A stretch of DNA of 64,000 bases from assembly GCA_951406725.2 (NCBI GenBank), contig OX597830.1, forward strand, positions 68,014,001-68,078,000, given 5' to 3'. This DNA comes from Octopus vulgaris. Its lineage: Eukaryota. Numbering within the stretch: position 1 is the first letter of the stretch; each line of letters starts with the position of its first letter. The position numbers were made by a program, and so were the translations under genes. This document shows positions 1 through 64,000 of the stretch, one piece after another. The notes below the pieces were generated by a model, which was given only the letters and a program-made list of their open reading frames with translations, did no database searches and was not told the DNA's origin.

Positions 1-664
1 ATTAACGTTTCTGATGCTACAATCCAATACCAAGAAGAGTTATCAGAATTACAACATGATGAATCAGTGAAGACTTTGTTTAAATTGAAAGGTACAAAGA
101 TGTGGCTATATGACGAGGTTGAAAGAAAATATCCTAAAATTTCTACATCAGCGAGAGAGCTACTGATTCCTTTCCCTTCGTCTTATTTGGTCGAATGTGG
201 TTTTAGTGCAGTTGATAATTTGCTCGAAGCCAAGAGAAACCGGCTTGAGATTACAAAACGTGGCGATTTACGACTGAAATTAACAAAGTTGTCTCCTCAA
301 ATTAAAAACTTGTGCTGTATGCATCAGGCACAGGGTTCTCACTAAATTAGTCGAGCTGACCGTCAAATAATTGAACTGAAAAAACGTGTTTCTTTATTCT
401 TTATAAATTGACATTTTTTAAAAACATGAGAAATCGTAATAATTTTATCGATTTATTGGGTGTTATGCACTTTCAGTGCCTGTTGTTTCAATTCTCAAAC
501 TATTTTTTTGTATTTTGAATAAATTTTTTAAATTTTTGATTTTTTTTCAATTGTAAGTAGGCCCACATGTACTTGTAAATGTGAGTGGACATGGGAAAAG
601 GTGGGGCGTAAAAACTTTTGCTATGAAAAAGTGGGGCGCCGGGAAAAAAGGTTGGGAAACACTG
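1..664 (+). mobile_element. 3' end of hAT (Buster/Charlie-type) DNA transposon: transposase C-terminal dimerisation domain plus right TIR
   Basis: ORF 67-345 has LLIPFPSSYLVECGFSAV...KRNRL...GDLRLKLTKLSPQIK..HQAQGSH (hATC/Buster C-terminus). Ends in AGGTTGGGAAACACTG (reverse complement CAGTGTTTCCCAACC), followed by the 8-mer CCTTAGAT with central TA, as in Buster target sites. Confidence 0.85.
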
Positions 665-671
665 CCTTAGA

Positions 672-2190
672 TGATAATTGGAATTCCTATGGGACAATCT
701 ACTGGGGGACACAAACCAAATTTGTGGCTGGTGCAAAATCCCAGCTAGGCTGCGGGTGACATGGTGGTGGAACAAGGCATTGGACAGTGCTATAAAAGCA
801 AGACAACAGACCTGGAAAAACTAGAAAAATGCTGGAAGTAGAGAATTATATCAGATAGCCAGAAGGGCAGCTAGGCATCAGATTTACATAACAAAAGGAA
901 TAAGAGAAGGTGAAAGATTTGCAAATGTTCTACATTGTGAGGATCAGAGGCGTGAAGTGTTCAGGATTGCAAAGCAGTGCAAAGATGTGGTGGGTGAGAA
1001 ATGTGTGCGAATAGATAATGGTATGCCTGCACTTAGTGACTCAGAGAAGATGCGTGGAAGTGCCACTGTGAAAGGTAACTAAATGTGGAAAAAGAATGAC
1101 AGAAGGAGAGTCTTTCAAATACTGAACCAATTGAAGGACCAGACATCAAAGATGATATCAGTGTGATAGGGAAATTAAGGATATGAAGGCCTGGGAAGCC
1201 CCTGGACCATCGAGTATCACTTCCGAGAAGATTAAAATATCCGGTGGTGTGCGATACACCCAAATCACTCACATAGTCAGTAAGTATATTCAGGAAAGCA
1301 TCATCCCTATGACTGGTATAGTAATATTATAGATAGCTGCTAAAGGTGATACATTAGCTAGAAACAACTACAAAGGTATCAGACTGCTGGACCATTTTCT
1401 GAAAATTATAATGAGAGTTATAGCTGAAGTGATTAGAAATAGAATTAAACTAGATGAGATGCAGTTTCGTTTTGTACTTTGGAAGAGTACCACAGATGCC
1501 ATCTTTCTAGTGAGACAAATGCAGAAAAAGTATTTGGCTAAAAGTAAGCCATTATACTTAGCTTTCGTCGTCCTGAAGAAAGCTTTCGAGAACGTCTCCT
1601 GCTCTGTTATCTGGTGGTCTCTAAGGAAGCTAAGAGCCATACAAGCCATGTCCAGGGGTGCTGTCAGTAAGGTGAGAGTCAGCAATGAATACAATGATGA
1701 ATTTAGAGTACATATAGGGTTTCACCAGAGCTCACTCTCTAGTCCTCTCCTATTAATCATAGTCCTTCAGACCCTGATGATTAATTCAAAACTGGATGCT
1801 CATGGGAACTGCTATACACTGATTATCTCACTATTATTGCAGAATCTGTTGCAGAATTGGAGAAGAAATTCCAGGTATGGAATCAAAGGACCATAACATT
1901 AACCTAGATATGACCAGAATTGTTGTTAGCAAAAGAGCAGATAAGACTATATTTCTGTCAAATAATGACCCTGATGAATATGTGGAGTGAAAGTAATTCC
2001 ATTCGCTGCATCCAGTGGAAGCTTGGGATACATAAGTAATGCAGTGGAATCACAGGTAGATTAACAGATAAGGTCATCTTCATTTGTGGTAGATATACAA
2101 GAACAATAAGCACTAAGAGCACACTTAGACGCTCTCTCAAATGCCCAGGAGGCTCTCTTGAGGTACTAAATAGTTTCTGTTACTCAGTGG
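672..2190 (+). mobile_element. Degraded RTE-clade LINE, reverse transcriptase region
   Basis: ORF 1411-1896 (LDEMQFRF...STTDAIFLVRQMQKKYLAKSKPLYLAFVVLKKAF) and an upstream GKPPGPS motif; many stops and frameshifts. Boundaries approximate. Confidence 0.8.
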
Positions 2191-2528
2191 ATATGTGATA
2201 CGTATGAATGAAGACAGCCACATCTTCTCTACAGCAGTACATCCGTTTTTGCCCTAATTCTTGATCACGCTCTCTCCCTCCTTCTCTTGCTGTTACCTCT
2301 TGTTAGGTAACCATTTATCTCCTTTACAGCAGCGCACGTTTCTATCCTCTTTCCTGTTAATACTCTCCACCTCCCTCTCTCCCTCTGGGTAACCGTGTAT
2401 CTTCTCCGCTCCGACTATAAGTAACCATCTATCTCCATTACAGCAGCTCACCGATTACTATTTTCTTTCTTGATAACCCTCTTTCCCACCTCTCCCCTCT
2501 CTCTTTCTTTCATTCTCTTTCTCTCTTT

Positions 2529-2564
<36 letters not shown>

Positions 2565-2659
2565 GGCTGGGTAATCATGTGGCTCCTTTACAGCAAGATA
2601 CCTGTTTCTGTCTCTCTGTCTCACTGTCATGCCCTAACTTGCAAAGATACACGATGACC

Positions 2660-2960
2660 CTACTGGTACCACTCAAAAGGTATCTTATCCTCACTGTAAA
2701 AGGATTGGCATTTGGAAGGGCTTCCAGCTGTAAAAACCATGCCAAAACTGGTCTCGCTTGTGCTGCTGTCACATAAAAAGCACCCAGCCTTCTCTGCAGG
2801 GTGGTAGGTATAAGGAAGAGCATCCAGCTCTGAAAACCATGACAAAAACACACACAAAAGTACAGTGCAGGCTTGTCTGGTCAGCTGCTGTCAAGCTGTC
2901 CAACCTATGCCAGCATGGAAGGAGAACGTTAAACGATGGAGATGATGAGCAGGATGACTG
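2660..2960 (+). mobile_element. RTE-type LINE/SINE 3' tail fragment
   Basis: GGAAGGGCTTCCAGCTGTAAAAACCATGCC...GCATGGAAGGAGAACGTTAAACGATGGAGATGATGA. The same tail recurs inverted at ~17130-17290 and ~61850-61990. Confidence 0.6.
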
Positions 2961-3385
2961 AAGAGTTGTGAGAGTTTAATAGGTCAGCAATTTTTTAGTA
3001 TTGAAGAGTGAGTGCGACTGTAGATTATTTTGTTTGCGGCTGTTGATTGGATAGGTTAATAGATTATCAGTTTTGTTAGTATTGTGTAGTGAAGAATGTC
3101 ATTAGCTCTAAGGCAGTTGGGGGTAATAGTAAATTAATAAAGTCAAATACACATTCCATCTCCTATTTTATTAAGATATATAAATATAGTGACCGCGTGT
3201 GTATCGTTGGCGATTTTTTCCTTCGTCTTCCCTTCCTTGGATCTTTCATTTTCCTATGTTATTACAGAGTAGTTTTCGGTATGGAAATATAACCATTATC
3301 GGTAGGAACTTTTACAAAAAGTTCTTTATATATATATATATACATATATATACTTTATTTTAAGCAGCAGAAAATTCAACAAAAT

Positions 3386-3423
3386 CTGTTACTCTGAGTT
3401 TCTCGTTGCCGTTCATCAGACAG
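3386..3423 (-). ncRNA. Minimal type I hammerhead ribozyme motif (Penelope-associated), slightly degenerate
   Basis: Minus strand reads CTGT-CTGATGA-ACGGCAACGA-GAAA-CTCAGAG-TA-ACAG: intact core, stem I CTGT/ACAG, GCAA-capped stem II with a mismatched first pair, palindromic stem III. Confidence 0.55.
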
Positions 3424-3514
3424 TTTTTCTCCTGCTTAAAATAAAGCATATTACTCTACCACTGGTATTTGAGTACTCTTTTTTCTACCTTGTTTCACAT
3501 TTATGTGTTTACTC

Positions 3515-3589
<75 letters not shown>

Positions 3590-3918
3590 AGCAAGAGGTT
3601 GCTTAGTCACATACCGAAAATTTAGAAATAGCAGTCAATACCGAAAACTACTCGGTAATAATTGTTGATTTTAGAATTAATAATTATTTACCCTTATATT
3701 ATTAATAATAGAATTTTTCACTCCCTTATGACAAACCACGGTTCTCTTTCTGAGGAACTATTTTTGTAACACACATGGTAATTTGGGAGGGAAAATACGA
3801 ATTCATTCGTCTATATGGATTTGGCTTGTGCTGACTATCTTCTGCTATCTCCGATGGCACGAGATCGGGATGCAAGAGGTAGGTAAATAGCATTTGCAAA
3901 TCTATAATCTAATGGAAT

Positions 3919-3977
3919 GTTGCGCTGAAGACGGGAATGAGTTATCTATAATTCTAACCCAGAAACACGTCTGTAAC
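3919..3977 (+). ncRNA. Minimal type I hammerhead ribozyme motif (Penelope-associated)
   Basis: GTTGCG-CTGAAGA-CGGG...CCCA-GAAA-CAC-GTC-TGTAAC: core CTGANGA/GAAA/GTC, stem I GTTGCG/TGTAAC with G-U pairs, very short stem III. Confidence 0.5.
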
Positions 3978-4135
3978 TGACCAAAAGACTTTGTTTTCGT
4001 TATTTTCCCTTCTTTTTACATATGTGAGTTACATGTATATGTTATATGTGGAGTTATATTGGTAGAAAATAGAAATAAGGAGTTTTTGACTGCTATTTCT
4101 AAATTTTCGGTGTGTGGCTAAGCAACCTGTATGCT

Positions 4136-4179
<44 letters not shown>

Positions 4180-4329
4180 AAAGAACTTTTTGTAAAAGTT
4201 TCTACCGATAATGGTTATATTTCCATACCGAAAACTACTCGGTAATAATTGTTGATTTTAAAATTAATAATTATTTACCCTTATATTATATTATATATAC
4301 ATACAAAGATACACTCACGTTCATATATA

Positions 4330-6950
4330 TAGATTAGGATTTGGGTGAATCAGGCATTTAAAGTCATTTCTGTGTTAGACCTAAAAGAGAAGGGGGAGCT
4401 TGGAAGCGAACAAAAATACAGGGCTCTGAACAGCAAGTATAATATTGAAACAAAGGGCCTGAAAGTGGTAATGGAGGAACTGAAACAGCGCCTCGTTGCA
4501 ATGAAAGCAAAAATGGTAAGATACGACCAAGGAAGGAAGGGATATCATCAGAATAGATTATTCAGAGTAGATCAGAAGAGATTCTATAAAGAAATAAATG
4601 GAGAGTGTACGGAGGAAAAGTTGATACCAGATAACAATGAAAGGCAAAGGTTTTAGAGTGACATCTGGAGCAAAGACAAGGAGCACAAGGGCGCTGGATT
4701 GCTGCAAGAACTGAAATAAACAGTAGTCTGTCCAAAACAGGCAGAACTAGTCATTTCAATTAGGGAAGTGAAGGAAATCAGCAAAAAAATGAGCAACTGG
4801 AAGGCCCCAGGACCAGATGGAGTTCAAGGCTACTGGATCAAAAGATTTGGTGAATGTCATACACGAATAGCTGCACAACTCAACACCTTGTTAAATGCCA
4901 ACCAAGTAACACCAGAATGGTTGACAATGGGTAGGATAGTCCTGTGCTTGAAAAATATCGGAAAAGACAATACGGTGGGCAATTACAGGCTGATATCCTG
5001 TTTGCCACTTATGTGATAATTATTGGCTGGAATAGTCGGAGAGGCAATATACAGACACCCTGAAAAAATGGAGTCCTGCTACATGAGAAGAAGGGTTGCA
5101 AGTGTATGTACAGATGTACTAAGGATCAACTTCTGGTGAACAAAACTGTACTTAGAGACTACAAGAAAAGGAAAACTAACTTAGCTATGTCATGGATCAA
5201 CTATCGTAAGGCATACAATATGATCCCACATTCTTGGATCATGGAGTGTATGAACCTATTTGGTATTGCATTGAATGTTGAGCGATTGCTTGGAAAAAGT
5301 ATGGCGAAGTGGGGGACAGACCTGACAGCATATGGAAGAAGTTTATGGACAATAGAAACCACGAGAGGCATCTTCCAGGGGGACTTCCTATCCTCACTGA
5401 TCTTTGTAATGTGCTTGATACCACTAACACTGATACTGAGGAAACCAAAGGCTAGGTATGTATTCAAAAGCCGCCAACAAAAATTCAACCATTTGTTATT
5501 CATGGATGACCTCAAACTTTATGGTAAAGAGGAATCCTAAATCAGTTCTCGTTGATACTTTCAGTGCTGATATCAGAATGGAGTTCAGAATGAAAAAAAT
5601 GTGGTGCGTTAGTCTTGAAGAGAGGCAAAATCAAATGTATGGACGGGCTATCTATACCGTCGGGGGAGGTTGGGAAGCAGATAAAAGAGACGAACTTCAG
5701 GATTGGAAATGGATAAACTGACTGAGAATGAAATGACAGAAAAATTTAAGGTGGAGTACTTGCGCAGACTGAGACTGATCCTTAAGTCTAAATTAAACGG
5801 ACGGAATAAGATTGAAGCTATCAACACGTGGGCGGTTTCACTCCTTAGATATGGAGTAGGGGTAATTGCATGGACAGTAGACAAACTAAACACCTCAGGC
5901 AGAAAAACAAGGAAGTTGCTAACTAGATATGGGACACTCCACCCAAAAAGTGACACAGACTGTATGTACCAAAAAAAGTGGGGAAGAGGACTGATTGGAT
6001 GTGAACATAGCATTGGAGCAGAAGAAAACAACATAACATGGTATGTAAAAAATGCCACAGAACCGCGATAATTAGAAGAAGGTCAGGCTTGAGTAGGATG
6101 AAAGATTGCAATGATAAAGCAGTGTACAAGCACTTGAGAATGAATGAAACTGAAAATTGGAGGATAAAGAAAAGAATGCATGGATAATTTCATAGGGATG
6201 TTAAAGATAAGATAGACAGAAAAAAGGTGGCTATGGATGACTAAAAGTAATTTAAAACCGGAAACAGAGGCTCTAACCTGTGCTGCCCAAGATCAAGTAT
6301 TTAGAACCAATTACATCAAATACAGAATAGGCAACATATAAAAAGTGGTAAGTGCAGAATTTGTGGACAAAATGGTAAAACCGTATGGCATATTACCAGT
6401 CAATGTACGCCACTAGCCCAGAAGGAATATAAGAGACGTCATGACAATATAGCAAGGATTGTCCATTAGACACTTTGCAACAAGTATGAACTTGACAGGG
6501 CAAAAATTGGTATGAGCATAAACCCGAAAGCATCATCGAAAATGATAATGCAAAGATCCTGTGAGATTTTATGATTCAGTGCGACCATGAGATAGAGAAT
6601 AGAAAGCCAGGCATAGTCTTAATTGAGGAAGACAACAAACTATGCTGGATCGTAGATATAGCATGCCCAGCTGATAACAAGATATGCGATAAGGAAGAAA
6701 AAGTCGATAGATATGCTAGGCTAGCTTGGGAGGTTAAGAAGTTGTAGTCACTGAAAAATGTACTAATAATTTTCGGAGCCCTGAGAAGAGTGAATAAAAA
6801 TCTTGAGGAGTACATGGAACAAATAGGGGCTGCAATGAGGGTGGAGCACTTGCAGAAAACATCACTGCTAGGAACTGCTCGAATACTCCAGATGGGGCTC
6901 GAAAAATAAGGGGTGTTACTTTAGTTCACTGGTAGTTCACTGGTAGTTCT
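4330..6950 (+). mobile_element. R4/Dong-like non-LTR retrotransposon (RT plus C-terminal restriction-like endonuclease), 5'-truncated and degraded
   Basis: Consecutive ORF pieces WKAPGPDGVQGYWIK, TKDQLLVNK, RGIFQGD, NHLLFMDDLKLYGK, LNGRNKIEAINTWAV, then CRIC...RRHDNIAR and RKPGIVLIEE..CWIVDIACPAD. Confidence 0.8.
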
Positions 6951-7400
6951 TAATTATAATTGCTTTTCATATATCATAAGCATAATGTTTTGATAAATGT
7001 TTACTATATTTAATAAATAGATATAACATAAAATATTTGTTTCTAACTGTCATAACGTAGAGTTCATATGTTTATTTTTTTACTCTTCTGTTATCCAATG
7101 ATGTCACAAATAGTTGAACACAAAAATTTCTTAGATTATAATTCTTCTTAACGTTCTTTTTGTACGTGTTCTTGTACTGGAGATATTTTCTTAGTTCACT
7201 TTGAATTTAACTAGCTTTGGCTCGAATTGAAAACATTGTATTAACATGTATGTTCGGACAAATTGATTTGAATGATATATTTTATAGCTAAACATGTTGG
7301 CACAACAGAAACGATCATCAGCTTCTGTAAGGTGAATTCAACGATTAAAAACGGGATTTTCTCTATATCTTTATTGATACACACATCTCTACACACACAC

Positions 7401-7459
<59 letters not shown>

Positions 7460-7462
7460 AGT

Positions 7463-7735
7463 GGAGGCGCAATCGCCCAGTGGTTAGGGCAGCGGACTCG
7501 CGGTCGTAGGATCGCGGTTTCGATTCCCAGACCGGGCGTTGTGAGTGTTTATTGAGCGAAAACACCTAAAAGCTCCACGAGGCTCCGGCAGGGGGTGGTG
7601 ATCCCTGCTGTACTCTTTCACCACTCTTTCTGTCACTCTTTCGTCTGTTGGCCTGCTCGCATTCGAAGGCTAAAGCAACGCGAATGCATGGTGACCAGCG
7701 ATGTATAGCAACATCTGATGGTCTGGTCGGTCACG
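7463..7735 (+). mobile_element. tRNA-derived SINE (Arg-like head)
   Basis: GGCGCAATCGCCCAGTGGTTAGGGCAGCGGACTCGCGGTCGTAGGATCGCGGTTTCGATTCCC has A/B boxes followed by a non-tRNA body; it sits next to a (CA)n(TA)n tract. Confidence 0.8.
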
Positions 7736-8013
7736 GGAGAAAATAAACAGCTTCAGACAATGCAGAAAGTTTAGTAAAACCTTTACATTTCACGTACAAA
7801 GGCCCATCTTCAGAATAAAAGAACAATCTGAATTTCTCTTAGACAATTCTTTTCTTCTGAAGATGGCTTTGGCACCTGAAATATAAAGATTTTATTAAAC
7901 CTTCTGCATTGACAGAACTTTCTTTTTCTCTCTTTTTACATTCTTCGATATTACAATGTTTCAAGCGAACTACAACGCTTTTATGCACATACACACACAC
8001 ACACGCACACGCA

Positions 8014-8056
<43 letters not shown>

Positions 8057-8951
8057 TCTACTAATAATGATGTTAAAAATGGTTTAGTTCAGTAACATGT
8101 GTTTCTAGGAATGTTGTTGGTTTTATTTTCATTTTAGTTCATGGTTCTTGCTTTGAAGACGCCCTAATTTTAAACAAATTTTTACAGATCAATTTTTAAA
8201 CACTGCTCCCTCATCCTCGGAAGCATATATACAGGGTTCAAATTTTTATTTTGCACACACCAAAATTGTTAGCAGGTGCACTTGCCCCCTGTGCACCTCC
8301 TGTTCCCAGTCTCTTATAAACAACAAAATTTAGAACAAGTAAACCACAAACCACAAATTCATGATACTTTATAGATTGCAATGAAGGTAAGAGCAACGCA
8401 GGAGGAGTTAACAACAGCTTCTTTGGATTGATGTTTGATGTTAACTTGAGAATTATTTTCTTTTTCATTGAAATGAATGAATGGAGAGAGAGAGAGAGAG
8501 AGAAAGAAAGAAAGAAAGAAAGAGTGAGAGAGAGAAGGAGGAGATGGTAAAGTGGTTAACATTCATGTGTTGAGTTCAAATCCACTGTTGAGACATGTGT
8601 TTCTATGTACATAACTTTATTTTATATTGTCACAACTCGGCTCTAAGGAATTAGTACCAAAACAATTTAGTTCAGTCTCAGACCAGAAAAAACAGTTGAC
8701 ACTATCTATTTTACTTTTGTCATTGAAATTTGGTTCTGATAATGTCACTATAAATCATCCCTGAAATGTGTTACAGCTAAGCTCACATTAAATTCGTTTT
8801 ATATAATGCCTTTATTTACAGGGAGACAACGTTATTGGATAGTATGTGTGTGTTTTAAAGGAATTTTCAAAATATTTGTTCATTCTTAGATAACTTCTTA
8901 TTTGAAGATCTAATTTTAATGAATTCTTTAAATTTCTTCTTTTATTATCAG

Positions 8952-9040
8952 GGATCTGGTGGAGCAGCAGACGTTATGGCAACTGTTTACCGAAAATCAT
9001 TTGGATATCTAAAGGAAGAGCATACACAGTTAGATAGACG
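8952..9040 (+). CDS. TRPM: TRPM-family channel exon (N-terminal MHR1/2, SLOG-like GSGGAAD motif): GSGGAADVMATVYRKSFGYLKEEHTQLDR(R)
   Basis: tttattatcag|GGATCTGGTGGAGCAGCAGAC...GATAGACG|gtttgt; 89 nt, phase 0->2. GSGGAADVMA matches the TRPM GSGxxADxxA motif and the phase fits the next exon. Family-level call only. Confidence 0.85.
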
Positions 9041-9301
9041 GTTTGTTCTTTATTTTGATCGAATAATAATTGTCATTGTGCTGAAGTGGGAGTAATTTTT
9101 TTTTCATTTAGGTGACCTAATTAGCAGGTGACCTAGTTAGCTCAGAGGAAATCTTCTCGAAATTAAATTGTGGGAAAAATTTCAGAGGTTTTACCTCTGT
9201 TACTAATCAAATGTTGTGTGCAAAATAGAAGACTGTCGTGGTTCAGTCATGTGATGCATATTGGTGAGGACAATTGCATAAAGAAGGAACTTGTAGAAGA
9301 T

Positions 9302-12300
9302 TGTTGTGGAAGAATCCTGAACACTCCCACTTGACTGTATTGATTACTTTGTTAGGGCGATGTGTTTAGGTTTAATATCGTACCCACGTTCAAGTGGCAC
9401 GGGTTCCCTGTAAACAGAATAATCCTGCAATAGGTTATTTTAGATAACCACATGTTAGATATTTATTTGGGTAATACTTTTTGACACCCTGACGTGTAAA
9501 CGCATGTCATAACATTTTTGGCGACGAGATTATTTCGAAGCTCATGCTGGGCAGATTGTTACTAGAACACGGGAAGTTCACCAGCTGCTCTAATTCAAAC
9601 AGAGCAACAAGAACAATGACAGTTGTTGTTGATACAAAAACAGCAACAAAACTAGAAACTGTAGAAGCAGCAGCATCAACGGTTGTTGGGGTTTCAGAAG
9701 CAATAGCAAATCTTAGTACAGCTAATACAGAATAAAATAGAAAATACATTCAGTTCATTCACTCCTGACATGGTCGCAAACTCCATAGGAGAACTCGCAT
9801 ATGACCTAAATGAGGGCAGTAACTTTCCTGCTTACGTTTGAAGGTATAAAGAAATTCTTAGTGAAGAAGGCTTCGACTGACAAGATGAAAAATCTCGACT
9901 CTCATTGAGAAAGTTAGGGCTAGCCGAGATGAGAAATATTGCTGTTACATATTATCAAAGAGACTGGGTGAAGTCTATTTTGAAGAAACTGTGGATACTG
10001 TATCCAAAAGTTTCAATGAAAAATTCTTTATTTGATATGCGCTGGTACTGCATAAATAATACAAAAAAGAGGACGATGATTTTATTACATATGCTGAAAT
10101 TGTTATAAGGGAATGCGAGAGATTTAAAATCAATGAATTACCAAAATTCTTAATTTTCATAGACGGTTTAATGGCAAAGGAAGATGCAAAAATTTGTAAC
10201 TGAATTCTGACTAAATTTGAGCAGAATCAGAAGCTAACACTACAAGGAATAGCTGGGGAATGCTGGAGAATAATAAACTTAAGACATGATAGGAAACAAA
10301 TTGAAGTGATTAACTGCTCTTATATACAGTAATGAAAAGCAGAAAACTAATCCTTATAAAAATCTAAAATGCTTCAAGTATGGTAAAATAGGTCTTACAA
10401 AATCACACTGGACTCCCGTCCACCAAACAATAAACTAGAAAAGAGTTCAATAGAAAAATAATGTCACCACTTTTACGGCGACATGAAATACAAATGAGAC
10501 GCAAAGGAAATTTATGGATGTAAAAATTAATAAGAAATGTAAAATAACAACTAGATACAGGTAATGACTTTACTTTAATTATTGAAAACACATGGAAAAG
10601 AATCGAGAAATCTATGCTACAAAAATCCTCGAAGATTGCACGTGGTGTCTCAGGAATTAAATTAATTTCTAAAGTCAAAATTATCTGTAACGTTACATTT
10701 CGCTGTAAGATTTTAAAGGCGAAATCTTATGTATAAAAAAATACAAGCAATCTTTCTGGGATTGACTGGATGGAACTGTTTGACTTATGGGATTTGCATA
10801 TAAACAAGATTTGTAAAAATGTAATGGAGTCATACGCCAGTTCAAATACAGAGGTAGAAAGTTTTTAAAAAGAAGTGAATAAAGTAGTTCCCTGATGGTT
10901 TTTTGGACAAATAGGATCAGTGCAATAAATTCAAAGCCAAGTTTTAGGTAAAAGAAAATTCATTATTGGTTTTCAAACACACAAGTAATTTACCATTTGC
11001 AACAATGGAACAGATAAATAAAGAATTAGACAGACTGTAAAAAATGAGAGTAATTGGAAAGATTGATTACTCAGGCTGGGCGAGTTCAATAGTATATACG
11101 TTAGAAAAAAGTACAACAAAATACGTGCTTGTGCAATTTTCTCGAAAGGAGTAAGAGAATATTTAAGACAGTATTAGTGCCCGTTACCTATCCCAGAGGA
11201 AATCTTCTCGAAACTGAATTGTGGTAAATTTTTCTCGAAATTAGATCTTTCTGATGCAAATTCAAGTGGAAGATGAATGTTCTAAGCTACTAACAATTAA
11301 TACCCATAAATGTCTGTAGAAATTTACTCGGCTTCTGTTTGGCATAAAAGTTGCTCTAGCTATAATCCATCGAGTGATGGCTGTGATGCTAGCAGAGCGT
11401 GACTTCATAATGGCCTATGTGGATGATATATTAATTAAAAGTGAATCCCGAGATCAGCATGTCACGCATGTAAAATGTGTTTTTGAAAAAGTAAGAGATT
11501 ATGTTTTCAAACTGAGCGAGGAGAAATGCGAATATTAAATATTTAGGACAAAACATTGATAAAAATTGTGGTTGACCAGATCCACCGAAGGCAGATGCGA
11601 TTAAAAATATATTTCACTCCAATAAGTATGTCTACCTTACAATCCTATTATATATACCTGATAATCTATTATGAAATTTATATACTAAATATGCACAAGG
11701 TAACAGCTTTACTAAATAATCTACTAAAAAAGATGTGGAAATGGTCTGAAAATTGTCAGAAGGTTTTCGTCGAAATTAAAAGATATTATCATCAGATTTG
11801 TCTTTAACACATTTCGATCCTGCAGTGGAGATTACAGTACCTTTAGATGTCAGTGGGTACATTATCGGAGCAGTAATGCTACATAAATATGAAGATGTTA
11901 CCATCATGAAGACTGTGGCTCATGCCTCACGTTCACTGTTACAGCAGAAATAAATTACAGCCAAATCGAAAAAGAGGCTCTCGCCATTATGTTTACAGTG
12001 TAAATATTTCATAGATTTTTTAGACCTTATAAATTTTTGACTACAGACATATCATCGTCTGTTATTATCTATATATGGGTCATAGAAAGGAATACCTACC
12101 CATACTGTGAACAGATTGCAATGCTGGGGTATCATATTACTAAATTGTGATTTTTAAGGCGGAGTTCATACAATCTAAACATTTAGGACATACTGATTGT
12201 CAATATTGATACCAAAAATACTGAGCCGTTTGAAGACGCCGTGATTGCTGCGTTGGGAGCGAGAAAAGAAGTTTAAAAATATTCTATGTCATGTCACATG

Positions 12301-14412
12301 TGAATTATCAGTTACATTACAAAACAAAATTAAATTCGGAAAACAATGAATTTATTTAGAAAATGAAAGGAATAGTGAAGGCTGAAAAAATGAAATAAAA
12401 ATATGTGTCTTGCAGAACGCAACACAAATTCGAACCTTTTCTCAATTTGTGACAATGTGTTAATGTACACACAAGGATTAGTAGCGCCAGCTACACTACA
12501 GAAAGGAATACTAAAGAAATTTCACATTGGCCACCCAGGGATTTTTGAGAATAAAATCATTCATCAGAACTTATGTGTATTGGCCAACGATGGACCATGA
12601 CATTGAAGAACTAGTGAGAACATGCAGAGGTTGTGCCCTAGCAGCAAAATCATCAACCACAAAATGGCAACAGATAACCCATTCTCTTGAATGCATGTTG
12701 ATTAAGCAGGGCCACTTAACAGTTCATATTACCTTTTTTGTGGTAGACAGTTCTTCTAAGTGGCTTGAAATGCATAAATGTAAAAAGCCGACATCCCCGG
12801 TTACAGTAAACTTTTTACACAAATCATTCACCGGATATGGTATTCTGAATACCAATGTGTCTGATAATGGAACTCATTTTACTTCAGACAAGTTCAAAAA
12901 ATCTTGTAAAATGTTCGTTATCTAACTTGTGACTACGCTGACGTATCAACTAATGTCAAATGGACAATCGTTTTATCGATGCTTTTAAGAGTGTTTTAAA
13001 AAGGCGAACAATGAAGTAATGGATGACCTAACACTTCAACAATTTCTATGAATGTACCGAGTAACACCTGTAGTGACCCTATAACGGTGCGCGCGCGCGC
13101 ACCGTCCATTTGTATTTCGCGCGTGTTGGTGCCTTTACCAAGGCAGAGAAAGGAAGGGCCCTCTCGCGCATGCGCGAACCACCGGAAGCACGACCCTGGC
13201 TGAGGCAAGGGGGTCGTGGAACGTTTGACCGCTGGCAGCAGCAGCGGCGACTTTGAGACATGGCTATCGAAGGCAACGGTCGCGATATATTTTCTCTCCG
13301 TTCGAACTAGCTTCTAGCAGTCCTTACCAAAAAGGTTTTAACCAAATTGTTGCAGACCAACATCGTCTCCATTGTTCGACGCCATTTTGACCCGTTCTGT
13401 TTTTGGCAGCTGAATATTGTAAATATTACAATCGATTAACTTTCAGCCTTGCGCGCCCAGAACTAAGGACATCAGATAACACACTTATTGTTATTGTTAC
13501 CAAGAAAGAGAATAAAGTAGTATATATATATTTTACGTCTGCGTCTTGTTGTTTCTGACGGGTAGAGAATTCTGGATTATTAAAGCAACGGCTAGTGAGT
13601 GATTGCTTTCTTGTACCCCGAAAGTACAAGACAAGATATTCACTCACATTAAGCTCGTTACACACCTAATCCCAAACCCCCGTCTGGAATGTTACCTGCA
13701 GAATTAATGTTCCCCAGAAAGTTTAGATTCGTCTTTGACAAGTTGTTACTGAATAACATAGCAAACAATAAATATAATTCAAAATATCTCAAGATAGCTG
13801 ATATAGTTTTCTTTAAAGGGTAAAGAAATGTGGCAGGGCAGTGTGATTACTAAAGAGATTGGAAAAGTGTTATCTTTGGTAAAAGGTAAAAATTTTGAAT
13901 ATAAAAGACAAACCTGCTTAGAAAACGATTTACGGAAGAAACGGCCACGAGAGAGGAAATTCCCAAGGAAGTAATTTATATGTTTGAGGTACCAACACTT
14001 AAATAGATTGAAACCACATGTCCAAGTGCCAGAAAAAGGAAAAGAACCGAACCACTGGAATTAGACCCTAAACGTAAAAGATATTAAACTCCGTATGAGT
14101 TTAATTCTTAAAAAAGGAAGATATGGCAGAGTCGTGAACACCCCCTCCCACGTGACTGAAAGTGGACTAAAGGATTTCAATGAGTAAGAACTGTGAGAAC
14201 TGTCAAGGCAGTTGACAGTGTTGGTCGACTCTATTGGTTACTCTGTTAGTGCGACGTGTGTAGGTTTAATATCGTTCCTACATTCGAGTAATATGGAGCG
14301 CATTCCCTGTGAACATAATAATTCTGCGATAGGTTATTCTACACAACCACATTCCAAATATTTATTTGGGTAATGTTATTTTACAACCAGCGTGTACATG
14401 CATGTCATAACA
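9302..14412 (+). mobile_element. Degraded full-length Gypsy (Mag-like) LTR retrotransposon
   Basis: Diverged LTRs ~9302-9514 and ~14122-14412, both ending GCATGTCATAACA. PBS TGGCGACGAG at 9519; purine tract before the 3' LTR; remnants of protease (QLDTG), RT (AYVDDILIK), RNase H (YSQIEKEALAI) and integrase (HIGHPG, YWPTMD, VSDNGTHFTS). Near-TSD AAGAT/AAGAA. Confidence 0.88.
13069..13662 (+). mobile_element. Young solo LTR nested in the Gypsy integrase
   Basis: TGTA...TACA termini, CACC duplicated on both sides, CpG-rich, AATAAA at ~13511. Excision restores the host integrase YRVTPNP. Confidence 0.85.
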
Positions 14413-14740
14413 AAGAAGGAGACTCAGAAAGACAAGGGGTGATGCTTTGGGGGCCAGTCTCAAGTTGCTGATCCTTGGAGATGTCAAAGGGCCAAGATAT
14501 TTAGCACCTTGCTGTGCTTGAGAAAGCCTGCCCACCACAGCAGAACTAATAACCTACTCCTCTGGCACATGCTTGTTCGTGAAAAGCTCTACCTCACCAC
14601 AATTCCCACTGCCTCAGGAAACTTTTGCCTCACATTTCATGTCCTACGCTCATCACTTGTTTATCCCTGATATTATTCCTCTACTATAATAGGCAATTAT
14701 TATGTACCTCAACTTTCGTCATTTCTCCATTCCAGTACTT

Positions 14741-15111
14741 CCCAGAAACACTTCCTTTCCTCATTATCTTCCTCCAGCCATGCTCTCTCTCTCTCTCTCC
14801 TCCCTACTCAACACAAATAGAACCATTTCTTTGTCTCATTATCTTACTTCAATCATTCCTTAACTCCTCTCTGCTAGAATCCATCCTTAGAAAGTTTTCC
14901 TTTCCTTATCTTATTCCACAAACTTCCACTAATTTCACATTTCCTCCCCCATTTATAACCACTTCTTTCTTTAACTTTCATTACTTTCACTCTTCTCCAC
15001 CTCCAAGAAGTACTTCCATTCCTAATTATCTTCCTCCAGCCATGATCCTCTTTCCTCTGCTAGACTCATACTTAGAACCACATTCGTTACACATTCTGTT
15101 CTTCTAGCTAT

Positions 15112-15145
<34 letters not shown>

Positions 15146-16140
15146 GTTAAACTCCGTCTTTAGATCCTCTTCCATTCTTCATCCCCTTCTTCCATCCATG
15201 CTCTGCCCACCTCACCACAGTTAGACTCTTTCCTTAGAACCACTTTTATTTTTTCTCCATTTTCCTCCAGTGACACTCCCTGTTTCTGCTGCTAGACTCC
15301 ATCTTAGAACCACATTCTTTCTTCATTATCTTCCTCCATCCATGCTATATCGTCCCACTTCTAGACTCCATCCTCAGAACCATTCCCATTGGTCTCTATC
15401 TTCATCCAGCAACATTCTCTTGCTCCTCTGCTAAATCCCATCCTCAGAACAACTTCCTTTTCTCGTTACTATCCTCCAGACATGCTGCCTCTCACCTCTC
15501 CTGGATTCCATTCTCAGCACTAATTCCATTTCGCTCTGTCTTCCTCCAGTCATCCTCCCTCACCTCTCTGCTAGACTCCATTCTCATAACTTCTTTTTCT
15601 CATTATCTTTCTCCAGCTATGCTCAATTTTCCCTCTACTAGATTCTATGCTTAGAACCACTTCCTTTCCTCATTATTTTCTTCCACCCACACCCTCTCAC
15701 TCCTTAGCTAAACTCCATCCTTAGAAATATTTTCTTTCCTCATTAACTCTCTCCAGGCATACTCTATCTCCCTTCTGCTAGACTCTATCTTTAAAACAAC
15801 TTATTTTCTTCATTATATTTCTCCAGCCATACTCTTGCTTCCCTCTGCTAGACTTCAAATTCATAACCACTTCTATTTCTTTCTATATTCCTCTCTTCTT
15901 TATCAGACTCTTGTCTTAGAACCACTTGTTTTTCCTCTCTATATTCTTCCTCTATATTTTTCCTCTCTATATACTTTCTCTCTGTGCTCTGCTAAACTCC
16001 ATACATAGAACCACTTCCTTTTCTCATTATCTTGATTAAGCCAGGCTCTCCTCCCCTCTGCTAGACTCCTTCATTAGAACCACATCCATTTGTCTCTATC
16101 TTACTCCAGCCATTCTCACTCTCACATCTGCTGAACTCCC
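14741..16140. repeat. Pyrimidine-rich minisatellite, ~58-60 bp unit, roughly 20+ diverged copies
   Basis: Recurring unit CTCTGCTAGACTCCATCCTTAGAACCACTTCCTTTTCTCATTATCTTCCTCCAGCCATGCTC. Confidence 0.9.
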
Positions 16141-16513
16141 CATTTCTTGTCAAGCCTACCCACACTATGACTTCTACGTTATCTATTTACAAGATCCAAG
16201 AATTCATTAGCAATAATCTCTGAATTGTAGTTTATTCATGTCTTTTCCTCACCAATCTCAGATGTCCTGTAAAGATTATGGATGGTACCCTTCCTCCTTT
16301 AATTAAGCTCTGTTCCATCAAGGGTGAGGTCCCTCAGCAAACACCATTTGTTATCTATTTTACTATTAGTGTAGCCTGGATGACATTATTTATCATTAGG
16401 GCACCAAGGTAAGAAGTCTATCTTGTTTGTGACATCAGTGTAGACCTTATATTATTCTTTATATGCAACTTTCTCTCATCACTATAAAAAGTTGAAATAA
16501 TTTGTCTTTCTAG

Positions 16514-16704
16514 AGCATTCCTACTGAGATATGACATCAGAAGGGCAATTAATATTGCCTCTAAGGATTATTTCAATAGAATGAAGAAAATTGAGCTGTT
16601 AAAATATGTGATTGAGTCCCTGAAACACCTAAACTTGCTAACTGTTTACAATATACACTCAAGTGAAGACTTTGATGTGGTAATCAAGAAGGCTCTGATC
16701 AAAG
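16514..16704 (+). CDS. TRPM: TRPM-family channel exon: AFLLRYDIRRAINIASKDYFNRMKKIELLKYVIESLKHLNLLTVYNIHSSEDFDVVIKKALIK(A)
   Basis: tttgtctttctag|AGCATTC...ATCAAAG|gtaata; 191 nt, phase 2->1, open frame. LLTVY...EDFDVVIKKALIKA matches the TRPM LxTVf...DxDxAILxALLKA motif. Confidence 0.9.
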
Positions 16705-17127
16705 GTAATAAAAATTATCTAAAATGTTTCTGGAATGCCAGTGTTTTACATGTTGTCATTAGCATTGTACTTTGTCTGTGGTAAAGACATTTAACTTAAA
16801 AATTCCCCTTCTCTACATTACTGTAAATAGATATTAAAAACAGTATGCTTGTATAATTGCTGAACCGATGAATATTTCCCAGATTTGAGGTACCAAATTT
16901 GATCTTATCCATAGAAATAATTACTTGAAAATTGTTCTTGTCTAGAACATGATATATAAACTAAAGATAAGAAGGGGTCTAGAGCACGGACAACAGAAGC
17001 TTATGGAAAGATAAACATTACTGCTCTTTAACATCAAACTTACTGATTTCATAAAAGTATTGCACTTTTCTACCTCAAATTGGTTCTCATAATGTGTAAT
17101 ATTATTCAATAAAACTATTTTGCACCA

Positions 17128-17545
17128 TCCTCATCATCATTGTTTAACATCTGCTTTCCATGCTGGCATGGGTTGGACAGTTTGACAGAGGACTGGTGAG
17201 CCAGGAGGCTGCACCAGGCTCCAATCTGATCTGGTAAGGTTTCTACAGCTCGATGCCCTTAACACCAACAGCTCTGAGAGTGTAGTGGGTGTTTTTTACA
17301 TGCCACCGGCACAGGGGCCAGTCAGGTAGCATTGGCATCAACCATTTTTGAATGGTGCTTTTCACGTGCCACTGGCATGGTAGCCAGTCAGATAGCACTG
17401 GCATCGACAACACTTGTATGATGCTTTTTACGTGTCTCCAACACTGGAGCCAGTCCAACAACACTGGCATCAACCACACTCTAATGGTGCTTTTTACATG
17501 CCACTGGCATGGAAGCCAGTCAGGCAGTACTGGTATTAACCATGG
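17128..17545 (-). mobile_element. RTE-type tail element with four ~60-bp internal tandem repeats
   Basis: Reverse-complement tail (CATCATCATTGTTTAACATCTGCTTTCCATGCTGGC...) then 4x GGTGCTTTT(T/C)AC(A/G)TGCCACTGGCA...CCAGTC...CACTGGCATC. Confidence 0.7.
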
Positions 17546-18584
17546 CAACAAGTGTTTATTAGAGGCAATCTATTAAATAAATTTTATTTTCCCTTTAGTA
17601 TAGTGATGACTTTTATCAATTGCCTTTATTTATATTCCGAACATTAAAACAGTAATCCTATCTTACATTATCTATATTATAAACAACTTTTATTGTCATT
17701 GTTCAGTCAGTATGACACTTATATAGATTGTTATGAAATATTTTTGATATTTGTCAATGAATATTATGAATATTATGTTCTTCAAGAACATGATAATTAC
17801 TTTTTACCTGAAATAAGAAAGAATACTCAGCAGCATTAATAATAACCCAAATGAAATATTTGGAGTTAAACTAGCATCAGTTACCCTTCTTTATTTAATA
17901 TTGAAGATTAACCTGCAGTCTTTTAATTACTGTTATTTGTTATTTTACTTTTAAATATCCCACAAAGTGACCTTTATTAATGTTTGGGAATCTGAACACA
18001 ACATCATCTTCCATCCCAATCTGGGTGGCACTATCCATAAGTGATTTACACCTTGCTCTTTTTTCTCTTCTCCTCTCCAAATAATAATAAACAATAATTT
18101 AAATATTCTTATTGATTGTTAATTACTTTGACTTTTTCTTTGATAACCATTAATTTCACACATTTATAATTTCACACATTTATAATTACACTCAGTCATA
18201 AGAAGGCTTAACTCCTGCCTGTGAATTGTGTACATACATTTATTATGCTGCATAAATGGTTATTTTAATTTCATGCAGTGAATATATATTTAACCCAGTA
18301 GTTATTTGAAATATCAGTGAATGTGTTTTTTACTGTTTCCTATATGTTGGAGAGGACAGATTTTGTCTCAGTATGCAGCACAGCAAGTACACATAATTGA
18401 CTAGCCACCACAAGACTGTATGCATCTGGCATTCTCTTGAGTTACTGCCAGGAGGAATTTTGGTCTCTTTCCTATATGTGTTTTAAATAAAGCATATCTA
18501 TGGAGATTTTCTCTCAGCTAAAAACAGCAGCATCATGACTATAAACTGTGTATATATATTCAATATTATACATAAGTAGATAAT

Positions 18585-19410
18585 ATCAGGTTGTAACAAA
18601 GTTCTGTCAGTTTTTTTAAGGTTCAGTAAAAGAATTAAAAAAAACTATCATATTTATTTAATCAATAATATAGTTACTATTCTCATCTGTGACCACTTTC
18701 CATCTGTTTTTTAATGCCACGTTCATAAAATCCTTAGTTTTAGAAAGGAAAAAGGAAATTACAGCTTCTACTTTTCAATTAAGTCTTAATCCACTGAAAT
18801 GATTTTGTAAACTTTTAAAGAGATGATAATCTGTTGGTGCGAGATAAGAAGAATAAAGTGAGTGAGGCATAATTTCCCAGGTCTATTTTTCTCAAACTTC
18901 TTTGGCCATTTTTGCAGTGTTAGGATTATTATGATGAAGGATGATTTCATTTTTGTTTTTTAATGATGGTTGTTTTTGATACATGGCTGCTTTCAAACAT
19001 GCTAGCTTTTGGCAGTATAGATTAGTTGTTATTGTTTGGTTATCCTGTAGCTGCTTGGAATGAATTATTCCATGCATATCCTACCATAATTTCAGAAGAA
19101 TCTTCCTTAGATGCCAACCACTTCTGGACTGCTGAGTTGGATCTTCACCACAAATGAGCCACTGATGTTTTCACTAAACATTATGGCAAATTATCTATTT
19201 CTCATCTCAGTTAAGTCTCTATCCAAAAAAGGTATTTGTGTATCAAAATGATGCACAACAATCAACATGTCATTTGCAATTATCTGCAGAGAGCTCATGC
19301 AAAATCCATTTTGCAACTTTTGACACTTTATATAAACTCAGAACACTATCTGGCAGAAATACTAAGGGTTTCACCTAGCACACTAACAATTCTGCCAGCT
19401 CACTGTTTTG
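18585..19410 (-). mobile_element. Degraded mariner (Tc1/mariner) transposon
   Basis: ORF 18892-19077 GIIHSKQL...TITTNLYCQKL..LKAAMYQKQPSLKNKNEIILHHNN resembles the mariner catalytic domain. Boundaries approximate. Confidence 0.7.
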
Positions 19411-19454
19411 TGAAATAATTTGAATAATAAAAAAAATTGGCTATAGGTGTAAGG

Positions 19455-19580
19455 TCCGACATTTTGGGGAGGGGGGCAGTTGATTAGATCGACCCCAGTA
19501 CACAATTGGTACCTAAATTCATCGACTCTGAAAGGCAAAGTCGACCTAGGCGGAATTTGAACACAGAACGTAAAGATAGA
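19455..19580 (-). mobile_element. SINE fragment (family of 27557-27775)
   Basis: Reverse complement of GTTCAAATTCCGCC..GTCGACTTTGCCTTTCA...GTACCA seen at 27630-27700. Confidence 0.65.
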
Positions 19581-19709
19581 TTGTCGCCTTGGTCTGAAGG
19601 AATATTATAAGATGTCATATTAGCCATATTGATGATATTAAATATTTTGATTTAGTTAAAGGACATTTTAATATCAAATGATTTATTTTTTGTGAAATCT
19701 ATGTTACAG

Positions 19710-19804
19710 CAAAGAATGGATTCAAATATTTGCCGTTTTCATCGGAGTGGAGAGAAATTTATGGACACCTGAATGACCTACTTACAGATGAGATTCGCTT
19801 ACAT
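19710..19804 (+). CDS. TRPM: TRPM gene exon: (A)KNGFKYLPFSSEWREIYGHLNDLLTDEIRLH
   Basis: atgttacag|CAAAGAAT...TTACAT|gtaaga; 95 nt. Only the phase 1->0 frame is open, exactly the phase required by the upstream exon and by microexon A1. Confidence 0.8.
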
Positions 19805-20389
19805 GTAAGATAATATATATATTATTATTTATGTTGTGAACCATTAGTAAATATCTCTGTGTATGTATGTATATGTGTGTGTGTGTGTGTGTGTGTCTGT
19901 ATACACACACACACACACAAACCAATGGAAATAGACAGTTGAGATCCATGAAGGTAGAGTCCAAAAGAGTAAGAAGATCCAGTGGTAATCCGGGTGGAGT
20001 GGTGCATATGTGTGTGTACGCATATGTGTGTGCATGTCTATATGAACCTATACACATATTCATTAAAATTTAGCAAGAGCAACAGAGTGACTCTAGGTCC
20101 GACATTTTGTGCGTTGACAGGAGCTCTTGATCCTCGAGTCACTGTGTTGCTCTTGCTACATATTAATTAAGTATACACGTACTCATACTTTGAGTTCTGT
20201 TTCTTCTGTTTGCATCAATAAATCCCTAGATATATGTTTTTTTATCAACTGTCTATCCACGACCTGTTTACAAAGTGTCTTACGAAGTCCACTACATCGT
20301 CTATGTTTGACTATTGTACCGATCCCTGTGCTTCTATATATTATCAGTTGCTACCTCAAGGATAACATGGAACGGTCCGATTTTAGGTA

Positions 20390-22990
20390 TTCTACAAAAA
20401 ATGTCCTTATACCTTCTAATTAGGTCTACACGAAAATGTTACTAGAGAAAAGGATAGGCTTTATAAGGCATAGGAGACGGAAGGTATTTTACTATGATCA
20501 AAGTGCACCACGTTCAGAGGCTAATACATACAATATCAAAGACACCACCTAGAATCAAGGAACTTGATTCCTTCAAGAAGACCTACTGGGCATAATGCAC
20601 AGGCTGAAATTCCATAAGGCCTCTTCCCATTTCAAAGCAAATTCTGTGAAGATATACAAAATATAAAAAACTCTAACGGGTCCTTAATCTTCTCGGATTA
20701 GACTAAGAGCTTATACATGATAGATACATACACTTACATTAGGCTTTTAAATGATTCAATCATACAAAAATACAGACGCTCTTCCACACACTTACAATAG
20801 CATTAACTATGAGGTTAAACAAATAGCAGTTAACCTAGGCATAGCAAACAGAGTAGAAATCTTATCCAAGAGAAACGCTTTTATAACTCTGAAAAATCAC
20901 AAGACAAATTTTGCCTCCAACCCCAAATGCCACCTAATCAACCTGGCCAAGTCTGAGATTGGCATGGCAAGTAAGTATATACCAAGAAGATTAACGATGA
21001 CATAAGAAGATACATGAGCCTCCCTCTATGGTGCAGCACCAATGAGGTAACCTCATGGTTTATTGCCAACTGCGACAGAGACAGGGCTAGATTTACACAG
21101 TTCGACATTGTCGACTTTTATCCATCTATTTCTGAAGAGTTATTAATGAAGGCACTTACCTTTGCCAAGAGCTTCACAGATATTACTAATAATAATACTA
21201 GAGTTATCATGCATGCCAGGAGGACGGTACTGTTCAGCAAAGATTCTACATGGGTTAAGCAACCTGACCCTGAGGGCTCATTTGATGTAGCTATGGGAAC
21301 ATATGATAGCGCCAATGTCTATGATCTTATCGGATTGTACATCCTGGACATCTTAGAGAAGAGGTTTCCTTCAGTCCTCTTCGGTCTCGACAGAGATGTC
21401 CTAGTCATCTCTAGGGGAGCCAACGGCCTCACATTAGACTTAGAAAAGATCTAATTAGCACCTTAGGCTCAATGGATTTCAAGATCACCATTGAGACTAA
21501 TCTCACCACAGAAGATTTCTTAGATGTTATTAGATTTGGTACATACAGGTCCTAGCACAAGCCAAACAAGAGACTGTCTTATATTAGCACAGACTCCAAC
21601 CACCCCCTATGGTTTTCAAGAACCTAGTGAAAAGTGTAAACAAGAGAATCTCAAATCTATTCTCAAACCAAGCAATCTTCGAAGCCACTGCCTCCTTCAA
21701 CAGTAAGGCACTGGCATCGAATGGGTGCCTGTTCCTAGCACCTGGGAAAGAAAGCCCCGCAGAAATGTCGTTTGGTTTGCTCCACCGTTAACACTCAATG
21801 TCAAGACTTGTATGTGAAAGATTTTCCTTAGATTGATAAGCAAACATTTCACACACACATAGATACAGGTATATATTTAACAGATACAACCTAAGACTCT
21901 CCTTTAGTTGTGCTCCTAATGTAAAAAAAAACATTTTAACAAGTACCCACAATACAAGGGATGAGGCAGGTTGCTCTTGCAGGACATATAATAACTGTCC
22001 AGTAGGAGGCCGATGTGAGACTGAAGTGGTCATCTGTGAGGCTACGGTGATACCTAGGCCCGATATCCGCAATAACAGTTATGTACCAGCAAAAAGCAAT
22101 ATTATTAGCTGATCAGCTAGTTCTCATGACAATACAATTGCCAAGCGCAGAGATAATAACCAGTCCAAGACCAGCATTACAGAGAATGTCACTGAAGACC
22201 TCGGTACCGCCACCATGGATAATGAACAAACCATAGAAAGAGTGACCAGGCCTGCAATGTATGTTACCACCAGTACCAACGCTGTACCTAGAAATAATGA
22301 CCTATCCAGGACAAGGGACTTGGAGGAGGTATCCACCATTCCCAGTTCCACCACCTCAGAAGATGACCAAATATTTATCTTCGACACCAATAGGATGACC
22401 AGCCCCGCACTATATGTCATAGGGGTGCGAATAGGCCTATACCTTATGTGTGTAAATATATTGGTTCTACAAGTTCTGCGTTCAAGCGACGTTTTCTTAA
22501 CCACCAGTCATCCTTCAGAGTCCCAGAAAGATGGTTTGAAACATCTTTGGTCCGCTATGTATGTCATCTCAAAGATCAAGGGACCCCGTGTGATATCAGG
22601 CAGAAATTAATTGATCAATTAAGCCTGTATATTAATGGAAGTGGCCGTTACAAGATCTGCATTGCGGAGAGAGCCAAAATTCTGAAGGACTATAAAAAAC
22701 CTGGTGCATTCAACAGCCGCAAGGAAGTGTTTTCTAAATGTACTTACTCAAAAATTGGATCGCCACAATTGCTAGTTAGGCCTCTTCAGATCTATAAGGG
22801 ATTTTCTCCCTCTGATTCAGGTAAAATAACCTGCCCTCATTAACGTTTTTATTAAGAAATATTCCTCGAGCTCTGAGAGTTCCCTTATGTCTGCAATGCA
22901 GATATTTTAAATTTTGTATTCGTATAGAGTCTGACGAGCTGTCCACAAGGCTTTGCTTTGTGTAGCTTTATAACCAAGATATAATTTTTT
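20390..22990 (+). mobile_element. Penelope-like element (RT plus GIY-YIG endonuclease), degraded
   Basis: AFITLKNHKTNF..NPKCHLINLAKSEIG, FTQFDIVDFYPSISEELL, MGTYDSANV..LIGLYIL, and KYIGSTSSAFKRRFLNHQSSF...CIAERAKIL..NSRKEVFSKC. Confidence 0.85.
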
Positions 22991-23019
22991 GTTGCTTATA
23001 CATACATACATATATATAG

Positions 23020-24300
23020 GAGGAGAGTTCACAAAAAAAAGCAAAAGACGAAGACAGGTAGTGTAGACAACAAACAGGTATATTAGTTTAACGCTCGGGA
23101 AGTGAAAAAGTCTTTAACGTTTCAAGCCTACACTCTTCCACAGAAAGGAACACAGAAAGAAACAAGGAGAGAAAATAAAGAATGTGTAGTGGTTAACGAT
23201 CTACTATGGCAAATGCCAGACAGAAGGGTCACACAGGAGAGCTAGGAAGAAGATAATAAAGTAGTGGTGATCCCAAAACGAAGGTGCGCGTGCGTGTGTA
23301 TAAGAGAGTATTATGTGCGTGTGGAAGAGGGCTGGTGACCTTGATGTGTGCGTGTGTGTATGTGGGGCTGGGAAGTGGTCAGTGCTAGTGTGTGCGTGGT
23401 GGTGTGATGTGTTGTGGTGTTGTGTGGTAAGGTGGTGTATGATGTAGTGATGTGATGGTGTTGGGAAGTGAGGGAGGCAAGAGTGGGGAAAGCAAGGGTG
23501 GTGTGTGAGTTAGGCTGAGGGTGGGGTAGAGGTGGGGTATGTGGGTAGGCTGACGGTGGGGATAGATTTGGGGTATGTGGAAGTGGGTGTAAGGGATGGG
23601 ATGGGTGGGATGGATAGGGAAGGTAGGGTTGGAATGTGTAGGATGGGGTTACGAGGGAGGGGGAGAAGGTGACTAGGAGTGAAGAGAAGAGAGAAGGAGA
23701 GTAGGAGTGAAGAGAAGAAGTAGGAGTCGGAGCAAGAGGAGGGATGGATGGGAAGGAAATAGGTGTGAGGAGGAGAGTTGAATTCATGTGGCACAAAGGA
23801 GCGAAGAGAGAAGATTAATCCTTGTTCATGAAGCAAACGGGAGTCCGGATGACCCCTGTGCAAGGACAATCCGAACACAGATAGGTGTTGCAAAGAGTGA
23901 CCGGTAGAACGGAAATGGCAAGAGACTGGGGTGTCACTGCAGAGTTGAATGTCTCAGAAGTGTTCCGCAGACCGGTCAGCCAAGAGGCGTCTCATTTGCC
24001 CGATGTATAGAGAAGGGGAGAGAGAGAGAGCAGGAGATGCAGTAGTTGACAGTGATAAAAGTGCAGGTGAAGGAGTCAGTGATGTGATAGGGTCGATGAT
24101 GGGTGCTGGTGAGGAGAGTGGTGTTGGAGAAATAAGGTCAATTGTAACAGCATGTGTGGAAGCAGGGGAATGAGCAGGGTTGGGAATTTAGATTACAGAA
24201 GAAGCTGTGGACCAAGAGGTCTTGTAGGTTGTGGGCTCATTTGAAGACTGGAGTCACCGAAAGGCTCGGAGAATGGTACATTGGAGAAGTGGGGTGGTGG
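23020..24300 (-). mobile_element. Penelope-like element 3' part (GIY-YIG domain plus pLTR)
   Basis: Minus strand LYIGQMRRLLADRSAEHF (~23960-24010) and RLLHEQGLIFSLRSFVPHEFN. A degenerate hammerhead-like GAAGAG..GAAACGTTA lies near 23110-23140. Confidence 0.75.
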
Positions 24301-24378
24301 GGTGGTATTTGAGGGGAAACATATATATATATATATATATATATATACGCGAGAAAGAAGCAACAAGAATGGATAGGT

Positions 24379-24469
24379 TTTTAGTACAATCGTTTCATAC
24401 AAGGACAGGCTTTATTAAAAGTTGCAAAAATTACAGCATATAAACGTGTCCCGTACTCATCAGCTAAAA
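24379..24469 (-). ncRNA. Type I hammerhead ribozyme motif, antisense copy in left palindrome arm
   Basis: Reverse complement of 25063-25153. Confidence 0.7.
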
Positions 24470-25062
24470 TACATGTTAGTTCTCTAGACATCCTAGTGGT
24501 TGAGGCTATACTCATGAGGTAATGTAGATAATTAAGTAACATAAACAGATTTCCAAAGTTCATTAAAGTTCTTTAAAGATGATGTATAGTCTTATCACAG
24601 AATTTTAAAAAAGTTTTAATAGCATCACAGAGAAGGTGACCTAATCCATAGTGCACATATGAATTTCCAGAGATATGAGGAGGGATTACATACTCACAGA
24701 CGACAAATTTATCCATTGTTAATCACAACGAGGTGGGTCTCAATTCCTGCTTATTAGCATTACTAATAAGCAATGCTAATAAGCAGGAATTGAGACCCAC
24801 CTCGTTGTGATTAACAATGGATAAATTTGTCGTCTGTGAGTATGTAATCCCTCCTCATATCTCTGGAAATTCATATGTGCACTATGGATTAGGTCACCTT
24901 CTCTGTGATGCTATTAAAACTTTTTAAAATTCTGTGATAAGACTATACATCATCTTTAAAGAACTTTAATGAACTTTGGAAATCTGTTTATGTTACTTAA
25001 TTATCTACATTACCTCATGAGTATAGCCTCAACCACTAGGATGTCTAGAGAACTAACATGTA

Positions 25063-25153
25063 TTTTAGCTGATGAGTACGGGACGCGTTTATATGCTGTA
25101 ATTTTTGCAACTTTTAATAAAGCCTGTCCTTGTATGAAACGATTGTACTAAAA
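25063..25153 (+). ncRNA. Type I hammerhead ribozyme motif (Penelope pLTR type)
   Basis: TTTTAG-CTGATGA-GTACGGGAC...GTCCTTGTAT-GAAA-CGATTG-TA-CTAAAA: intact core, stems I and II pair, palindrome-like stem III. Predicted cut after A25147. Confidence 0.75.
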
Positions 25154-25591
25154 ACCTATCCATTCTTGTTGCTTCTTTCTCGCTTATAATCACCCCACAT
25201 TACTGTTTTGTTAAAACAGTATAGTTTTTTTTGGTGCATCTAAGTTAGGTACCATATTCAAGTAAATTCATTTAAATTAACTTGAATCTTTATTGCTTTT
25301 TATATATATATATATATATATACATATATATTATTGTATCTAGGGAGAGTTATTTTCTTTTAGTGCCTTGTTAATTCAACACATTCACCAGTCTGATTTC
25401 CACTCAAATTTTCGTTGCGCCTTGCATCTTTTTCAGTAGTTCTTGATTCTGTTTCATCGGAATTGCGTTTTTTAATTTCTTTTTAAACTTGTACACATGC
25501 GTGTGCACATACTCATATGTATGTGTGTATGTATGTATTTATATATATGTATGTATGTGCATATCTCTACCAGATACAAAAGCGAAATATA

Positions 25592-25624
<33 letters not shown>

Positions 25625-25679
25625 ATATAAAAGAAGTGAAAATATGTGAAAAACGTATATAAAAAGGGGAAGAGAAATG

Positions 25680-25723
25680 CCTTGTGTGTGAATTTGGTTG
25701 ACGGAAACTGAAAGAAGTTTGTC

Positions 25724-25758
<35 letters not shown>

Positions 25759-26010
25759 GGTGTGTGTGTGTGGGTGCATGCGTGTGTGTATGTATGTATG
25801 TATATATATATATATATATCTGTGTTTGTCCCCCCACCATCACTTGATGGCCAATGTTGGTGTGTTTATGTCCCCATAATTTAATGGTTCGGCAAAACAT
25901 ACTGATAGGATAAGTTCTAAGCTTATAAACAATAGGTACTGGGGTCAATTTATTTGACTAAACACGTGTGCACCAGTATGGCCACAGTCAAATGACTGAA
26001 ACAAGTAAAA
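25680..26010 (+). mobile_element. 5'-truncated SINE (family of 31490-31890)
   Basis: GGAAACTGAAAGAAG..(TA)n..GTGTTTGTCCCC...GGCCACAGTCAAATGACTGAAACAAGTAAAA. Confidence 0.75.
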
Positions 26011-26629
26011 TAATAAAATAATGAAAGAACATATATATATATATATATAGTTCAAATTCATAGAAAAACAAAAGATGAAGACAGGTGTAGGAACAAGCAA
26101 GTGCATTAGTTTGACGCTCAGGAAAATTGGAAAAGTCTTTTATGTTTCGAGCCTACGCTCCTCGACAAAAAGGAATAAGAAGAAATCAACAGAGAGAGAA
26201 TGAAACAGAAAGCATTTAGAGTTTAGCAACCTTTTAATAGTTCTCTCCTTGTACTCTTTCTTCCTTTCCTTTTAGTCATTTTTAAAGGTATATGTATGGT
26301 ACTGTATACAATTCTTAGTTTGATACGGCTTACAAATTTTAAACAAATGTTTCAATTGATTAAATAGAAATTCTCTCATCATCATGTGATACTGTTTCTA
26401 ACCAGAAGAATTTATCCATCCAAATCCCATGTCAAAATCAATTTACCATGCTAAAACTACAAAGAAAAAAAATGGAATCATGTGTATCTGAGATATTATG
26501 GATTAGATTATCTCCACCACATAACTGTTGCTATTTATATTCAGTAATCTCTTCTTCATATTATGTGTTGTCAGAAGATGGATCTCAATCATTCTTTCTC
26601 ACATTTAATACCATTTCTTTTATTTCCAG

Positions 26630-26661
26630 GATCTCCATTTGGAAGTCTTTGCTACACAGAG
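26630..26661 (+). CDS. Microexon A1 (32 nt, phase 0->2): DLHLEVFATQ(S)
   Basis: atttcttttatttccag|GATCTCC...ACAGAG|gtaatgcaag; flanks homologous to five other A copies. Confidence 0.8.
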
Positions 26662-27556
26662 GTAATGCAAGAAATATGTCCCTAAATATGATAATATATA
26701 AGTATATATATAGCAGGGTTTCAGTCATGGTATATAGTAAGATAAAATCTTTAATCAGTTGAGATTATCCCAGCAATTAATAAACAAAAATATCTTTTAT
26801 GGATATTGATAACCCCAAACCAACAAGTGAGACAACTACCAATATCAGTTTATTATTGATTTCTATATAAGTCTTTTCTCGTTAAATGTTTGAAATATAC
26901 TAAATGGCTGCTCTTCCAAATCTTACCCGATTAGATCACAAGTATTATTTAAAAATAACAGAAAGGCAGACATCAACTGAAGGCTCAAAAAACCAAATGT
27001 TGATAGGATTTAAATATAGCACTCCGTTATTTTTCTACATTTATTTCTCTTAAGGATTAATAATTTTAATAAGCAGACAGTTTTATTGGGGAAAAAAATT
27101 GACATTTTGTGATATTGATTTCTTTTACTATTATAAAATGAACAGATTTGTGCAAAGTAAGGAGCAGTTGAAACTGGTTTGTGAACTCAGTGGGAAATCC
27201 ATAGAATCTGTAAATGATGATCCTAATTATATTCATAAACAGTGAGAGGGAGAAAGGGAGCAAGAGAAAGAGGGTGTCAGAGGGATGGAAAGAGAGGGAG
27301 GAAGAGAGAGATAGAGAAAGAGAGGATAAAATAAATTGATAGATAGATAGATAGATAGACTGACAGACAGACAGACAGACAGACAAAATATAAAGATGTG
27401 GGTGGGGAGAATGTATTCACTAATTTGTGGATTCGACTTTTGTAACAAGAGACTTGACCAAAGTTTGTGCGTTGAAACTGAAATGACCACATCATGGAGG
27501 ATGAATGATAACCACCACAACATACATATATTATTATGTAATATTAAATACGAGGA

Positions 27557-27775
27557 AGGCGACAAGTTGGCAGAAACGTTAGCACGCTGGGCAAAATGCT
27601 TAGTGGTATTTCGTCTGTCTTTATGTTCTGAGTTCAAATTTTGCCGAGGTCGGCTTTGCCTTTCATTCTTTCAGGGTCGATAAATTAAGTACCAGTTACA
27701 TACTGGGTTTTATCTCATCGATTGGCCCCCTCCCCCCAAATTTAGGACTTTGTGTCTAGAGTAGAAAAGAATATT
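27557..27775 (+). mobile_element. tRNA-derived SINE
   Basis: GGCGACAAGTTGGCAGAAACGTTAGCACG...GAGTTCAAATTTTGCCGAGGTCGGCTTTGCCTTTCAT; related copies at 19455 and 30755. Confidence 0.75.
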
Positions 27776-28379
27776 AAATATGAAAAAATCTCAAAAAATT
27801 ACACAAAACCATGATTTTTGGCAGTTTGGGATGAAGATTAAAATGACCAGTTTTATTGTTACTTAACAATTCTACAGATTCCTGTTTCTTCTTCTCAAGA
27901 AGCTGAGAGCAAGCAGCAATTAAAGAATGAGACTGATTTCATGAGAAATCCTGGTCTTAATGCTCCTCGGCAAAAATAATTTTTAAAAAATATAAATATA
28001 AAACAAAGCAATGAATTAAGCCATGTGGAAAAGGAAAAGACAACAAAGATTGAGGCAAAAGATATAGTCTTTTCAGAGAGAAAAAAGAGAAAATTAAGGG
28101 AAGGAGAAGGGGATTGTCTTTGTCATATTTCAGATGGTCAACATGGTAATGGATACAAGAAGTGGTAGTTAGTATGTGATTTCTAATAGCAGAGAGTCTA
28201 TTGATGTCTATGTGGAACTCAAGTGAAAATGAGATTAGAAAAGGGTAAGGAGAAACAGGTGTGTGTCAGAATACAATAGTTATGTGTGAGAGGGTAAGTG
28301 TAAGATTCATCAGTGGGTGCTGTAGTTACAAAGTTGAAGACAGGTGGCCCAGGGCAGGGTTCATGCTCCACTGACCGAA

Positions 28380-29645
28380 GTAGCAGTGAAATTTGGCAGA
28401 TGTGTAAATGTCTGAGCAGCTCCAAGAGAGCGCTGGTCACCTCCATGGCATAAAGGAACAGCTGGCAAAGGTACCATAAACATTGCTTACTTCACCTTAT
28501 TCTGGTCTGTATACCACTGAAGGCAGCGATTCAAGCAATGCAGTCGAAACACCAAGATGCAAACATCATTGACATCCCTCACTATTCGCTCATGGAATGT
28601 TTGAGCACTTATGGACAGCTCCAAAACAACAGACCTGAGAGTTGGTAGCTCTTGTTGTTAGGAAATTCGGCAGGTACAACATACACATTGCAGCTCCATG
28701 TGAGGCCAGACTTGCAAACAAAGGTCAGCTGACTGAGAGAAATCGGTTAACCCTCTTCTAGTTTGGCCTCAGTTGTGATGAACAATGTGAAGGAGGAATG
28801 GATTTTACCACCAGATCTAGTCTTATCAGCAAGATAACCAACATCCCCAAAAGACTGATGCCTCTGCAGCTTCACATCAGAAGAAAGCACCATCACAGTA
28901 CTTACAACCCCACCATGACTGGCTCTGAGGATTTTAATGATAAGATTTAGGAAGACTTGGAAGCTTACATAGTAATTGTGTCTAAGAAGGTCAAGCACGT
29001 CTTTTTCAGCAACTTCAGTGCCAGAGTTGCTACATGGATCGAGATATTGGGAGAAGCGGAGTTGGCAATATCCGCAGCAGCTCTCATCTGCAGCAAACCT
29101 TGGCATCTAATTGGATACGACATAGTCAGGAGGTGAGGCAGGTTAGGGTTACAAAGGCCATATGTGGTACGGAATGCTGGTCAGATCACAGATTCATCAT
29201 TGCAATCAGGACATGCACATCCAGCCTACATCCAGTACATCCAAGTGAAGCAGGCAAACAAGTGACTAAGTGTCAGCAAATTGAAATGACACAATGCGAA
29301 ACTGAATGTCAGCTGGGACCACGTGGACAGTAAGTTGAGCCAATTCAATAGTGGAAATGAGTGGACAGGAGTAGACTGGGTGGCATTTGGAGACATTATA
29401 CAGTCCTGGATCACTCATCTAGGTCAGAACTTGCATAAATACTAAAACTGCTCGACAACAAAGATGAGGTAATTCGGAAGCTACTACTTAATGAGAAGCA
29501 TGAAGCGTACAGAGTCACTAAGTAAGACAACACATTGGCCTCCAAGAAAGCAGCTTAAAACACTACAAAAAGCAATGTGCACATAAACCTCAGAGAGACA
29601 AACGATTCCTGGCTCTGCAACAAGGCAGATGAGCTGACTTGGCGA
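28380..29645 (+). mobile_element. Degraded RTE/BovB-like LINE, endonuclease region
   Basis: WNV..LMD..RPE...RYNIHIAAP.EARLANKGQLTE and VRVTKAICGTECWSDHRFII. Confidence 0.75.
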
Positions 29646-30391
29646 ACAGCAGCAACAACAACAATAATAATTCTCCACTTTCTTTATACCGTCTACCCAA
29701 CTATACCATCAACCATTTACATTATCTTCCCACTTTCTATGTCTGTTACCGTTATGGCCTGAAAAATTTCATTGTATTTTCCTTAATTTCTCTCATCTGA
29801 TGAAAAATAACAGCTGATATTTGAAGCATTGATGACTATGTGTTATGAAACAATAAATATAAGTAATAATAGCCATATAGATTCTGTGGATCTTGGTGAA
29901 TTGCAAGGTAACAATGAAACTGGTCAGTCTGGACATAATTTCACAGAAACACTAAATATATATGGATATGGTTTGATATATCTATTTAATAACTAATGTT
30001 GTTTTGGGACTGTTGCTATATTGTGACTGATGTTATATTGGAAGTGTTGTAAATATATATTTATCTGTGAATAGATCTATTTTTTAAGGTACGATTCCTC
30101 TCATTTGTTACTTGTCTCTGTTACAAATAGTTTCTCCATCTTTCTGCCATTATTACACCTGTCACTCTTCTCTGGCCCAATCATTCTCTCTGGGTATAAC
30201 TTTTCACCTGCCACACAATTCCTTTAATTTTACTTCCTTTCCCATTTTCTTGAGTCCATTTTATGCAAAAACACAATTTTTCTTCTATTCCTTACTTTCA
30301 GTTAAAAGACAGACTGAAATATTAAACTTTAGGCTCATCATGATAAATTCGCTTTACTAATCTGCAATTTTCACATTAACAGATTATCCAG

Positions 30392-30434
30392 TGACTTAGA
30401 TTATGATGACGATTTTTTCATGGCAAGACAAATG
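30392..30434 (+). CDS. Microexon B1 (43 nt, phase 2->0): DLDYDDDFFMARQM
   Basis: ttactaatctgcaattttcacattaacagattatccag|TGACTTAG...CAAATG|gtaagt. Confidence 0.82.
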
Positions 30435-30754
30435 GTAAGTCTTCTTTAATTTTTAAAGGTTATTTTCTTTTTGTACTGTTTTCATAAATTGTGATAAATG
30501 GGTTGTTGAGAATTTCATCAATGGGTTGTATAAAATGGATGCTGTATATCCTGTTTATGAATATTGTGATATATTTTCTCACATTGGTACAACCTGTTAT
30601 TATTTTTCATGCTGGTAGACCAAGCTATTGTCCTTCATACTTGTGTAGCCATTTACTATTCTTCCAATCAGTATGACTGTCTACTCCATCTCTCATTGTA
30701 GATCCAGCACAATAGGCTTCTATTTTCTCCAATATTATTAATGTCAGTGTTCAT

Positions 30755-30945
30755 TAGCAAGCAGGGCAAAGTGCTTAGCAGTATTCCGTCTGCTGCTACC
30801 TTCTGAGTTCAAATTCTGCTGAGGTCAACTTTGCCTTTCATCCTTTCAGAGTCAATAAATTAAGTACCAGTTGGGTACTGGAGTCGATTTGATCAACTAG
30901 CCCCCTCCCCACGAAATCTCGACCTTTTGAATATAGCAGAAGAGA
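30755..30945 (+). mobile_element. SINE (family of 27557)
   Basis: GGCAAAGTGCTTAGCAGTATTCCGTCTG...GAGTTCAAATTCTGCTGAGGTCAACTTTGCCTTTCATCC. Confidence 0.7.
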
Positions 30946-31489
30946 TTATTAATGTCAGTGTATAAGATTTCATTTTGCTATGGCTGGATACTGTTTAATA
31001 TTAGAAGAACCAGTTACTATATATCATACTGGTAGACCAGGCTAAAAATTTTTCATATTTGATGAGTAAGCTGCTAGTTTTCATATGATCAGAAGTAGAA
31101 AACTTTTAATATTGGTACAACCTAACTACTACTTTTCATATTCAGAGAGCCATAGAGCCATTTCTTAATTTCTCTGGACAGCTAATTAAAGCTGGGAAAT
31201 ATTAACATCTCTTGATTTAGTTTCATTACATTCCTTATGAAACCATAAATTAATAGAGCATATATAGGTGTACCTTAGTAAGGTGTGGCTAGAAAATCTT
31301 CAATTAACATGCATTCTAGAGAGATATTTGTGTATATATAATATAGAAGAGGAAAACCATTGTAACATCACCTACAGGAATTAAACACATGTCTGCTAAC
31401 CACTACAGGAAGGCAGCATTACAACTTCAATTGTCCAAATAAGGAACCTTTGCTTGGATTAGACAAACCAGAAAAAACTTGGATTACAC

Positions 31490-31890
31490 AGGCACAGGAG
31501 TGGCTGTGTGGTAAGTAGCTTGCTAACCAACCACATGGTTTTGGGTTCAGTCCCACTGCGTGGCACCTTGGGCAAGTGTCTTCTGCTATAGCCCCGGGCC
31601 GACCAATGCCTTGTGAGTGGATTTGGTAGACGGAAACTGAAAGAAGCCTGTCGTATATATGTATATATATATATGTATGTGTATGTGTGTTTGTGTGTCT
31701 GTGTTTGTCCCCCTAGCATTGCTTGACAACCAATGCTGGTGTGTTTACGTCACTTAGCGGTTCGGCAAAAGGGACCGATAGAATAAGTGCTGGGCTTACA
31801 AGGAATAAGTCCTGGGTTCGATTTGCTCGACTAAAGGTGGTGCTCCAGCATGGCCACAGTCAAATGACTGAAACAAGTAAAAGAGTAAAC
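31490..31890 (+). mobile_element. Full-length tRNA-derived SINE with internal (TA)/(TG) microsatellite
   Basis: GGCACAGGAGTGGCTGTGTGGTAAGTAGCTTGC...GGGTTCAGTCCCACTGCGTGGCACCTTGGGCAAG...GAAACAAGTAAAAGAGTAAA; second full copy at 51207. Confidence 0.85.
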
Positions 31891-32319
31891 TAGAAGTTTG
31901 TCAATGAATAACATATTTCATTCAATACAAAGGTGTGGTGTTATCCATCTTATAAACAAGAAGACAGAGAAAAAGTTTTATGACAATCCATGGGAATTGA
32001 ACACTGTCTATTCTGTAAATTGTATAGCCATGCCAGCCACAGCAAAGTGACATGACAACACTAACTATCCAATTTGGGATCTTAAAATTAATACAATGGA
32101 ATAGAGTACATGTGGCCTGCCATTAGAAAATCAGTCCTCAGAGGATCAAGATATGCTTATATTTCATCTAAAATTGAAATATACACATATACGTACATAC
32201 ACACATACATACACATATCTCTCTCTCTATATATATATATATATACATGCATATATATACATATATCTATATACAAATATACATACACACACACACACAC
32301 ATATATATATAAAACTCAA

Positions 32320-34200
32320 AATATGTGTGTGTGTGTGTATGCTTTTTATGCGTTTCCACATTTTTCATCCAATTTTGATGATTTTTTTTTTATTAAATGG
32401 CAAATTTACCCAGGCAGATCACTGCTACATTACCGATGCCTACAGATACACCCTTCTAGGATAAAATTCGATAAAACTGAAGTGACCCCACCACACACAC
32501 ACCTTTTGCAAAAAATGGTTAAAGTTGCACCTGAAAAGTTTTTACAGGAACGTCCCATTTTTATAATTTTGGTGTCAACAGGACCGTTATGTTGTGACAT
32601 TTCAAACAAATATTCTGGCACTACCTTGGGGTTTCTGATTCCCAAGAAAATTGCGAAAAACTTTGAAAAAAATTGATTTTTCGCAATTTTGCAAAATTAC
32701 ACGGTAGAAAACTTTTTACTGGAAAGTCCAATTCCTTTGGTTTTACAGCCAAAAAACCACATGTAATAGCAGTTCTATCAAGTGTCTGTTCTATGTCCAA
32801 AGGCATCCCTGTGACAAAAACACATAAAACTGAAAAAATCGATTTATTTTCAAGTTTTGAATCTTGAGAGCAGCCAGGGTGTCTACTTCTCCAGCTGGCA
32901 CAAGAACCCATGGATACCGTGCTCACTGCCTTCTTCAAACTATGCGCAATGACCCCTTTGCCAAGACACTCCTGTATCCTCAGGTTCCATCATATTACAT
33001 TTGGAAAAAGAAAACACACATTTGGGAATCAAGAAAACAAGGACAACCCATCGTGGGACAGCCAAACTTAAAATCATGTACCCCACCCTTGGAAGAGTTT
33101 ACACAGTTTGCCCTAACCAACAAGAATGATTTTACTTTTGCCTACTGCTGCATGAGGTCATGGGACTGACATCTTTTGACAACCTGAAAAACTTCAAAGG
33201 TGAAGTTTTTACTACATACTGCGAGCCTGCTGTAAAGCAGACTGCTAGAAGACGACGCTCAGTCTGACGCAACAATGGTGGAAGCTGTTACAATACGCTC
33301 AGCGAGGAGTCTTCAAAAACTCTTTGCAGTGCTATTGCAAACATGTGAACTCAGTGATCCTGTCACCTTATGGGAGAAATACAAGGAAGACCTTTCAGAG
33401 GACTACCACCACCAAGAACAACTTCTGTTGCCACTTAAACATCAGTTTCAACGATGAATTCTTCAACAGAGCACTCGACATTGAGGGCAGCCTACTTACT
33501 GCTGGCGGTAACGATCTTTCATTTTATAGTCTACCAAAAGTCAGCAGAACGAGCTCACACATACTACCAATATGCGTTATTCAGGAAACAGCCTCCGACA
33601 TCGATGCTCTTCAATAATACATCGACGGAACTGAGCCGAGGTTGCTTCAGGACCAGCAGCACACATACAGCGCTGTCTACACTTCCATTCGTGAATGCAA
33701 AGGTGGTATTTTCTTTTTAGATGTCCCAGGAGGAACTGGTAAAACATTCGTGACTAAACTTCTCCTTGCAAAAGTACGCCAACAAAAGGAGATCTCTTTA
33801 GCTGTAGCTTCTTCTGGAATTGCCATGACTCTACTGCCCGGGAGTAGGCTGGCTCATTCGATCTTCAAACTCCCATTTAATGCTTCTGTGTCCGACTCAG
33901 CCACCTGCAATAATACAAAAGACTCTGGCAAGGCAGAAGTGCTACAAAGGTGCCAGCTCATTGTTTGGGATGAATCCACCATGGCACATAAAGGATCCCA
34001 TGAAGCACTGGACAGGACCCTGAAAGACATCAGGGGCTGCATTAACCCCATAGGAGGCATTTCCCTCCTGTCTAGTGATTTCAGACAAACCCTATCCATA
34101 ATTCCAAAAGGCACCTGAGCCGACGCTGTAATGGCTTCATTATTTTATCTTTCCTGTGAGAGGACGTTACAATTTTGACTTGTACAACAAGCGCATGCAT
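32320..34200 (+). mobile_element. Helitron remnant (Rep/Pif1 helicase)
   Basis: DPFAKTLLYPQVPSYYIW, LQKLFAVLLQTCELSDPVTLWEKYK, GIFFLDVPGGTGKTF...AVASSGIA..LLPG..AHSIFKLP...LIVWDE...DFRQTL. Confidence 0.88.
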
Positions 34201-34713
34201 TACAACCACATGTGCCCGACATAGTGATCTCATGAAGATTAAAAGCGCATGACTTGCAGGTTAGGATTTTCTTCAGGGTGAATAGCTCATCCCACTCAAA
34301 AAGCCCCTGAATAAAGGTTGCTTAAGGGTATTGAATGAAACACCCATGTTTCCAGAGGTGAATTATTTAAACCCCAAAGAATTCCTCTCAACATATGGTT
34401 ATGATGCACACTAATCACATTACTTCAGGTTGTGATTAAAGATGCACATATTGTCAGCCACTAAGGTAGTAAAGGCCAAACAACTGACAAGCAAATCTAT
34501 AGTATTGGGCAGAATATTGTCATCACCATCACTATTATCGTTGTTGTTGTTATTATTTATATTAATACTCCAGGAAACATATACGGTTTAAGGATTATCT
34601 ATTTGGAATAAACCAATTATAACAGAATTTATATGCTAATCGCTGAAATTAACCAATTTTTCAAAACCCGTAAGGAAAACAGTAAACATTTGGAGAAATA
34701 CCTTATAACATAC

Positions 34714-34751
<38 letters not shown>

Positions 34752-35071
34752 GCGCGTATCATGTGGAAGTTATTTTCAATCGAATTTTACAACTGTATAA
34801 AATTCTTCAAATGCTTCGATTGTGTGTGTGTACATACATTTACTTGATAGCTGGCATTTATCAATGTTTTCTCCTACTGTGTTGATGTGCTGTTTTGTAT
34901 CATTAATAAAATTGCCTGCATTTTTGATGACATGGGTATGCTAGTGTATGATACTTTTCATAACCCCTTTAGTGTAATCCTCCACCACATCTTAGAAATT
35001 TGGTGATTATTATTTTCTGTGTTATTATGCTACATAAGGAATATTATAAAGCCACTGCAATAGTGGCAGAA

Positions 35072-35106
<35 letters not shown>

Positions 35107-36305
35107 TCAGCATGACTCTCTATTACACATTAAGTGAACGCTTAATCAGTCATGTGGCTTTTCTTTTCACATGTTCCAGGATGTCACTTTGTGTAGCAAC
35201 AGTACCATCTCAAGTATATGAGAACTACATATTTGATGGTTTCATATGAGCTTTATAGAGGGTCTGTAGAGTTGATGGGGATGAAATACTGTTTGGTTAT
35301 GAAGAAGAAGAAGACCAGTTTATTCAGTATTATTTTTTTTCTATGCAAGATATATTTTTGTTTGTTACAAGAAGTCTTCGGGTATGGTGAGGCCATGTTG
35401 CTTTAGTAACCATCAGTCTTGGAATATTTTCTTGATAGGTTTAGAGAATGTCTCTTTGTGCTTTTCATTGGAATATGACTAAATTATTCATGTTATCTGT
35501 GTAGGGATCTAAATTTTATGTAAATTAAGGTGAAATGTATATCTCTATATATCTCTAGTATCTCATCCAAGATCTGCCAATGCATGAAAGGAATCAGATA
35601 CAGAGCAAAGTTACCAAACAAGGGCTTTGACTGCTCAATATTTTTTTCAGCTATATTCTGTCAGGAATATGTTGTATGGAATCATGATTGTGTTCTTCTG
35701 GGAATTATTCAGATGCCTTATGGAATGATTTGTTCCAGTTGCAATTATTATCAATCTGAGAGAGAGGTTGTTTGGAATTTTGATTTTAAAATGTTAATCA
35801 GGGCTGTAGGTGCAATTTTCTTTCAAGGTACGTCAAATAAAAGATCGTCCAATACATGAAAATTAAATGACTATTCAGTAACATGACCTTTTAATTGTTC
35901 TCTATTTACACTCTTTTATCTCTTCTTTTTAGTCATTTTTAAAGCTAGTTGTGGGGTATTGTATACATTTCTAAGTCTCATATGACTTTGAATTTTACAC
36001 AAAAGTTTAAATTGATTAAATAAAAATTCTCATATCATCATTTGACACTGTTTTTAGTTAAAAGATTTCTTCCATTCAAATCCTATGTCAAAACCAGTGT
36101 ACTATGCCAAAACTATAAATAAGAAAAAAGAAATCATGTGTATCTGTGATAATATGGATTGCATAATCTCCATCAGATAATTGTCACTACTCTCACCTGT
36201 TGTACTATTTATATTCAGTAAGGTCTTCCCTCAGTATAATTTGTTGTAACAAGTTGGAATTCTGTCATTCCTTCTAACGTTCAATATCATTTCTTTTAAT
36301 TTCAG

Positions 36306-36337
36306 GAAGATGAAATGGACAGCTCAGATGAAGAGAG
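36306..36337 (+). CDS. Microexon A2 (32 nt, phase 0->2): EDEMDSSDEE(S)
   Basis: atttcttttaatttcag|GAAGATG...GAAGAGAG|gtaatgcaag. Confidence 0.83.
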
Positions 36338-36799
36338 GTAATGCAAGAAACATATGCCTAAATCTGTTAATATATAAGTACATATATATATATATAGCAG
36401 GGTTCCAATTATGGTGTATAGGGGATCAGCTGAGATTATCCCAGTAATTAGAGATATCTGATCAGTTGAGATTATTTCAGTTATTAGCAAACAAAAACCT
36501 CTCCTGGAAATGTTGATAATTTTAAAGCAATGAGCAAGGGAGATTGTTGATTTCCTTGTAAATTATTATCTCATAATATGATGGATATGTATACTAAATT
36601 GCTATACTTCCAAATCTTACTCCATTAGAATATTGGTATTATTGATGAATAGTAGAAGGATGGAAATCAACAGAAGGCACTAAAGAATATTTGTTTGGCA
36701 TTTAATATAATAATCCATCATTTCTCTAGGTTCATATCTCTTAAGGCAGCTATTTCATTAATAATGCTGATCAACAAAATTCAAATTTTTTGCTGACCT

Positions 36800-37458
36800 A
36801 TGCACTAAAGAAAGGACCAAACAAAGGGTCTCAAGCTGCCAGATCCTTCTTTTCCAGACTGGCTGCTTCTTAGCATCTTTCTGGCCTGGAGTCTAAAGTC
36901 ACTAATGACTAGTCTATGCTGGGGCTACATTTTTCACCAGGGTGGGTCTTTGCATTTAAGAGCAGTCATGCATCACGCAGTCTGGTGAGAATGAAATCTA
37001 TCTGCCTAACAGAGTCACCTAAGTAATAGGTTATCAGGTGGCTGGCTGGCTTCCTGAAGTTGGTGTTGGAGATCAAAAAGTTATTTGCATCACAGAACTC
37101 CAGTCGCCTTGCTCCCTCTTCGCTTCAGGGACCAATTCCATGGCCCCCATGAACACGATGGTAGATGCTGGGCTGCCGTCCAACATGCCCATTGAAATCC
37201 CCAGTCATGAATATGAGATCATTGTCACTCATCTTGGAGGTAGCCTGCAGAAGAATATCATAAAAGTGGTCCTTCTGTTCATTTGGTAGGCCCACTTGTT
37301 GGGTGCAGACAGATATAATTGTAGCTATACTATTCTGCAAGACTAGCCTGAGCATAAGTACTCTATCACATACTCTAACTACTTCTATGATCTTATCCAC
37401 CCATTTCTCAGTTAGGAGTATGCCCACATGACCAACTCCATCACTATTACCTTCCCAT
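36800..37458 (-). mobile_element. RTE LINE endonuclease fragment
   Basis: GILLTEKWVDKIIEVVRVCDRVLMLRLVL..IISV..QVG...FYD...GDFNGHVG. Confidence 0.8.
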
Positions 37459-37908
37459 GTGTGTACGTGTGTGTGTGTGTGTAAATAAATCTAATTTTAA
37501 GTGTGTGTGTGTGTGAATAAATCTATTTTTAAAGTATGGTTCCTCTTATTTGTTACTTGCCTCTGTCACAAATAGTTTCTCCATCTTTTCTCCCACTCTT
37601 ACAATTTTCAGTATATTCCTACTTATCTTTCTTTGAGAAATTGCTTTTTTCAAACTACTGCCTTAATTTCTTAGTTTCCTTTACTCCTTGTTCACCTCTC
37701 ACCTTTCTTCTCTGATCCAATCACTCTCACTGGGTATAACTTTTCAGCTGCCATACAATTCCTTAAATTTTAGTTTCACTTCCATTTTCTTGATTCCATT
37801 TCATTCTTTCTTTCAGTTAAAAGATAAAGACTGAAATATTAGACTCTAGCCTCATAATGACAGATTCACTTTACTAATCTGGAATTTTCACATTTACATA
37901 TTTTGCAG

Positions 37909-37948
37909 TGACTTAGAACTTGATGAATATTTCGAGCAACTAAAAAGA
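37909..37948 (+). CDS. Microexon B2 (40 nt, phase 2->0): DLELDEYFEQLKR
   Basis: ttactaatctggaattttcacatttacatattttgcag|TGACTTAG...AAAAGA|gtaagt. Confidence 0.83.
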
Positions 37949-40405
37949 GTAAGTCTTTTTTTAACTTTTAAATTTTGATTTATTTTTGTTGTTTTCATAA
38001 ATTGTGATAAATGAATTGTTGAGAATTTCATCACTGGATTGTGTAAAATGAACTTTGCATATCCTCTTTGTGAATATTTTCATATATTTCCTCACATTGG
38101 TACAAAATGCTTCTATTAGGTCATAAAGTATGAAATTTGTAGAAAAGAAAAAGTTTGCTCATGTTTTATAAATACAAGGAATAGTTTTATTCATCAAGGT
38201 ATGCACCTATATTGTCAATACACTTTTGCCATTTTAGTGGTAGCTTGTCAAGCCTGGAACTGTAAAGGCCTAGCAATCTAGAGAAATAATTAGTACTGCT
38301 TATAGACCAGGGACAAATAAATAAGACCTGTGCATAGAAGAATTTTATCAAAAAGTATAATGTAATAAATTTTAGACACGAACAAAAATTAAGATGTTTA
38401 CATAAGAAGGGAAATTAATTTTACACAATATAAATAAGTGCTAAATAATCAATCATAATATAATCAATCGAACGATATATTTTGAAATAACTGACTCTAA
38501 GAAACAAATGAGAAATTATCCAATCAATTCTTGGAATTCAAAATAAAGTTCACATCTGAATTAACGTTTAACACCACTTTATTTAATGTAATACTAAAAT
38601 TAACATGAAACTTTCACCAGTTCGATCAGAAAGGATATCACAATGAAGACCTTCAAGAAACTGCACCAGTATTACAGTAAAGTTACAATTACAATGGTTA
38701 CTAACCAATGTAATGGAAACTTTTGTAGGTCAATATTCAGTTGCATTTAAATCAAAATGAAAATTAAAATTCATGAAATGCTACTTCATACCTCTTTATA
38801 ATAATAATTGTAATAATATTAAAAATAATAATAATTATTATTATTATTATTATTATTATTAATATATAAAGGATTGAGGTAACTCCTTCAGATATAGAAG
38901 CAAAAATAAAAGAGTGTCATTGTCATCATGTGAAGGATATTTTGACATCTTGTGACTTGATGACAATGACACTCTTTTTTTATTTTTGCTTTTATTATTG
39001 TCATTATTATTTTAATTATTAATTTATATTAAAACTCCAGGAAACCTACATGCTTAAGGGTAATCTATTTGGAATAAACCAATGGAATATATCTCTAAAT
39101 TCTTATCTAATAAGAATCATAACAGAATTTATATACTAATCATCGAATTTAATCAGGTTTTCAAAAATTATGAGGAAAACAGTAAACGTTTGGAGAAATA
39201 CCTTATAACATACCTCTTTATATATATATATACACTTATATGTTTTCTCCCCCTGCACTCATGTGCCATTTTGTATCATTAATAAAGTTGCCTGCATTTT
39301 TGAGGACATAGGTATGCTAGTGTATAATACTTTTCATAACTCCTGTATTGTAGGCCTCTACCACATCGTAGAAATTCGGTGATTATTATTTTCTGTGTTA
39401 TTCTACTTCATAATGAGTATTATAAAGCTGCACCAATAATGGCAGAAATACATTTCTGTTTGTTACGAGAGGTCTTCAGGGATGGTGAGGCTTTAATGTT
39501 GCTTTAGTAACCATCAGTGTTGGAATATTTTCTTGATAGGTTTAGAGAATGTCTCTTTGTGCTTTTCATTGGAATATGACTAAATTATTCATGTTATCTG
39601 TGTAGGGATCTAAATTTTATGTAAATTAAGGTGAAATGCATATCTCTATATATCTCTAGTATCTCATCAAGATCTGCCAATGCATGAAAGGAATCAGATA
39701 CAGAGCAAAGTTACCAAACAAGGACTTTGACTGCTCAATATTTTATTTCAGCTATATTCTGTCAGGAATATATTATATAGAATCATGATTGTGTTCTTCT
39801 GGGAATTATTCAGATGCCTTATGGAATGATTTGTTCCAGTTGCAATTATTATCAATCTGAGAGAGAGGTTGTTTGGAATTTTGATTTTAAAATGTTAATC
39901 AGGGCTGTAGGTGCAATTTTCTTTCAAGGTACGTCAAATAAAAGATCGTCCAATACATGAAAATTAAATGACTATTCAGTAACATGACCTTTTAATTGTT
40001 CTCTATTTACACTCTTTCGTCTCTTCTTTTTAGTCAATTTTAAAGCTAGTTGTGGGGTATTGTATACATTTCTAAGTCTCATATGACTTTGAATTTTACA
40101 CAAAAGTTTAAATTGATTAAATAAAAATTCTCATATCATCATTTGACACTGTTTTTAGTTAAAAGATTTCTTCCATTCAAATCCTATGTCAAAACCAGTG
40201 TACCATGCCAAAACTATAAATAAGAAAAAAAGAAATCATGTGTATCTGTGATAATATGGATTGCATAATCTCCATCAGAAAATTGTCACTACTCTCACCT
40301 GTTGTACTATTTATATTCAGTAAGGTCTTCTGTGTATAATCTGTTGTAACAAGTTGGAATTCTGTCATTCCTTCTAACGTTCAATATCATTTCTTTTAAT
40401 TTCAG

Positions 40406-40437
40406 AAACATGGAATAGGCAGCTCAGATGAACAGAG
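40406..40437 (+). CDS. Microexon A3 (32 nt, phase 0->2): KHGIGSSDEQ(R)
   Basis: atttcttttaatttcag|AAACATG...AACAGAG|gtaatgcaag. Confidence 0.83.
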
Positions 40438-41171
40438 GTAATGCAAGAAACATATGCCTAAATCTGTTAATATATAAGTACATATATATATAGCAGGGTT
40501 TCAGTTATGGTATATTGTAAGCTGCGATTATCCCAGTAATTAGTAAACAAAAATTTTTTTTTGGACAGTGGCACCCCAAAAACAATAAGTAAGGGAGATA
40601 ACAAAGAATATTAGTTTTTTTATTGATTTCTATATACATCATTTCATATATGTTTGAAATATACTATATTGCTACTCTTCCAAATTCTACCCGTTTAGAT
40701 CACTGGTACTATTTGCAAATAGCAGAAAGAAATTAATAAAAGGTTTAAAAAATCCAAAATTTGGTTAGCCTTTAATATCCATCATCTCTCTACACTTATT
40801 TCTCTTAACACAGCTATTAACAATTTTAACAATCACACACAATTTTATTGGTGAAAGAAATTAGATTCTGTGATATTGATTTCTTTCTCTATTATATGAA
40901 GAAAAGATTTATGCAAATTAACAGAAGTTCGAACTGGTTTGTGAACTCTGTGGAAATTCATAGCTTTTACTAATAATGATTTTAATCATATTCATAAACA
41001 GTGTGAGAAGGGCAGAGAGAGTGAGGACATGAAAGAAGGATGGAGGGAGAAAGAGGGAGGAAGAGAGAGATAGAGTCAGAGTAGAGAGAGAGAAAATAGA
41101 TAGATTGATCGACAGACATACATACAGACAGGCAGGTAGGCAGACAGACAGAAAGACAGACAGACAGATAG

Positions 41172-44100
41172 ATAACTTTCTTTATTGGCCACACAGGGCT
41201 GAACAGAGAGGGGACAAATACAAATGTAAAGCTTTTCTTTTTGAAAATGAAAAAGAAAAAGGGAAAAATTCTGATCAAAAGGGATCGGTGGGGGATAAAG
41301 ACGGTCAAAAGTGATCGTGTATCACAGAAGAATTTTAAAAATCTGAAAAGCAAGATTATGTTTATCCGTGGAAAGAAAAGCCTATGGAAAAGACCACGGT
41401 ATCCTCAGGCAGGGAGGGAATAAACACATGAGAGCAAAGTGCTCTCTCTCTCTGTTTTCGATTAACAGGACCATGCTCAAAATGGTTTCATCACTCGCAT
41501 GCACCATCTTTGCTACGTTCACCCACCTTTTTTGAAACTTTCACAAGACAAAACCTGCCTCTCCATTCTCACCTTCCTTTTCAAGTGGTACTTGAAAAAG
41601 TTGATGAGCGATTGGCCAGAGAGGTAAGTGTTTGTCTCTAATCCTTTCGCTCGAGTCTGCCACACACTTTCTTTCACCATGGCCACCAGTATGATGAAGA
41701 CTGTCTTGCCTTCCAAGTTGAGGGAAGATGGTGGAGCAGTTTTCACGATAGACTCGACCGACAGGCGGACTCGTCTCACACATGACAACAGCCATTTGGC
41801 ATAAGCCCACAGGTCCAAAATGGTTTGAGACTGCATGAGTGTGTGCAGAATGGTTTCATCGCTCTGACTGCATCTCGGGCAAGTCGGTCCAGTGTGTCTC
41901 GAACCGTGCCTGAAGAGCTTATTCCGAACAGGTAATGCTTTTCGATAGCACTGCCAGGCCAGGGATCTTTGTTGATTGTCCATAGGTCCTGGCTCGAAAG
42001 TTGTCCTGAAAAGGCAGGTCAGGTGTTCCTCATCAACGCCCAGATTCTGCCCGAGAATGTCATCGCATCTCCCTCCACTAATCCTCTATAGAATGCCTTT
42101 GTTGTAATGAAGTTACACAAGTTTTGTCCCGGACGGCAGAGTTGCTTGACAGCAACGCGACACTCGCAGTCCCATTCACCTAGCCTCGGTCTCTGTTTAT
42201 TCCACAACTGCAATTCAGCCAAGGAGATAAGCTGCAGGAAAGCACACCACACAAACGGCGACCACACCTGTTCACCGTCGTCTATGAAGTGCCGGAGATG
42301 ACACAGTCTCAGCGCATCATCAACCTCCTCATGCCTAGGCCTCCATTTAGCGGGTGTTGACAGCAAATGGACTGCCTAACCATTGGAACGCTTCCCTTCC
42401 ACAAAAAATGGAAGAGTATGCGTTCCAGTTTGGTGATGGTAGGGTTGGGACAAGGCACGATGGTCAGATGGTAATCGATGACGGATGTGATGTATGCGAC
42501 CTTTTAGGCCACTCTAGTCATTATTTCACCCCAGTTCTTCTCCATTTGGAAATCTGGACAGAATCAGACCCTGAGAAATTGAACCGGTCTGTTGGTCAAG
42601 CGTCCAATGATGGAGACACTGTTGGATGGCATGGGCTTGCTTCTCCAGGTACCGAGCCGCAAGCCCACTGACTTTTCTCGATTAATTTTTGCTCCCATTA
42701 CCGCTTCATGTTCTTTTAGTGTCTCTCTGACCAGGTCGATGTGCTTGTGGCTTGACATTATGATGGTGACGTCGTCCACATATGCAGACACGCTCTTCTC
42801 ACATCCCAGCTCTCATAGCATGCCCCTCGGCGTTGCCAGCTTCCATGGTAGTGGCTGAAGAGTCAAAACATACAGCAGCAATGAGAGGGGGCTACCTTGA
42901 TGAACCAAACGCATGATGTTAAATGATCCGGATAGATGACCATTTACGTGAAATACCGAGCAGATGCCACTGTATAAGGCAGCGATCCAACCACAGAAGA
43001 CGGGACTGAAACCAGCCACTTTGAGGACAGCCTCCAAGTAGTGATGGTCTACCCTATCAAAAGCTTTTGATTGATCTAAATTGATCATCACCCCACCCAT
43101 GCCAGGTTCCTTAACTACGCAGTCTATGATGTAGTGCATCAGATGGAGGTTGACCCCTCTTGTTTGTCCTCTCTATGTTTAGCCCCTTGTGGGCAATAAA
43201 GAAATAAGATGGAGGTTGTCATGGATACTCCTATCCGGCATGGCGCACGTTTGTGCTTTGTCGACTAGTTTCTTGATGACAGGCGCCAACCTCTTGGCTA
43301 ACACCTTGGCCAAAATTTTCAAATCTGCATTGAGCAGAGTGATGGACCTGAAGTTATCTACGTCATTTCCCTTGTTCGGATCACCACTCCTTGCTTTACA
43401 AAGACTGGGATATTCCCGTTTTGCTGCCAGTTGCAGTAGACAGCTACCAAGATGCCTCCAAACAAGTCTGGCATATGGCAATAAAGTTCATAGGTCAGAC
43501 CATCCAAGCCTGGTGACTTGTCTCTCGCACAGCCTGCCATCATATCCCATGCATCTGTGGCTGTGATGGGTTTTTTACAGCACTCTGCCTCTCTTGCTGA
43601 GAGTCGTGGCAGGCCACGAAGGTAGGCACTACAGAACACTCTGCATTCTGACCCACCAGTTGTCCTGAACAGTTGGGCAAAGTGTTGTTGAAAGGCCTCA
43701 CACATCTTTTCAGGCTCAAGTAATTCACGCCCCTCTTCATCTGTAAGTGACCTAATGGTGGCTCTGTTGCCTCGTTGCACCTCCGCCACTTGGGCCTCTT
43801 GGGTGGCTCCAACTCCTTTATTACTCAAAGCATGCATCCTAGCTCTGACAATGTATCCTTCGTGTTTGGTGTTGAAGTGTTTGTCGGGGGCCAACCTCAC
43901 TGCCAGTACATGGGATGTGATGCCAGATCTAAGTGCCTCTTCTATTTTCTTAACTAACTCTCCCTCTATTCTATTTCAGTCTAATGCTAGGGCCTTATTG
44001 TACCTCACTGATTTTGCTTTAATTGCTTTCTTTAGGGCATACCACCATCTGTTGTTGATGATGGCACCAGTCAATGCCCTCTTAACTAATGTGCTAATCC

Positions 44101-44825
44101 AGTCCCTGTAAGCCTGGCGTTCTGTGAACGACATGTTCAGCTTCCAGTAACTGGGACCCTCCCTATATGTCTTAACTAAGTCAAGTGTACAAGTCACAAG
44201 TTTGTGGTCTGTGTAGCTGACTATATGGAATTGTGGACAACCTACACTATCTTTATCCACTGTCCTACAGAATATTCTAAGTACAATCTGGATGACCCAA
44301 TGTGGTTGTTCCATGTCCACATCGGCACATTCGGGTGGTCCAGTCGGTACCTCCCAAACAGTTGAAAACATCTGAGCGGGTCTTTGAAGCGTTTGCATCT
44401 CCACATAGTCTAGATGCGTGTCCAGGGTAGTGTTCCAATACCTCAGTAAAAGTAAAGGTTGAGACGTACCCAGGAAAACCTCTAGACGTCAAAAGAAATC
44501 TGGCCGGCCTGTTAAGAATGGTGCATAAACTGTAATCGGTCAAAAAGCACACCCATTGCTGCCATTGACATCCAAACAACCAGCCTACCCTCCGGGTCTA
44601 GGAAAATTGCTCTTACTTTGAGGTCCCGACACTTCCGAAGAAGCACCGCGGTGCCACCTCTGCCCATTCTCGGCAGACATGGAGAAAAATGTTGAAATGT
44701 CCGCCGAACATGTGCTGGAGTGCCCGCAGGCTGTGGAGTCTGGTCTCGCTGATAGAGTCTGGTCTGCAGATTTTGTGACTTGATGTCGTTTAACAGGTAG
44801 CCTTGTTTCCAAGGTGACCCCAAGC
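41172..44825 (-). mobile_element. Tx1/L1-clade LINE ORF2 (APE endonuclease, RT, Cys motif), degraded; 3' end in (GATA/GACA)n
   Basis: GGTAVLL, TDHKLV, GPSYWKLN, KSPGLDGL, FRSITLLNADLKILAKVLAKRL, NLDQSKAFDRVDH, QGSPLS, AYVDDVT, CPRC...ETILH; AATAAA at the 3' end. Confidence 0.9.
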
Positions 44826-44829
44826 CATG

Positions 44830-44844
44830 TACATATTTAATGCG

Positions 44845-44884
<40 letters not shown>

Positions 44885-46310
44885 ATGTGGGCATATGTGG
44901 TCTGACTGAGCTGAAAATATGCACACCTATGTTAAAAGTGCTAGCGAGTTTGCATGGCACCTTTGAGTTTGCTCAATTGAAAGGCATGGACTCTGGGACA
45001 AAATTCCTCATCTTTTAAAATGTGACCCGCATAGACCCAAATGAAATCGGGTTATAATACCGAAACAAGCAAAACAATAATAAACTATTTTAATCCCGAG
45101 TAAGGCCGGGTATATCTGTCTAATCTATAAAATGAAGAAGGCGATCAGTGATACAAATTTGATTTTTATGTAAAAAGGGGTCTAATGGGGCTGGATGGGG
45201 ATTAAAATTTACAGGAGGGGGTAACTTGAGGTGAGAAATTGATTAGAAGACATTTTGGGGCGCTACAGTGGTTGCTTTGGTGTGAAAATGGGGATTTTAT
45301 TGATTCTGGGGGACACTTGGGGGTCTAGATTGGACACCTTTTGCCCGATTTCAATTAAATTTTCAACATGGTAAAGTGGAAGTGGATTTGTAATTTAAGC
45401 GTGGAAATCTAATTTTTTTATAAATGGGAGAGAGATAGATAAAGATAGAGAGTAAGAGAAAGGAAGAGTAAGAGAGTGGGAAAGTGAGAGAGAAAGGAGA
45501 GAGAAACAAAGAGGGAGAATGTGGTGATAAGAAACAGAAAGGAAGCAACAGAAAGTAGCAACCACACCCTCACCCATGCATGGAGTGGGTCACCTTAAGC
45601 TAGTCCATTTATATATTTGTTGGCAAGACTTCCGCCCGTCCCCTTCCAAAAACCACCCTTCAAAAAAAATTTTTTTTTGACACAAACCTGCCCCTTTTCG
45701 GCTATGGGAAATATGAATCTGCAAAAAAATTGGCAAAAATCGGCATTTTAAAATTACCCCCACCCCCATTTCCTTCATTTTTTTCACTTTTTTCAGAATT
45801 TTTTTCCTCAAAAATATGTGGAAAAATACAGAGATTATGATTCTGAAAAAATTTCCAAAACTTTTTGTAAAACTCTTTTTAAGAATTTTTTTATTTTCTA
45901 AATATGCGAAAAAATACAGACATTATGATTCAGACAGAAAGCACCCCCAAACTATCGTATTGAAGTTTGTGTTACACCTGTTTCGTTTTGCACTGAAATC
46001 AAATTACAGCCACCAGTGAGGAAATACTCTCGATACAAGGGCAAACAATTCGCAAGAAAATATAATTCTCGAAATTTGCTAAGATATTATTAATATTGTT
46101 ATTATCTGGAATGACTATTTTAAAAAATGACAACAGATTTAATATATAGGCGATTGCATGCCCAAGAAAAGCATTAAAATTAAAATTAATCAATGCCTTC
46201 TTTTTCTCTGTCGAGGGCTTATATGCCCCTTTATTAGACTATTTTCCCTAGTCATTGCACGGTGATCGCCATAAGCTTTAAGCTTATATAAAAATACCAT
46301 TATTATAGAT
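44830..46310. mobile_element. Cluster of short non-autonomous Helitron-like elements
   Basis: Hairpin plus CTAG-like 3' ends at ~45095-45124 (CCCGAGTAAGGCCGGG..CTAAT) and ~45577-45604 (ACCCATGC..GAGTGGGT..CTAGT). TCTATA-type 5' starts at ~45124 (+) and ~46310 (-). Confidence 0.5.
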
Positions 46311-46699
46311 ATCTATCTGTCTATCTGTTTATATATATATATATATATATATATATCCATCCATCCATATAGGCTATCTTGTTCTCGTAACGAACGATCG
46401 CCACTTTTGAATAAAACTTAAATGTTACGCCATTAATAATTTGAAACGCAGGATATATATTCTTGTGTGCATGTGTGTGAGTGCATACGCATGTGTGAAC
46501 TGATCTATATTACGGTATAATTTCTTTTTGCCAGTTACCTCTTCCCAACTTCTGTCTTAATTTCTTCTCTTCCTTTATCTCTTTCTTCGCCTCTCACCTT
46601 TTATCTCTGGTTGAAACACCTTTTGTCTATTCCTCATGCTAAGTTTAAAGGTAAAGACTGAAAATGGTTACTGTTGTTCGCTGGAAGCATTGTATATTG

Positions 46700-48430
46700 T
46701 TTTTGAAATGTAATGTGTCTTGAATGACACAACAGGCCAGAGTGGACAATAATAGCTGTTAAATAATTTAATTATTCATAGTCTAATATAATATTTTGGA
46801 ATATAAAAATTCATTCTTCAGATATTGCTCGGAATTAATCGAGTCACTGTTATAATCAGTTTTCCAACGGTTACTGAATTTTTTTTTCGGAAGTGTGTCT
46901 GTAGTGGTCTCACGAAGCCCCTTCCAAAATTTCTTTTGAGAAGTGCACAAAGGCAGCCCTGTCTTGAGTTTATGTGTGTTGGCATTTCCGTAGCGCTGCT
47001 TCTAAGTTATGTATTATACATGCATTCTTTTTATACATAAGCATGTTACCATTGTACATGCAGGATGTCAATGTAGTTAAATAATAGTGATTGTTAATTT
47101 CCAATCTGTTGTTAATTTGAGGCCCCTAGTCTGTCTATGAGGATAGCTTCTTTAATTCTTAAATTTCCTAAATTTCTGTCATTGGCTTCAATTGTGACTG
47201 TTATGCTTTTGTCTGGAAGTTTTCTCAAAGAGGAGACTCACGTTTAGATGTTCTTTGGTGCAAATGTGTAATCTACACACCGAAAAACCTCCTCAGCTAT
47301 TGACCAATGCTTCCAGCACTGTTGACCAAGAGAAGAAACGCCTCAAACTTAAATTCTTGTAGCTTTGTACCAAATACTGCCACAACTCAGTCTATTACAC
47401 TGACACAGATGAACGGGACATCCACTGATCAAGATAACCCTAACATCAGGGGCACCAGCATACCATCAACAATGAAACACCTAGTCACACACTTGAGTGG
47501 GTCACTCTCCCATGAAGAGCTAGAACTCATCAGTCTGGGCCCTAAATTTATCTTGAGCCAACAGCCGAACGAGAAAATCTTACTCAACCTGGAAGCCTAC
47601 CTTTTCCTGAACAGCCGATCAACTCAAATGGCAATTGGTAATAAAGAAAAACAGCAACAACACACTCAGCAAATTTCCAACGTACCAACTAGACCACCCA
47701 CTCCCTCCCCTCAACAAACCAAGAACCCAACCACAAACTATCCGCGACACAGATTTATGCCAACGAGTAAATGCTGTGTATAGAATCCAATGTAACAAAT
47801 GCAAAAATTTTTAAGTGGGTGGCACAACCAGACTGTCACACATTCGCATCAAAGAATATTTAAACACGTGAGCCTCCTCCTTGAGAAAACATCTGGACAG
47901 ATGCCAGAACACCGACAAAAACATAACAATCACAATTGAAGCCAATGACAGAAATTTCAGAATTAAAGAAGCTATCCTCACAGACAGATTAGGGCCCAAA
48001 ATTAACAACAGGTTGGAAATTAGCAATCACTATATTATTTTACATTGACATCCTGCACGCACAATAGTAACATGCTTATGTATAAAAAAATGCACGTATA
48101 ATACATAACTTAGAAGCAACATTGTGGATATGCTAACACACATAAGCTTGAGACATGGCCACCCTCAAGCACTCCTCATGAGGAATTTCAGAAGGAGCTT
48201 CATGAGACCACTGCAGAGACACTTCCAAAAAAAGAAAAAAAAAATCAGTAACCGTTAGAAAACCGATTATAACAGTGATTCGATTCATTCCAAGCAATAT
48301 CTGAAGAAGGAATTTTTATATTCCTAAATATTATATTAGACTATAAATAATTAAATTATTTCACAGTTATTACAGTCCACTCTGCATTGTTGAGCCATTC
48401 AAGACGCATTACATTTCATAAAGCCTGAAC
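46700..48430 (+). mobile_element. Penelope-like element with inverted 3' duplication (arms ~46720-47280 and ~47800-48420)
   Basis: Diverged inverted arms; VYRIQCNKC...VGGTTRLSHIRIKE GIY-YIG remnant; LISLGPKFI; decayed hammerhead core CTGAAGAAGGAAT..ATTCC(T)AAA at ~48300. Confidence 0.75.
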
Positions 48431-48502
48431 TATAAGATGCTTCACTCATTACGACAGGCTCATTTTACTAATCTGGAATTTTCTCATTTTCTGATCTTGC
48501 AG

Positions 48503-48530
48503 ATCAGCTGACGATTCATGGCTAGAAAAT
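48503..48530 (+). CDS. Microexon B3 (28 nt, phase 2->0): SADDSWLEN
   Basis: ttactaatctggaattttctcattttctgatcttgcag|ATCAGCTG...GAAAAT|gtaagt. Confidence 0.82.
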
Positions 48531-49160
48531 GTAAGTCTTTTAAAACTTTTATGTATGCTTAATTAGTTCTGTTTGTATAAATTATGATGAAATTTTTGTT
48601 GAGAATTTCATCAATGCATTTGTATAAAAGGAATTTTGTATATCCTGTTTATGAATATTTTTATATATTTTCTCATCTTGGTACAAGCTACTATTTCTGA
48701 TACTGGTAGCCCAAGCTATGATTCTTCAGACGGGAAGACCTAACTACTATTTTCCAATAAGTAGAACTGTTTGCGTTATCTCCTATTGGTAGATCCAGCA
48801 ACTATATTTCATATATTTACAGCAGTCTTCTATGTTTTTAAATATTATTATGGTCAGTGTATTAGTTTCCATTTTAATATGGCTGGATACTATTTATAAT
48901 ATTAGAAGAACCAGTTACTGTATACCATATTGTTAGACCAGGCTAGTATTTTTGATATTTGAATAAGTTGCTAGTTTTTACATTATACAGGTCTTTGAAA
49001 GCAAAGTTTCTGAAAACTGTTTTGATAATTTTATGTTACTTCATAGAATGTTTGTGGTGGTCATTTGAAATATCAAAATTACTCTTTCCTATCACTTAAT
49101 GTTTTCCTACGATCCAATGAGAAGAGAATATCATAATCTGTAGATAAATACATGCATATA

Positions 49161-49215
<55 letters not shown>

Positions 49216-49827
49216 GTATGTATTTATATATCTATGTGTGTGTCTGTGTTTGTACCCTACCATTGCATAACCGATGTTGGTGTGTTTATGTCCCTGTAAG
49301 TTAGCGGTTCAGCAAAAAGAACCAATAGAATAGGTACTAGGCTTACAAAGAATAGTCGATCTGGCTTATGTGCCCACCAGACTGATTAGTGATTAGGTGG
49401 ATGGCTGGTTTTCTGTGAGGTTGTTTAAAATATTGATTGTAAAATATTTACCACGACTGGAGGTGCAATTTTCTGTCAAGTCTTACACAAATGTTTAAAA
49501 TGATTAAATAGAATACTGTTATCATCATGTGAAACTATTTTGATCCAGACAATTTCATCCATTCAAATCTCATATCAAAACCAGTGTACCACACTAAAAA
49601 CTGTAAATAGGAAAAAAGAAATCGTATATCTCTGTTAATAGCTATTGGATTATCTCCACCAGATAATCTTGGCTACATTTATGTCTTAAACATGTACGCT
49701 TTGTATTTAATTATGTTTCTCTGCATAATTTGTTGTAAAAATTTAATCTATGTACCATTTCATTAATGTCAGAAGTTTGAACTCCATCATTCCTTCTAAT
49801 GTTTGCTATTCTTTCTCTTATTTTCAG

Positions 49828-49859
49828 GAACCTGAAATAGACCAACTATTCACAAAAAT
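49828..49859 (+). CDS. Microexon A4 (32 nt, phase 0->2): EPEIDQLFTK(I)
   Basis: ctttctcttattttcag|GAACCTG...ACAAAAAT|gtaatgcaat. Confidence 0.8.
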
Positions 49860-50744
49860 GTAATGCAATAAATATGTCCTTATATTTGATAATAAATAAG
49901 TGTATGTATATATATATATATATATGTGTGTGTATATATATATATATATATGTTATGATTTCAACTATGGTGTATAGTGAATTTAAGAACTTTGCTTAGC
50001 TCAGATTATCCCAGTAAATACTAAACAAAAAACTTTTGGGGATGTCGATAATGCAAAGAAAAATAAAAGAAACGAACAACGGAGATTACTCTTATGATCA
50101 GTTGATTGTTAATTTCCTTAAAACATTTTTTCATGTGTTGGAAATGCAATAAACTGCTCAACTTTCAAACCTGATCCCATTAGGACACAGGTATTATTTT
50201 TGAATAGTAGAAGAATTAAAATAAAGCAGAGAGGTCAGAAAAGCAAAATTTGGTTGGTGTTTAAGATAACAATCCATCATTTCTCTACGCTTACCTGTCT
50301 TAACACAGCTATAGATTTATTGATTTTAAAAATTCAGACATGTTTTTTATTGGTGAAAGAAGTTAGATTTTTGTGATACTGATTTCTTTCTCTACTATGA
50401 ACAATAATAATTCTCCACTACCTTCTACTAAAATTCATATATACCAGCAACCCACTTCCTGTGTCTGTTACCATCTTAGCCTGAAATAACAGTATTTTCT
50501 TTAATTTCTCTCTTCTTTACCTAAATAGAAGGGCTGATACTTGAAGCATTGATGATTTATTCCCTTTCGAATTAACTTAATATACTGACTTCATTATATT
50601 TTTTATCAAATGTTTGTTATTTGTTAAAATGTAAACATACTTGCATCTAGTAATAACTGATTTGCATAACAGTAAAAGGTTGATGACTAGATGATACTAC
50701 ACTATGGGTTAGGAATAAATAAATATATGTAATATATATATTGG

Positions 50745-51068
50745 TACCCTGTCAGTTACAATGATTTGGGTTCCAGTTGATCCGATCAATGGATCAGCTT
50801 GCTCAGGAAATTAACACTGCAAGTGGCTGAGCATTCCTTAGACACATGTACCTTTGTTGCAGTTCTCACGGAGATTCAGCGTGACACACTGAATGTCACA
50901 AGGCTGGCCTTTTGCAATACGGGGACAACTCATTTTTTCCAGCTGCATTGACTGAAGCAACACGAAATAAAGAGTCTTGCCCAAGCACACAGTGCACTGT
51001 TAGATATCAGACTGAAGACCTTATGATCGTGGGCTAAATACCCCAACCACTAAGCCACACATCTTCAC
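50745..51068 (-). mobile_element. tRNA-derived SINE shared with the homologous site in unit 5 (59605-59885)
   Basis: ...CCTTATGATCGTGGGCTAAATACCCCAACCACTAAGCCAC (reverse-complement tRNA-like head); same flanks in both units. Confidence 0.75.
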
Positions 51069-51206
51069 ATATATGCGATGATAGCCAAATGGATTCTATG
51101 AATTTTGATGAATTTTCAAAAAAACAGTAAAACTAGTCACTTTGATTCTTATCCTAAATGGCTGAGACCTCATCTGACATAATTGCAAAGAAACACTAAA
51201 TATATA

Positions 51207-51620
51207 GGCGCAGGAGTGGCTGTGTGGTATGTAGCTTGCTTGCCAACTGCATGGTTCCAGGTTCAGTCCCATTGTGTGGCACCGTGAGCAAGTGTCTTCT
51301 ACTATAGTCTTGGGCCGACCAAAGCCTTGTGAGTGGATTTGGTAGACGGAAACTGAAAGAAGCTCGTCGTATATATGTATATATATATGTGTGTGTGTGT
51401 CTGTGTTTGTTCCCCCCACCCCCAGCAACATCACTTGACATGTGATGCTGGTGTGTTTCCGTCCCCGTAACTTAGCGTTTCAGCAAAAAGAGACCAATAG
51501 AATAAGTACTAGGCTTACAAGGAAGAAGTCCTGGAGCGGGGGGGTGATTTGCTTGACTAAAAGGCAGTGCTCCAGCATAGCCACAGGCAGATGATTGAAA
51601 CAAGATAACGAATAAAAGAA
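51207..51620 (+). mobile_element. Full-length tRNA-derived SINE (family of 31490)
   Basis: GGCGCAGGAGTGGCTGTGTGGTATGTAGCTTGC...; the empty site AAACACTAAATATATATGGATATT is visible at ~60011-60034. Confidence 0.85.
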
Positions 51621-51692
51621 TATATGGATATTATTTGATATATTTATTTAATAATAACCCATGTTATATTGGTACTGTTGTAAATATTTATA

Positions 51693-52898
51693 TGAGGTTG
51701 TCTCACATGAAATGTCACATTTGAATAAGGAAACATTAAAATTTGTTTTTTAAGTTTTAGAATATTTATTTATTTAATCAAAATATGATCGTTGTTAATT
51801 TATGCCCTTCATCCAACGTTCCCTCTAAGGCATATATTTATCAACTGATAAATTATCACTGATAAATTGTTGAGATGCTTCAATTACCTCTTCTTTATTT
51901 AAGAATGTTTTATTGCATATAGCAAGCTTGGAGTATTTAAATATGTGATAACCAGTAGGAGAGATATCAGAAGAATAAGGAGGATGTGCCAAAATTTCAT
52001 AATTCAGGCATTGCAACTTGTGGACTGTAGCATGAGAAGTGTGAGGTTATGCATTATCATGAAGCAAAATTGGGCCATCACTATTCACTAATTTAGGTTG
52101 CTTCTTTTTTAATTTTCCATGCATAAAATTTCCTGACAATAGGTTGTTGTTGTTAAAGTTTCTCTTTGTTGCAAAAATGAAAAATGAACTACCTCTTTGT
52201 TGACCATACAGTGACCAACTTTTTAGGATGCAGTGGTGGTTTTGAGTAGTGTTTTGGTGACTCACCTGCATCTAACCACTGTCCTGTCCACCTGCTATTA
52301 TTATCAAAGAGTTTCCATTTCTCATCATACATAATGAGTCGATTCAAAAATGGTTTTCTTTCCAACTGAGAAATCAACATGGAACACAGAACAAACCTAT
52401 CCATCTTTTTTACTTTTCCAATTTTCTTCAAGTGTCAAGAAGCAGTTGCAGATGTCTGGAGCTCTGATCTAATTTTCTGGACTGTTGTTCTCAGATTCCA
52501 TTTAATCAAAGCATTCAATTCATCATGCCAGATATCAGATTTTAGTCTCCCTCTTGATTTATTTTTAATGCTTTCATTTCCTGAACAAAATCTTTGGAAC
52601 CATTTCTGAACAGTTCTAATGTCAACAGATTCATTACCAAAAGTGCACTTGATATTTTGTAGAGCTTTGGTGGTAGAGTGACCCAACTTGTATTCATACA
52701 AGAATATCACTTGGTATTATTCTGTTGTCAACATTGTCATAAGAGCTGTGGGTAGCAATTTTGAATAATAGAATTGTCTAGAAAGAAAAAGAGTAAGAGT
52801 AAACACAAGCATGTACATAGAAACTCATTCAAAATCCATTTATAGATGACTCATAAGAAACCCAGTTAAAATACAATATTTCATGTGAGACAACCTAA
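51693..52898 (-). mobile_element. Mariner transposon, full length, degraded
   Basis: TIRs TGAGGTTGTCTCACATGAAAT / ATTTCATGTGAGACAACCTAA flanked by TA. ORF pieces IFLYEYKLGH, RTVQKWFQRF, YDEKW, LLHDNA, HPPYSSDISPTGYHIF. Confidence 0.92.
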
Positions 52899-53142
52899 TA
52901 TATTTGTGAATAGATCTATTTTTAACATATGATTCCTATTCTTTGTTACTTGCCTCTGTTACATAGAAATTTCTCCATCTTTTTAGATTCTCTTTCAATT
53001 TTCAACATGTTTCTATTTGCCTTTCTTTGAGAAATTTCCTCTTTCTAATTTCTGTCTTATTTTCTTAGTTTCCTTTACTCCTTGTTTACTTTTCACCATA
53101 CTACTCTGGCCCAGTCTCCCTCTCTCTCTCTCTCTCTCTCTC

Positions 53143-53181
<39 letters not shown>

Positions 53182-53358
53182 CTTTTTACCTGTCACATAA
53201 TTCCTTAAAATTTAATTCTATTTCCATTTCATGCCAAAACACAACGTTTCTTCTATTCTTCACTCCCAGTTAAAAGATAAAGACTGAAATTTGAAACTCT
53301 AGACTTATGTCAGATTCACTTTACCAATCTGGAATTTTCTAATTTACTGATTTTACAG

Positions 53359-53410
53359 ATTTACGAATATTATCTCATCTGGTCATTCAGGATATAAATA
53401 TGGATATAAG
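53359..53410 (+). CDS. Microexon B4 (52 nt, phase 2->0): FTNIISSGHSGYKYGYK
   Basis: ttaccaatctggaattttctaatttactgattttacag|ATTTACG...TATAAG|gtaagt. Confidence 0.82.
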
Positions 53411-54977
53411 GTAAGTTCTCAGAAAAGAAGAACAGTAATTCTTTATAAATTTTATATTTTATAGATGAGTTCTTTTTTGCATAGATTGTAACAAATGGTT
53501 TGTTGAGAATTTCATCAATGGATTTGCCTAAAAGGAATGTTGTATGTTCTGTTTATGAATATTTTTATATATTTTCGCACATTGGTACAACAGGCTACTA
53601 ATTTTACACTGGTAGAACAATCTACTATTTTCCAAAAGATAGAACTGTCTATGCTATTTCTTATTGGTAGATATAAAAACTATATTTCATATATTTACAG
53701 CAGGCTTTCATGTTTTATAACAAGTGGAATAGTTTCTATTTTAGTATGGATGTATACTGTTTATAGTACTAGACCAACTAGTATTTTCAATGGCACCCAA
53801 CTATTCTTCACATGACAGTTCAGCACTGACAATTTCATGCATGACAATTCACCACATCTTTTCCATTTTGAAATTAATAATAAAATCCATTTAATAAGGT
53901 GTGCTTGTGTGCTTTCTGTGATAAACTCCACTACATAGGGCTTGTTTTTTTTATTTTAAAATTAGCAAATGTTTGTAGCTAACTGAAATCCTGAAAAGGA
54001 AAAAACATATCATCCTATGTTTGCAAAATAACAGTAATGAAATGGTATATTTGTATTAATAGCAAAAATGGTTTGGGGACTGTTAATAATTGAAAATGCT
54101 GTATAGCCCTACCAGTCACTGTATGGTGACTGGAAAAGTGTAAGAGTATCAGTTCATAGCATCATCTGCCTAGTATCTGTGACCAAAGAGGAGATAACTA
54201 CACCAAAATGCTAGCATCTCACAGTCTAGGTAGGTGGCGCTGCATGACAAAATGCAGTTAGTAGCTTGTTTCCCAGTTCAAATGTGCATCAAGCATATTC
54301 GGACTGATAGTAACATTATAATCACGGAGAGTGTTAGTGTTGCTACTAACGTGCTTTTGTTGAATCTCATTGGCATTGGCACAGGTTGGAGTAGGATAAA
54401 TTCACTCATGAATTCAAGTGATTCCACAGTTGCTCTTTCTGGAGTTGGAAAAGTTTGTTTCTACGTAGACAGTTATTGTCAATAAATAAAATTGATAATA
54501 AATTATTTGTGTGTGTGTAGAGGGGGGGGCTTTCAACTAATCTGACCTCCGTCCTACTCACAATGAACTTCTTTTTACTGAAAACGAGTTGATGGAGAGG
54601 AATAAATTATCTTTACAATCTGAAGTTCGGATGTGTGGATGCTGTAAAAATTTTATGGACTCCTTTGTCTTTTGTTACGCTGAGAAGAGAAGTCTAAAAC
54701 AATCAATGGAATGTCAGTTAAAAACTCGTTGCTGTTTTAATCGAAGTAAAACTGCAAATTTTCAAAGTAAATTAAATTTAGATTTTATGTTTCACCCACA
54801 CACATACAAATATGTATTTACATATATATATTTATATATATATATGAAATTAAATATCAAACTGAATTGTATTCAAAACATTATTTCTTTCTCCAAGAAT
54901 AAAACATTTTACAGATTTCGTTGATCTCATGCATGCATGCACACAAATTCACACATGCATACGCACATGTGTATGTA

Positions 54978-55963
54978 TTGGGTCATCCCATAAATAATGC
55001 AGTTTTTATACTTCTTTTATCTTTCAAAATTAAGATGAACAAAGTTCTTTTTTATCTAAAATATATTCTCCTTCATTTCCTACAATGCTCTTCCATCTAA
55101 CTAGTAGAATTGTAAGATCCCTCTTCCAAAATTCATTTGTCCATGATGAAAAATACTTCTCTAGTACTTTTCCAACCTCATCTACAGAATTCATATTTTT
55201 TCCGTCCAAATGATTTTGAAGACTGTGGAATAAATGATAATAAGATGGTGCAATGGTGGGTGGGACATCGTTTCCCATTCAAACTGTTCAGCTTTCAGAA
55301 TGCTATCCCCACTGTATGTAGCTGAGAATTATCCTCATGGAAGAACACCTTTCATCTAGAAACCAAAGATGGTCGTTTTTCTTCTAGTGCTAACATAAGC
55401 CACTCAAGTTGCTCATAGTAGATCTCCTTTGTTATAATTTGGTTTGGGTTTAACATTTGGAAAGTTTATGAGGAACTCATTGACCCAATTTTCTGACTTT
55501 TCCAATGGCACACAGGTGTCAATGAATGGTTGAATCCAAGCTTCCTGCTAAATCCAGGCTTCTCTGCAGGTTCCTTAAAAGTTATGATGTGATTTCATTC
55601 TACTAGGGTTTGCAGGACGTCCTCAGAATTTCTGGAACCACTGTTGACTCTGGATTATGTTTATTGTCTGATCTCCATATCATACTCTGCATAAATATTC
55701 CTCACACTTTCCATTGCATTGTTGTCTTTATTGAACACATAAAGTAAAATACACCAAAGATGCTCCTTTGTTACTTCCATTATAGGTTTGAAAAAATAAC
55801 TGTTAAAAGCGAATTACACTCTTCAAAACTTGCACTAAAGATATGTATAAGGTAAAATTACTACCTGCTTTTATAGCAAGTTGATGCAGGTAGTTTATCC
55901 CATCCCCCTCCGACTTTTAGTTCAGTCAATTGATAAAACTGCATTATTTATGGGGTGACCCAA
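54978..55963 (-). mobile_element. Internally deleted mariner transposon
   Basis: TIRs TTGGGTCATCCCATAAATAATGCAGTTT / AAACTGCATTATTTATGGGGTGACCCAA flanked by TA; IAPSYYHLFHSLQNHLDGK...RWKSIVGNEGEYI. Confidence 0.92.
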
Positions 55964-56939
55964 TACGTCTCCATATCATTGCACATTGGTACAATTAATA
56001 CTATCCATTGGTACTATACATTTAAACATTTTCATTTAAGTATCTATCTACATTTACCTTCAATTAACTTTGAGTTTATCGTCTTAATTACTTAATCACA
56101 TCCTTAGATTCTCAAATGGAATATATATTCATTAACAATACAGCTCATACCTTAATTTTAATTTTTATTCTATTTATGTCTTGTATTTTTAGTTTTAATT
56201 TTTAATTGTTTTATTCTAAAAAACAATTACATATATGTACATACATACATACATACATGCTGCATGCATTAGTATCAATCAGGGTGAATGAGTGCTCTCA
56301 AAATCATATTGGTGGATAAATATTCTTTACATTTGGGTTATCCTGACTACCATTAGTTTCATGGAGGGAGAGAAATATCTCAACAATTATTCAAGTCTAC
56401 CATATGGGACGTTGGTGTTTGTCTCCATCACATCATCATCATCATTATCATTAAGTAACTTCCATTTTCCTTGACAATTCAATAGCATCCAATGAGTTAA
56501 AGGACTGTGTTTAGCTTCAATGTCTGATTTGGTTTCTATTTATTGACAAAGAGAGAAAAATAATAATTAGAGAGTATAATATGTAAGTTGAATGGTACTG
56601 ACTTCATATACAGAGGAAGAAAGATTTTGAAGGATATAGTCACTAGTTGGACCTTCCTAAGCTTCTTACATTGGAATATAAATACCAAGTGATCAGAGAC
56701 ATTCACTTGGTTTTAATTTTCAGTTTCAATTCTTAGTTTCAATTTCTGTTTGAAGAGAAATAAGAAGTTATCATAGCTTTGTATTTCTCTTCCCATAAAA
56801 TTGTTGACATGTGCTTTGTATAAAACAATTAATATGATAAATACTATCAAACATCATCATTAACATTTAAACCCCTATTTTTTTGTGCTGACACATTGTT
56901 GCATAGTTCTATTATATATATCATTTCTTTTGTTTTCAG

Positions 56940-56971
56940 AACATTGTTAAATACAGCAGAGAAGAAGAGAG
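56940..56971 (+). CDS. Microexon A5 (32 nt, phase 0->2): NIVKYSREEE(S)
   Basis: atatcatttcttttgttttcag|AACATTG...GAAGAGAG|gtaatgcaag. Confidence 0.82.
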
Positions 56972-58329
56972 GTAATGCAAGGAACTAGTAAAATTTGATA
57001 ATATATATGTATATATATGTTAGAATTTCAGCTATGGTGTATAGTGAATTTAAAAACTTCACTCAGCTGAGATTATCCCAGTAAATGCTAAACAAAAACT
57101 TCTCTTAAAATCAGTTTACTATCGAATTTCCATATAAGTCTTTTCTCATAATATGTTGGAAATACACTCCCAAATCTTACTCAATTCTATCACTGGCATT
57201 ATTTACAAAATCAGAAAGACAGAAATCAAAAGAATGCTCAAATAATTCAAAATTTGGTTGGCATTTAATATAGCAATCCATCATTTCTCTAAGACACGTA
57301 TAGCATTAATGATTTCAACAATCAAACACTTTATTATTGGTGAAACAATTTAGATTCTATGATATTGATTTCTTTCTCTTATCATATAAGAAACAGATTT
57401 ATGCAAATTAAACTGAAATTGAAACTGATTTGTGAACTCAGTGGGAAATCTGATAATTATAATTTTAATTATATTCGTGCATAGAAGAGTAGAGAGAGAG
57501 AGAGATTTACTGATTTGGGAATTCTATTATTTTCTGGTAGGAGATTTGAGTAATGTTTGTGTGTTTAATATGAAATGATTTAATCATGGAAGATGAATGA
57601 GAGCCAAACACAACATATATTATTATATTCACTCCATAATATTTTCTTATAAATATTAAATATGAGTAAGTCACAAAAGGTTACACCAAACCCATGATTT
57701 GTGGCAGTTTGGGATGAAGATCAAAATGAACAGTTTTATTGTTACTTAACAATTCTACAGAATACAGTTTCATATCATATGCTAAGGGTAAGCTGCAATT
57801 AAAGCATGAAATTCAGTTTATGAGAAATCCAGGTCTTTGTGTTCCTTAACAAAAATAATTCAAAGATACAAAAATATGAGAAATATAAAATAAAGACAGT
57901 GAATTAAAAACCAAGAGGAAATGGAAAAGACAACAAAGATTGAAGAAAAAGTCTATTTCTATTAAGAGAGAAAAGAGAGAATATTAAGCAAAGGAGAAAT
58001 GGATTGTCCATGTTTTATTTCAGATGGTCATCATAGTAATGGATACAGGAAATGGTAGCAGGCATGTGAGTTCTTGAAGAGGAGAGTGGAAATGGGTTAG
58101 TGATGTACATGTGGAACTCAGGTAAAAAGAAATAAGGAAAGAATAAAAAGTGTGTCCCTACACAGTATGTATGTGTGAGAGGGTAAGTGCAAATGAAATA
58201 AGAAAAAATAGGTGAAAATGAAATAAGGAAAGACTAAAGAGTGACAGGGGTGTGTCACTACACAGTATGTATATGTGAGCGGGTGAGTGTAAGATTCAAG
58301 TAGTGTGAATATGTGTGTATGTACATGTG

Positions 58330-59260
58330 GTGGATGGCAAATGATGGAAGGACTTACAGAAACAGAAGTTAATTCCAGTGGGGGATAATACCTATAAAGG
58401 GACAGTTAATCAGGTGTAGAAGTGGCAGGGGAGGGGTGAAAAGAGAAAGGAAACAATTAGGATAAAACTAATTAATGACTAATTCTAGCTGTCGATGGGT
58501 GTATCTAAAACGAAAATCAATCAGTATTCACAAAAAATTTGGTTGATGGATGAAGTCTGGTATTGGAGAAATCTGTAACCTCCACTAGCATGTTGACCAA
58601 TCATCTTCACACCTGTCTCAATTTTACATGTGTTAGTGACTCGACCCCATGACCTACCACTTTCCAATACTGACCATTTGATCCTGGTTAAAGGTTTTCA
58701 CTTCATTTACTTCACTCTATCAAAGACTGACTTGCAGACCCAGAAAAGCCCTAAGTGTTTCTCAAAAGCTTGTTTTGGGACCAGGTTTCTTAGCAATTTA
58801 TGTTGGATTGGATTATTTGTGCAGCACTATCTGTAATTTGTTGGGAGGATGTGAATATTTATGTGTCTGCTAATGAAGCTGGCTAAGTGTATTAAGGAGG
58901 TAAGGAAAGATTGTGTAGGAAGAGATTGAAAACACGATGGAGATGCCCAACAGATTCGATTTGGGAAATTATATTCTCAAAGTGTTTTTCTTGTACACTA
59001 CATAGACATGGCAGCTTGATAGACTGTTTGCTCCCCAGCATTTTGTATTGTTCACTGGAGAGAGAGTAGAGAGGTTGCAATATTTCCAGACCACTATGCT
59101 ACATACCATACATTTCATAATTGAATGTCTTAGTGTGCATGTGTACTGAGGTCTCAGATGGAGACATAGTAGAACTGGCAAGATGAATCTCTGGCTCATA
59201 CCTTGTTGTTTGCTAACCTATTTCTGTTGTATGACTGCATAATCAGGGATGACCTGTGCA
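58330..59260 (-). mobile_element. Old, heavily degraded element body, possibly Penelope-like
   Basis: Lies between diverged inverted arms (~57960-58095 and ~59280-59400). Only weak LIFVLDTP-type C-terminal similarity. Confidence 0.35.
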
Positions 59261-59604
59261 GAAAACAACAATAATAATAGTTCTTCTCTTTCTTCTACTA
59301 AAACCCATATGTATTGTTTACACACTTCCTGTGTCTGTTACCATCATGCTCTGAAATAGCACACAGTATTTCCCTTAATTTCTCTCTTCTTTACCTAAAA
59401 AAGAAGGGCTGATATTTGAAGCATTGATGACTTGTTCATTTTCCAAACAACTTAATATACTGAAGTTTTTATATTTTTTTATCAAATATTTGATTGTTAT
59501 TTGTTAAAATGTTAACTGCATGTGTCTAGTTATAACTGATTTGCATAATAGCAAAAGATTGATGGCTGGATACTACACTATGGGTTAGGAATAAAGAAAT
59601 TATG

Positions 59605-59885
59605 AATCAATGGATCAACTCTGTTGTGAAATTTAACATCCAAGTGGCTGAGCATTCCTTAGACATGCGTACCCTTATTGCAGTTCTCACAGAGAGTCAG
59701 CATGACACACTGAATGTGACAAGGCTGTCCCTTTGCAATACAGGGACAACTCATTTTTGTCAGCTGAATGGACTGAAGCAACATAAAATAAAGTATCTTG
59801 CTCAAGCACAAAGGCACTGCCAGATATTGGACTGAAGCCCTTATGATCATGGGGCAAATAGCCCAACCACCAAGCTATGCACCTT
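59605..59885 (-). mobile_element. tRNA-derived SINE, paralogous copy of 50745-51068
   Basis: CAAGTGGCTGAGCATTCCTTAGACA...CCTTATGATCATGGGGCAAATAGCCCAACCACCAAGCTA. Confidence 0.75.
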
Positions 59886-60514
59886 CCCATATATGAAATA
59901 ATAGCCATATGAATTCTTTGGCTCTTGGTGAATCACAAAGAAACAATAAAACTGGTCACTTTGATTCTTATCCTAAATGGCTGAGACCTCATCTGACATA
60001 ATTGCAAAGAAACACTAAATATATATGGATATTATTTGATATAATTATTAAATAATGACCCATGTTATACCGATACTGTTGCAAATATTTATATATCTGT
60101 AAATTGGTCTAGTTTTAAGGTATGATTCCTCTTCTTTGTCACATGTCCCTGTCACAAATAGTTTCTCCACCTTTCTGTCACTTAGAATTTTCAGTATATT
60201 TTTACTTGTCTTCCTTTGAGAAATTGCCTCTTTCTAATTTTTGCCTTAATTTCTTAGACTCCTTTACTCTTTCTTTCCCTCTCACCCTTCATCTCTGACT
60301 GAATCACTCTCTCTGCTTATAACTTTCCACCTGCTACACAATTCCTTAAATTTTACTTCCATTTCCATTTCCTTGATTCCATTCCAAGCAACGACGCAAC
60401 TTTTCTTCTGTTTTTTCACTTTCTTTTCAATGATAAAGACTGAAATATTAAACTCTACACTCATGTCAAATTCACTTTACTAATCAGGAATTTTCTCATT
60501 TACTTATTTAACAG

Positions 60515-60590
60515 CTATACGAATAGTTTACCGTTTCAAAGAACTATCTCATACTGTATTCCAAACTTTCCACTAAAAATACCTATATTG
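60515..60590 (+). CDS. Small exon B5 (76 nt, phase 2->0): YTNSLPFQRTISYCIPNFPLKIPIL
   Basis: ttactaatcaggaattttctcatttacttatttaacag|CTATACG...ATATTG|gtaagt; open in the required frame. Confidence 0.82.
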
Positions 60591-61624
60591 GTAAGTGTTC
60601 AGAAAATCAGATAAGTAATTATTTTTAATTTTGTATAATTCTTTGATTAGTTCTATTTGCATAAACTATAACGAATGGTTTGTTGAGAATTTCATAATTT
60701 TTTTTTTTTTTGTATAAAAGAATGCTGTATATAATGTTTTGAAATATATTTATATATTTTCCAATATTGGTACAACAGGCTACTATTTTTTATACCTGTA
60801 GACCAAGCTATTATTCTTCAGACTAGTGGAGCCATCTACCAGTTTTCCAACAGGTAGATCCAGCAACTATATGCAATACATTTACAGCAGGCTTCTTTAT
60901 GTCATACTATTATGGCCAGTGTAGTAGTTTTCAGTTTAGAATTATTGGATGCTGTTTTTCGTATTAGAAGAATGAGCTACAATATATCATATTGGTAAAC
61001 CAGACTAGTATTTTTTTGAAATTTGTTGAGTAAGCTGCTAGTTTACATATCATTAGTGGTGGAAAATTATTTTAGATAAGATGGAGCCTAACTTACTATT
61101 TTTCATATCAGTAGAGCCAGTTCCTAATTTCCCCAGATGTTGTAAGACAATCAAGGGATGGTATATCTTATAAACAAGAAGACAGAAAAAATGTGCTAAG
61201 AATATTTATGGGAATAGAACACTATCTCTCCAGTAAATTATTTAGCCATGCTAACTGATACACCAAAGTGACTTAAAAAAATATAGCCATCTAAATTAAA
61301 ACCCCTAATTTAACAAACTGAGATAGACATACATTTGGCTTGTCATTGGAAACTCAGATCTTACAGTTTCAAAGTATGAATATGTCACATGGAATCACAA
61401 TTATATTCTTGAGGGGATCATTCAGAAATTCTATAGAAATTTTTTTTGCAGTTCCAAAGATTAGAAGTTTTAGAGAAGGGATGTTAAGAATGTTGGTTTT
61501 AAAAACGTTTTAAAAGAAATATGCCTTTTCTATAATCGTTGGCAAAAATTGATGCTATAAGATTGTCAGTAGTTGAATCCCCAACATTTTTTCTCATATT
61601 CAATATCATTTCTTTTATTTGCAG

Positions 61625-61665
61625 GATGATGTTCAGGAATTGGTACAGGAAGACATAAAATTGAG
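61625..61665 (+). CDS. Microexon A6 (41 nt, phase 0->2): DDVQELVQEDIKL(S/R)
   Basis: caatatcatttcttttatttgcag|GATGATG...TTGAG|gtacta. The acceptor is homologous to other A copies, but the donor differs and an alternative GT at 61643 is possible. Confidence 0.62.
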
Positions 61666-61849
61666 GTACTAAATAGCATACTAAATTGCTACTCTTCTAA
61701 ATCTTACTCTATTAGATCACTAGTATTATTTATGAATGGCATACATATGGAAAAATAACAGATGGCTCACAAAAAGCAAATGATTGGCATTTAATATAGC
61801 AATCTATCGTTTCTCTACATTTATCTCTCTTAAGATAGCTATACCATTA

Positions 61850-63375
61850 ATCATCAACATCATCTCTTAACATCTGCTAGCATGGGTTGGACAGTTGGTG
61901 AGCTGAGGGGCTGCACCAGACACTAGTCTGATTTGGCATGGTTTCTACCATTGGATGCCCTTCCCAATGCCAACCACTCGAAGAGAATTAAGGGTGCTTT
62001 AATGTGCTACCGGTTCCAGTGTCAGTTGTGTGTCAGGTCTGCAGGTGGTCGGTCTGTGCAGATGGAACCGCGAATGGCTCACTATCTCCAGCGACCTCGC
62101 ACAGAACCGTCGAGTGTGAGCTGCCATGGTTCATGATGCCGTTAGGACCAGAGAAGAAGCCGGCTCAACCCACCCTGGGTGAACGCCATCACAAGTACAA
62201 GTATGTACCAAATGTCTCAATTGTTTCTGAGGCCCAAAGCTTTAAAGGTGCTTTTTATCAGCATCAGCCACATTACCTCATGAGGCCCTGTGCTCGAAAT
62301 GTGCTATTTGAATGCCACTGGCATGGGACACCTGTTACATGGCACCAGCTCAGCCACAACTATGATTTGACACTTGGCTTGACTGGTCTTCTCAAGCACA
62401 GCATATCTCCAAAGGTCTTAGTCACTAGTCATTGCCTCCGTGAGGTCCAACATTCGAAGATCATGCTTCACCACCTCGTCCCATGTCTTCTTGGGTTTAC
62501 TTCTTCCACAGGTTAAATCCATCCCTAGAAATCAGCACATTTACACAGCTGTCTACATCCATATGCATCACATAATCACACTAGCGCAGTTGTCTCTCTT
62601 GCACACCACATCTGATATCTCTTATGCCCAACTTTTTTCTCATGACACTCTCTACCCTACATTCACAATGACCTTGTACGTCCAGCAAAGCATACTAGCT
62701 TCATTTCTTTCAAGCCTACACATGTCCTTGGCTGTTACAGTCTATGTTTCACTGTCATGTAGCATGACTGTTCGCACACAGGTATCATACAATCTACCTT
62801 TCACTCTGAGGGAGAGGCTCTCTTTGTTGCCATCAAAGGTAAGAGCTCTCTAAACTGAGCCCAGCCTATTCTTATTTTTGTAGCTATGCACTCAGAGCAT
62901 CCACCTCCACTACTGATTTGGTCACTTAGATAATGGAACCTATCAACTACTTCTAGCTTTTCACCCTGGCATTTGATGGAATCTATTTTCTGTACATTTT
63001 TAGTGTTTATTGTACCTGTGCACCTACTACACACAAAACTATTTCCCTGTTAACCTTCCTCTGATATTGCTGCACCTCTTATGTATCCATAGCTTACACC
63101 AGGTACATCTTATGAAGTTTCTACTTATACTTTTCCTACAGACCAGGCAGGGCCATCTACTAGAAGGGATCTAGGATTTGTCTGCTTTCCTAATTACTAA
63201 GACTTTGGTTGTTTTTGCTAGATTATCTCTAAGGTCTCTGATTCTAGACGTTCCTTCCACATCTGAAATTTCTTCTCTAGTTCAGGTAGTGATTCGGCTG
63301 TAAGAACAAGGTTATCAGCATAGAGGTGCTCCCAGGGGGGGGGCATCTTAAATTCTTCTGTTATTGCCTGGAAGA
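61850..63375 (-). mobile_element. RTE-clade LINE 3' fragment with tail, inserted in the post-A6 flank
   Basis: PWEHLYADNLVL, CTGTINT..KCQGEKLEVVDRFHYL..SGGGCSE..RIGWAQFRELLPL. The unit flank resumes at ~63377 (TAATTTTAACAATCACACAC). Confidence 0.82.
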
Positions 63376-63571
63376 GTAATTTTAACAATCACACACATTT
63401 TATTGGTGGAAGAATTTACATTTTGTGATATTGATTCCTTTCTCTATTGTATAAGGAACAGATTGATGTAAATTAAACAAAACTTGAAACTGGTTTGTAA
63501 ACTCAATGGGAAATCCATAATATCTGCTAATGATGATCCTAATTATATTCATGGACTACCAGGAGAGATAA

Positions 63572-63606
<35 letters not shown>

Positions 63607-63664
63607 TGTGCTTCATGAGAACACAGCTTATATTATATCCCCATATATATATATGGGTGTGTGT

Positions 63665-63835
63665 GTGTGTGTCTGGCTTTCACAGCCCTAAGCAGTTTGA
63701 TGTATTACATTTTGACTCTTTGAATTTCAAGTGATTTTGGCACTGCATTCATCTTGATGTTCTTCAAAGTCTTTACATAGTCGATGAAACTGATGCACAA
63801 AGGCAGCTTGTATTCTTTCACTGAATATCGAATTC
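63665..63835 (-). mobile_element. Short RTE RT fragment
   Basis: KEYKLPLCISFIDYVKT...NAVPKSLEIQ. Confidence 0.6.
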
Positions 63836-64000
63836 TATTTTTGTGTGTTGAAACTAAAATGACTTCCTCATGGAGGATGAGTGATAACCACCACAACATA
63901 TTTATATTTTTATAATCGCTTTATTATATTTTCTTATAAAATATTGATTTCAAAGGTTGACTCAAGGACAGCAATTTCAGGGGAGGGGTATATAGATACA

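Follow-up and report, generated by a model that had tools for sequence, protein, structure and literature searches.

A two-exon unit, probably duplicated in tandem, underlies a frame-compatible micro-exon array in an octopus TRPM2-like gene

In one channel gene of Octopus vulgaris, a run of very short exons fits together in frame in many combinations, which raises the question of whether this architecture serves regulated combinatorial splicing or is simply what repeated duplication leaves behind. The window analysed here is a stretch of 64,000 nucleotides (contig OX597830.1, positions 68,014,001 to 68,078,000 of the forward strand), and in it we confirmed 11 alternating micro-exons of two types, A and B, all 11 with AG/GT ends at the positions given in an earlier note (Table 1). 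The phases recomputed as that note had them, with A1 to A5 (32 nt) running from 0 to 2 and B1 to B5 (28 to 76 nt) from 2 to 0, as did the donors, which read GTAATGCAA in five of five A exons (A1 to A5) and GTAAGT in five of five B exons. The second acceptor of B1 lies 9 nt in and is in frame. These exons are real beyond chance, because the flanks of the units are homologous to one another across the array (A2 and A3 share 87.6% identity over their surroundings, 35350-36754 and 39448-40818, respectively) and because array exons turn up in four independent gene models, P0001, P0002, P0004 and P0011, drawn from two species.

Table 1. Positions of the array exons and of neighbouring coding exons, numbered from the first letter of the window.
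Feature	Position	Strand	Remarks
Upstream coding exon, end of SLOG/MHR2 module	8952..9040	+	phase 0 to 2; outside array; hypervariable between paralogs
Upstream coding exon, helical region after SLOG	16514..16704	+	phase 2 to 1; hypervariable between paralogs
E0, final exon 5' of array	19710..19804	+	phase 1 to 0; bin with contigs in 4/4 runs
A1 micro-exon	26630..26661	+	32 nt, phase 0 to 2; present in P0001, P0002, P0011; bin covered in 4/4 runs
B1	30383..30434	+	52 nt, phase 2 to 0; 43 nt from second acceptor at 30392
A2	36306..36337	+	32 nt, phase 0 to 2
B2	37909..37948	+	40 nt, phase 2 to 0
A3	40406..40437	+	32 nt, phase 0 to 2
B3	48503..48530	+	28 nt, phase 2 to 0; donor flank aligns with that of conserved second TRPM exon
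A4	49828..49859	+	32 nt, phase 0 to 2; ends AT
B4	53359..53410	+	52 nt, phase 2 to 0
A5	56940..56971	+	32 nt, phase 0 to 2
B5	60515..60590	+	76 nt, phase 2 to 0
A6, A-type, the module-opening TRPM exon itself	61625..61665	+	41 nt
Conserved phase 2 to 0 exon after A6	66899-66980 (window-relative)		past window end

The arithmetic of the array is sound. All five A+B pairs run from phase 0 to phase 0, and among the 1024 subsets of the ten exons, 342 have a length divisible by three and 90 are stop-free, namely one off-frame path and the 89 alternating paths that had been counted before. The choice of five complete pairs is nevertheless arbitrary as a boundary, since the exon at 61625 and the one that follows it carry the same A and B phases; the same formula with six pairs yields 233 paths. 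Likewise, the claim that no junction from an A to a later B creates a stop stands (Ser, Arg or Ile in 15 of 15 junctions from an A to the same or a later B) but is automatic, because A exons end in A+G or A+T and no stop codon begins with A. The step from phase architecture to combinatorial splicing is where the earlier reading does not carry: the same phases must appear wherever a single two-exon 0-2-0 unit is repeated in tandem, and the pattern is therefore no evidence that such splicing is used. As read from the sequence, the phase pattern is inherited and not a sign of regulated splicing, and the alternative that the same note had offered, a loop that simply grew, is the reading that the DNA supports.

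The host is a TRPM-type channel, as had been proposed. SLOG modules are encoded by upstream exons of this contig, and the SLOG/MHR1/2 family (LSDAT_euk, PF18139) is matched far above cut-off in P0002, P0004 and P0005, with three, two and four SLOG stretches, respectively, whereas P0001 alone gave no Pfam match and a Pfam scan of seven open reading frames of the window gave nothing at cut-off. The complete paralog model P0004 combines SLOG with an MHR3/4-like region (PF25508) and Ion_trans. The best sequence matches in the PDB were sea anemone and human TRPM2 (6co7, 6mix), and the scores for TRPM2, TRPM5 and TRPM3 lay within 10 bits of one another and do not separate the subclades; "TRPM2-like" is used here as the label of the source records and of the top PDB match. 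The array exons code for an acidic spacer that separates two tandem SLOG (MHR1/2) modules of this gene. The spacer has 136 residues, 30 of them Asp or Glu and 16 Ser; residues 1 to 80 lie on the disordered side of the charge-hydropathy boundary, and the last 56 do not. A search of the ESM Atlas with the spacer gave no usable match, and in word-indexed protein searches all matches came from Octopus.

The introns tell where the pairs probably came from. The canonical exon at C17:68192823, together with about 1.5 kb of upstream and 2 kb of downstream intron, aligns to the surroundings of A1 to A5 at 65-80% identity (E down to 2e-149), and a model of the A donor flank scored 52-66 bits on three of three canonical module-opening copies and listed none of the other 28 donor flanks. 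With the corresponding B donor-flank model, seven of nine copies of the next canonical exon took the top ranks (4.9-23.2 bits, with the best of 22 other exon flanks at -0.8), the remaining two parent-exon flanks scoring negative. B acceptor flanks are homologous among the B copies. Compared with the acceptor of the proposed parent exon, they showed no homology, every score being negative. The A exons are thus probably copied from the conserved TRPM exon with which each module begins, and the B exons have the donor-side intron in common with the conserved exon that comes next. The A exons differ from one another at 49% of sites, against 24% in their splice-site flanks.

Our preferred account, which we consider probable, traces the array of 0-2/2-0 micro-exons that lies between two SLOG modules to the two module-opening exons, repeatedly duplicated in tandem and since decayed; the array would encode a flexible acidic spacer and be spliced mostly in order. 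Under it, the two exons that open each SLOG module would have been copied in tandem again and again, perhaps by unequal crossing-over or gene conversion, and would then have decayed, with selection acting on frame rather than on sequence and leaving a disordered spacer between the modules. Splicing would proceed mostly in order, a statement that draws on the gene models, and pair skipping would be at most a tolerated by-product.

Other genomic copies bear directly on this account, as the arrays gain and lose whole pairs at the DNA level. An extra A+B pair is present at 67.77-67.78 Mb, three A2/B2-like pairs sit on a 4.3-kb repeat (95% identical) at 69.46 Mb, and a 9-kb deletion at 67.827 Mb takes out exactly one pair. 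The exceptions are one copy that lacks A1 and one lone B exon, found at another module junction with no A partner detected; a flank-homology search for that partner gave a best E of 0.16 and four shared, unconvincing candidates. A seemingly different B5 in the 67.8-Mb copy was rejected, as the junction crosses an assembly gap. Frame is kept: all 24 A copies measure 32 nt and lack stops, a length of 3n+1 with an intact donor is found in 23 of 25 B copies in six arrays, and phase is also kept by all 16 further B-type and all eight A'-type exons in N-terminal arrays and junctions.

The same pairs could, however, serve as raw material for cells that leave out A+B or B+A blocks depending on tissue or cell and so tune the length and charge of the spacer between SLOG modules. 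The 89 stop-free paths would be available to such a system, and skips from a B to a later A are indeed present in three gene models, with whole pairs left out between B3 and A6 in P0001 and between B3 and A5 in P0005. In RefSeq isoform X4 of a related O. sinensis gene (P0009), 70 residues present in X1-X3 are missing, which correspond to exactly two pairs, A'-B-A'-B, in the neighbouring gene (56+49+59+46 = 210 nt). Each of these skips has an artefact explanation, and as proof of splicing they were rejected. P0001, P0004 and P0005 contain clear prediction errors (an inverted-repeat terminal exon, an intronic pseudo-exon and a junction across an assembly gap), and the X4 junction is explicable by reads cross-mapped from the paralog at 67.81-67.83 Mb, in which a pair is deleted, no A' was detected before its A, and the B exon is identical to the first B of the neighbouring gene at 46 of 49 nt. 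The O. sinensis models P0002 (A1 to A4) and P0011 (A1-B1-A2-B2-A2-like) hold strict exon order.

Donor strength is equally two-sided. By a simple count of consensus matches out of nine, A donors average 6.0, B donors 7.8 and 26 canonical exons 7.2 (one of 25 canonical donors was not found and is left out), the A donors lying about 1.2 matches below the canonical set. However, the GTAAT-type A donor is inherited, because the canonical TRPM exon copies carry it (GTAATT or GTAATA in three of three module-opening copies on this contig); a G at +5 is absent also from 14 of the 26 canonical exons of the same gene, six of the 26 canonical donors score 6 or less, as weak as those of A exons, and the A6 donor is weaker still. 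No coupling mechanism is visible, and a weak A donor alone would lead to frameshifts; in addition, TGC precedes 2 of the 11 exons, against 25% of background windows. Tissue-dependent block skipping thus appears unlikely to us. Quite unlikely, in turn, is the fuller scenario of a diversified sensor family assembled from copied and decayed first exons of the channel itself: multi-SLOG TRPM channels whose module spacing and charge are set by coupled skipping of asymmetrical micro-exon pairs, with dozens of tissue-specific isoforms per gene and, in addition, paralogs whose adjacent helical exons are under diversifying selection.

The stretch 19650-27000 was compared with the contigs of 4 of 24 runs that bear coded labels and were only guessed to be RNA, none being on record as such. 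The output was dominated by repeat-derived contigs and yielded no array junction. Among the 15 joints listed of 185, none lay at exon ends and all fell in repeats, and none of the 24 loose ends listed of 1277 or of the 32 pieces listed of 23617 lay at exon ends. The bins of E0 and A1 had depth in all four of these guessed RNA runs and the bin just 5' of A1 had none in any, which gives a weak hint of exon use; run X1 covers intron too.

In three of the four runs, the RNA-like contigs over E0 matched only a two-base variant of another copy and not the letters of the window, which is one reason to ask whether this copy is used in full. Part of the array, such as A4-B5, might be routinely skipped or form a transcript end, as P0002, which ends through read-through of the A4 donor, would have it; or the window copy might be a truncated duplicate or an uncollapsed haplotype, with isoforms stemming from genomic copies and not from splicing. 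The copies are 94-99% identical and three begin or end at gaps, and the window copy itself meets an assembly gap (100 N, window-relative 69022, about 2 kb past the next conserved exon) before any pore exon; the sequence beyond is inverted, and the continuing exon was not found on the plus strand in the 235 kb that follow. Against this, all 11 exons of the window are intact, in three other copies this array is continued by the next conserved exons, Ion_trans is seen in the paralog model P0004, and the upstream exons show a strong nonsynonymous excess in comparison with the 79.4-Mb copy, which argues for a distinct functional paralog. We regard a fixed subset or a non-channel copy as rather unlikely.

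The divergence upstream of the array is, in our opinion, a better lead than splicing. The three exons just upstream differ from a paralog at 18% of sites, compared with 2% in the flanking introns, and with this exon-limited divergence the cluster is, whether or not pairs are skipped, a candidate in which diversified sensing of ligands or stimuli can be tested. For the micro-exons themselves, positive selection was rejected in the comparison with the 79.4-Mb copy (pN 0.054, pS 0.038, p=0.78), in which A3 holds 10 of the 22 differences. The array offers a case of frame-compatible exons that would arise for free from duplication of a two-exon unit, and it cautions against reading regulated splicing into phase patterns of this kind. 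Were pairwise skipping real and regulated, a sensory channel family would have an unusual system of coupled skipping.

Combinatorial arrays of cassette exons or micro-exons are well known from Dscam, CD44 and exons 4-8 of troponin T; a mutually exclusive cluster of the Dscam type contributes exactly one exon, through docking-selector pairing, and neural micro-exons of the eMIC/SRRM4 type carry a UGC motif just upstream of the acceptor. The octopus array shares with these systems many short exons combinable in frame within one gene. In those systems, however, every exon or choice either leaves the frame intact by itself or belongs to a mutually exclusive set, and RNA has shown usage, whereas in the octopus array, known here from DNA and gene models, single skips frameshift and coupling would be needed. 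Gene models hold consecutive A and B copies together, unlike one-exon-per-cluster use, and the UGC motif is no hallmark of the array exons (421 of 1672 background windows carry it). In length, the A exons (32 nt) come near the median of 31 nt given for fly eMIC exons (PMC8797185).

The literature searched yielded no account of a TRPM cluster in octopus whose SLOG modules are repeated, and PMC13402157 contains no occurrence of "tandem" or "splic". TRPM/TRPS channels share SLOG, the MHR3/4-like region (PF25508) and Ion_trans with the paralog P0004; in the passages concerned, one MHR1-4 set per channel is described (PMC13143021), whereas in octopus SLOG is repeated and micro-exon spacers mark the module junctions. 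The closest parallel is that of symmetrical exon modules, whose tandem duplication, according to the relevant passages, builds disordered regions (Patthy, PMC6335736; Schad et al., PMC3632108). As there, the octopus array has a phase-0-bounded unit duplicated in tandem, a frame that is kept automatically and a low-complexity spacer, with 0 to 0 pairs, homologous intron flanks and copy number changing by whole units, and skipping of a whole module is frame-neutral for the same reason. The octopus unit differs in comprising two exons, each asymmetrical by itself and both apparently decayed from conserved channel exons, whereas those passages deal mainly with single symmetrical exons.

The micro-exons described in the earlier note were all found in the window, G000:C17:68014001-68078000, with the phases and splice sites reported there, and the array is real and coding. 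Enumeration of all 1024 exon subsets recovered the 89 alternating, stop-free paths previously counted as in-frame variants, as well as one off-frame stop-free path, and the A-to-B junction codons encode Ser, Arg or Ile in 15 of 15 cases, as predicted. These junctions are free of stops because stop codons never begin with A, such that an exon-terminal AG or AT suffices.

Features of the window and of related loci
Feature	Description	Position
A1-A5	5 exons, each 32 nt	window
B1-B5	52, 40, 28, 52 and 76 nt	window
A6, sixth A-type exon	41 nt	window, ends 61665
Hyperdivergent upstream exons	three, compared with G000:C17:79.41-79.42 Mb	window 8952-9040, 16514-16704, 19710-19804
Second kind of alternating micro-exon array	N-termini of cluster genes	G000:C17:68.24-68.30 Mb (-), 44.61-44.68 Mb (-), 68.42-68.48 Mb (+)
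Lone 28-nt B-type exon	between two phase-0 boundaries	G000:C17:67955210 (+), about 68137610 (-)
Decayed intronic ORFs		window 1333-1896, 4333-6920, 20751-22843, 33236-34144, 41519-44488, 51825-52716, 55030-55278
Intronic tandem repeat	period 70, 8 copies	window 15292-15854
Intronic tandem repeat	period 66, 4 copies	window 17288-17542

Window exons are matched by the protein model P0001 (source label Octopus vulgaris), and PF18139 (TRPM SLOG) stretches occur in the related models P0002 (three), P0004 (two) and P0005 (four), with P0004 also carrying PF25508 and Ion_trans and having TRPM2 proteins as its best PDB matches. The array falls between two consecutive SLOG modules, and four modules lie upstream of it on the same contig. 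This contig ends at a 100-N gap about 2 kb past the next conserved exon, and thus the window copy is not linkable to pore exons in this assembly; the same 11 exons recur in a copy at 79.34-79.46 Mb, which is gap-free within the stretch examined. Scaffold gaps of 100 N interrupt the TRPM cluster at G000:C17:68083022 (window-relative 69022), 67695403, 67803160 and 56965707; their flanking contigs appear mis-ordered or inverted, and one gap is crossed by P0005. No earlier description of the cluster was found in the literature searched (few subscription papers, main texts without supplements).

The phase pattern is a by-product of the array's origin. Every module opens with one conserved exon, here represented by A6, and a canonical copy of this exon, together with kilobases of intron on either side, aligns to the surroundings of A1-A5. 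A profile built from the A donor flanks recognised all three canonical copies and not one of the 28 other donor flanks. With the B donor profile, seven of nine copies of the conserved phase 2-to-0 exon that comes next outscored each of the 22 other exon flanks, and direct alignment gave E 7e-11. B acceptor flanks gave no match to the acceptor of that exon in profile comparison, hence the 5' end of B is new or unrecognisable. These flank homologies indicate that the copied unit was a block of two exons with phase-0 introns at its boundaries, so that the two phases and the two donor types are passed on to each copy. The A exons have the GTAAT donor of their parent exon, and the +5 G is absent in 14 of the 26 canonical donors of the gene. 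The proposed weakness of A donors is slight (6.0 against 7.2 of 9, by a crude match count), but six of 26 canonical donors are equally weak and that of A6 is weaker still.

We consider it probable that a two-exon spacer unit was duplicated in tandem and is spliced mostly in order; two O. sinensis models follow the array exons in order. Regulated combinatorial skipping seems improbable. P0001 splices B3 to A6, P0005 splices B3 to A5, and P0009, RefSeq isoform X4 of a related O. sinensis gene, is without exactly two pairs; however, prediction errors are evident in P0001, P0004 and P0005, and the X4 junction could be mimicked by reads from a paralog that has lost a pair through a deletion in the genome. 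Moreover, nothing in the sequence suggests how A skipping would be coupled to B skipping, and the array exons showed no enrichment for the neural micro-exon motif. Contigs of four runs cover the bins of A1 and of E0, the last exon before the array, with no readable exon joint in those contigs, and in three of the four the E0 contigs bear a two-base variant of another copy. That a fixed subset of the array is used, or that the window copy is not a channel, appears unlikely.

A stronger signal is the divergence of three exons upstream of the array. Compared with the 79.4-Mb copy, 68 of 375 exon sites differ, against 49 of 2269 in flanking introns (p=4e-30), with pN 0.21 and pS 0.085 (p=0.014), and the divergence ends at both exon edges; the micro-exons have no such excess (pN 0.054, pS 0.038). 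Further distinct versions occur in a third copy and in O. sinensis P0003, and P0002 is almost identical to the 79.4-Mb copy. Since pS is itself higher than the rate in introns (p=0.002), homogenisation of introns through conversion may add to this contrast. The pattern is suggestive of diversifying selection acting on the helices that follow the SLOG domain, possibly alongside such homogenisation.

Several other features were observed. Window 24344-25188, in the E0-A1 intron, is self-inverted (BLAST, 98.8%); neither the 79.4-Mb nor the 67.7-Mb copy has this stretch, which is likely a recent foldback insertion. An open intronic segment at 16262-16408, taken as an exon by P0004, diverges like intron between copies and is likely a prediction artefact. 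The decayed ORFs presumably resemble reverse transcriptase, helicase and mariner-type transposase fragments. In the N-terminal arrays of neighbouring genes, which vary in copy number, related B exons of 46, 49 and 70 nt alternate with another type of phase 0-2 partner, 56-59 nt long, and all of these exons keep the phase. The lone 28-nt exon would cause a frameshift if included alone; a search for its A partner detected none. Among the O. sinensis isoforms (P0006-P0010, compared with P0004 and G000:C17:68.20-68.24 Mb), X1-X4 have the first half of one SLOG module joined to the apparent second half of the last, and X5 has the last module's own first half; this may reflect skipping of a whole module, or else stem from assembly or annotation.

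Among six arrays extracted by flank homology, each of the 24 A copies is open and measures 32 nt, and 23 of 25 B copies have a length of 3n+1 and an intact donor; one exception has lost its donor and the other is a 53-nt copy with an extra A within an A run. Differences between arrays involve whole pairs: an additional pair in one case, a 4.3-kb unit present three times in another, and a 9-kb deletion that removes exactly one pair. Some copies adjoin gaps and may be haplotypes. The frame is kept throughout at least nine B length classes, and differences among A exons amount to 49% of sites, against 24% in their flanks. Frame retention despite so many B lengths points to translation and selection on frame while the sequence drifts, judging from genomic DNA. 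Symmetrical modules giving rise to disordered linkers are a known route, as described in PMC3632108 (section 16) and PMC6335736, and the octopus array, keeping its frame with drifting sequence, agrees with the route outlined there.

Follow-up and report, generated by a model that had tools for sequence, protein, structure and literature searches.

Exon array and reading frame

The 64,000-nt stretch of Octopus vulgaris DNA analyzed here (hereafter the window) carries, behind the last conventional exon of a TRPM gene, an array of very short exons of two kinds, A and B (Table 1). The initial annotation had placed six A and five B exons here with defined lengths, phases and AG/GT borders, continuing the single stop-free frame of exon 19710-19804, and 11/11 were recovered as such. 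For B1, originally read as a 43-nt exon starting at 30392, this acceptor is valid, but a second in-frame acceptor lies 9 nt upstream (30383, 52 nt) and is the one used by the protein models CAI9735608, CAI9735657 and XP_036366207. The proposed homology of the intron flanks was borne out by flank HMMs, which recover exactly six A and five B units in the window; having been trained on the same 11 exons, these models test the completeness of the unit count and are not an independent confirmation. Besides these units, the flank HMMs mark part of the B3 flank in inverted orientation near 46.6-47.3 kb of the window. A continuation of the array past the window, which had been thought probable, was rejected: A6 closes it and is followed by exon C (Table 1), a conserved SLOG exon.

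Table 1. Exons of the window copy, in window positions unless marked C17 (coordinates of the whole contig).
Feature	Length (nt)	Phase	Position	Strand	Remarks
SLOG3 exon	89		8952..9040	+	End of SLOG sheet and first following helix; AG/GT borders, open frame
SLOG3 helical exon	191		16514..16704	+	Compared with 79-Mb copy
MHR3-start exon		ends 0	19710..19804	+	Last conventional exon ahead of array
A1	32	0 to 2	26630..26661	+	Homologous peptide in XP_036366207 and XP_052830018
B1	52 (43 from acceptor 30392)	2 to 0	30383..30434	+	Length from upstream acceptor
A2	32		36306..36337	+	In youngest, copy-number-variable unit
B2	40		37909..37948	+	37 nt in some copies
A3	32		40406..40437	+	Sequence peculiar to window copy among copies examined
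B3	28		48503..48530	+	Another 28-nt homolog in SLOG2-SLOG3 linker
A4	32		49828..49859	+	Identical in 5/5 copies
B4	52		53359..53410	+	O. bimaculoides counterpart well conserved
A5	32		56940..56971	+
B5	76		60515..60590	+
A6	41		61625..61665	+	Ancestral-type exon opening SLOG4; position, phase and upstream flank shared with SLOG1-3 openers (38-41 nt)
Exon C	82		C17:68080899-68080980		Partner of A6, conserved SLOG exon; 2.9 kb past window end

None of the array exons (0/11) has a length divisible by three; runs of whole A/B pairs can be removed in frame, and skipping a single exon shifts it. The pair is phase-symmetric and can therefore be duplicated without breaking the frame. Across copies and other linkers, A exons measure 32, 38 or 41 nt and B or C exons 28, 37, 40, 46, 49, 52, 70, 76, 82, 85 or 88 nt. 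The earlier statement that length changes come in multiples of three thus holds save for two exceptions, both outside the window copy (a B4 of 53 nt, lengthened by one A within an A run, and a B1 with its donor deleted), supporting selection for frame. Assuming independence, the chance that some 12 length changes would all be multiples of three is estimated at near (1/3)^12.

Gene identity and domain layout

The assignment of the locus to a TRPM gene was upheld by the presence of SLOG (PF18139), PF25508 and Ion_trans domains. In CAI9735657 and in an array-bearing copy at C17 79.3 Mb (the 79-Mb copy), MHR3/4 and the transmembrane channel domain lie in the same gene. The best PDB sequence match is human TRPM2 (E 3e-94), the fold matches TRPM structures, and Table S1 of PMC13143021 assigns the O. 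bimaculoides protein XP_052830018 to TRPM-beta. Sequence comparison identifies the gene as a putative channel of the TRPM-beta (TRPM2-like) type, in which the ligand-sensing SLOG (MHR1/2) domain is present as four tandem copies. The gap-free 79-Mb copy (C17 79.3-79.7 Mb) has SLOG exons at four places, with the array followed by SLOG4, MHR3/4 and the TM exons, and the 200 kb between SLOG3 and the TM exons contain no gap. This order places the array as a predicted acidic linker of ~150 residues between SLOG domains 3 and 4. The usual TRPM layout has one melastatin region per subunit; the 79-Mb copy has four SLOG units and XP_036366207 three, and no annotated protein covers all four SLOG domains together with the channel.

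Each SLOG unit opens with a pair of exons, one of 38-41 nt (phase 0 to 2) followed by an exon C of 82-88 nt (phase 2 to 0). A6 and C keep the family-consensus motifs flanking the N-terminal Cys-rich segment, without its cysteine cluster; this segment is usual in TRPM and lost in several lineages (PMC13143021, section 28). At the positions of the TRPM2 MHR1/2 ADP-ribose pocket residues Y295, R302 and R358 (PMC6759353), the 79-Mb copy has F/R/R in unit 1 and S/K/K, P/R/G and S/R/Q in units 2-4. No Pfam match to NUDT9H was found in the protein model CAI9735657, in an analysis whose scope on the DNA ended at the S6 exons.

The linker contains 35 D/E among 149 residues and is probably disordered, as suggested by a predicted pLDDT < 50 (weak evidence, with the linker in only 3/52 alignment rows). 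Between the 79-Mb copy and O. bimaculoides, 100/150 residues are identical in the linker and 260/323 in SLOG4. Searches for the array peptide retained 2/454 candidates among longer proteins and 1/55 among proteins of similar length, all of them Octopus models and none from a transcriptome assembly, and among the best 150 of 2694 matches in a representative library those reaching well into the linker are likewise Octopus models; a restriction of the array to Octopus is not proven by these counts, the Decapod and Nautilus coverage of the searched libraries being uncertain. Neither a multi-SLOG TRPM nor the array was described in the literature we searched, in which subscription journals were largely missing.

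Splicing and origin of the A/B pairs

Array exons follow one another in the same order in the annotated proteins of three Octopus species, namely O. bimaculoides (XP_052830018/19/20), O. sinensis (XP_036366207, A1-A4) and O. vulgaris (CAI9735657, B1-A6), and are therefore very likely coding. Judging from annotation, in which transcript evidence is combined with ab initio prediction, the gene would be expressed and splicing in series would be its main form. The account we consider probable is that, for the most part, splicing joins these coding exons in series in the mRNA of a four-SLOG TRPM-beta channel of Octopus, whose linker was diversified mainly in DNA. The variable-region splicing originally proposed by analogy with Dscam or schistosome micro-exon genes (MEGs) is not supported: the five models XP_052830018/19/20, XP_036366207 and CAI9735657 all run the exons in series, and single exons are not divisible by three.

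A combinatorial cassette, in which blocks of A/B or B/A pairs are left out to give many linker isoforms per gene, appears unlikely, even though removal of any run of whole pairs leaves the frame intact and B1 has two in-frame acceptors. The window-copy model CAI9735608 does skip A4-B5 in frame, joining B3 to A6, but its first exon (window 3096) and its last (past the assembly gap) resemble ab initio fill, which makes this skip weak evidence. In O. bimaculoides, isoforms X1 and X3 have 13 additional residues between A1 and B1 that are missing from X2, but this insert was not found between A1 and B1 in either the window or the 79-Mb copy.

Under series splicing of a linker diversified in DNA, diversity would arise mainly from copying of the gene, from A/B units being gained or lost, and from positive selection. 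The proposed repeated duplication of a two-exon cassette is supported. The A flanks match those of the SLOG-opening exons (mean z 11.6 upstream and 12.9 downstream), and the flank downstream of B matches that downstream of exon C (mean z 5.9, against 0.3-0.75 in controls), with B-only HMM matches lying directly behind 4/4 C exons of the 79-Mb copy. The A exons are shortened versions of the exon with which every SLOG (MHR1/2) domain begins. B exons are only partly traced to C, since their upstream flanks have no detectable relation to those of C (mean z -0.3). Compared with five other SLOG-unit exons, the B upstream flank matched nothing beyond a microsatellite, and the A6 downstream flank did not match the other A flanks. 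A2 and A3 have flanks more alike than those of other units.

Unequal crossing-over at the phase-symmetric opening pair could have copied whole SLOG units or the pair alone with the frame intact; partial pair copies, shrinking three bases at a time, would then have diverged to form the ~150-residue linker, acidic and probably disordered, that may tether SLOG1-3 to the channel-proximal SLOG4. The probable source of the four-SLOG gene is the group of single-SLOG Octopus TRPM-beta paralogs, the nearest relatives being XP_014781149 and XP_014774531, which have one SLOG domain and 58% identity to the SLOG4-channel part; no array peptide was found in them.

Divergence among copies and comparison with known systems

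SLOG exon matches are concentrated on one chromosome (75/81), and five near-identical channel exons lie elsewhere on C17, the window copy itself stopping ahead of any channel exon at an assembly gap (100 N at C17:68083022, 5 kb past the window end). Unit number varies among copies: the 69.46 Mb copy has three A2/B2-type pairs, and the 67.76 Mb copy has lost A1 and the B1 donor and gained one pair. Some copies, 1.3-2.4% apart, may be uncollapsed haplotypes.

Comparison of the window copy with its 79-Mb sister revealed an excess of amino-acid change (pN 0.213, pS 0.077, introns 0.020; Fisher p 0.006) without any stop or indel. Exons 8952-19804 and A3 remain stop-free at approximately 10x the intron divergence: exon 8952..9040 differs at 12/89 nt (flanks 1.9%), exon 16514..16704 at 38/191 nt (pN 0.23; flanks 2.2%), exon 19710..19804 at 18/95 nt and A3 at 10/32 nt (flanks 2.7%), while A4, A6 and B4 are almost invariant. 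The locus thus bears signs, at the level of sequence, of strong positive selection, which would act on the A2-B2-A3 part and the neighboring SLOG3 helices. The linker might serve as a spacer or as a decoy or binding surface, tuning a nucleotide-gated channel under an arms race.

The same divergence might reflect gene conversion from an unseen diverged donor or an edited cDNA, with a near-neutral linker in which only the frame matters. The changes are clustered, pS is raised as well (0.077), and the likeness of the A2 and A3 flanks fits recent duplication or conversion; nevertheless, we consider this improbable, given that the genome search returned just three close copies of the divergent exon, each with its own sequence, and that A4, A6 and B4 hardly vary. 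Retro-conversion by RNA editing is not favored, with A>G making up just 13/68 changes. It is very improbable that the window copy represents a segmental duplicate, truncated or dead, whose array was carried over from a functional copy elsewhere: it does end at the gap, with no SLOG4, channel or other + strand TRPM exon in the 100 kb beyond, its upstream SLOG1 exon has a 1-nt loss within an A run and other copies carry lesions, but 17/17 compared exons keep an open frame and intact splice sites, three exons with such an excess of amino-acid-changing sites are not what neutral decay produces, and a 1-nt loss in a homopolymer would be a typical assembly error.

In a broader scenario, which we consider doubtful, an expanding octopus cluster of TRPM channels with four or five SLOG domains, their linker varied by gene copies, by unit number together with positive selection and by block-skipping of A/B pairs, could supply a variable repertoire of nucleotide-signal receptors, as in innate immunity or chemosensation. 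For O. vulgaris, a survey from 2026 records a single alpha and a single beta TRPM (PMC13402157, Table 1).

Descriptions of TRPM channels give them a single melastatin region, and the octopus locus departs from this picture in its clustered SLOG exons and four SLOG domains per gene. With TRPM-beta or TRPM2-like channels it shares the SLOG (PF18139), PF25508 and Ion_trans domains, but it has four tandem SLOG units rather than one, microexon-built linkers and no Cys-rich segment; it further differs from TRPM2 in the missing NUDT9H match of CAI9735657 and in a candidate ADP-ribose trio kept only in the first unit, as F/R/R. With this locus one can test whether additional SLOG domains bring in new ligands or serve as decoys. 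It also shows with unusual clarity how new protein sequence arises when a phase-symmetric pair of exons is partly duplicated, the introns recording the duplication history after similarity between the exons has been lost.

Schistosome MEGs (PMC10526429) resemble the array in having short exons amid long introns within duplicated, fast-evolving genes; most MEG exons have lengths divisible by three and can be skipped singly, and the genes code for secreted proteins that carry signal peptides, whereas no octopus array exon is divisible by three and the array lies between two SLOG domains, in the cytoplasmic region of a channel. Tandemly duplicated homologous exons are likewise a feature of Dscam1 and tandem duplicated exon substitutions, but there the duplicates are mutually exclusive (PMC9741552), whereas the octopus ones co-occur within a single model, with two phases alternating along the array. 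Two SLOG domains ahead of one channel domain are also predicted in a jellyfish TRPM-like protein (EP00794_Sanderia_malayensis_P009475, an unverified gene model), which at 32% identity apparently reflects an independent duplication.

Gene architecture and copies

All 11 alternating microexons (A1-A6, B1-B5) reported in the initial annotation were recovered at their proposed positions with AG/GT borders, and they form a single open frame behind the last conventional exon. The array is real. Self-comparison of the window also bore out the duplication of the flanking introns, the A2/A3 units being the youngest (88% over 1.4 kb); the 32-nt A exons within the window differ at 6-21 of 32 positions, and A flanks by 3-31%. 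Flank HMMs detected no additional A/B units in the window. The window spans C17:68014001-68078000, and proteins that match its exons exactly carry the species label Octopus vulgaris. The suggested continuation of the array past the window end did not hold, as A6 is followed only by exon C (82 nt), the partner of the SLOG-opening exon, and then by a 100-N gap.

In the sister copy at C17 79.27-79.69 Mb (79-Mb copy), the array is present as well and leads into SLOG4, MHR3/4 and transmembrane exons; this copy is gap-free across 200 kb from SLOG3 to the transmembrane exons, and the three stretches covered further upstream contain the opening exons of SLOG1-3. This layout identifies the gene as a TRPM with four tandem SLOG (MHR1/2) units, in which the array links SLOG3 to SLOG4. 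Upstream of the window, the same strand carries three SLOG units, and the 100 kb downstream of the window copy contain only a paralog on the opposite strand. Two 3.6-kb elements in inverted orientation, one on either side of the gap, may point to an inversion or to a scaffolding join.

A search with the Pfam model for SLOG, PF18139, yielded 81 exon matches in the 2.8-Gb genome, 75 of them on C17. Array units occur at six C17 places, and one channel exon has seven genomic matches (five at 97-100%, two at 76-77%). Three A2/B2-type pairs with a 4.3-kb period lie at 69.46 Mb; the copy at 67.76 Mb has lost A1 together with the B1 donor and gained one extra A/B pair; and a copy near 67.4 Mb seems, judging by search coordinates, to have one extra SLOG unit. 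An assembly gap lies in or near the array in four of the five copies other than the window copy. Pairwise substitutions among five copies amount to 1.3-2.4% (10/10 pairs), so that, set against a published heterozygosity of 1.22% (bioRxiv 2023.05.16.540928), some copies, though not all, may be haplotypes.

Domains and fold support the original TRPM attribution and place the gene in TRPM-beta, to which Table S1 of PMC13143021 assigns O. bimaculoides XP_052830018. The likenesses drawn to schistosome micro-exon genes (MEGs) and to Dscam were not upheld: by the descriptions in PMC10526429 and PMC9741552, respectively, the gene is not a MEG and the array is not a Dscam-type cluster. PMC13402157 gives the O. 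vulgaris TRPMs as one alpha and one beta, and its main text lacks the terms "exon", "SLOG" and "tandem"; "microexon" does not occur in PMC13143021. Two TRPMs appear in PMC12919962, and TRPM expansions are reported in other molluscs (bioRxiv 2024.05.23.594666). Neither the array nor a multi-SLOG TRPM is described in the literature searched. In the jellyfish Sanderia malayensis, a TRPM-like model likewise contains two tandem SLOG/MHR regions, which seem to have arisen independently of the octopus case.

Coordinates and characteristics of features in the window and elsewhere on C17
Feature	Position	Observation
3.6-kb element	window 3831-7459; C17:68086415-68090061	reverse-transcriptase-like frames; second copy inverted, 96.7% identical, beyond assembly gap
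SLOG3/MHR3 exons	window 8952-9040, 16514-16704, 19710-19804 (last conventional exon)	diverge ~10x introns vs sister copy, changes nearly all amino-acid changing
Tandem repeat	window 15292-15893	degenerate, 70 nt, ~8 copies
66-nt repeat	window 17288-17542	
Microexon array	window 26630-61665	A1-A6, B1-B5
Presumed intronic transposon remnants	window 33618-34118, 43358-44488 (- strand)	helicase-like and LINE-like frames (labels from motifs)
Inverted duplication	window 46700-47269, 47838-48422	81% identical; B3 upstream flank rearranged, exon B3 retained
100-N gap	C17:68083022	
SLOG1 exon upstream of window	L097:273-320	nine clustered substitutions vs 79-Mb copy; 1-nt loss in A run; whole stretch 99% identical
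Third copy	C17 67.72-67.80 Mb	in-frame deletions in two SLOG3 exons; 1-nt loss in last conventional exon; extra A/B pair strongly diverged
N-terminal second array	C17:79622000-79693000	alternating phase, partly B-type exons
Orphan B-type downstream flank	near C17:79625745	

Origin of the A and B exons

A 38-41 nt exon (phase 0 to 2) opens every SLOG unit, and exon C (82-88 nt, phase 2 to 0) follows it; A6 is one of these opening exons. The flanks of A exons resemble those of opening exons (16 pairs each; mean z 11.6 upstream, 12.9 downstream), with no match for the A6 downstream flank in this comparison. The downstream flanks of B and C are alike (32 pairs, mean z 5.9; controls 0.3-0.75), and their upstream flanks do not match (z -0.3). 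A B-only HMM found matches behind all four C exons of the 79-Mb copy (E 4e-5 to 8e-9), and O. sinensis XP_036366207 contains, elsewhere than in the array, a 32-nt A exon directly followed by C-type sequence. Further B-type exons are located in the SLOG2-SLOG3 linker, and others belong to an alternating array at the N-terminus (20, 49, 56, 46, 44, 49, 56, 70 and 38 nt). Because the opening pair is phase-symmetric, unequal crossing-over could copy whole SLOG units or the pair alone. The A6/C-type pair keeps both motifs that border the Cys-rich segment in the family consensus, a segment absent, by loss, in several lineages (PMC13143021, section 28).

Coding status and splicing

Array exons recur in order, A1 to A6, in O. 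bimaculoides XP_052830018/19/20; A1 to A4 are present in O. sinensis XP_036366207, and B1 to A6 in O. vulgaris CAI9735657. Prediction of 28-32 nt exons by independent pipelines may reflect transcript support, but a published O. vulgaris annotation draws on ab initio predictions as well as transcripts (bioRxiv 2023.05.16.540928). The 79-Mb copy shares 100/150 linker residues and 260/323 SLOG4 residues with O. bimaculoides. The linker is acidic at 35 of 149 residues; in the AlphaFold2 model of XP_052830018, pLDDT is <50 at residues 91-180 and 190-238, and the SLOG4-MHR part is modelled well and matches TRPM structures. The linker, present in only 3 of 52 alignment rows, is presumably disordered.

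Serial splicing of the array exons probably yields a flexible acidic tether, with diversity stemming from gene copies, from differences in unit number and from positive selection. Skipping of A/B pairs in blocks would be permitted by the exon phases and is unlikely to be the main mode. A4-B5 are left out of CAI9735608, a model of the window copy, but the exons at both ends of this model resemble fill.

Divergence among copies

Aligned DNA of the window and the 79-Mb copy differs at 0.020 per site (1516/75107). The three SLOG3/MHR3 exons show pN 0.213 against pS 0.077 (Fisher p 0.006), without stops or indels relative to the 79-Mb copy, and strong positive selection on the window copy at these exons (8952-19804) is likely. 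At these exons the 79-Mb protein nearly matches that of O. sinensis, which makes the window copy the derived one; the third copy diverged separately. In a cross-copy comparison of non-independent pairs, which excluded flank pairs >12% different, the 53-nt B4 and identical triplicates, A2/A3 exons differ by 0.181 (flanks 0.036), B2 by 0.122 (flanks 0.028) and B3 to A6 by 0-0.035 (flanks 0.010-0.021). Over the whole array, pN between window and 79-Mb copy (0.053) only slightly exceeds pS (0.034), an excess driven by A3. Conversion by edited cDNA as the source of divergence is not favoured, because A>G accounts for 13 of 68 changes.

In a nucleotide-binding channel present in multiple copies, accelerated change at the surface is suggestive of an arms race or of ligand diversification, in either immunity or sensation. 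Human TRPM2 binds ADP-ribose via Y295, R302 and R358 (PMC6759353); in an alignment to this protein, F/R/R occupies these positions in the 79-Mb copy's first unit, and two or more of the three residues are missing from each of units 2-4.

Follow-up and report, generated by a model that had tools for sequence, protein, structure and literature searches.

Exons that diverge faster than their introns in a predicted tandem-SLOG TRPM2-like channel gene of Octopus vulgaris

TRPM genes usually evolve slowly and encode a single N-terminus, and near-identical introns combined with fast-changing protein surfaces are typical of arms-race genes. In TRPM2, represented by the human, zebrafish and Nematostella proteins (PDB 6mix, 6drj and 6co7), each subunit has one SLOG/MHR1-2 unit together with MHR3/4, a six-helix channel and a TRP helix, and PMC6759353 and PMC7201885 place the ADP-ribose site of MHR1/2 at Y295, R302, the GGPGT loop and R358 (human numbering). 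In bivalves, vent gastropods and choanoflagellates, recent TRPM paralogues that vary in domain content are reported to be clustered locally (10.1101/2024.05.23.594666; 10.64898/2026.06.15.732245); in their accessible portions these studies deal with gene number, credit octopus with few TRPs and describe neither internal SLOG repeats nor divergence of exons over introns. Two recent surveys credit O. vulgaris with no more than two TRPMs (PMC13402157 Table 1; PMC12919962), and an accession search of the PMC13402157 supplement returned 0 matches. Paralogues of snake-venom multigene families shaped by ASSET have, according to PMC2474615, highly similar introns and sharply different exon segments with altered surface charge, and the SF1 family of octopus venom (octotensins, tachykinins) is an octopod-specific tandem multigene family of two-exon secreted precursors that has expanded in both O. 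vulgaris and O. sinensis.

The octopus locus described here shares the domain series of TRPM2 but differs in its predicted 4–5 SLOG+MHR3 modules per subunit, an acidic linker encoded by micro-exons, a gene model without NUDT9H, replaced ADP-ribose-site residues in later modules and 5–7 recent copies with dN>dS. With the TRPM expansions of other animals and choanoflagellates it has in common clustered recent paralogues of variable domain content, and with ASSET, so far as the source describes it, conserved introns, hypervariable exons and altered surface charge, although here the change affects an intracellular ion-channel domain, not a secreted toxin, and consists mostly of point replacements. 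Like SF1 it is an octopod-specific tandem family expanded in the same two species, but neither SF1 homology nor an SF1 motif was found in the TRPM exons. A literature search, mostly at record level and without supplementary figures, found no tandem-SLOG TRPMs and no positive selection on octopus TRPM.

We analysed a 64,000-nt stretch of O. vulgaris DNA (the window; GCA_951406725.2, contig OX597830.1, positions 68,014,001 to 68,078,000), which holds the middle of one gene copy, designated W, on its + strand; the 5′ end lies outside the window, and W stops at an assembly gap upstream of the last SLOG and the channel. An 89-nt exon (S4e5, 8952..9040), which encodes a GSGGAAD motif, matches CAI9735608.1 (P0133) and has 25 matches in the genome, closes one SLOG/MHR1-2 module, a domain present in both the genome and the models. 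There follow the MHR3-start exon M4a (191 nt, 16514..16704; tblastn with P0005) and a second MHR3 exon, M4b (95 nt, 19710..19804; contained in P0133), and then 11 micro-exons, A and B alternating, that encode an acidic linker of ~150 residues ahead of the last module: A1 (32 nt, phase 0 to 2, 26630..26661), B1 (30383..30434), A2 (32 nt, AG...GT, 36306..36337), B2 (40 nt, 37909..37948), A3 (32 nt, AG...GT, 40406..40437, part of model CAI9735608.1), B3 (28 nt, 48503..48530), A4 (32 nt, 49828..49859), B4 (52 nt, 53359..53410), A5 (32 nt, 56940..56971), B5 (76 nt, 60515..60590) and A6 (41 nt, 61625..61665), the last homologous to the 41-nt exon preceding the first SLOG module and leading to the next one. 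Because A lengths are 2 mod 3 and B lengths 1 mod 3, each A+B pair keeps the frame. B1 has two tandem acceptors, giving 52 nt from 30383, as in public models, or 43 nt from 30392; the residues RLS derive from the second acceptor, and a 9-nt exon of their own was sought and not found. Nothing homologous to the alternative 39-nt exon in isoform X1 of O. bimaculoides was found between A1 and B1. A search of sequencing runs with three words sampled from exon B5 gave 24 rows, 20 of them containing part of the stretch, and no RNA run among those listed, which weighs neither way on expression.

Judged by sequence, the micro-exons are part of a multi-copy octopus gene predicted to encode a TRPM-beta (TRPM2-like) ion channel, not of a toxin gene. 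Model CAI9735657.1 (P0001) has two LSDAT_euk stretches, either side of the B1–A6 chain, and then PF25508 and Ion_trans; O. sinensis XP_036366207.1 has three SLOG stretches with A1–A4 after them; and O. bimaculoides XP_052830018.1, listed as TRPM-beta in Table S1 of PMC13143021, contains the entire chain with SLOG after it. PF25508 (MHR3/4) lies 3′ of the linker in copies Ge, Ga and Gf, W showing only the module's MHR3 start before its gap, and the six-helix channel and TRP helix are on the same gene, as seen from Ion_trans in P0001 and five close TM copies, W itself being gapped there. The closest solved structure is human TRPM2 (E 2.8e-94), and in a tree of 18 rows, none of them TRPM-alpha or TRPS, the octopus modules formed one clade (100/99) adjoining single-SLOG octopus paralogues. 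PF18139 gave 106 genome matches, six on C9 and the remainder on C17/C60; Pfam returned 0 families for three of three single window exons and for P0133. The cytosolic N-terminus consists of tandem modules of SLOG (MHR1/2) plus partial MHR3, numbering 4–5 per gene by genomic order (2–4 LSDAT stretches in models P0001, P0129, P0174 and P0175), and thus departs from the one melastatin N-terminus per subunit expected of a TRPM. No single public model held all modules and the channel together: the 120 best-scoring among 1874 proteins of 1641–4685 aa included none from an octopus. The sturgeon protein P0178, with seven LSDAT stretches and an UNVERIFIED_CONTAM flag, is probably mis-assembled and was disregarded.

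At least 5–7 near-identical copies or copy fragments occur on the same chromosome, with introns ~2% different and many exons 3–10 times more so, a pattern first noticed between A2 and A3. As the preliminary description had it, these 32-nt exons differ at six sites (positions 1, 4, 8, 12, 14 and 28; E/K, D/H, E/G, M/I, D/G and E/Q), the sequence just 3′ of the donors is identical (0/48 over the first 48 nt), and exon divergence exceeds that of the flank (6/32 vs 14/956, Fisher P=2.0e-5); a window scan gave P=0.0025 for any 32-nt window with six of the 20 substitutions (100000 permutations). What had been drawn from these differences fared less well. All six do change an amino acid, but this is uninformative about selection (chance P=0.26–0.43) because synonymous changes make up only 13–20% of those possible in the A2/A3 exons, and the fact that five fall at acidic A2 codons is unremarkable (P=0.42) because seven of the 10 A2 codons are acidic. 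The near-identity of the upstream flanks was borne out (14 substitutions in 908 columns plus four indels, 35395-36305 vs 39496-40405), but the pair is not the very recent duplicate it was taken for, because beyond the ~990-nt tract 100-nt bins are 16–28% different and the order A2-B2-A3 is common to other copies and species. Other A copies, said to be barely alignable next to alignable flanks, behaved so in five of nine old pairs (exon 50–59% different, upstream flank 22–27%), but not in the four A5 pairs, whose upstream flanks could not be aligned.

A2 and A3 arose by an old duplication, and a ~1-kb conversion tract runs through the exon. The A2 side of the tract (35395..36385) comprises intron, exon A2 and 48 nt, and the A3 side (39496..40485) is A2-type sequence within an A3-position unit. 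Because W's A3 is A2-type at 5/5 exon and 6/6 post-donor diagnostic sites, the tract took in the A3 exon, which for A3 refutes the earlier idea that gene conversion leaves the exon untouched (11/11 sites). On top of this A2-type sequence A3 has, as assembled, four private bases, all non-synonymous, and the net charge of the peptide moves from −7 in A2, which differs from the O. bimaculoides model at one of 10 residues, to −1; a second unit, Gb_A2a, has eight private exon bases. Across 12 A2/A3 units 25 of the 32 exon positions vary vs 54/343 in the intron. Conversion acts on introns. A recombination test on these units, Ga_A2 (gap) and Gd_1 (insertion) excepted, gave a PHI-like P=0.024, with 213/561 site pairs incompatible.

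The exon excess extends along the gene. Pooled over 31 exons across copies, 312/3068 exon positions vary vs 401/13167 in flanks, 14 of the exons exceeding their flanks at P<0.01 and five lying at or below the flank rate. This count, which left out modules 1–3, used hits of ≥86% identity spanning the exon, after dropping A2/A3 cross-matches (<700 nt), S4e4/S5e4 cross-matches (<90%) and flank columns ≤5 nt from a gap; the flank rates used for dN/dS and conversion, without the gap filter, agree with it (1.9% and 2.1%). Between W and Ge the most divergent exon is M4a (38/191 nt), with 18/95 nt differing in M4b and 12/89 in S4e5; in three copies M4a has 48/185 variant positions vs 13/472 in its flank, and the variants of M4b are 19 non-synonymous and none synonymous. 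Residues differing in M4a and M4b together number 40/94 for W–Ge, 2/94 for Ge–O. sinensis and 25/86 for Ge–O. bimaculoides. In the linker, B2 varies at 12/37 positions vs 26/431 in the flank (seven copies), B3 has one variant among five copies, and A1 (W = Ge), A4 (five copies) and A6 have none. The pore/S6 exon has 1/133 variant positions in five copies, and the TRP-helix exon, trimmed to 118 nt with its donor not located, 21/118.

Over 19 exons, W and Ge gave dN 0.101 and dS 0.048 with a flank rate of 0.019 (omega 2.1, P=0.009). Omega reached 4.1 (P=2e-4) at the MHR2/3 border, in MHR3-coding exons, and 2.75 (P=0.007) in the last MHR3/4; for the MHR3 exons the counts were N 60/214 vs S 4/56 (P=7e-4), dN being four-fold dS. 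In the A/B linker dN/dS was 0.95 (W, Ge, Ga) or 2.1 (W, Ge), both non-significant, in SLOG5 it was 0.97, and four TM exons had N 0.078 vs S 0.065. The codon sets overlap and a star tree was assumed; P was <0.01 in four of eight sets, and in two of eight after multiplying by eight. Diversifying selection, originally read from the six A2/A3 changes, does not follow from those, and the linker is non-significant, but it is supported gene-wide and in the MHR3 exons.

We consider it fairly probable that these patterns reflect diversifying selection on cytosolic surfaces together with intron-homogenising conversion in a tandem-SLOG TRPM-beta channel. In W a ~1-kb A2-type tract overwrote intron, exon and donor side of A3, which now carries four private replacements; conversion between copies would keep the introns similar. 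Positive selection would change the parts facing the cytosol (MHR2/3 border, MHR3/4 helices and TRP helix), probably reaching A2, B2 and A3 too, and purifying selection would hold the pore.

Positive selection might be dispensed with if conversion homogenises introns but seldom fixes across exons, or imports exon pieces from older modules, the exons then carrying older neutral or constrained divergence. Mosaic introns, a dS ~2.5 times intron divergence (0.048 vs 0.019), omega near 1 in linker and SLOG5, and the presence of both alleles in other modules at 42 of 176 variant columns, twice the ~21 expected by chance, all speak for such a process, which probably contributes even alongside real selection and may be the entire account for the linker exons. 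As an explanation of the whole it is unlikely, given that the A3 exon was not spared, the other 134/176 variant columns are absent from the other modules compared, the MHR3 exons show a four-fold dN over dS, and adjoining exons (A1, A4, A6) have no variants. It is less probable still that haplotigs or mis-joined repeats have been taken for copies, with consensus errors behind the differences between exons, the four private bases of A3 among them. W and Ge introns are 2.1% apart over 56281 nt, a divergence in the range of high heterozygosity; the copies are interrupted by five 100-N gaps, and indel errors could account for the frameshifts of five copies broken as assembled: Ge (M5e 88 vs 89 nt; also an in-frame stop in a TM exon), Gb (M4b 94 nt; B1 damaged), Ga (B4 53 nt), Gn (S4e2 163 nt) and G44.4 (TM1 247 nt). 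But errors have no reason to favour some exons, preserve frame and skip the pore; S4e1 in six copies and TM exons in five exceed two haplotypes; O. sinensis models have A2 variants of their own; and were W and Ge alleles, the exon excess would persist as balanced polymorphism. The A2/A3 tandem itself, present in four O. vulgaris copies and two other species, cannot be explained by a mis-assembled haplotype, as had been considered.

The same five frameshifted or stopped copies might suggest relaxed constraint in dying members of a birth-and-death family of pseudogenes, but this could raise exon divergence to the intron rate at most, not 3–10 times above it, W is open in 19/19 exons seen, and the pore exon lies below the intron rate; relaxed constraint as sole cause is already contradicted and very improbable. 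We rate as equally improbable a mutational bias confined to exons, whether by GC-biased conversion, which is reportedly able to mimic selection (PMC2631073), or by back-templated A-to-I edited RNA: sense-strand A>G (48/1071) does exceed T>C (17/828) in exons, unlike flanks (49/4185 vs 55/4699), and makes up two of the six A2/A3 changes, but it accounts for just 48/274 exon changes, and all 12 substitution types are elevated in exons (exon/flank fold 3.0 for AT>GC, 2.3 for GC>AT and 3.0 for GC-neutral). A further alternative would make the A/B exons the cassettes of a secreted octopus precursor of the SF1 type, for venom or neuropeptides; it draws on acidic spacers, a single KR end (in B2) and the B5 C-terminus ...KIPIL, which we take to resemble neurotensin-type peptides. 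SF1 genes also lie in tandem arrays (10.64898/2026.02.02.703354), but their ORFs are mostly on two exons, compared with 14 or more coding exons in the window, octotensins end in RRPYIL, and no exon translation contained RRPYIL or a tachykinin motif between basic cleavage sites. Models of three species have the chain in frame within a TRPM channel, between SLOG domains, which disposes of the toxin-type cassette peptides of the preliminary description; gene structure and SLOG context rule out an SF1/octotensin precursor, whose probability we put close to nil.

Selection with conversion in a tandem-SLOG channel would then act on modules that differ in their predicted ligand pockets. Only the first module (four copies) keeps the aromatic residue, R, GGPGT and R of the ADP-ribose site; module 3 has S and K, and in modules 4 and 5 Y295 is replaced by S/P/L and R358 by G/Q. 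A subunit would thus carry 4–5 SLOG modules, one with the glycine loop and arginine of TRPM2 and later ones without; NUDT9H (PF25969) is absent from P0001, which ends soon after the channel. From the one kept site and its loss in later modules, a cation channel gated via a diversified cytosolic sensor array appears most likely. Its driver would first of all be molecular conflict with pathogens or parasites that live inside cells, the variable modules acting as alternative ligand sensors or baits, to which we give a little under half the weight of this reading; sensory tuning to chemicals or temperature, ranked second, would take something under a third, and other drivers the rest. More tentatively, and with the odds against it, the octopod TRPM2-like channel might be a variable immune-type receptor with 16–20 SLOG clamshells per tetramer, in which one module would read ADP-ribose-like messengers. 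The remaining modules, with changed pockets, MHR3 surfaces that evolve fast and a micro-exon linker of tunable charge, would provide additional sensors or baits for nucleotides or effectors of pathogen origin, and gene conversion would reshuffle the copies. A cluster of 5–7 copies with a multiplied ligand-sensing region and toxin- or immune-like change of exons over introns may belong to a conflict, or to a sensory system, as yet unrecognised in octopus, and its naturally varied SLOG pockets could be used to test which nucleotide signals animal SLOG domains can read. In P0129 the aromatic/R half and the GGPGT/GR half of the site are joined within a single module; the jellyfish protein P0180 has two LSDAT stretches.

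The micro-exons A2 (36306–36337) and A3 (40406–40437), both of 32 nt with AG/GT ends, belong to the acidic linker that precedes the last SLOG (MHR1/2) module in W, the window's copy of a probable TRPM-beta channel gene. They differ at six sites, all amino-acid replacing as the preliminary description had it, against 14 substitutions and four indels in 908 aligned columns of upstream intron and, in the 48 nt past the donors that it had called identical, no substitution. Exon divergence thus exceeds that of the flanks (Fisher P = 2.0e-5; P = 0.0025 if the 32-nt window may fall anywhere), which confirms the original observation; its interpretation was partly supported. The lack of silent changes stands as a count but is little proof of selection, because only 13–20% of the possible changes in these exons are silent and six of six would be non-silent by chance with P = 0.26–0.43. 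Five of the six changes do fall at acidic codons, but this is not unusual (P = 0.42). Nor are the two units the very recent duplicate that had been proposed, since their 98% identity ends after ~990 nt and the bins outside are 16–28% different.

We compared 12 A2/A3-type units (exon plus intron) from W and from other copies on the same chromosome. The A3 exon and post-donor bases are a distinct type in copies Ge, Ga and Gb; that of W is A2-type at 5/5 exon and 6/6 post-donor diagnostic sites, and 80–700 nt downstream W is again A3-type, 2.5% from the A3 unit of Ge. A conversion tract thus passed through the A3 exon of W, contrary to the suggestion of gene conversion sparing the exon. Relative to the 11 other units, the A3 exon of W has four private bases, all non-synonymous, and ~350 nt of its intron has none. 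Another unit, Gb_A2a, has eight in the exon and six in the intron. Across all 12, variants occur at 25/32 exon and 54/343 intron sites. In 10 units the upstream introns proved mosaic, with 213 incompatible site pairs out of 561 (PHI-like P = 0.024). W's A2 is near-ancestral, differing from O. bimaculoides at one of 10 residues, and the A3 peptide has gone from a net charge of −7 to −1. Copy Gb (C17:67.76–67.78 Mb) has an additional A2–B2 pair, whose A exon differs from W's A3 at 15/32 bases and whose intron differs by 2.3%.

Gene-wide, 31 exons with two to eight positional copies each showed variants at 312/3068 sites, compared with 401/13167 in their flanks; 14 exceeded the flank rate at P < 0.01, and five (A1, B3, A4, B4 and A6) were at or under it. 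Codon likelihoods (star tree, eight overlapping exon sets) gave omega values of 4.1 (P = 2e-4) for the module-4 end plus MHR3 (dN 0.335, dS 0.081, flank 0.030), 2.75 (P = 0.007) for the last MHR3/4, 2.5 (P = 0.005) for the upstream W–Ge set and 2.1 (P = 0.009) for all W–Ge exons (dN 0.101, dS 0.048, flank 0.019); those for module-4 exons 1–3 (1.5), the linker (2.1 and 0.95) and module 5 (0.97) were not significant. Long W–Ge alignments differ by 2.1% over 56281 nt, so the flanks are not unusually constrained. In the two MHR3 exons, 40/94 residues differ between W and Ge, 25/86 between Ge and O. bimaculoides and 2/94 between Ge and O. sinensis. Among five channel ends, variants occupy 1/133 sites of the pore/S6 exon and 21/118 of the TRP-helix exon, and pooled nonsynonymous and synonymous rates over channel-end exons showed no difference. 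All 12 substitution types are elevated in exons, with no AT-to-GC bias among exon substitutions, and 42 of 176 variant columns are possibly borrowed from other modules (~21 by chance).

We therefore favour, with fair though not strong confidence, a reading in which conversion would keep the introns of the copies alike and selection would push cytosol-facing surfaces apart while holding the pore; A2/A3 is a genuine instance of this, though a weak one. Linker exons clearly exceed introns in divergence, but an excess over silent sites is not evident; older exon ancestry may therefore play a part. Conflict with intracellular pathogens is the candidate driver that we rank first, since the variable parts are exposed to the cytosol and copies arise and break rapidly; sensory tuning comes second. 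Against the reading count five copies broken as assembled, assembly gaps cutting the copy cluster and the lack of any full-length model in the best 120 of 1874 long relatives.

Within the window, C17:68014001–68078000, a scan and self-comparison located the linker chain on the + strand, in the order A1-B1-A2-B2-A3-B3-A4-B4-A5-B5-A6. Lengths are 2 mod 3 for the A and 1 mod 3 for the B exons, so the chain is open and every A+B pair frame-neutral. A SLOG-module exon (8952–9040) encodes GSGGAAD, which we take to be a TRPM channel motif. Predicted public O. vulgaris models agree with the linker exons one for one: CAI9735657.1 (Ge, C17:79.26–79.48 Mb) has the order SLOG, B1–A6, SLOG, PF25508, Ion_trans, and CAI9735608.1, the model of W, contains its A3. 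In the predicted O. sinensis XP_036366207.1, A1–A4 come after three SLOG domains, and the predicted O. bimaculoides XP_052830018.1 has a complete chain (162 residues; 39 acidic, 21 basic), then SLOG and MHR3/4; this O. bimaculoides protein is filed as TRPM-beta in Table S1 of PMC13143021. In O. bimaculoides, isoforms P0005 and P0002 are distinguished by 13 extra residues inserted between A1 and B1, so the linker may be alternatively spliced; the window yielded no sequence homologous to this insert.

The genome has 106 matches to PF18139 (SLOG in TRPM), six on C9 and the remainder on C17/C60. The order and strand of hits to the parts of the gene imply seven 5′ halves, four (W and Ge among them) with modules 1/2-3-(4) and three with modules 1, 2 and 3 separate; module 5 together with MHR3/4 in three copies; and five close channel ends. 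Two channel ends lie 24–40 kb after module 3. Module 4, linker and module 5 are joined in gap-free sequence at 79.34–79.44 Mb of C17; W breaks off at an assembly gap one exon beyond A6. In the tree the octopus SLOG modules are one clade (100/99) adjoining single-SLOG octopus paralogues, so the array was born by internal duplication. Its likely source lineage is a set of three single-SLOG TRPM genes that also lie on this chromosome (C17:42.9–43.1 and 44.25–44.33 Mb). A6 resembles the 41-nt exon ahead of module 1, so the linker probably arose by expansion of an N-terminal segment. At C17:69.458–69.469 Mb lie three tandem A2–B2 units with identical A exons, the remaining chain being absent from the 50 kb examined; linker length therefore varies between copies.

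Judged by its sequence, the gene would work like a TRPM channel, and we provisionally class it as a TRPM-beta variant. Unlike TRPM2, it has no single N-terminus, NUDT9H (none is annotated on CAI9735657.1) or canonical ADP-ribose site in tests for each, and for that reason we do not name it TRPM2. Human TRPM2 binds ADP-ribose through Y295, R302 and R358 and through the helix that follows GGPGT, and Nematostella Y264A and R329A mutants lose >1000-fold potency, according to the available parts of PMC6759353 and PMC7201885 respectively; Nematostella Y264 and R329 would correspond to human Y295 and R358. On alignments, position 295 is S/P/L and position 358 is G/Q in modules 4 and 5, where GGELET, GGKRET or GDKMET replaces GGPGT; W and Ge differ within that loop. 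Fused module 1/2 (model P0129) retains the aromatic, R, GGPGT and R, as does a single-SLOG paralogue (P0177).

In the excerpts available, surveys count two TRPMs in O. vulgaris (PMC13402157; PMC12919962), TRPM expansions are known in other molluscs and choanoflagellates (10.1101/2024.05.23.594666; 10.64898/2026.06.15.732245) and venom families also show conserved introns with variable exons (PMC2474615). An SF1 venom gene was ruled out by comparison with the accessible part of 10.64898/2026.02.02.703354. We found no description of tandem-SLOG TRPMs in the literature searched; of 10 top representatives scanned from the best 150, those with more than one SLOG stretch are three octopus models, one jellyfish protein (two stretches) and one flagged sturgeon record. 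The jellyfish TRPM model (P0180, Sanderia malayensis) possibly owes its two SLOG domains to independent duplication or model fusion.

The window also contains a near-perfect palindrome (846 nt, 98.8%; 24344–25188) after a (TA)n run, missing from Ge, where its flanks are contiguous, and likely a recent foldback insertion. The B1–A2 intron contains the remains of a Helitron-like element (32400–34150), including part of a PIF1 helicase (PF05970, E 3e-42), and an LTR-retrotransposon remnant (9333–14412) has integrase fragments (PF17921/PF00665) at 12515–12922 and direct repeats of ~185 nt, one at 9333 and one at 14227. An inverted repeat of ~600 nt (81%; 46700–47269 and 47838–48422) lies directly upstream of exon B3, and a pyrimidine-rich minisatellite with at least ~8 copies of a 70-nt unit (14740–16140) in the intron ahead of the module-4 exon M4a.
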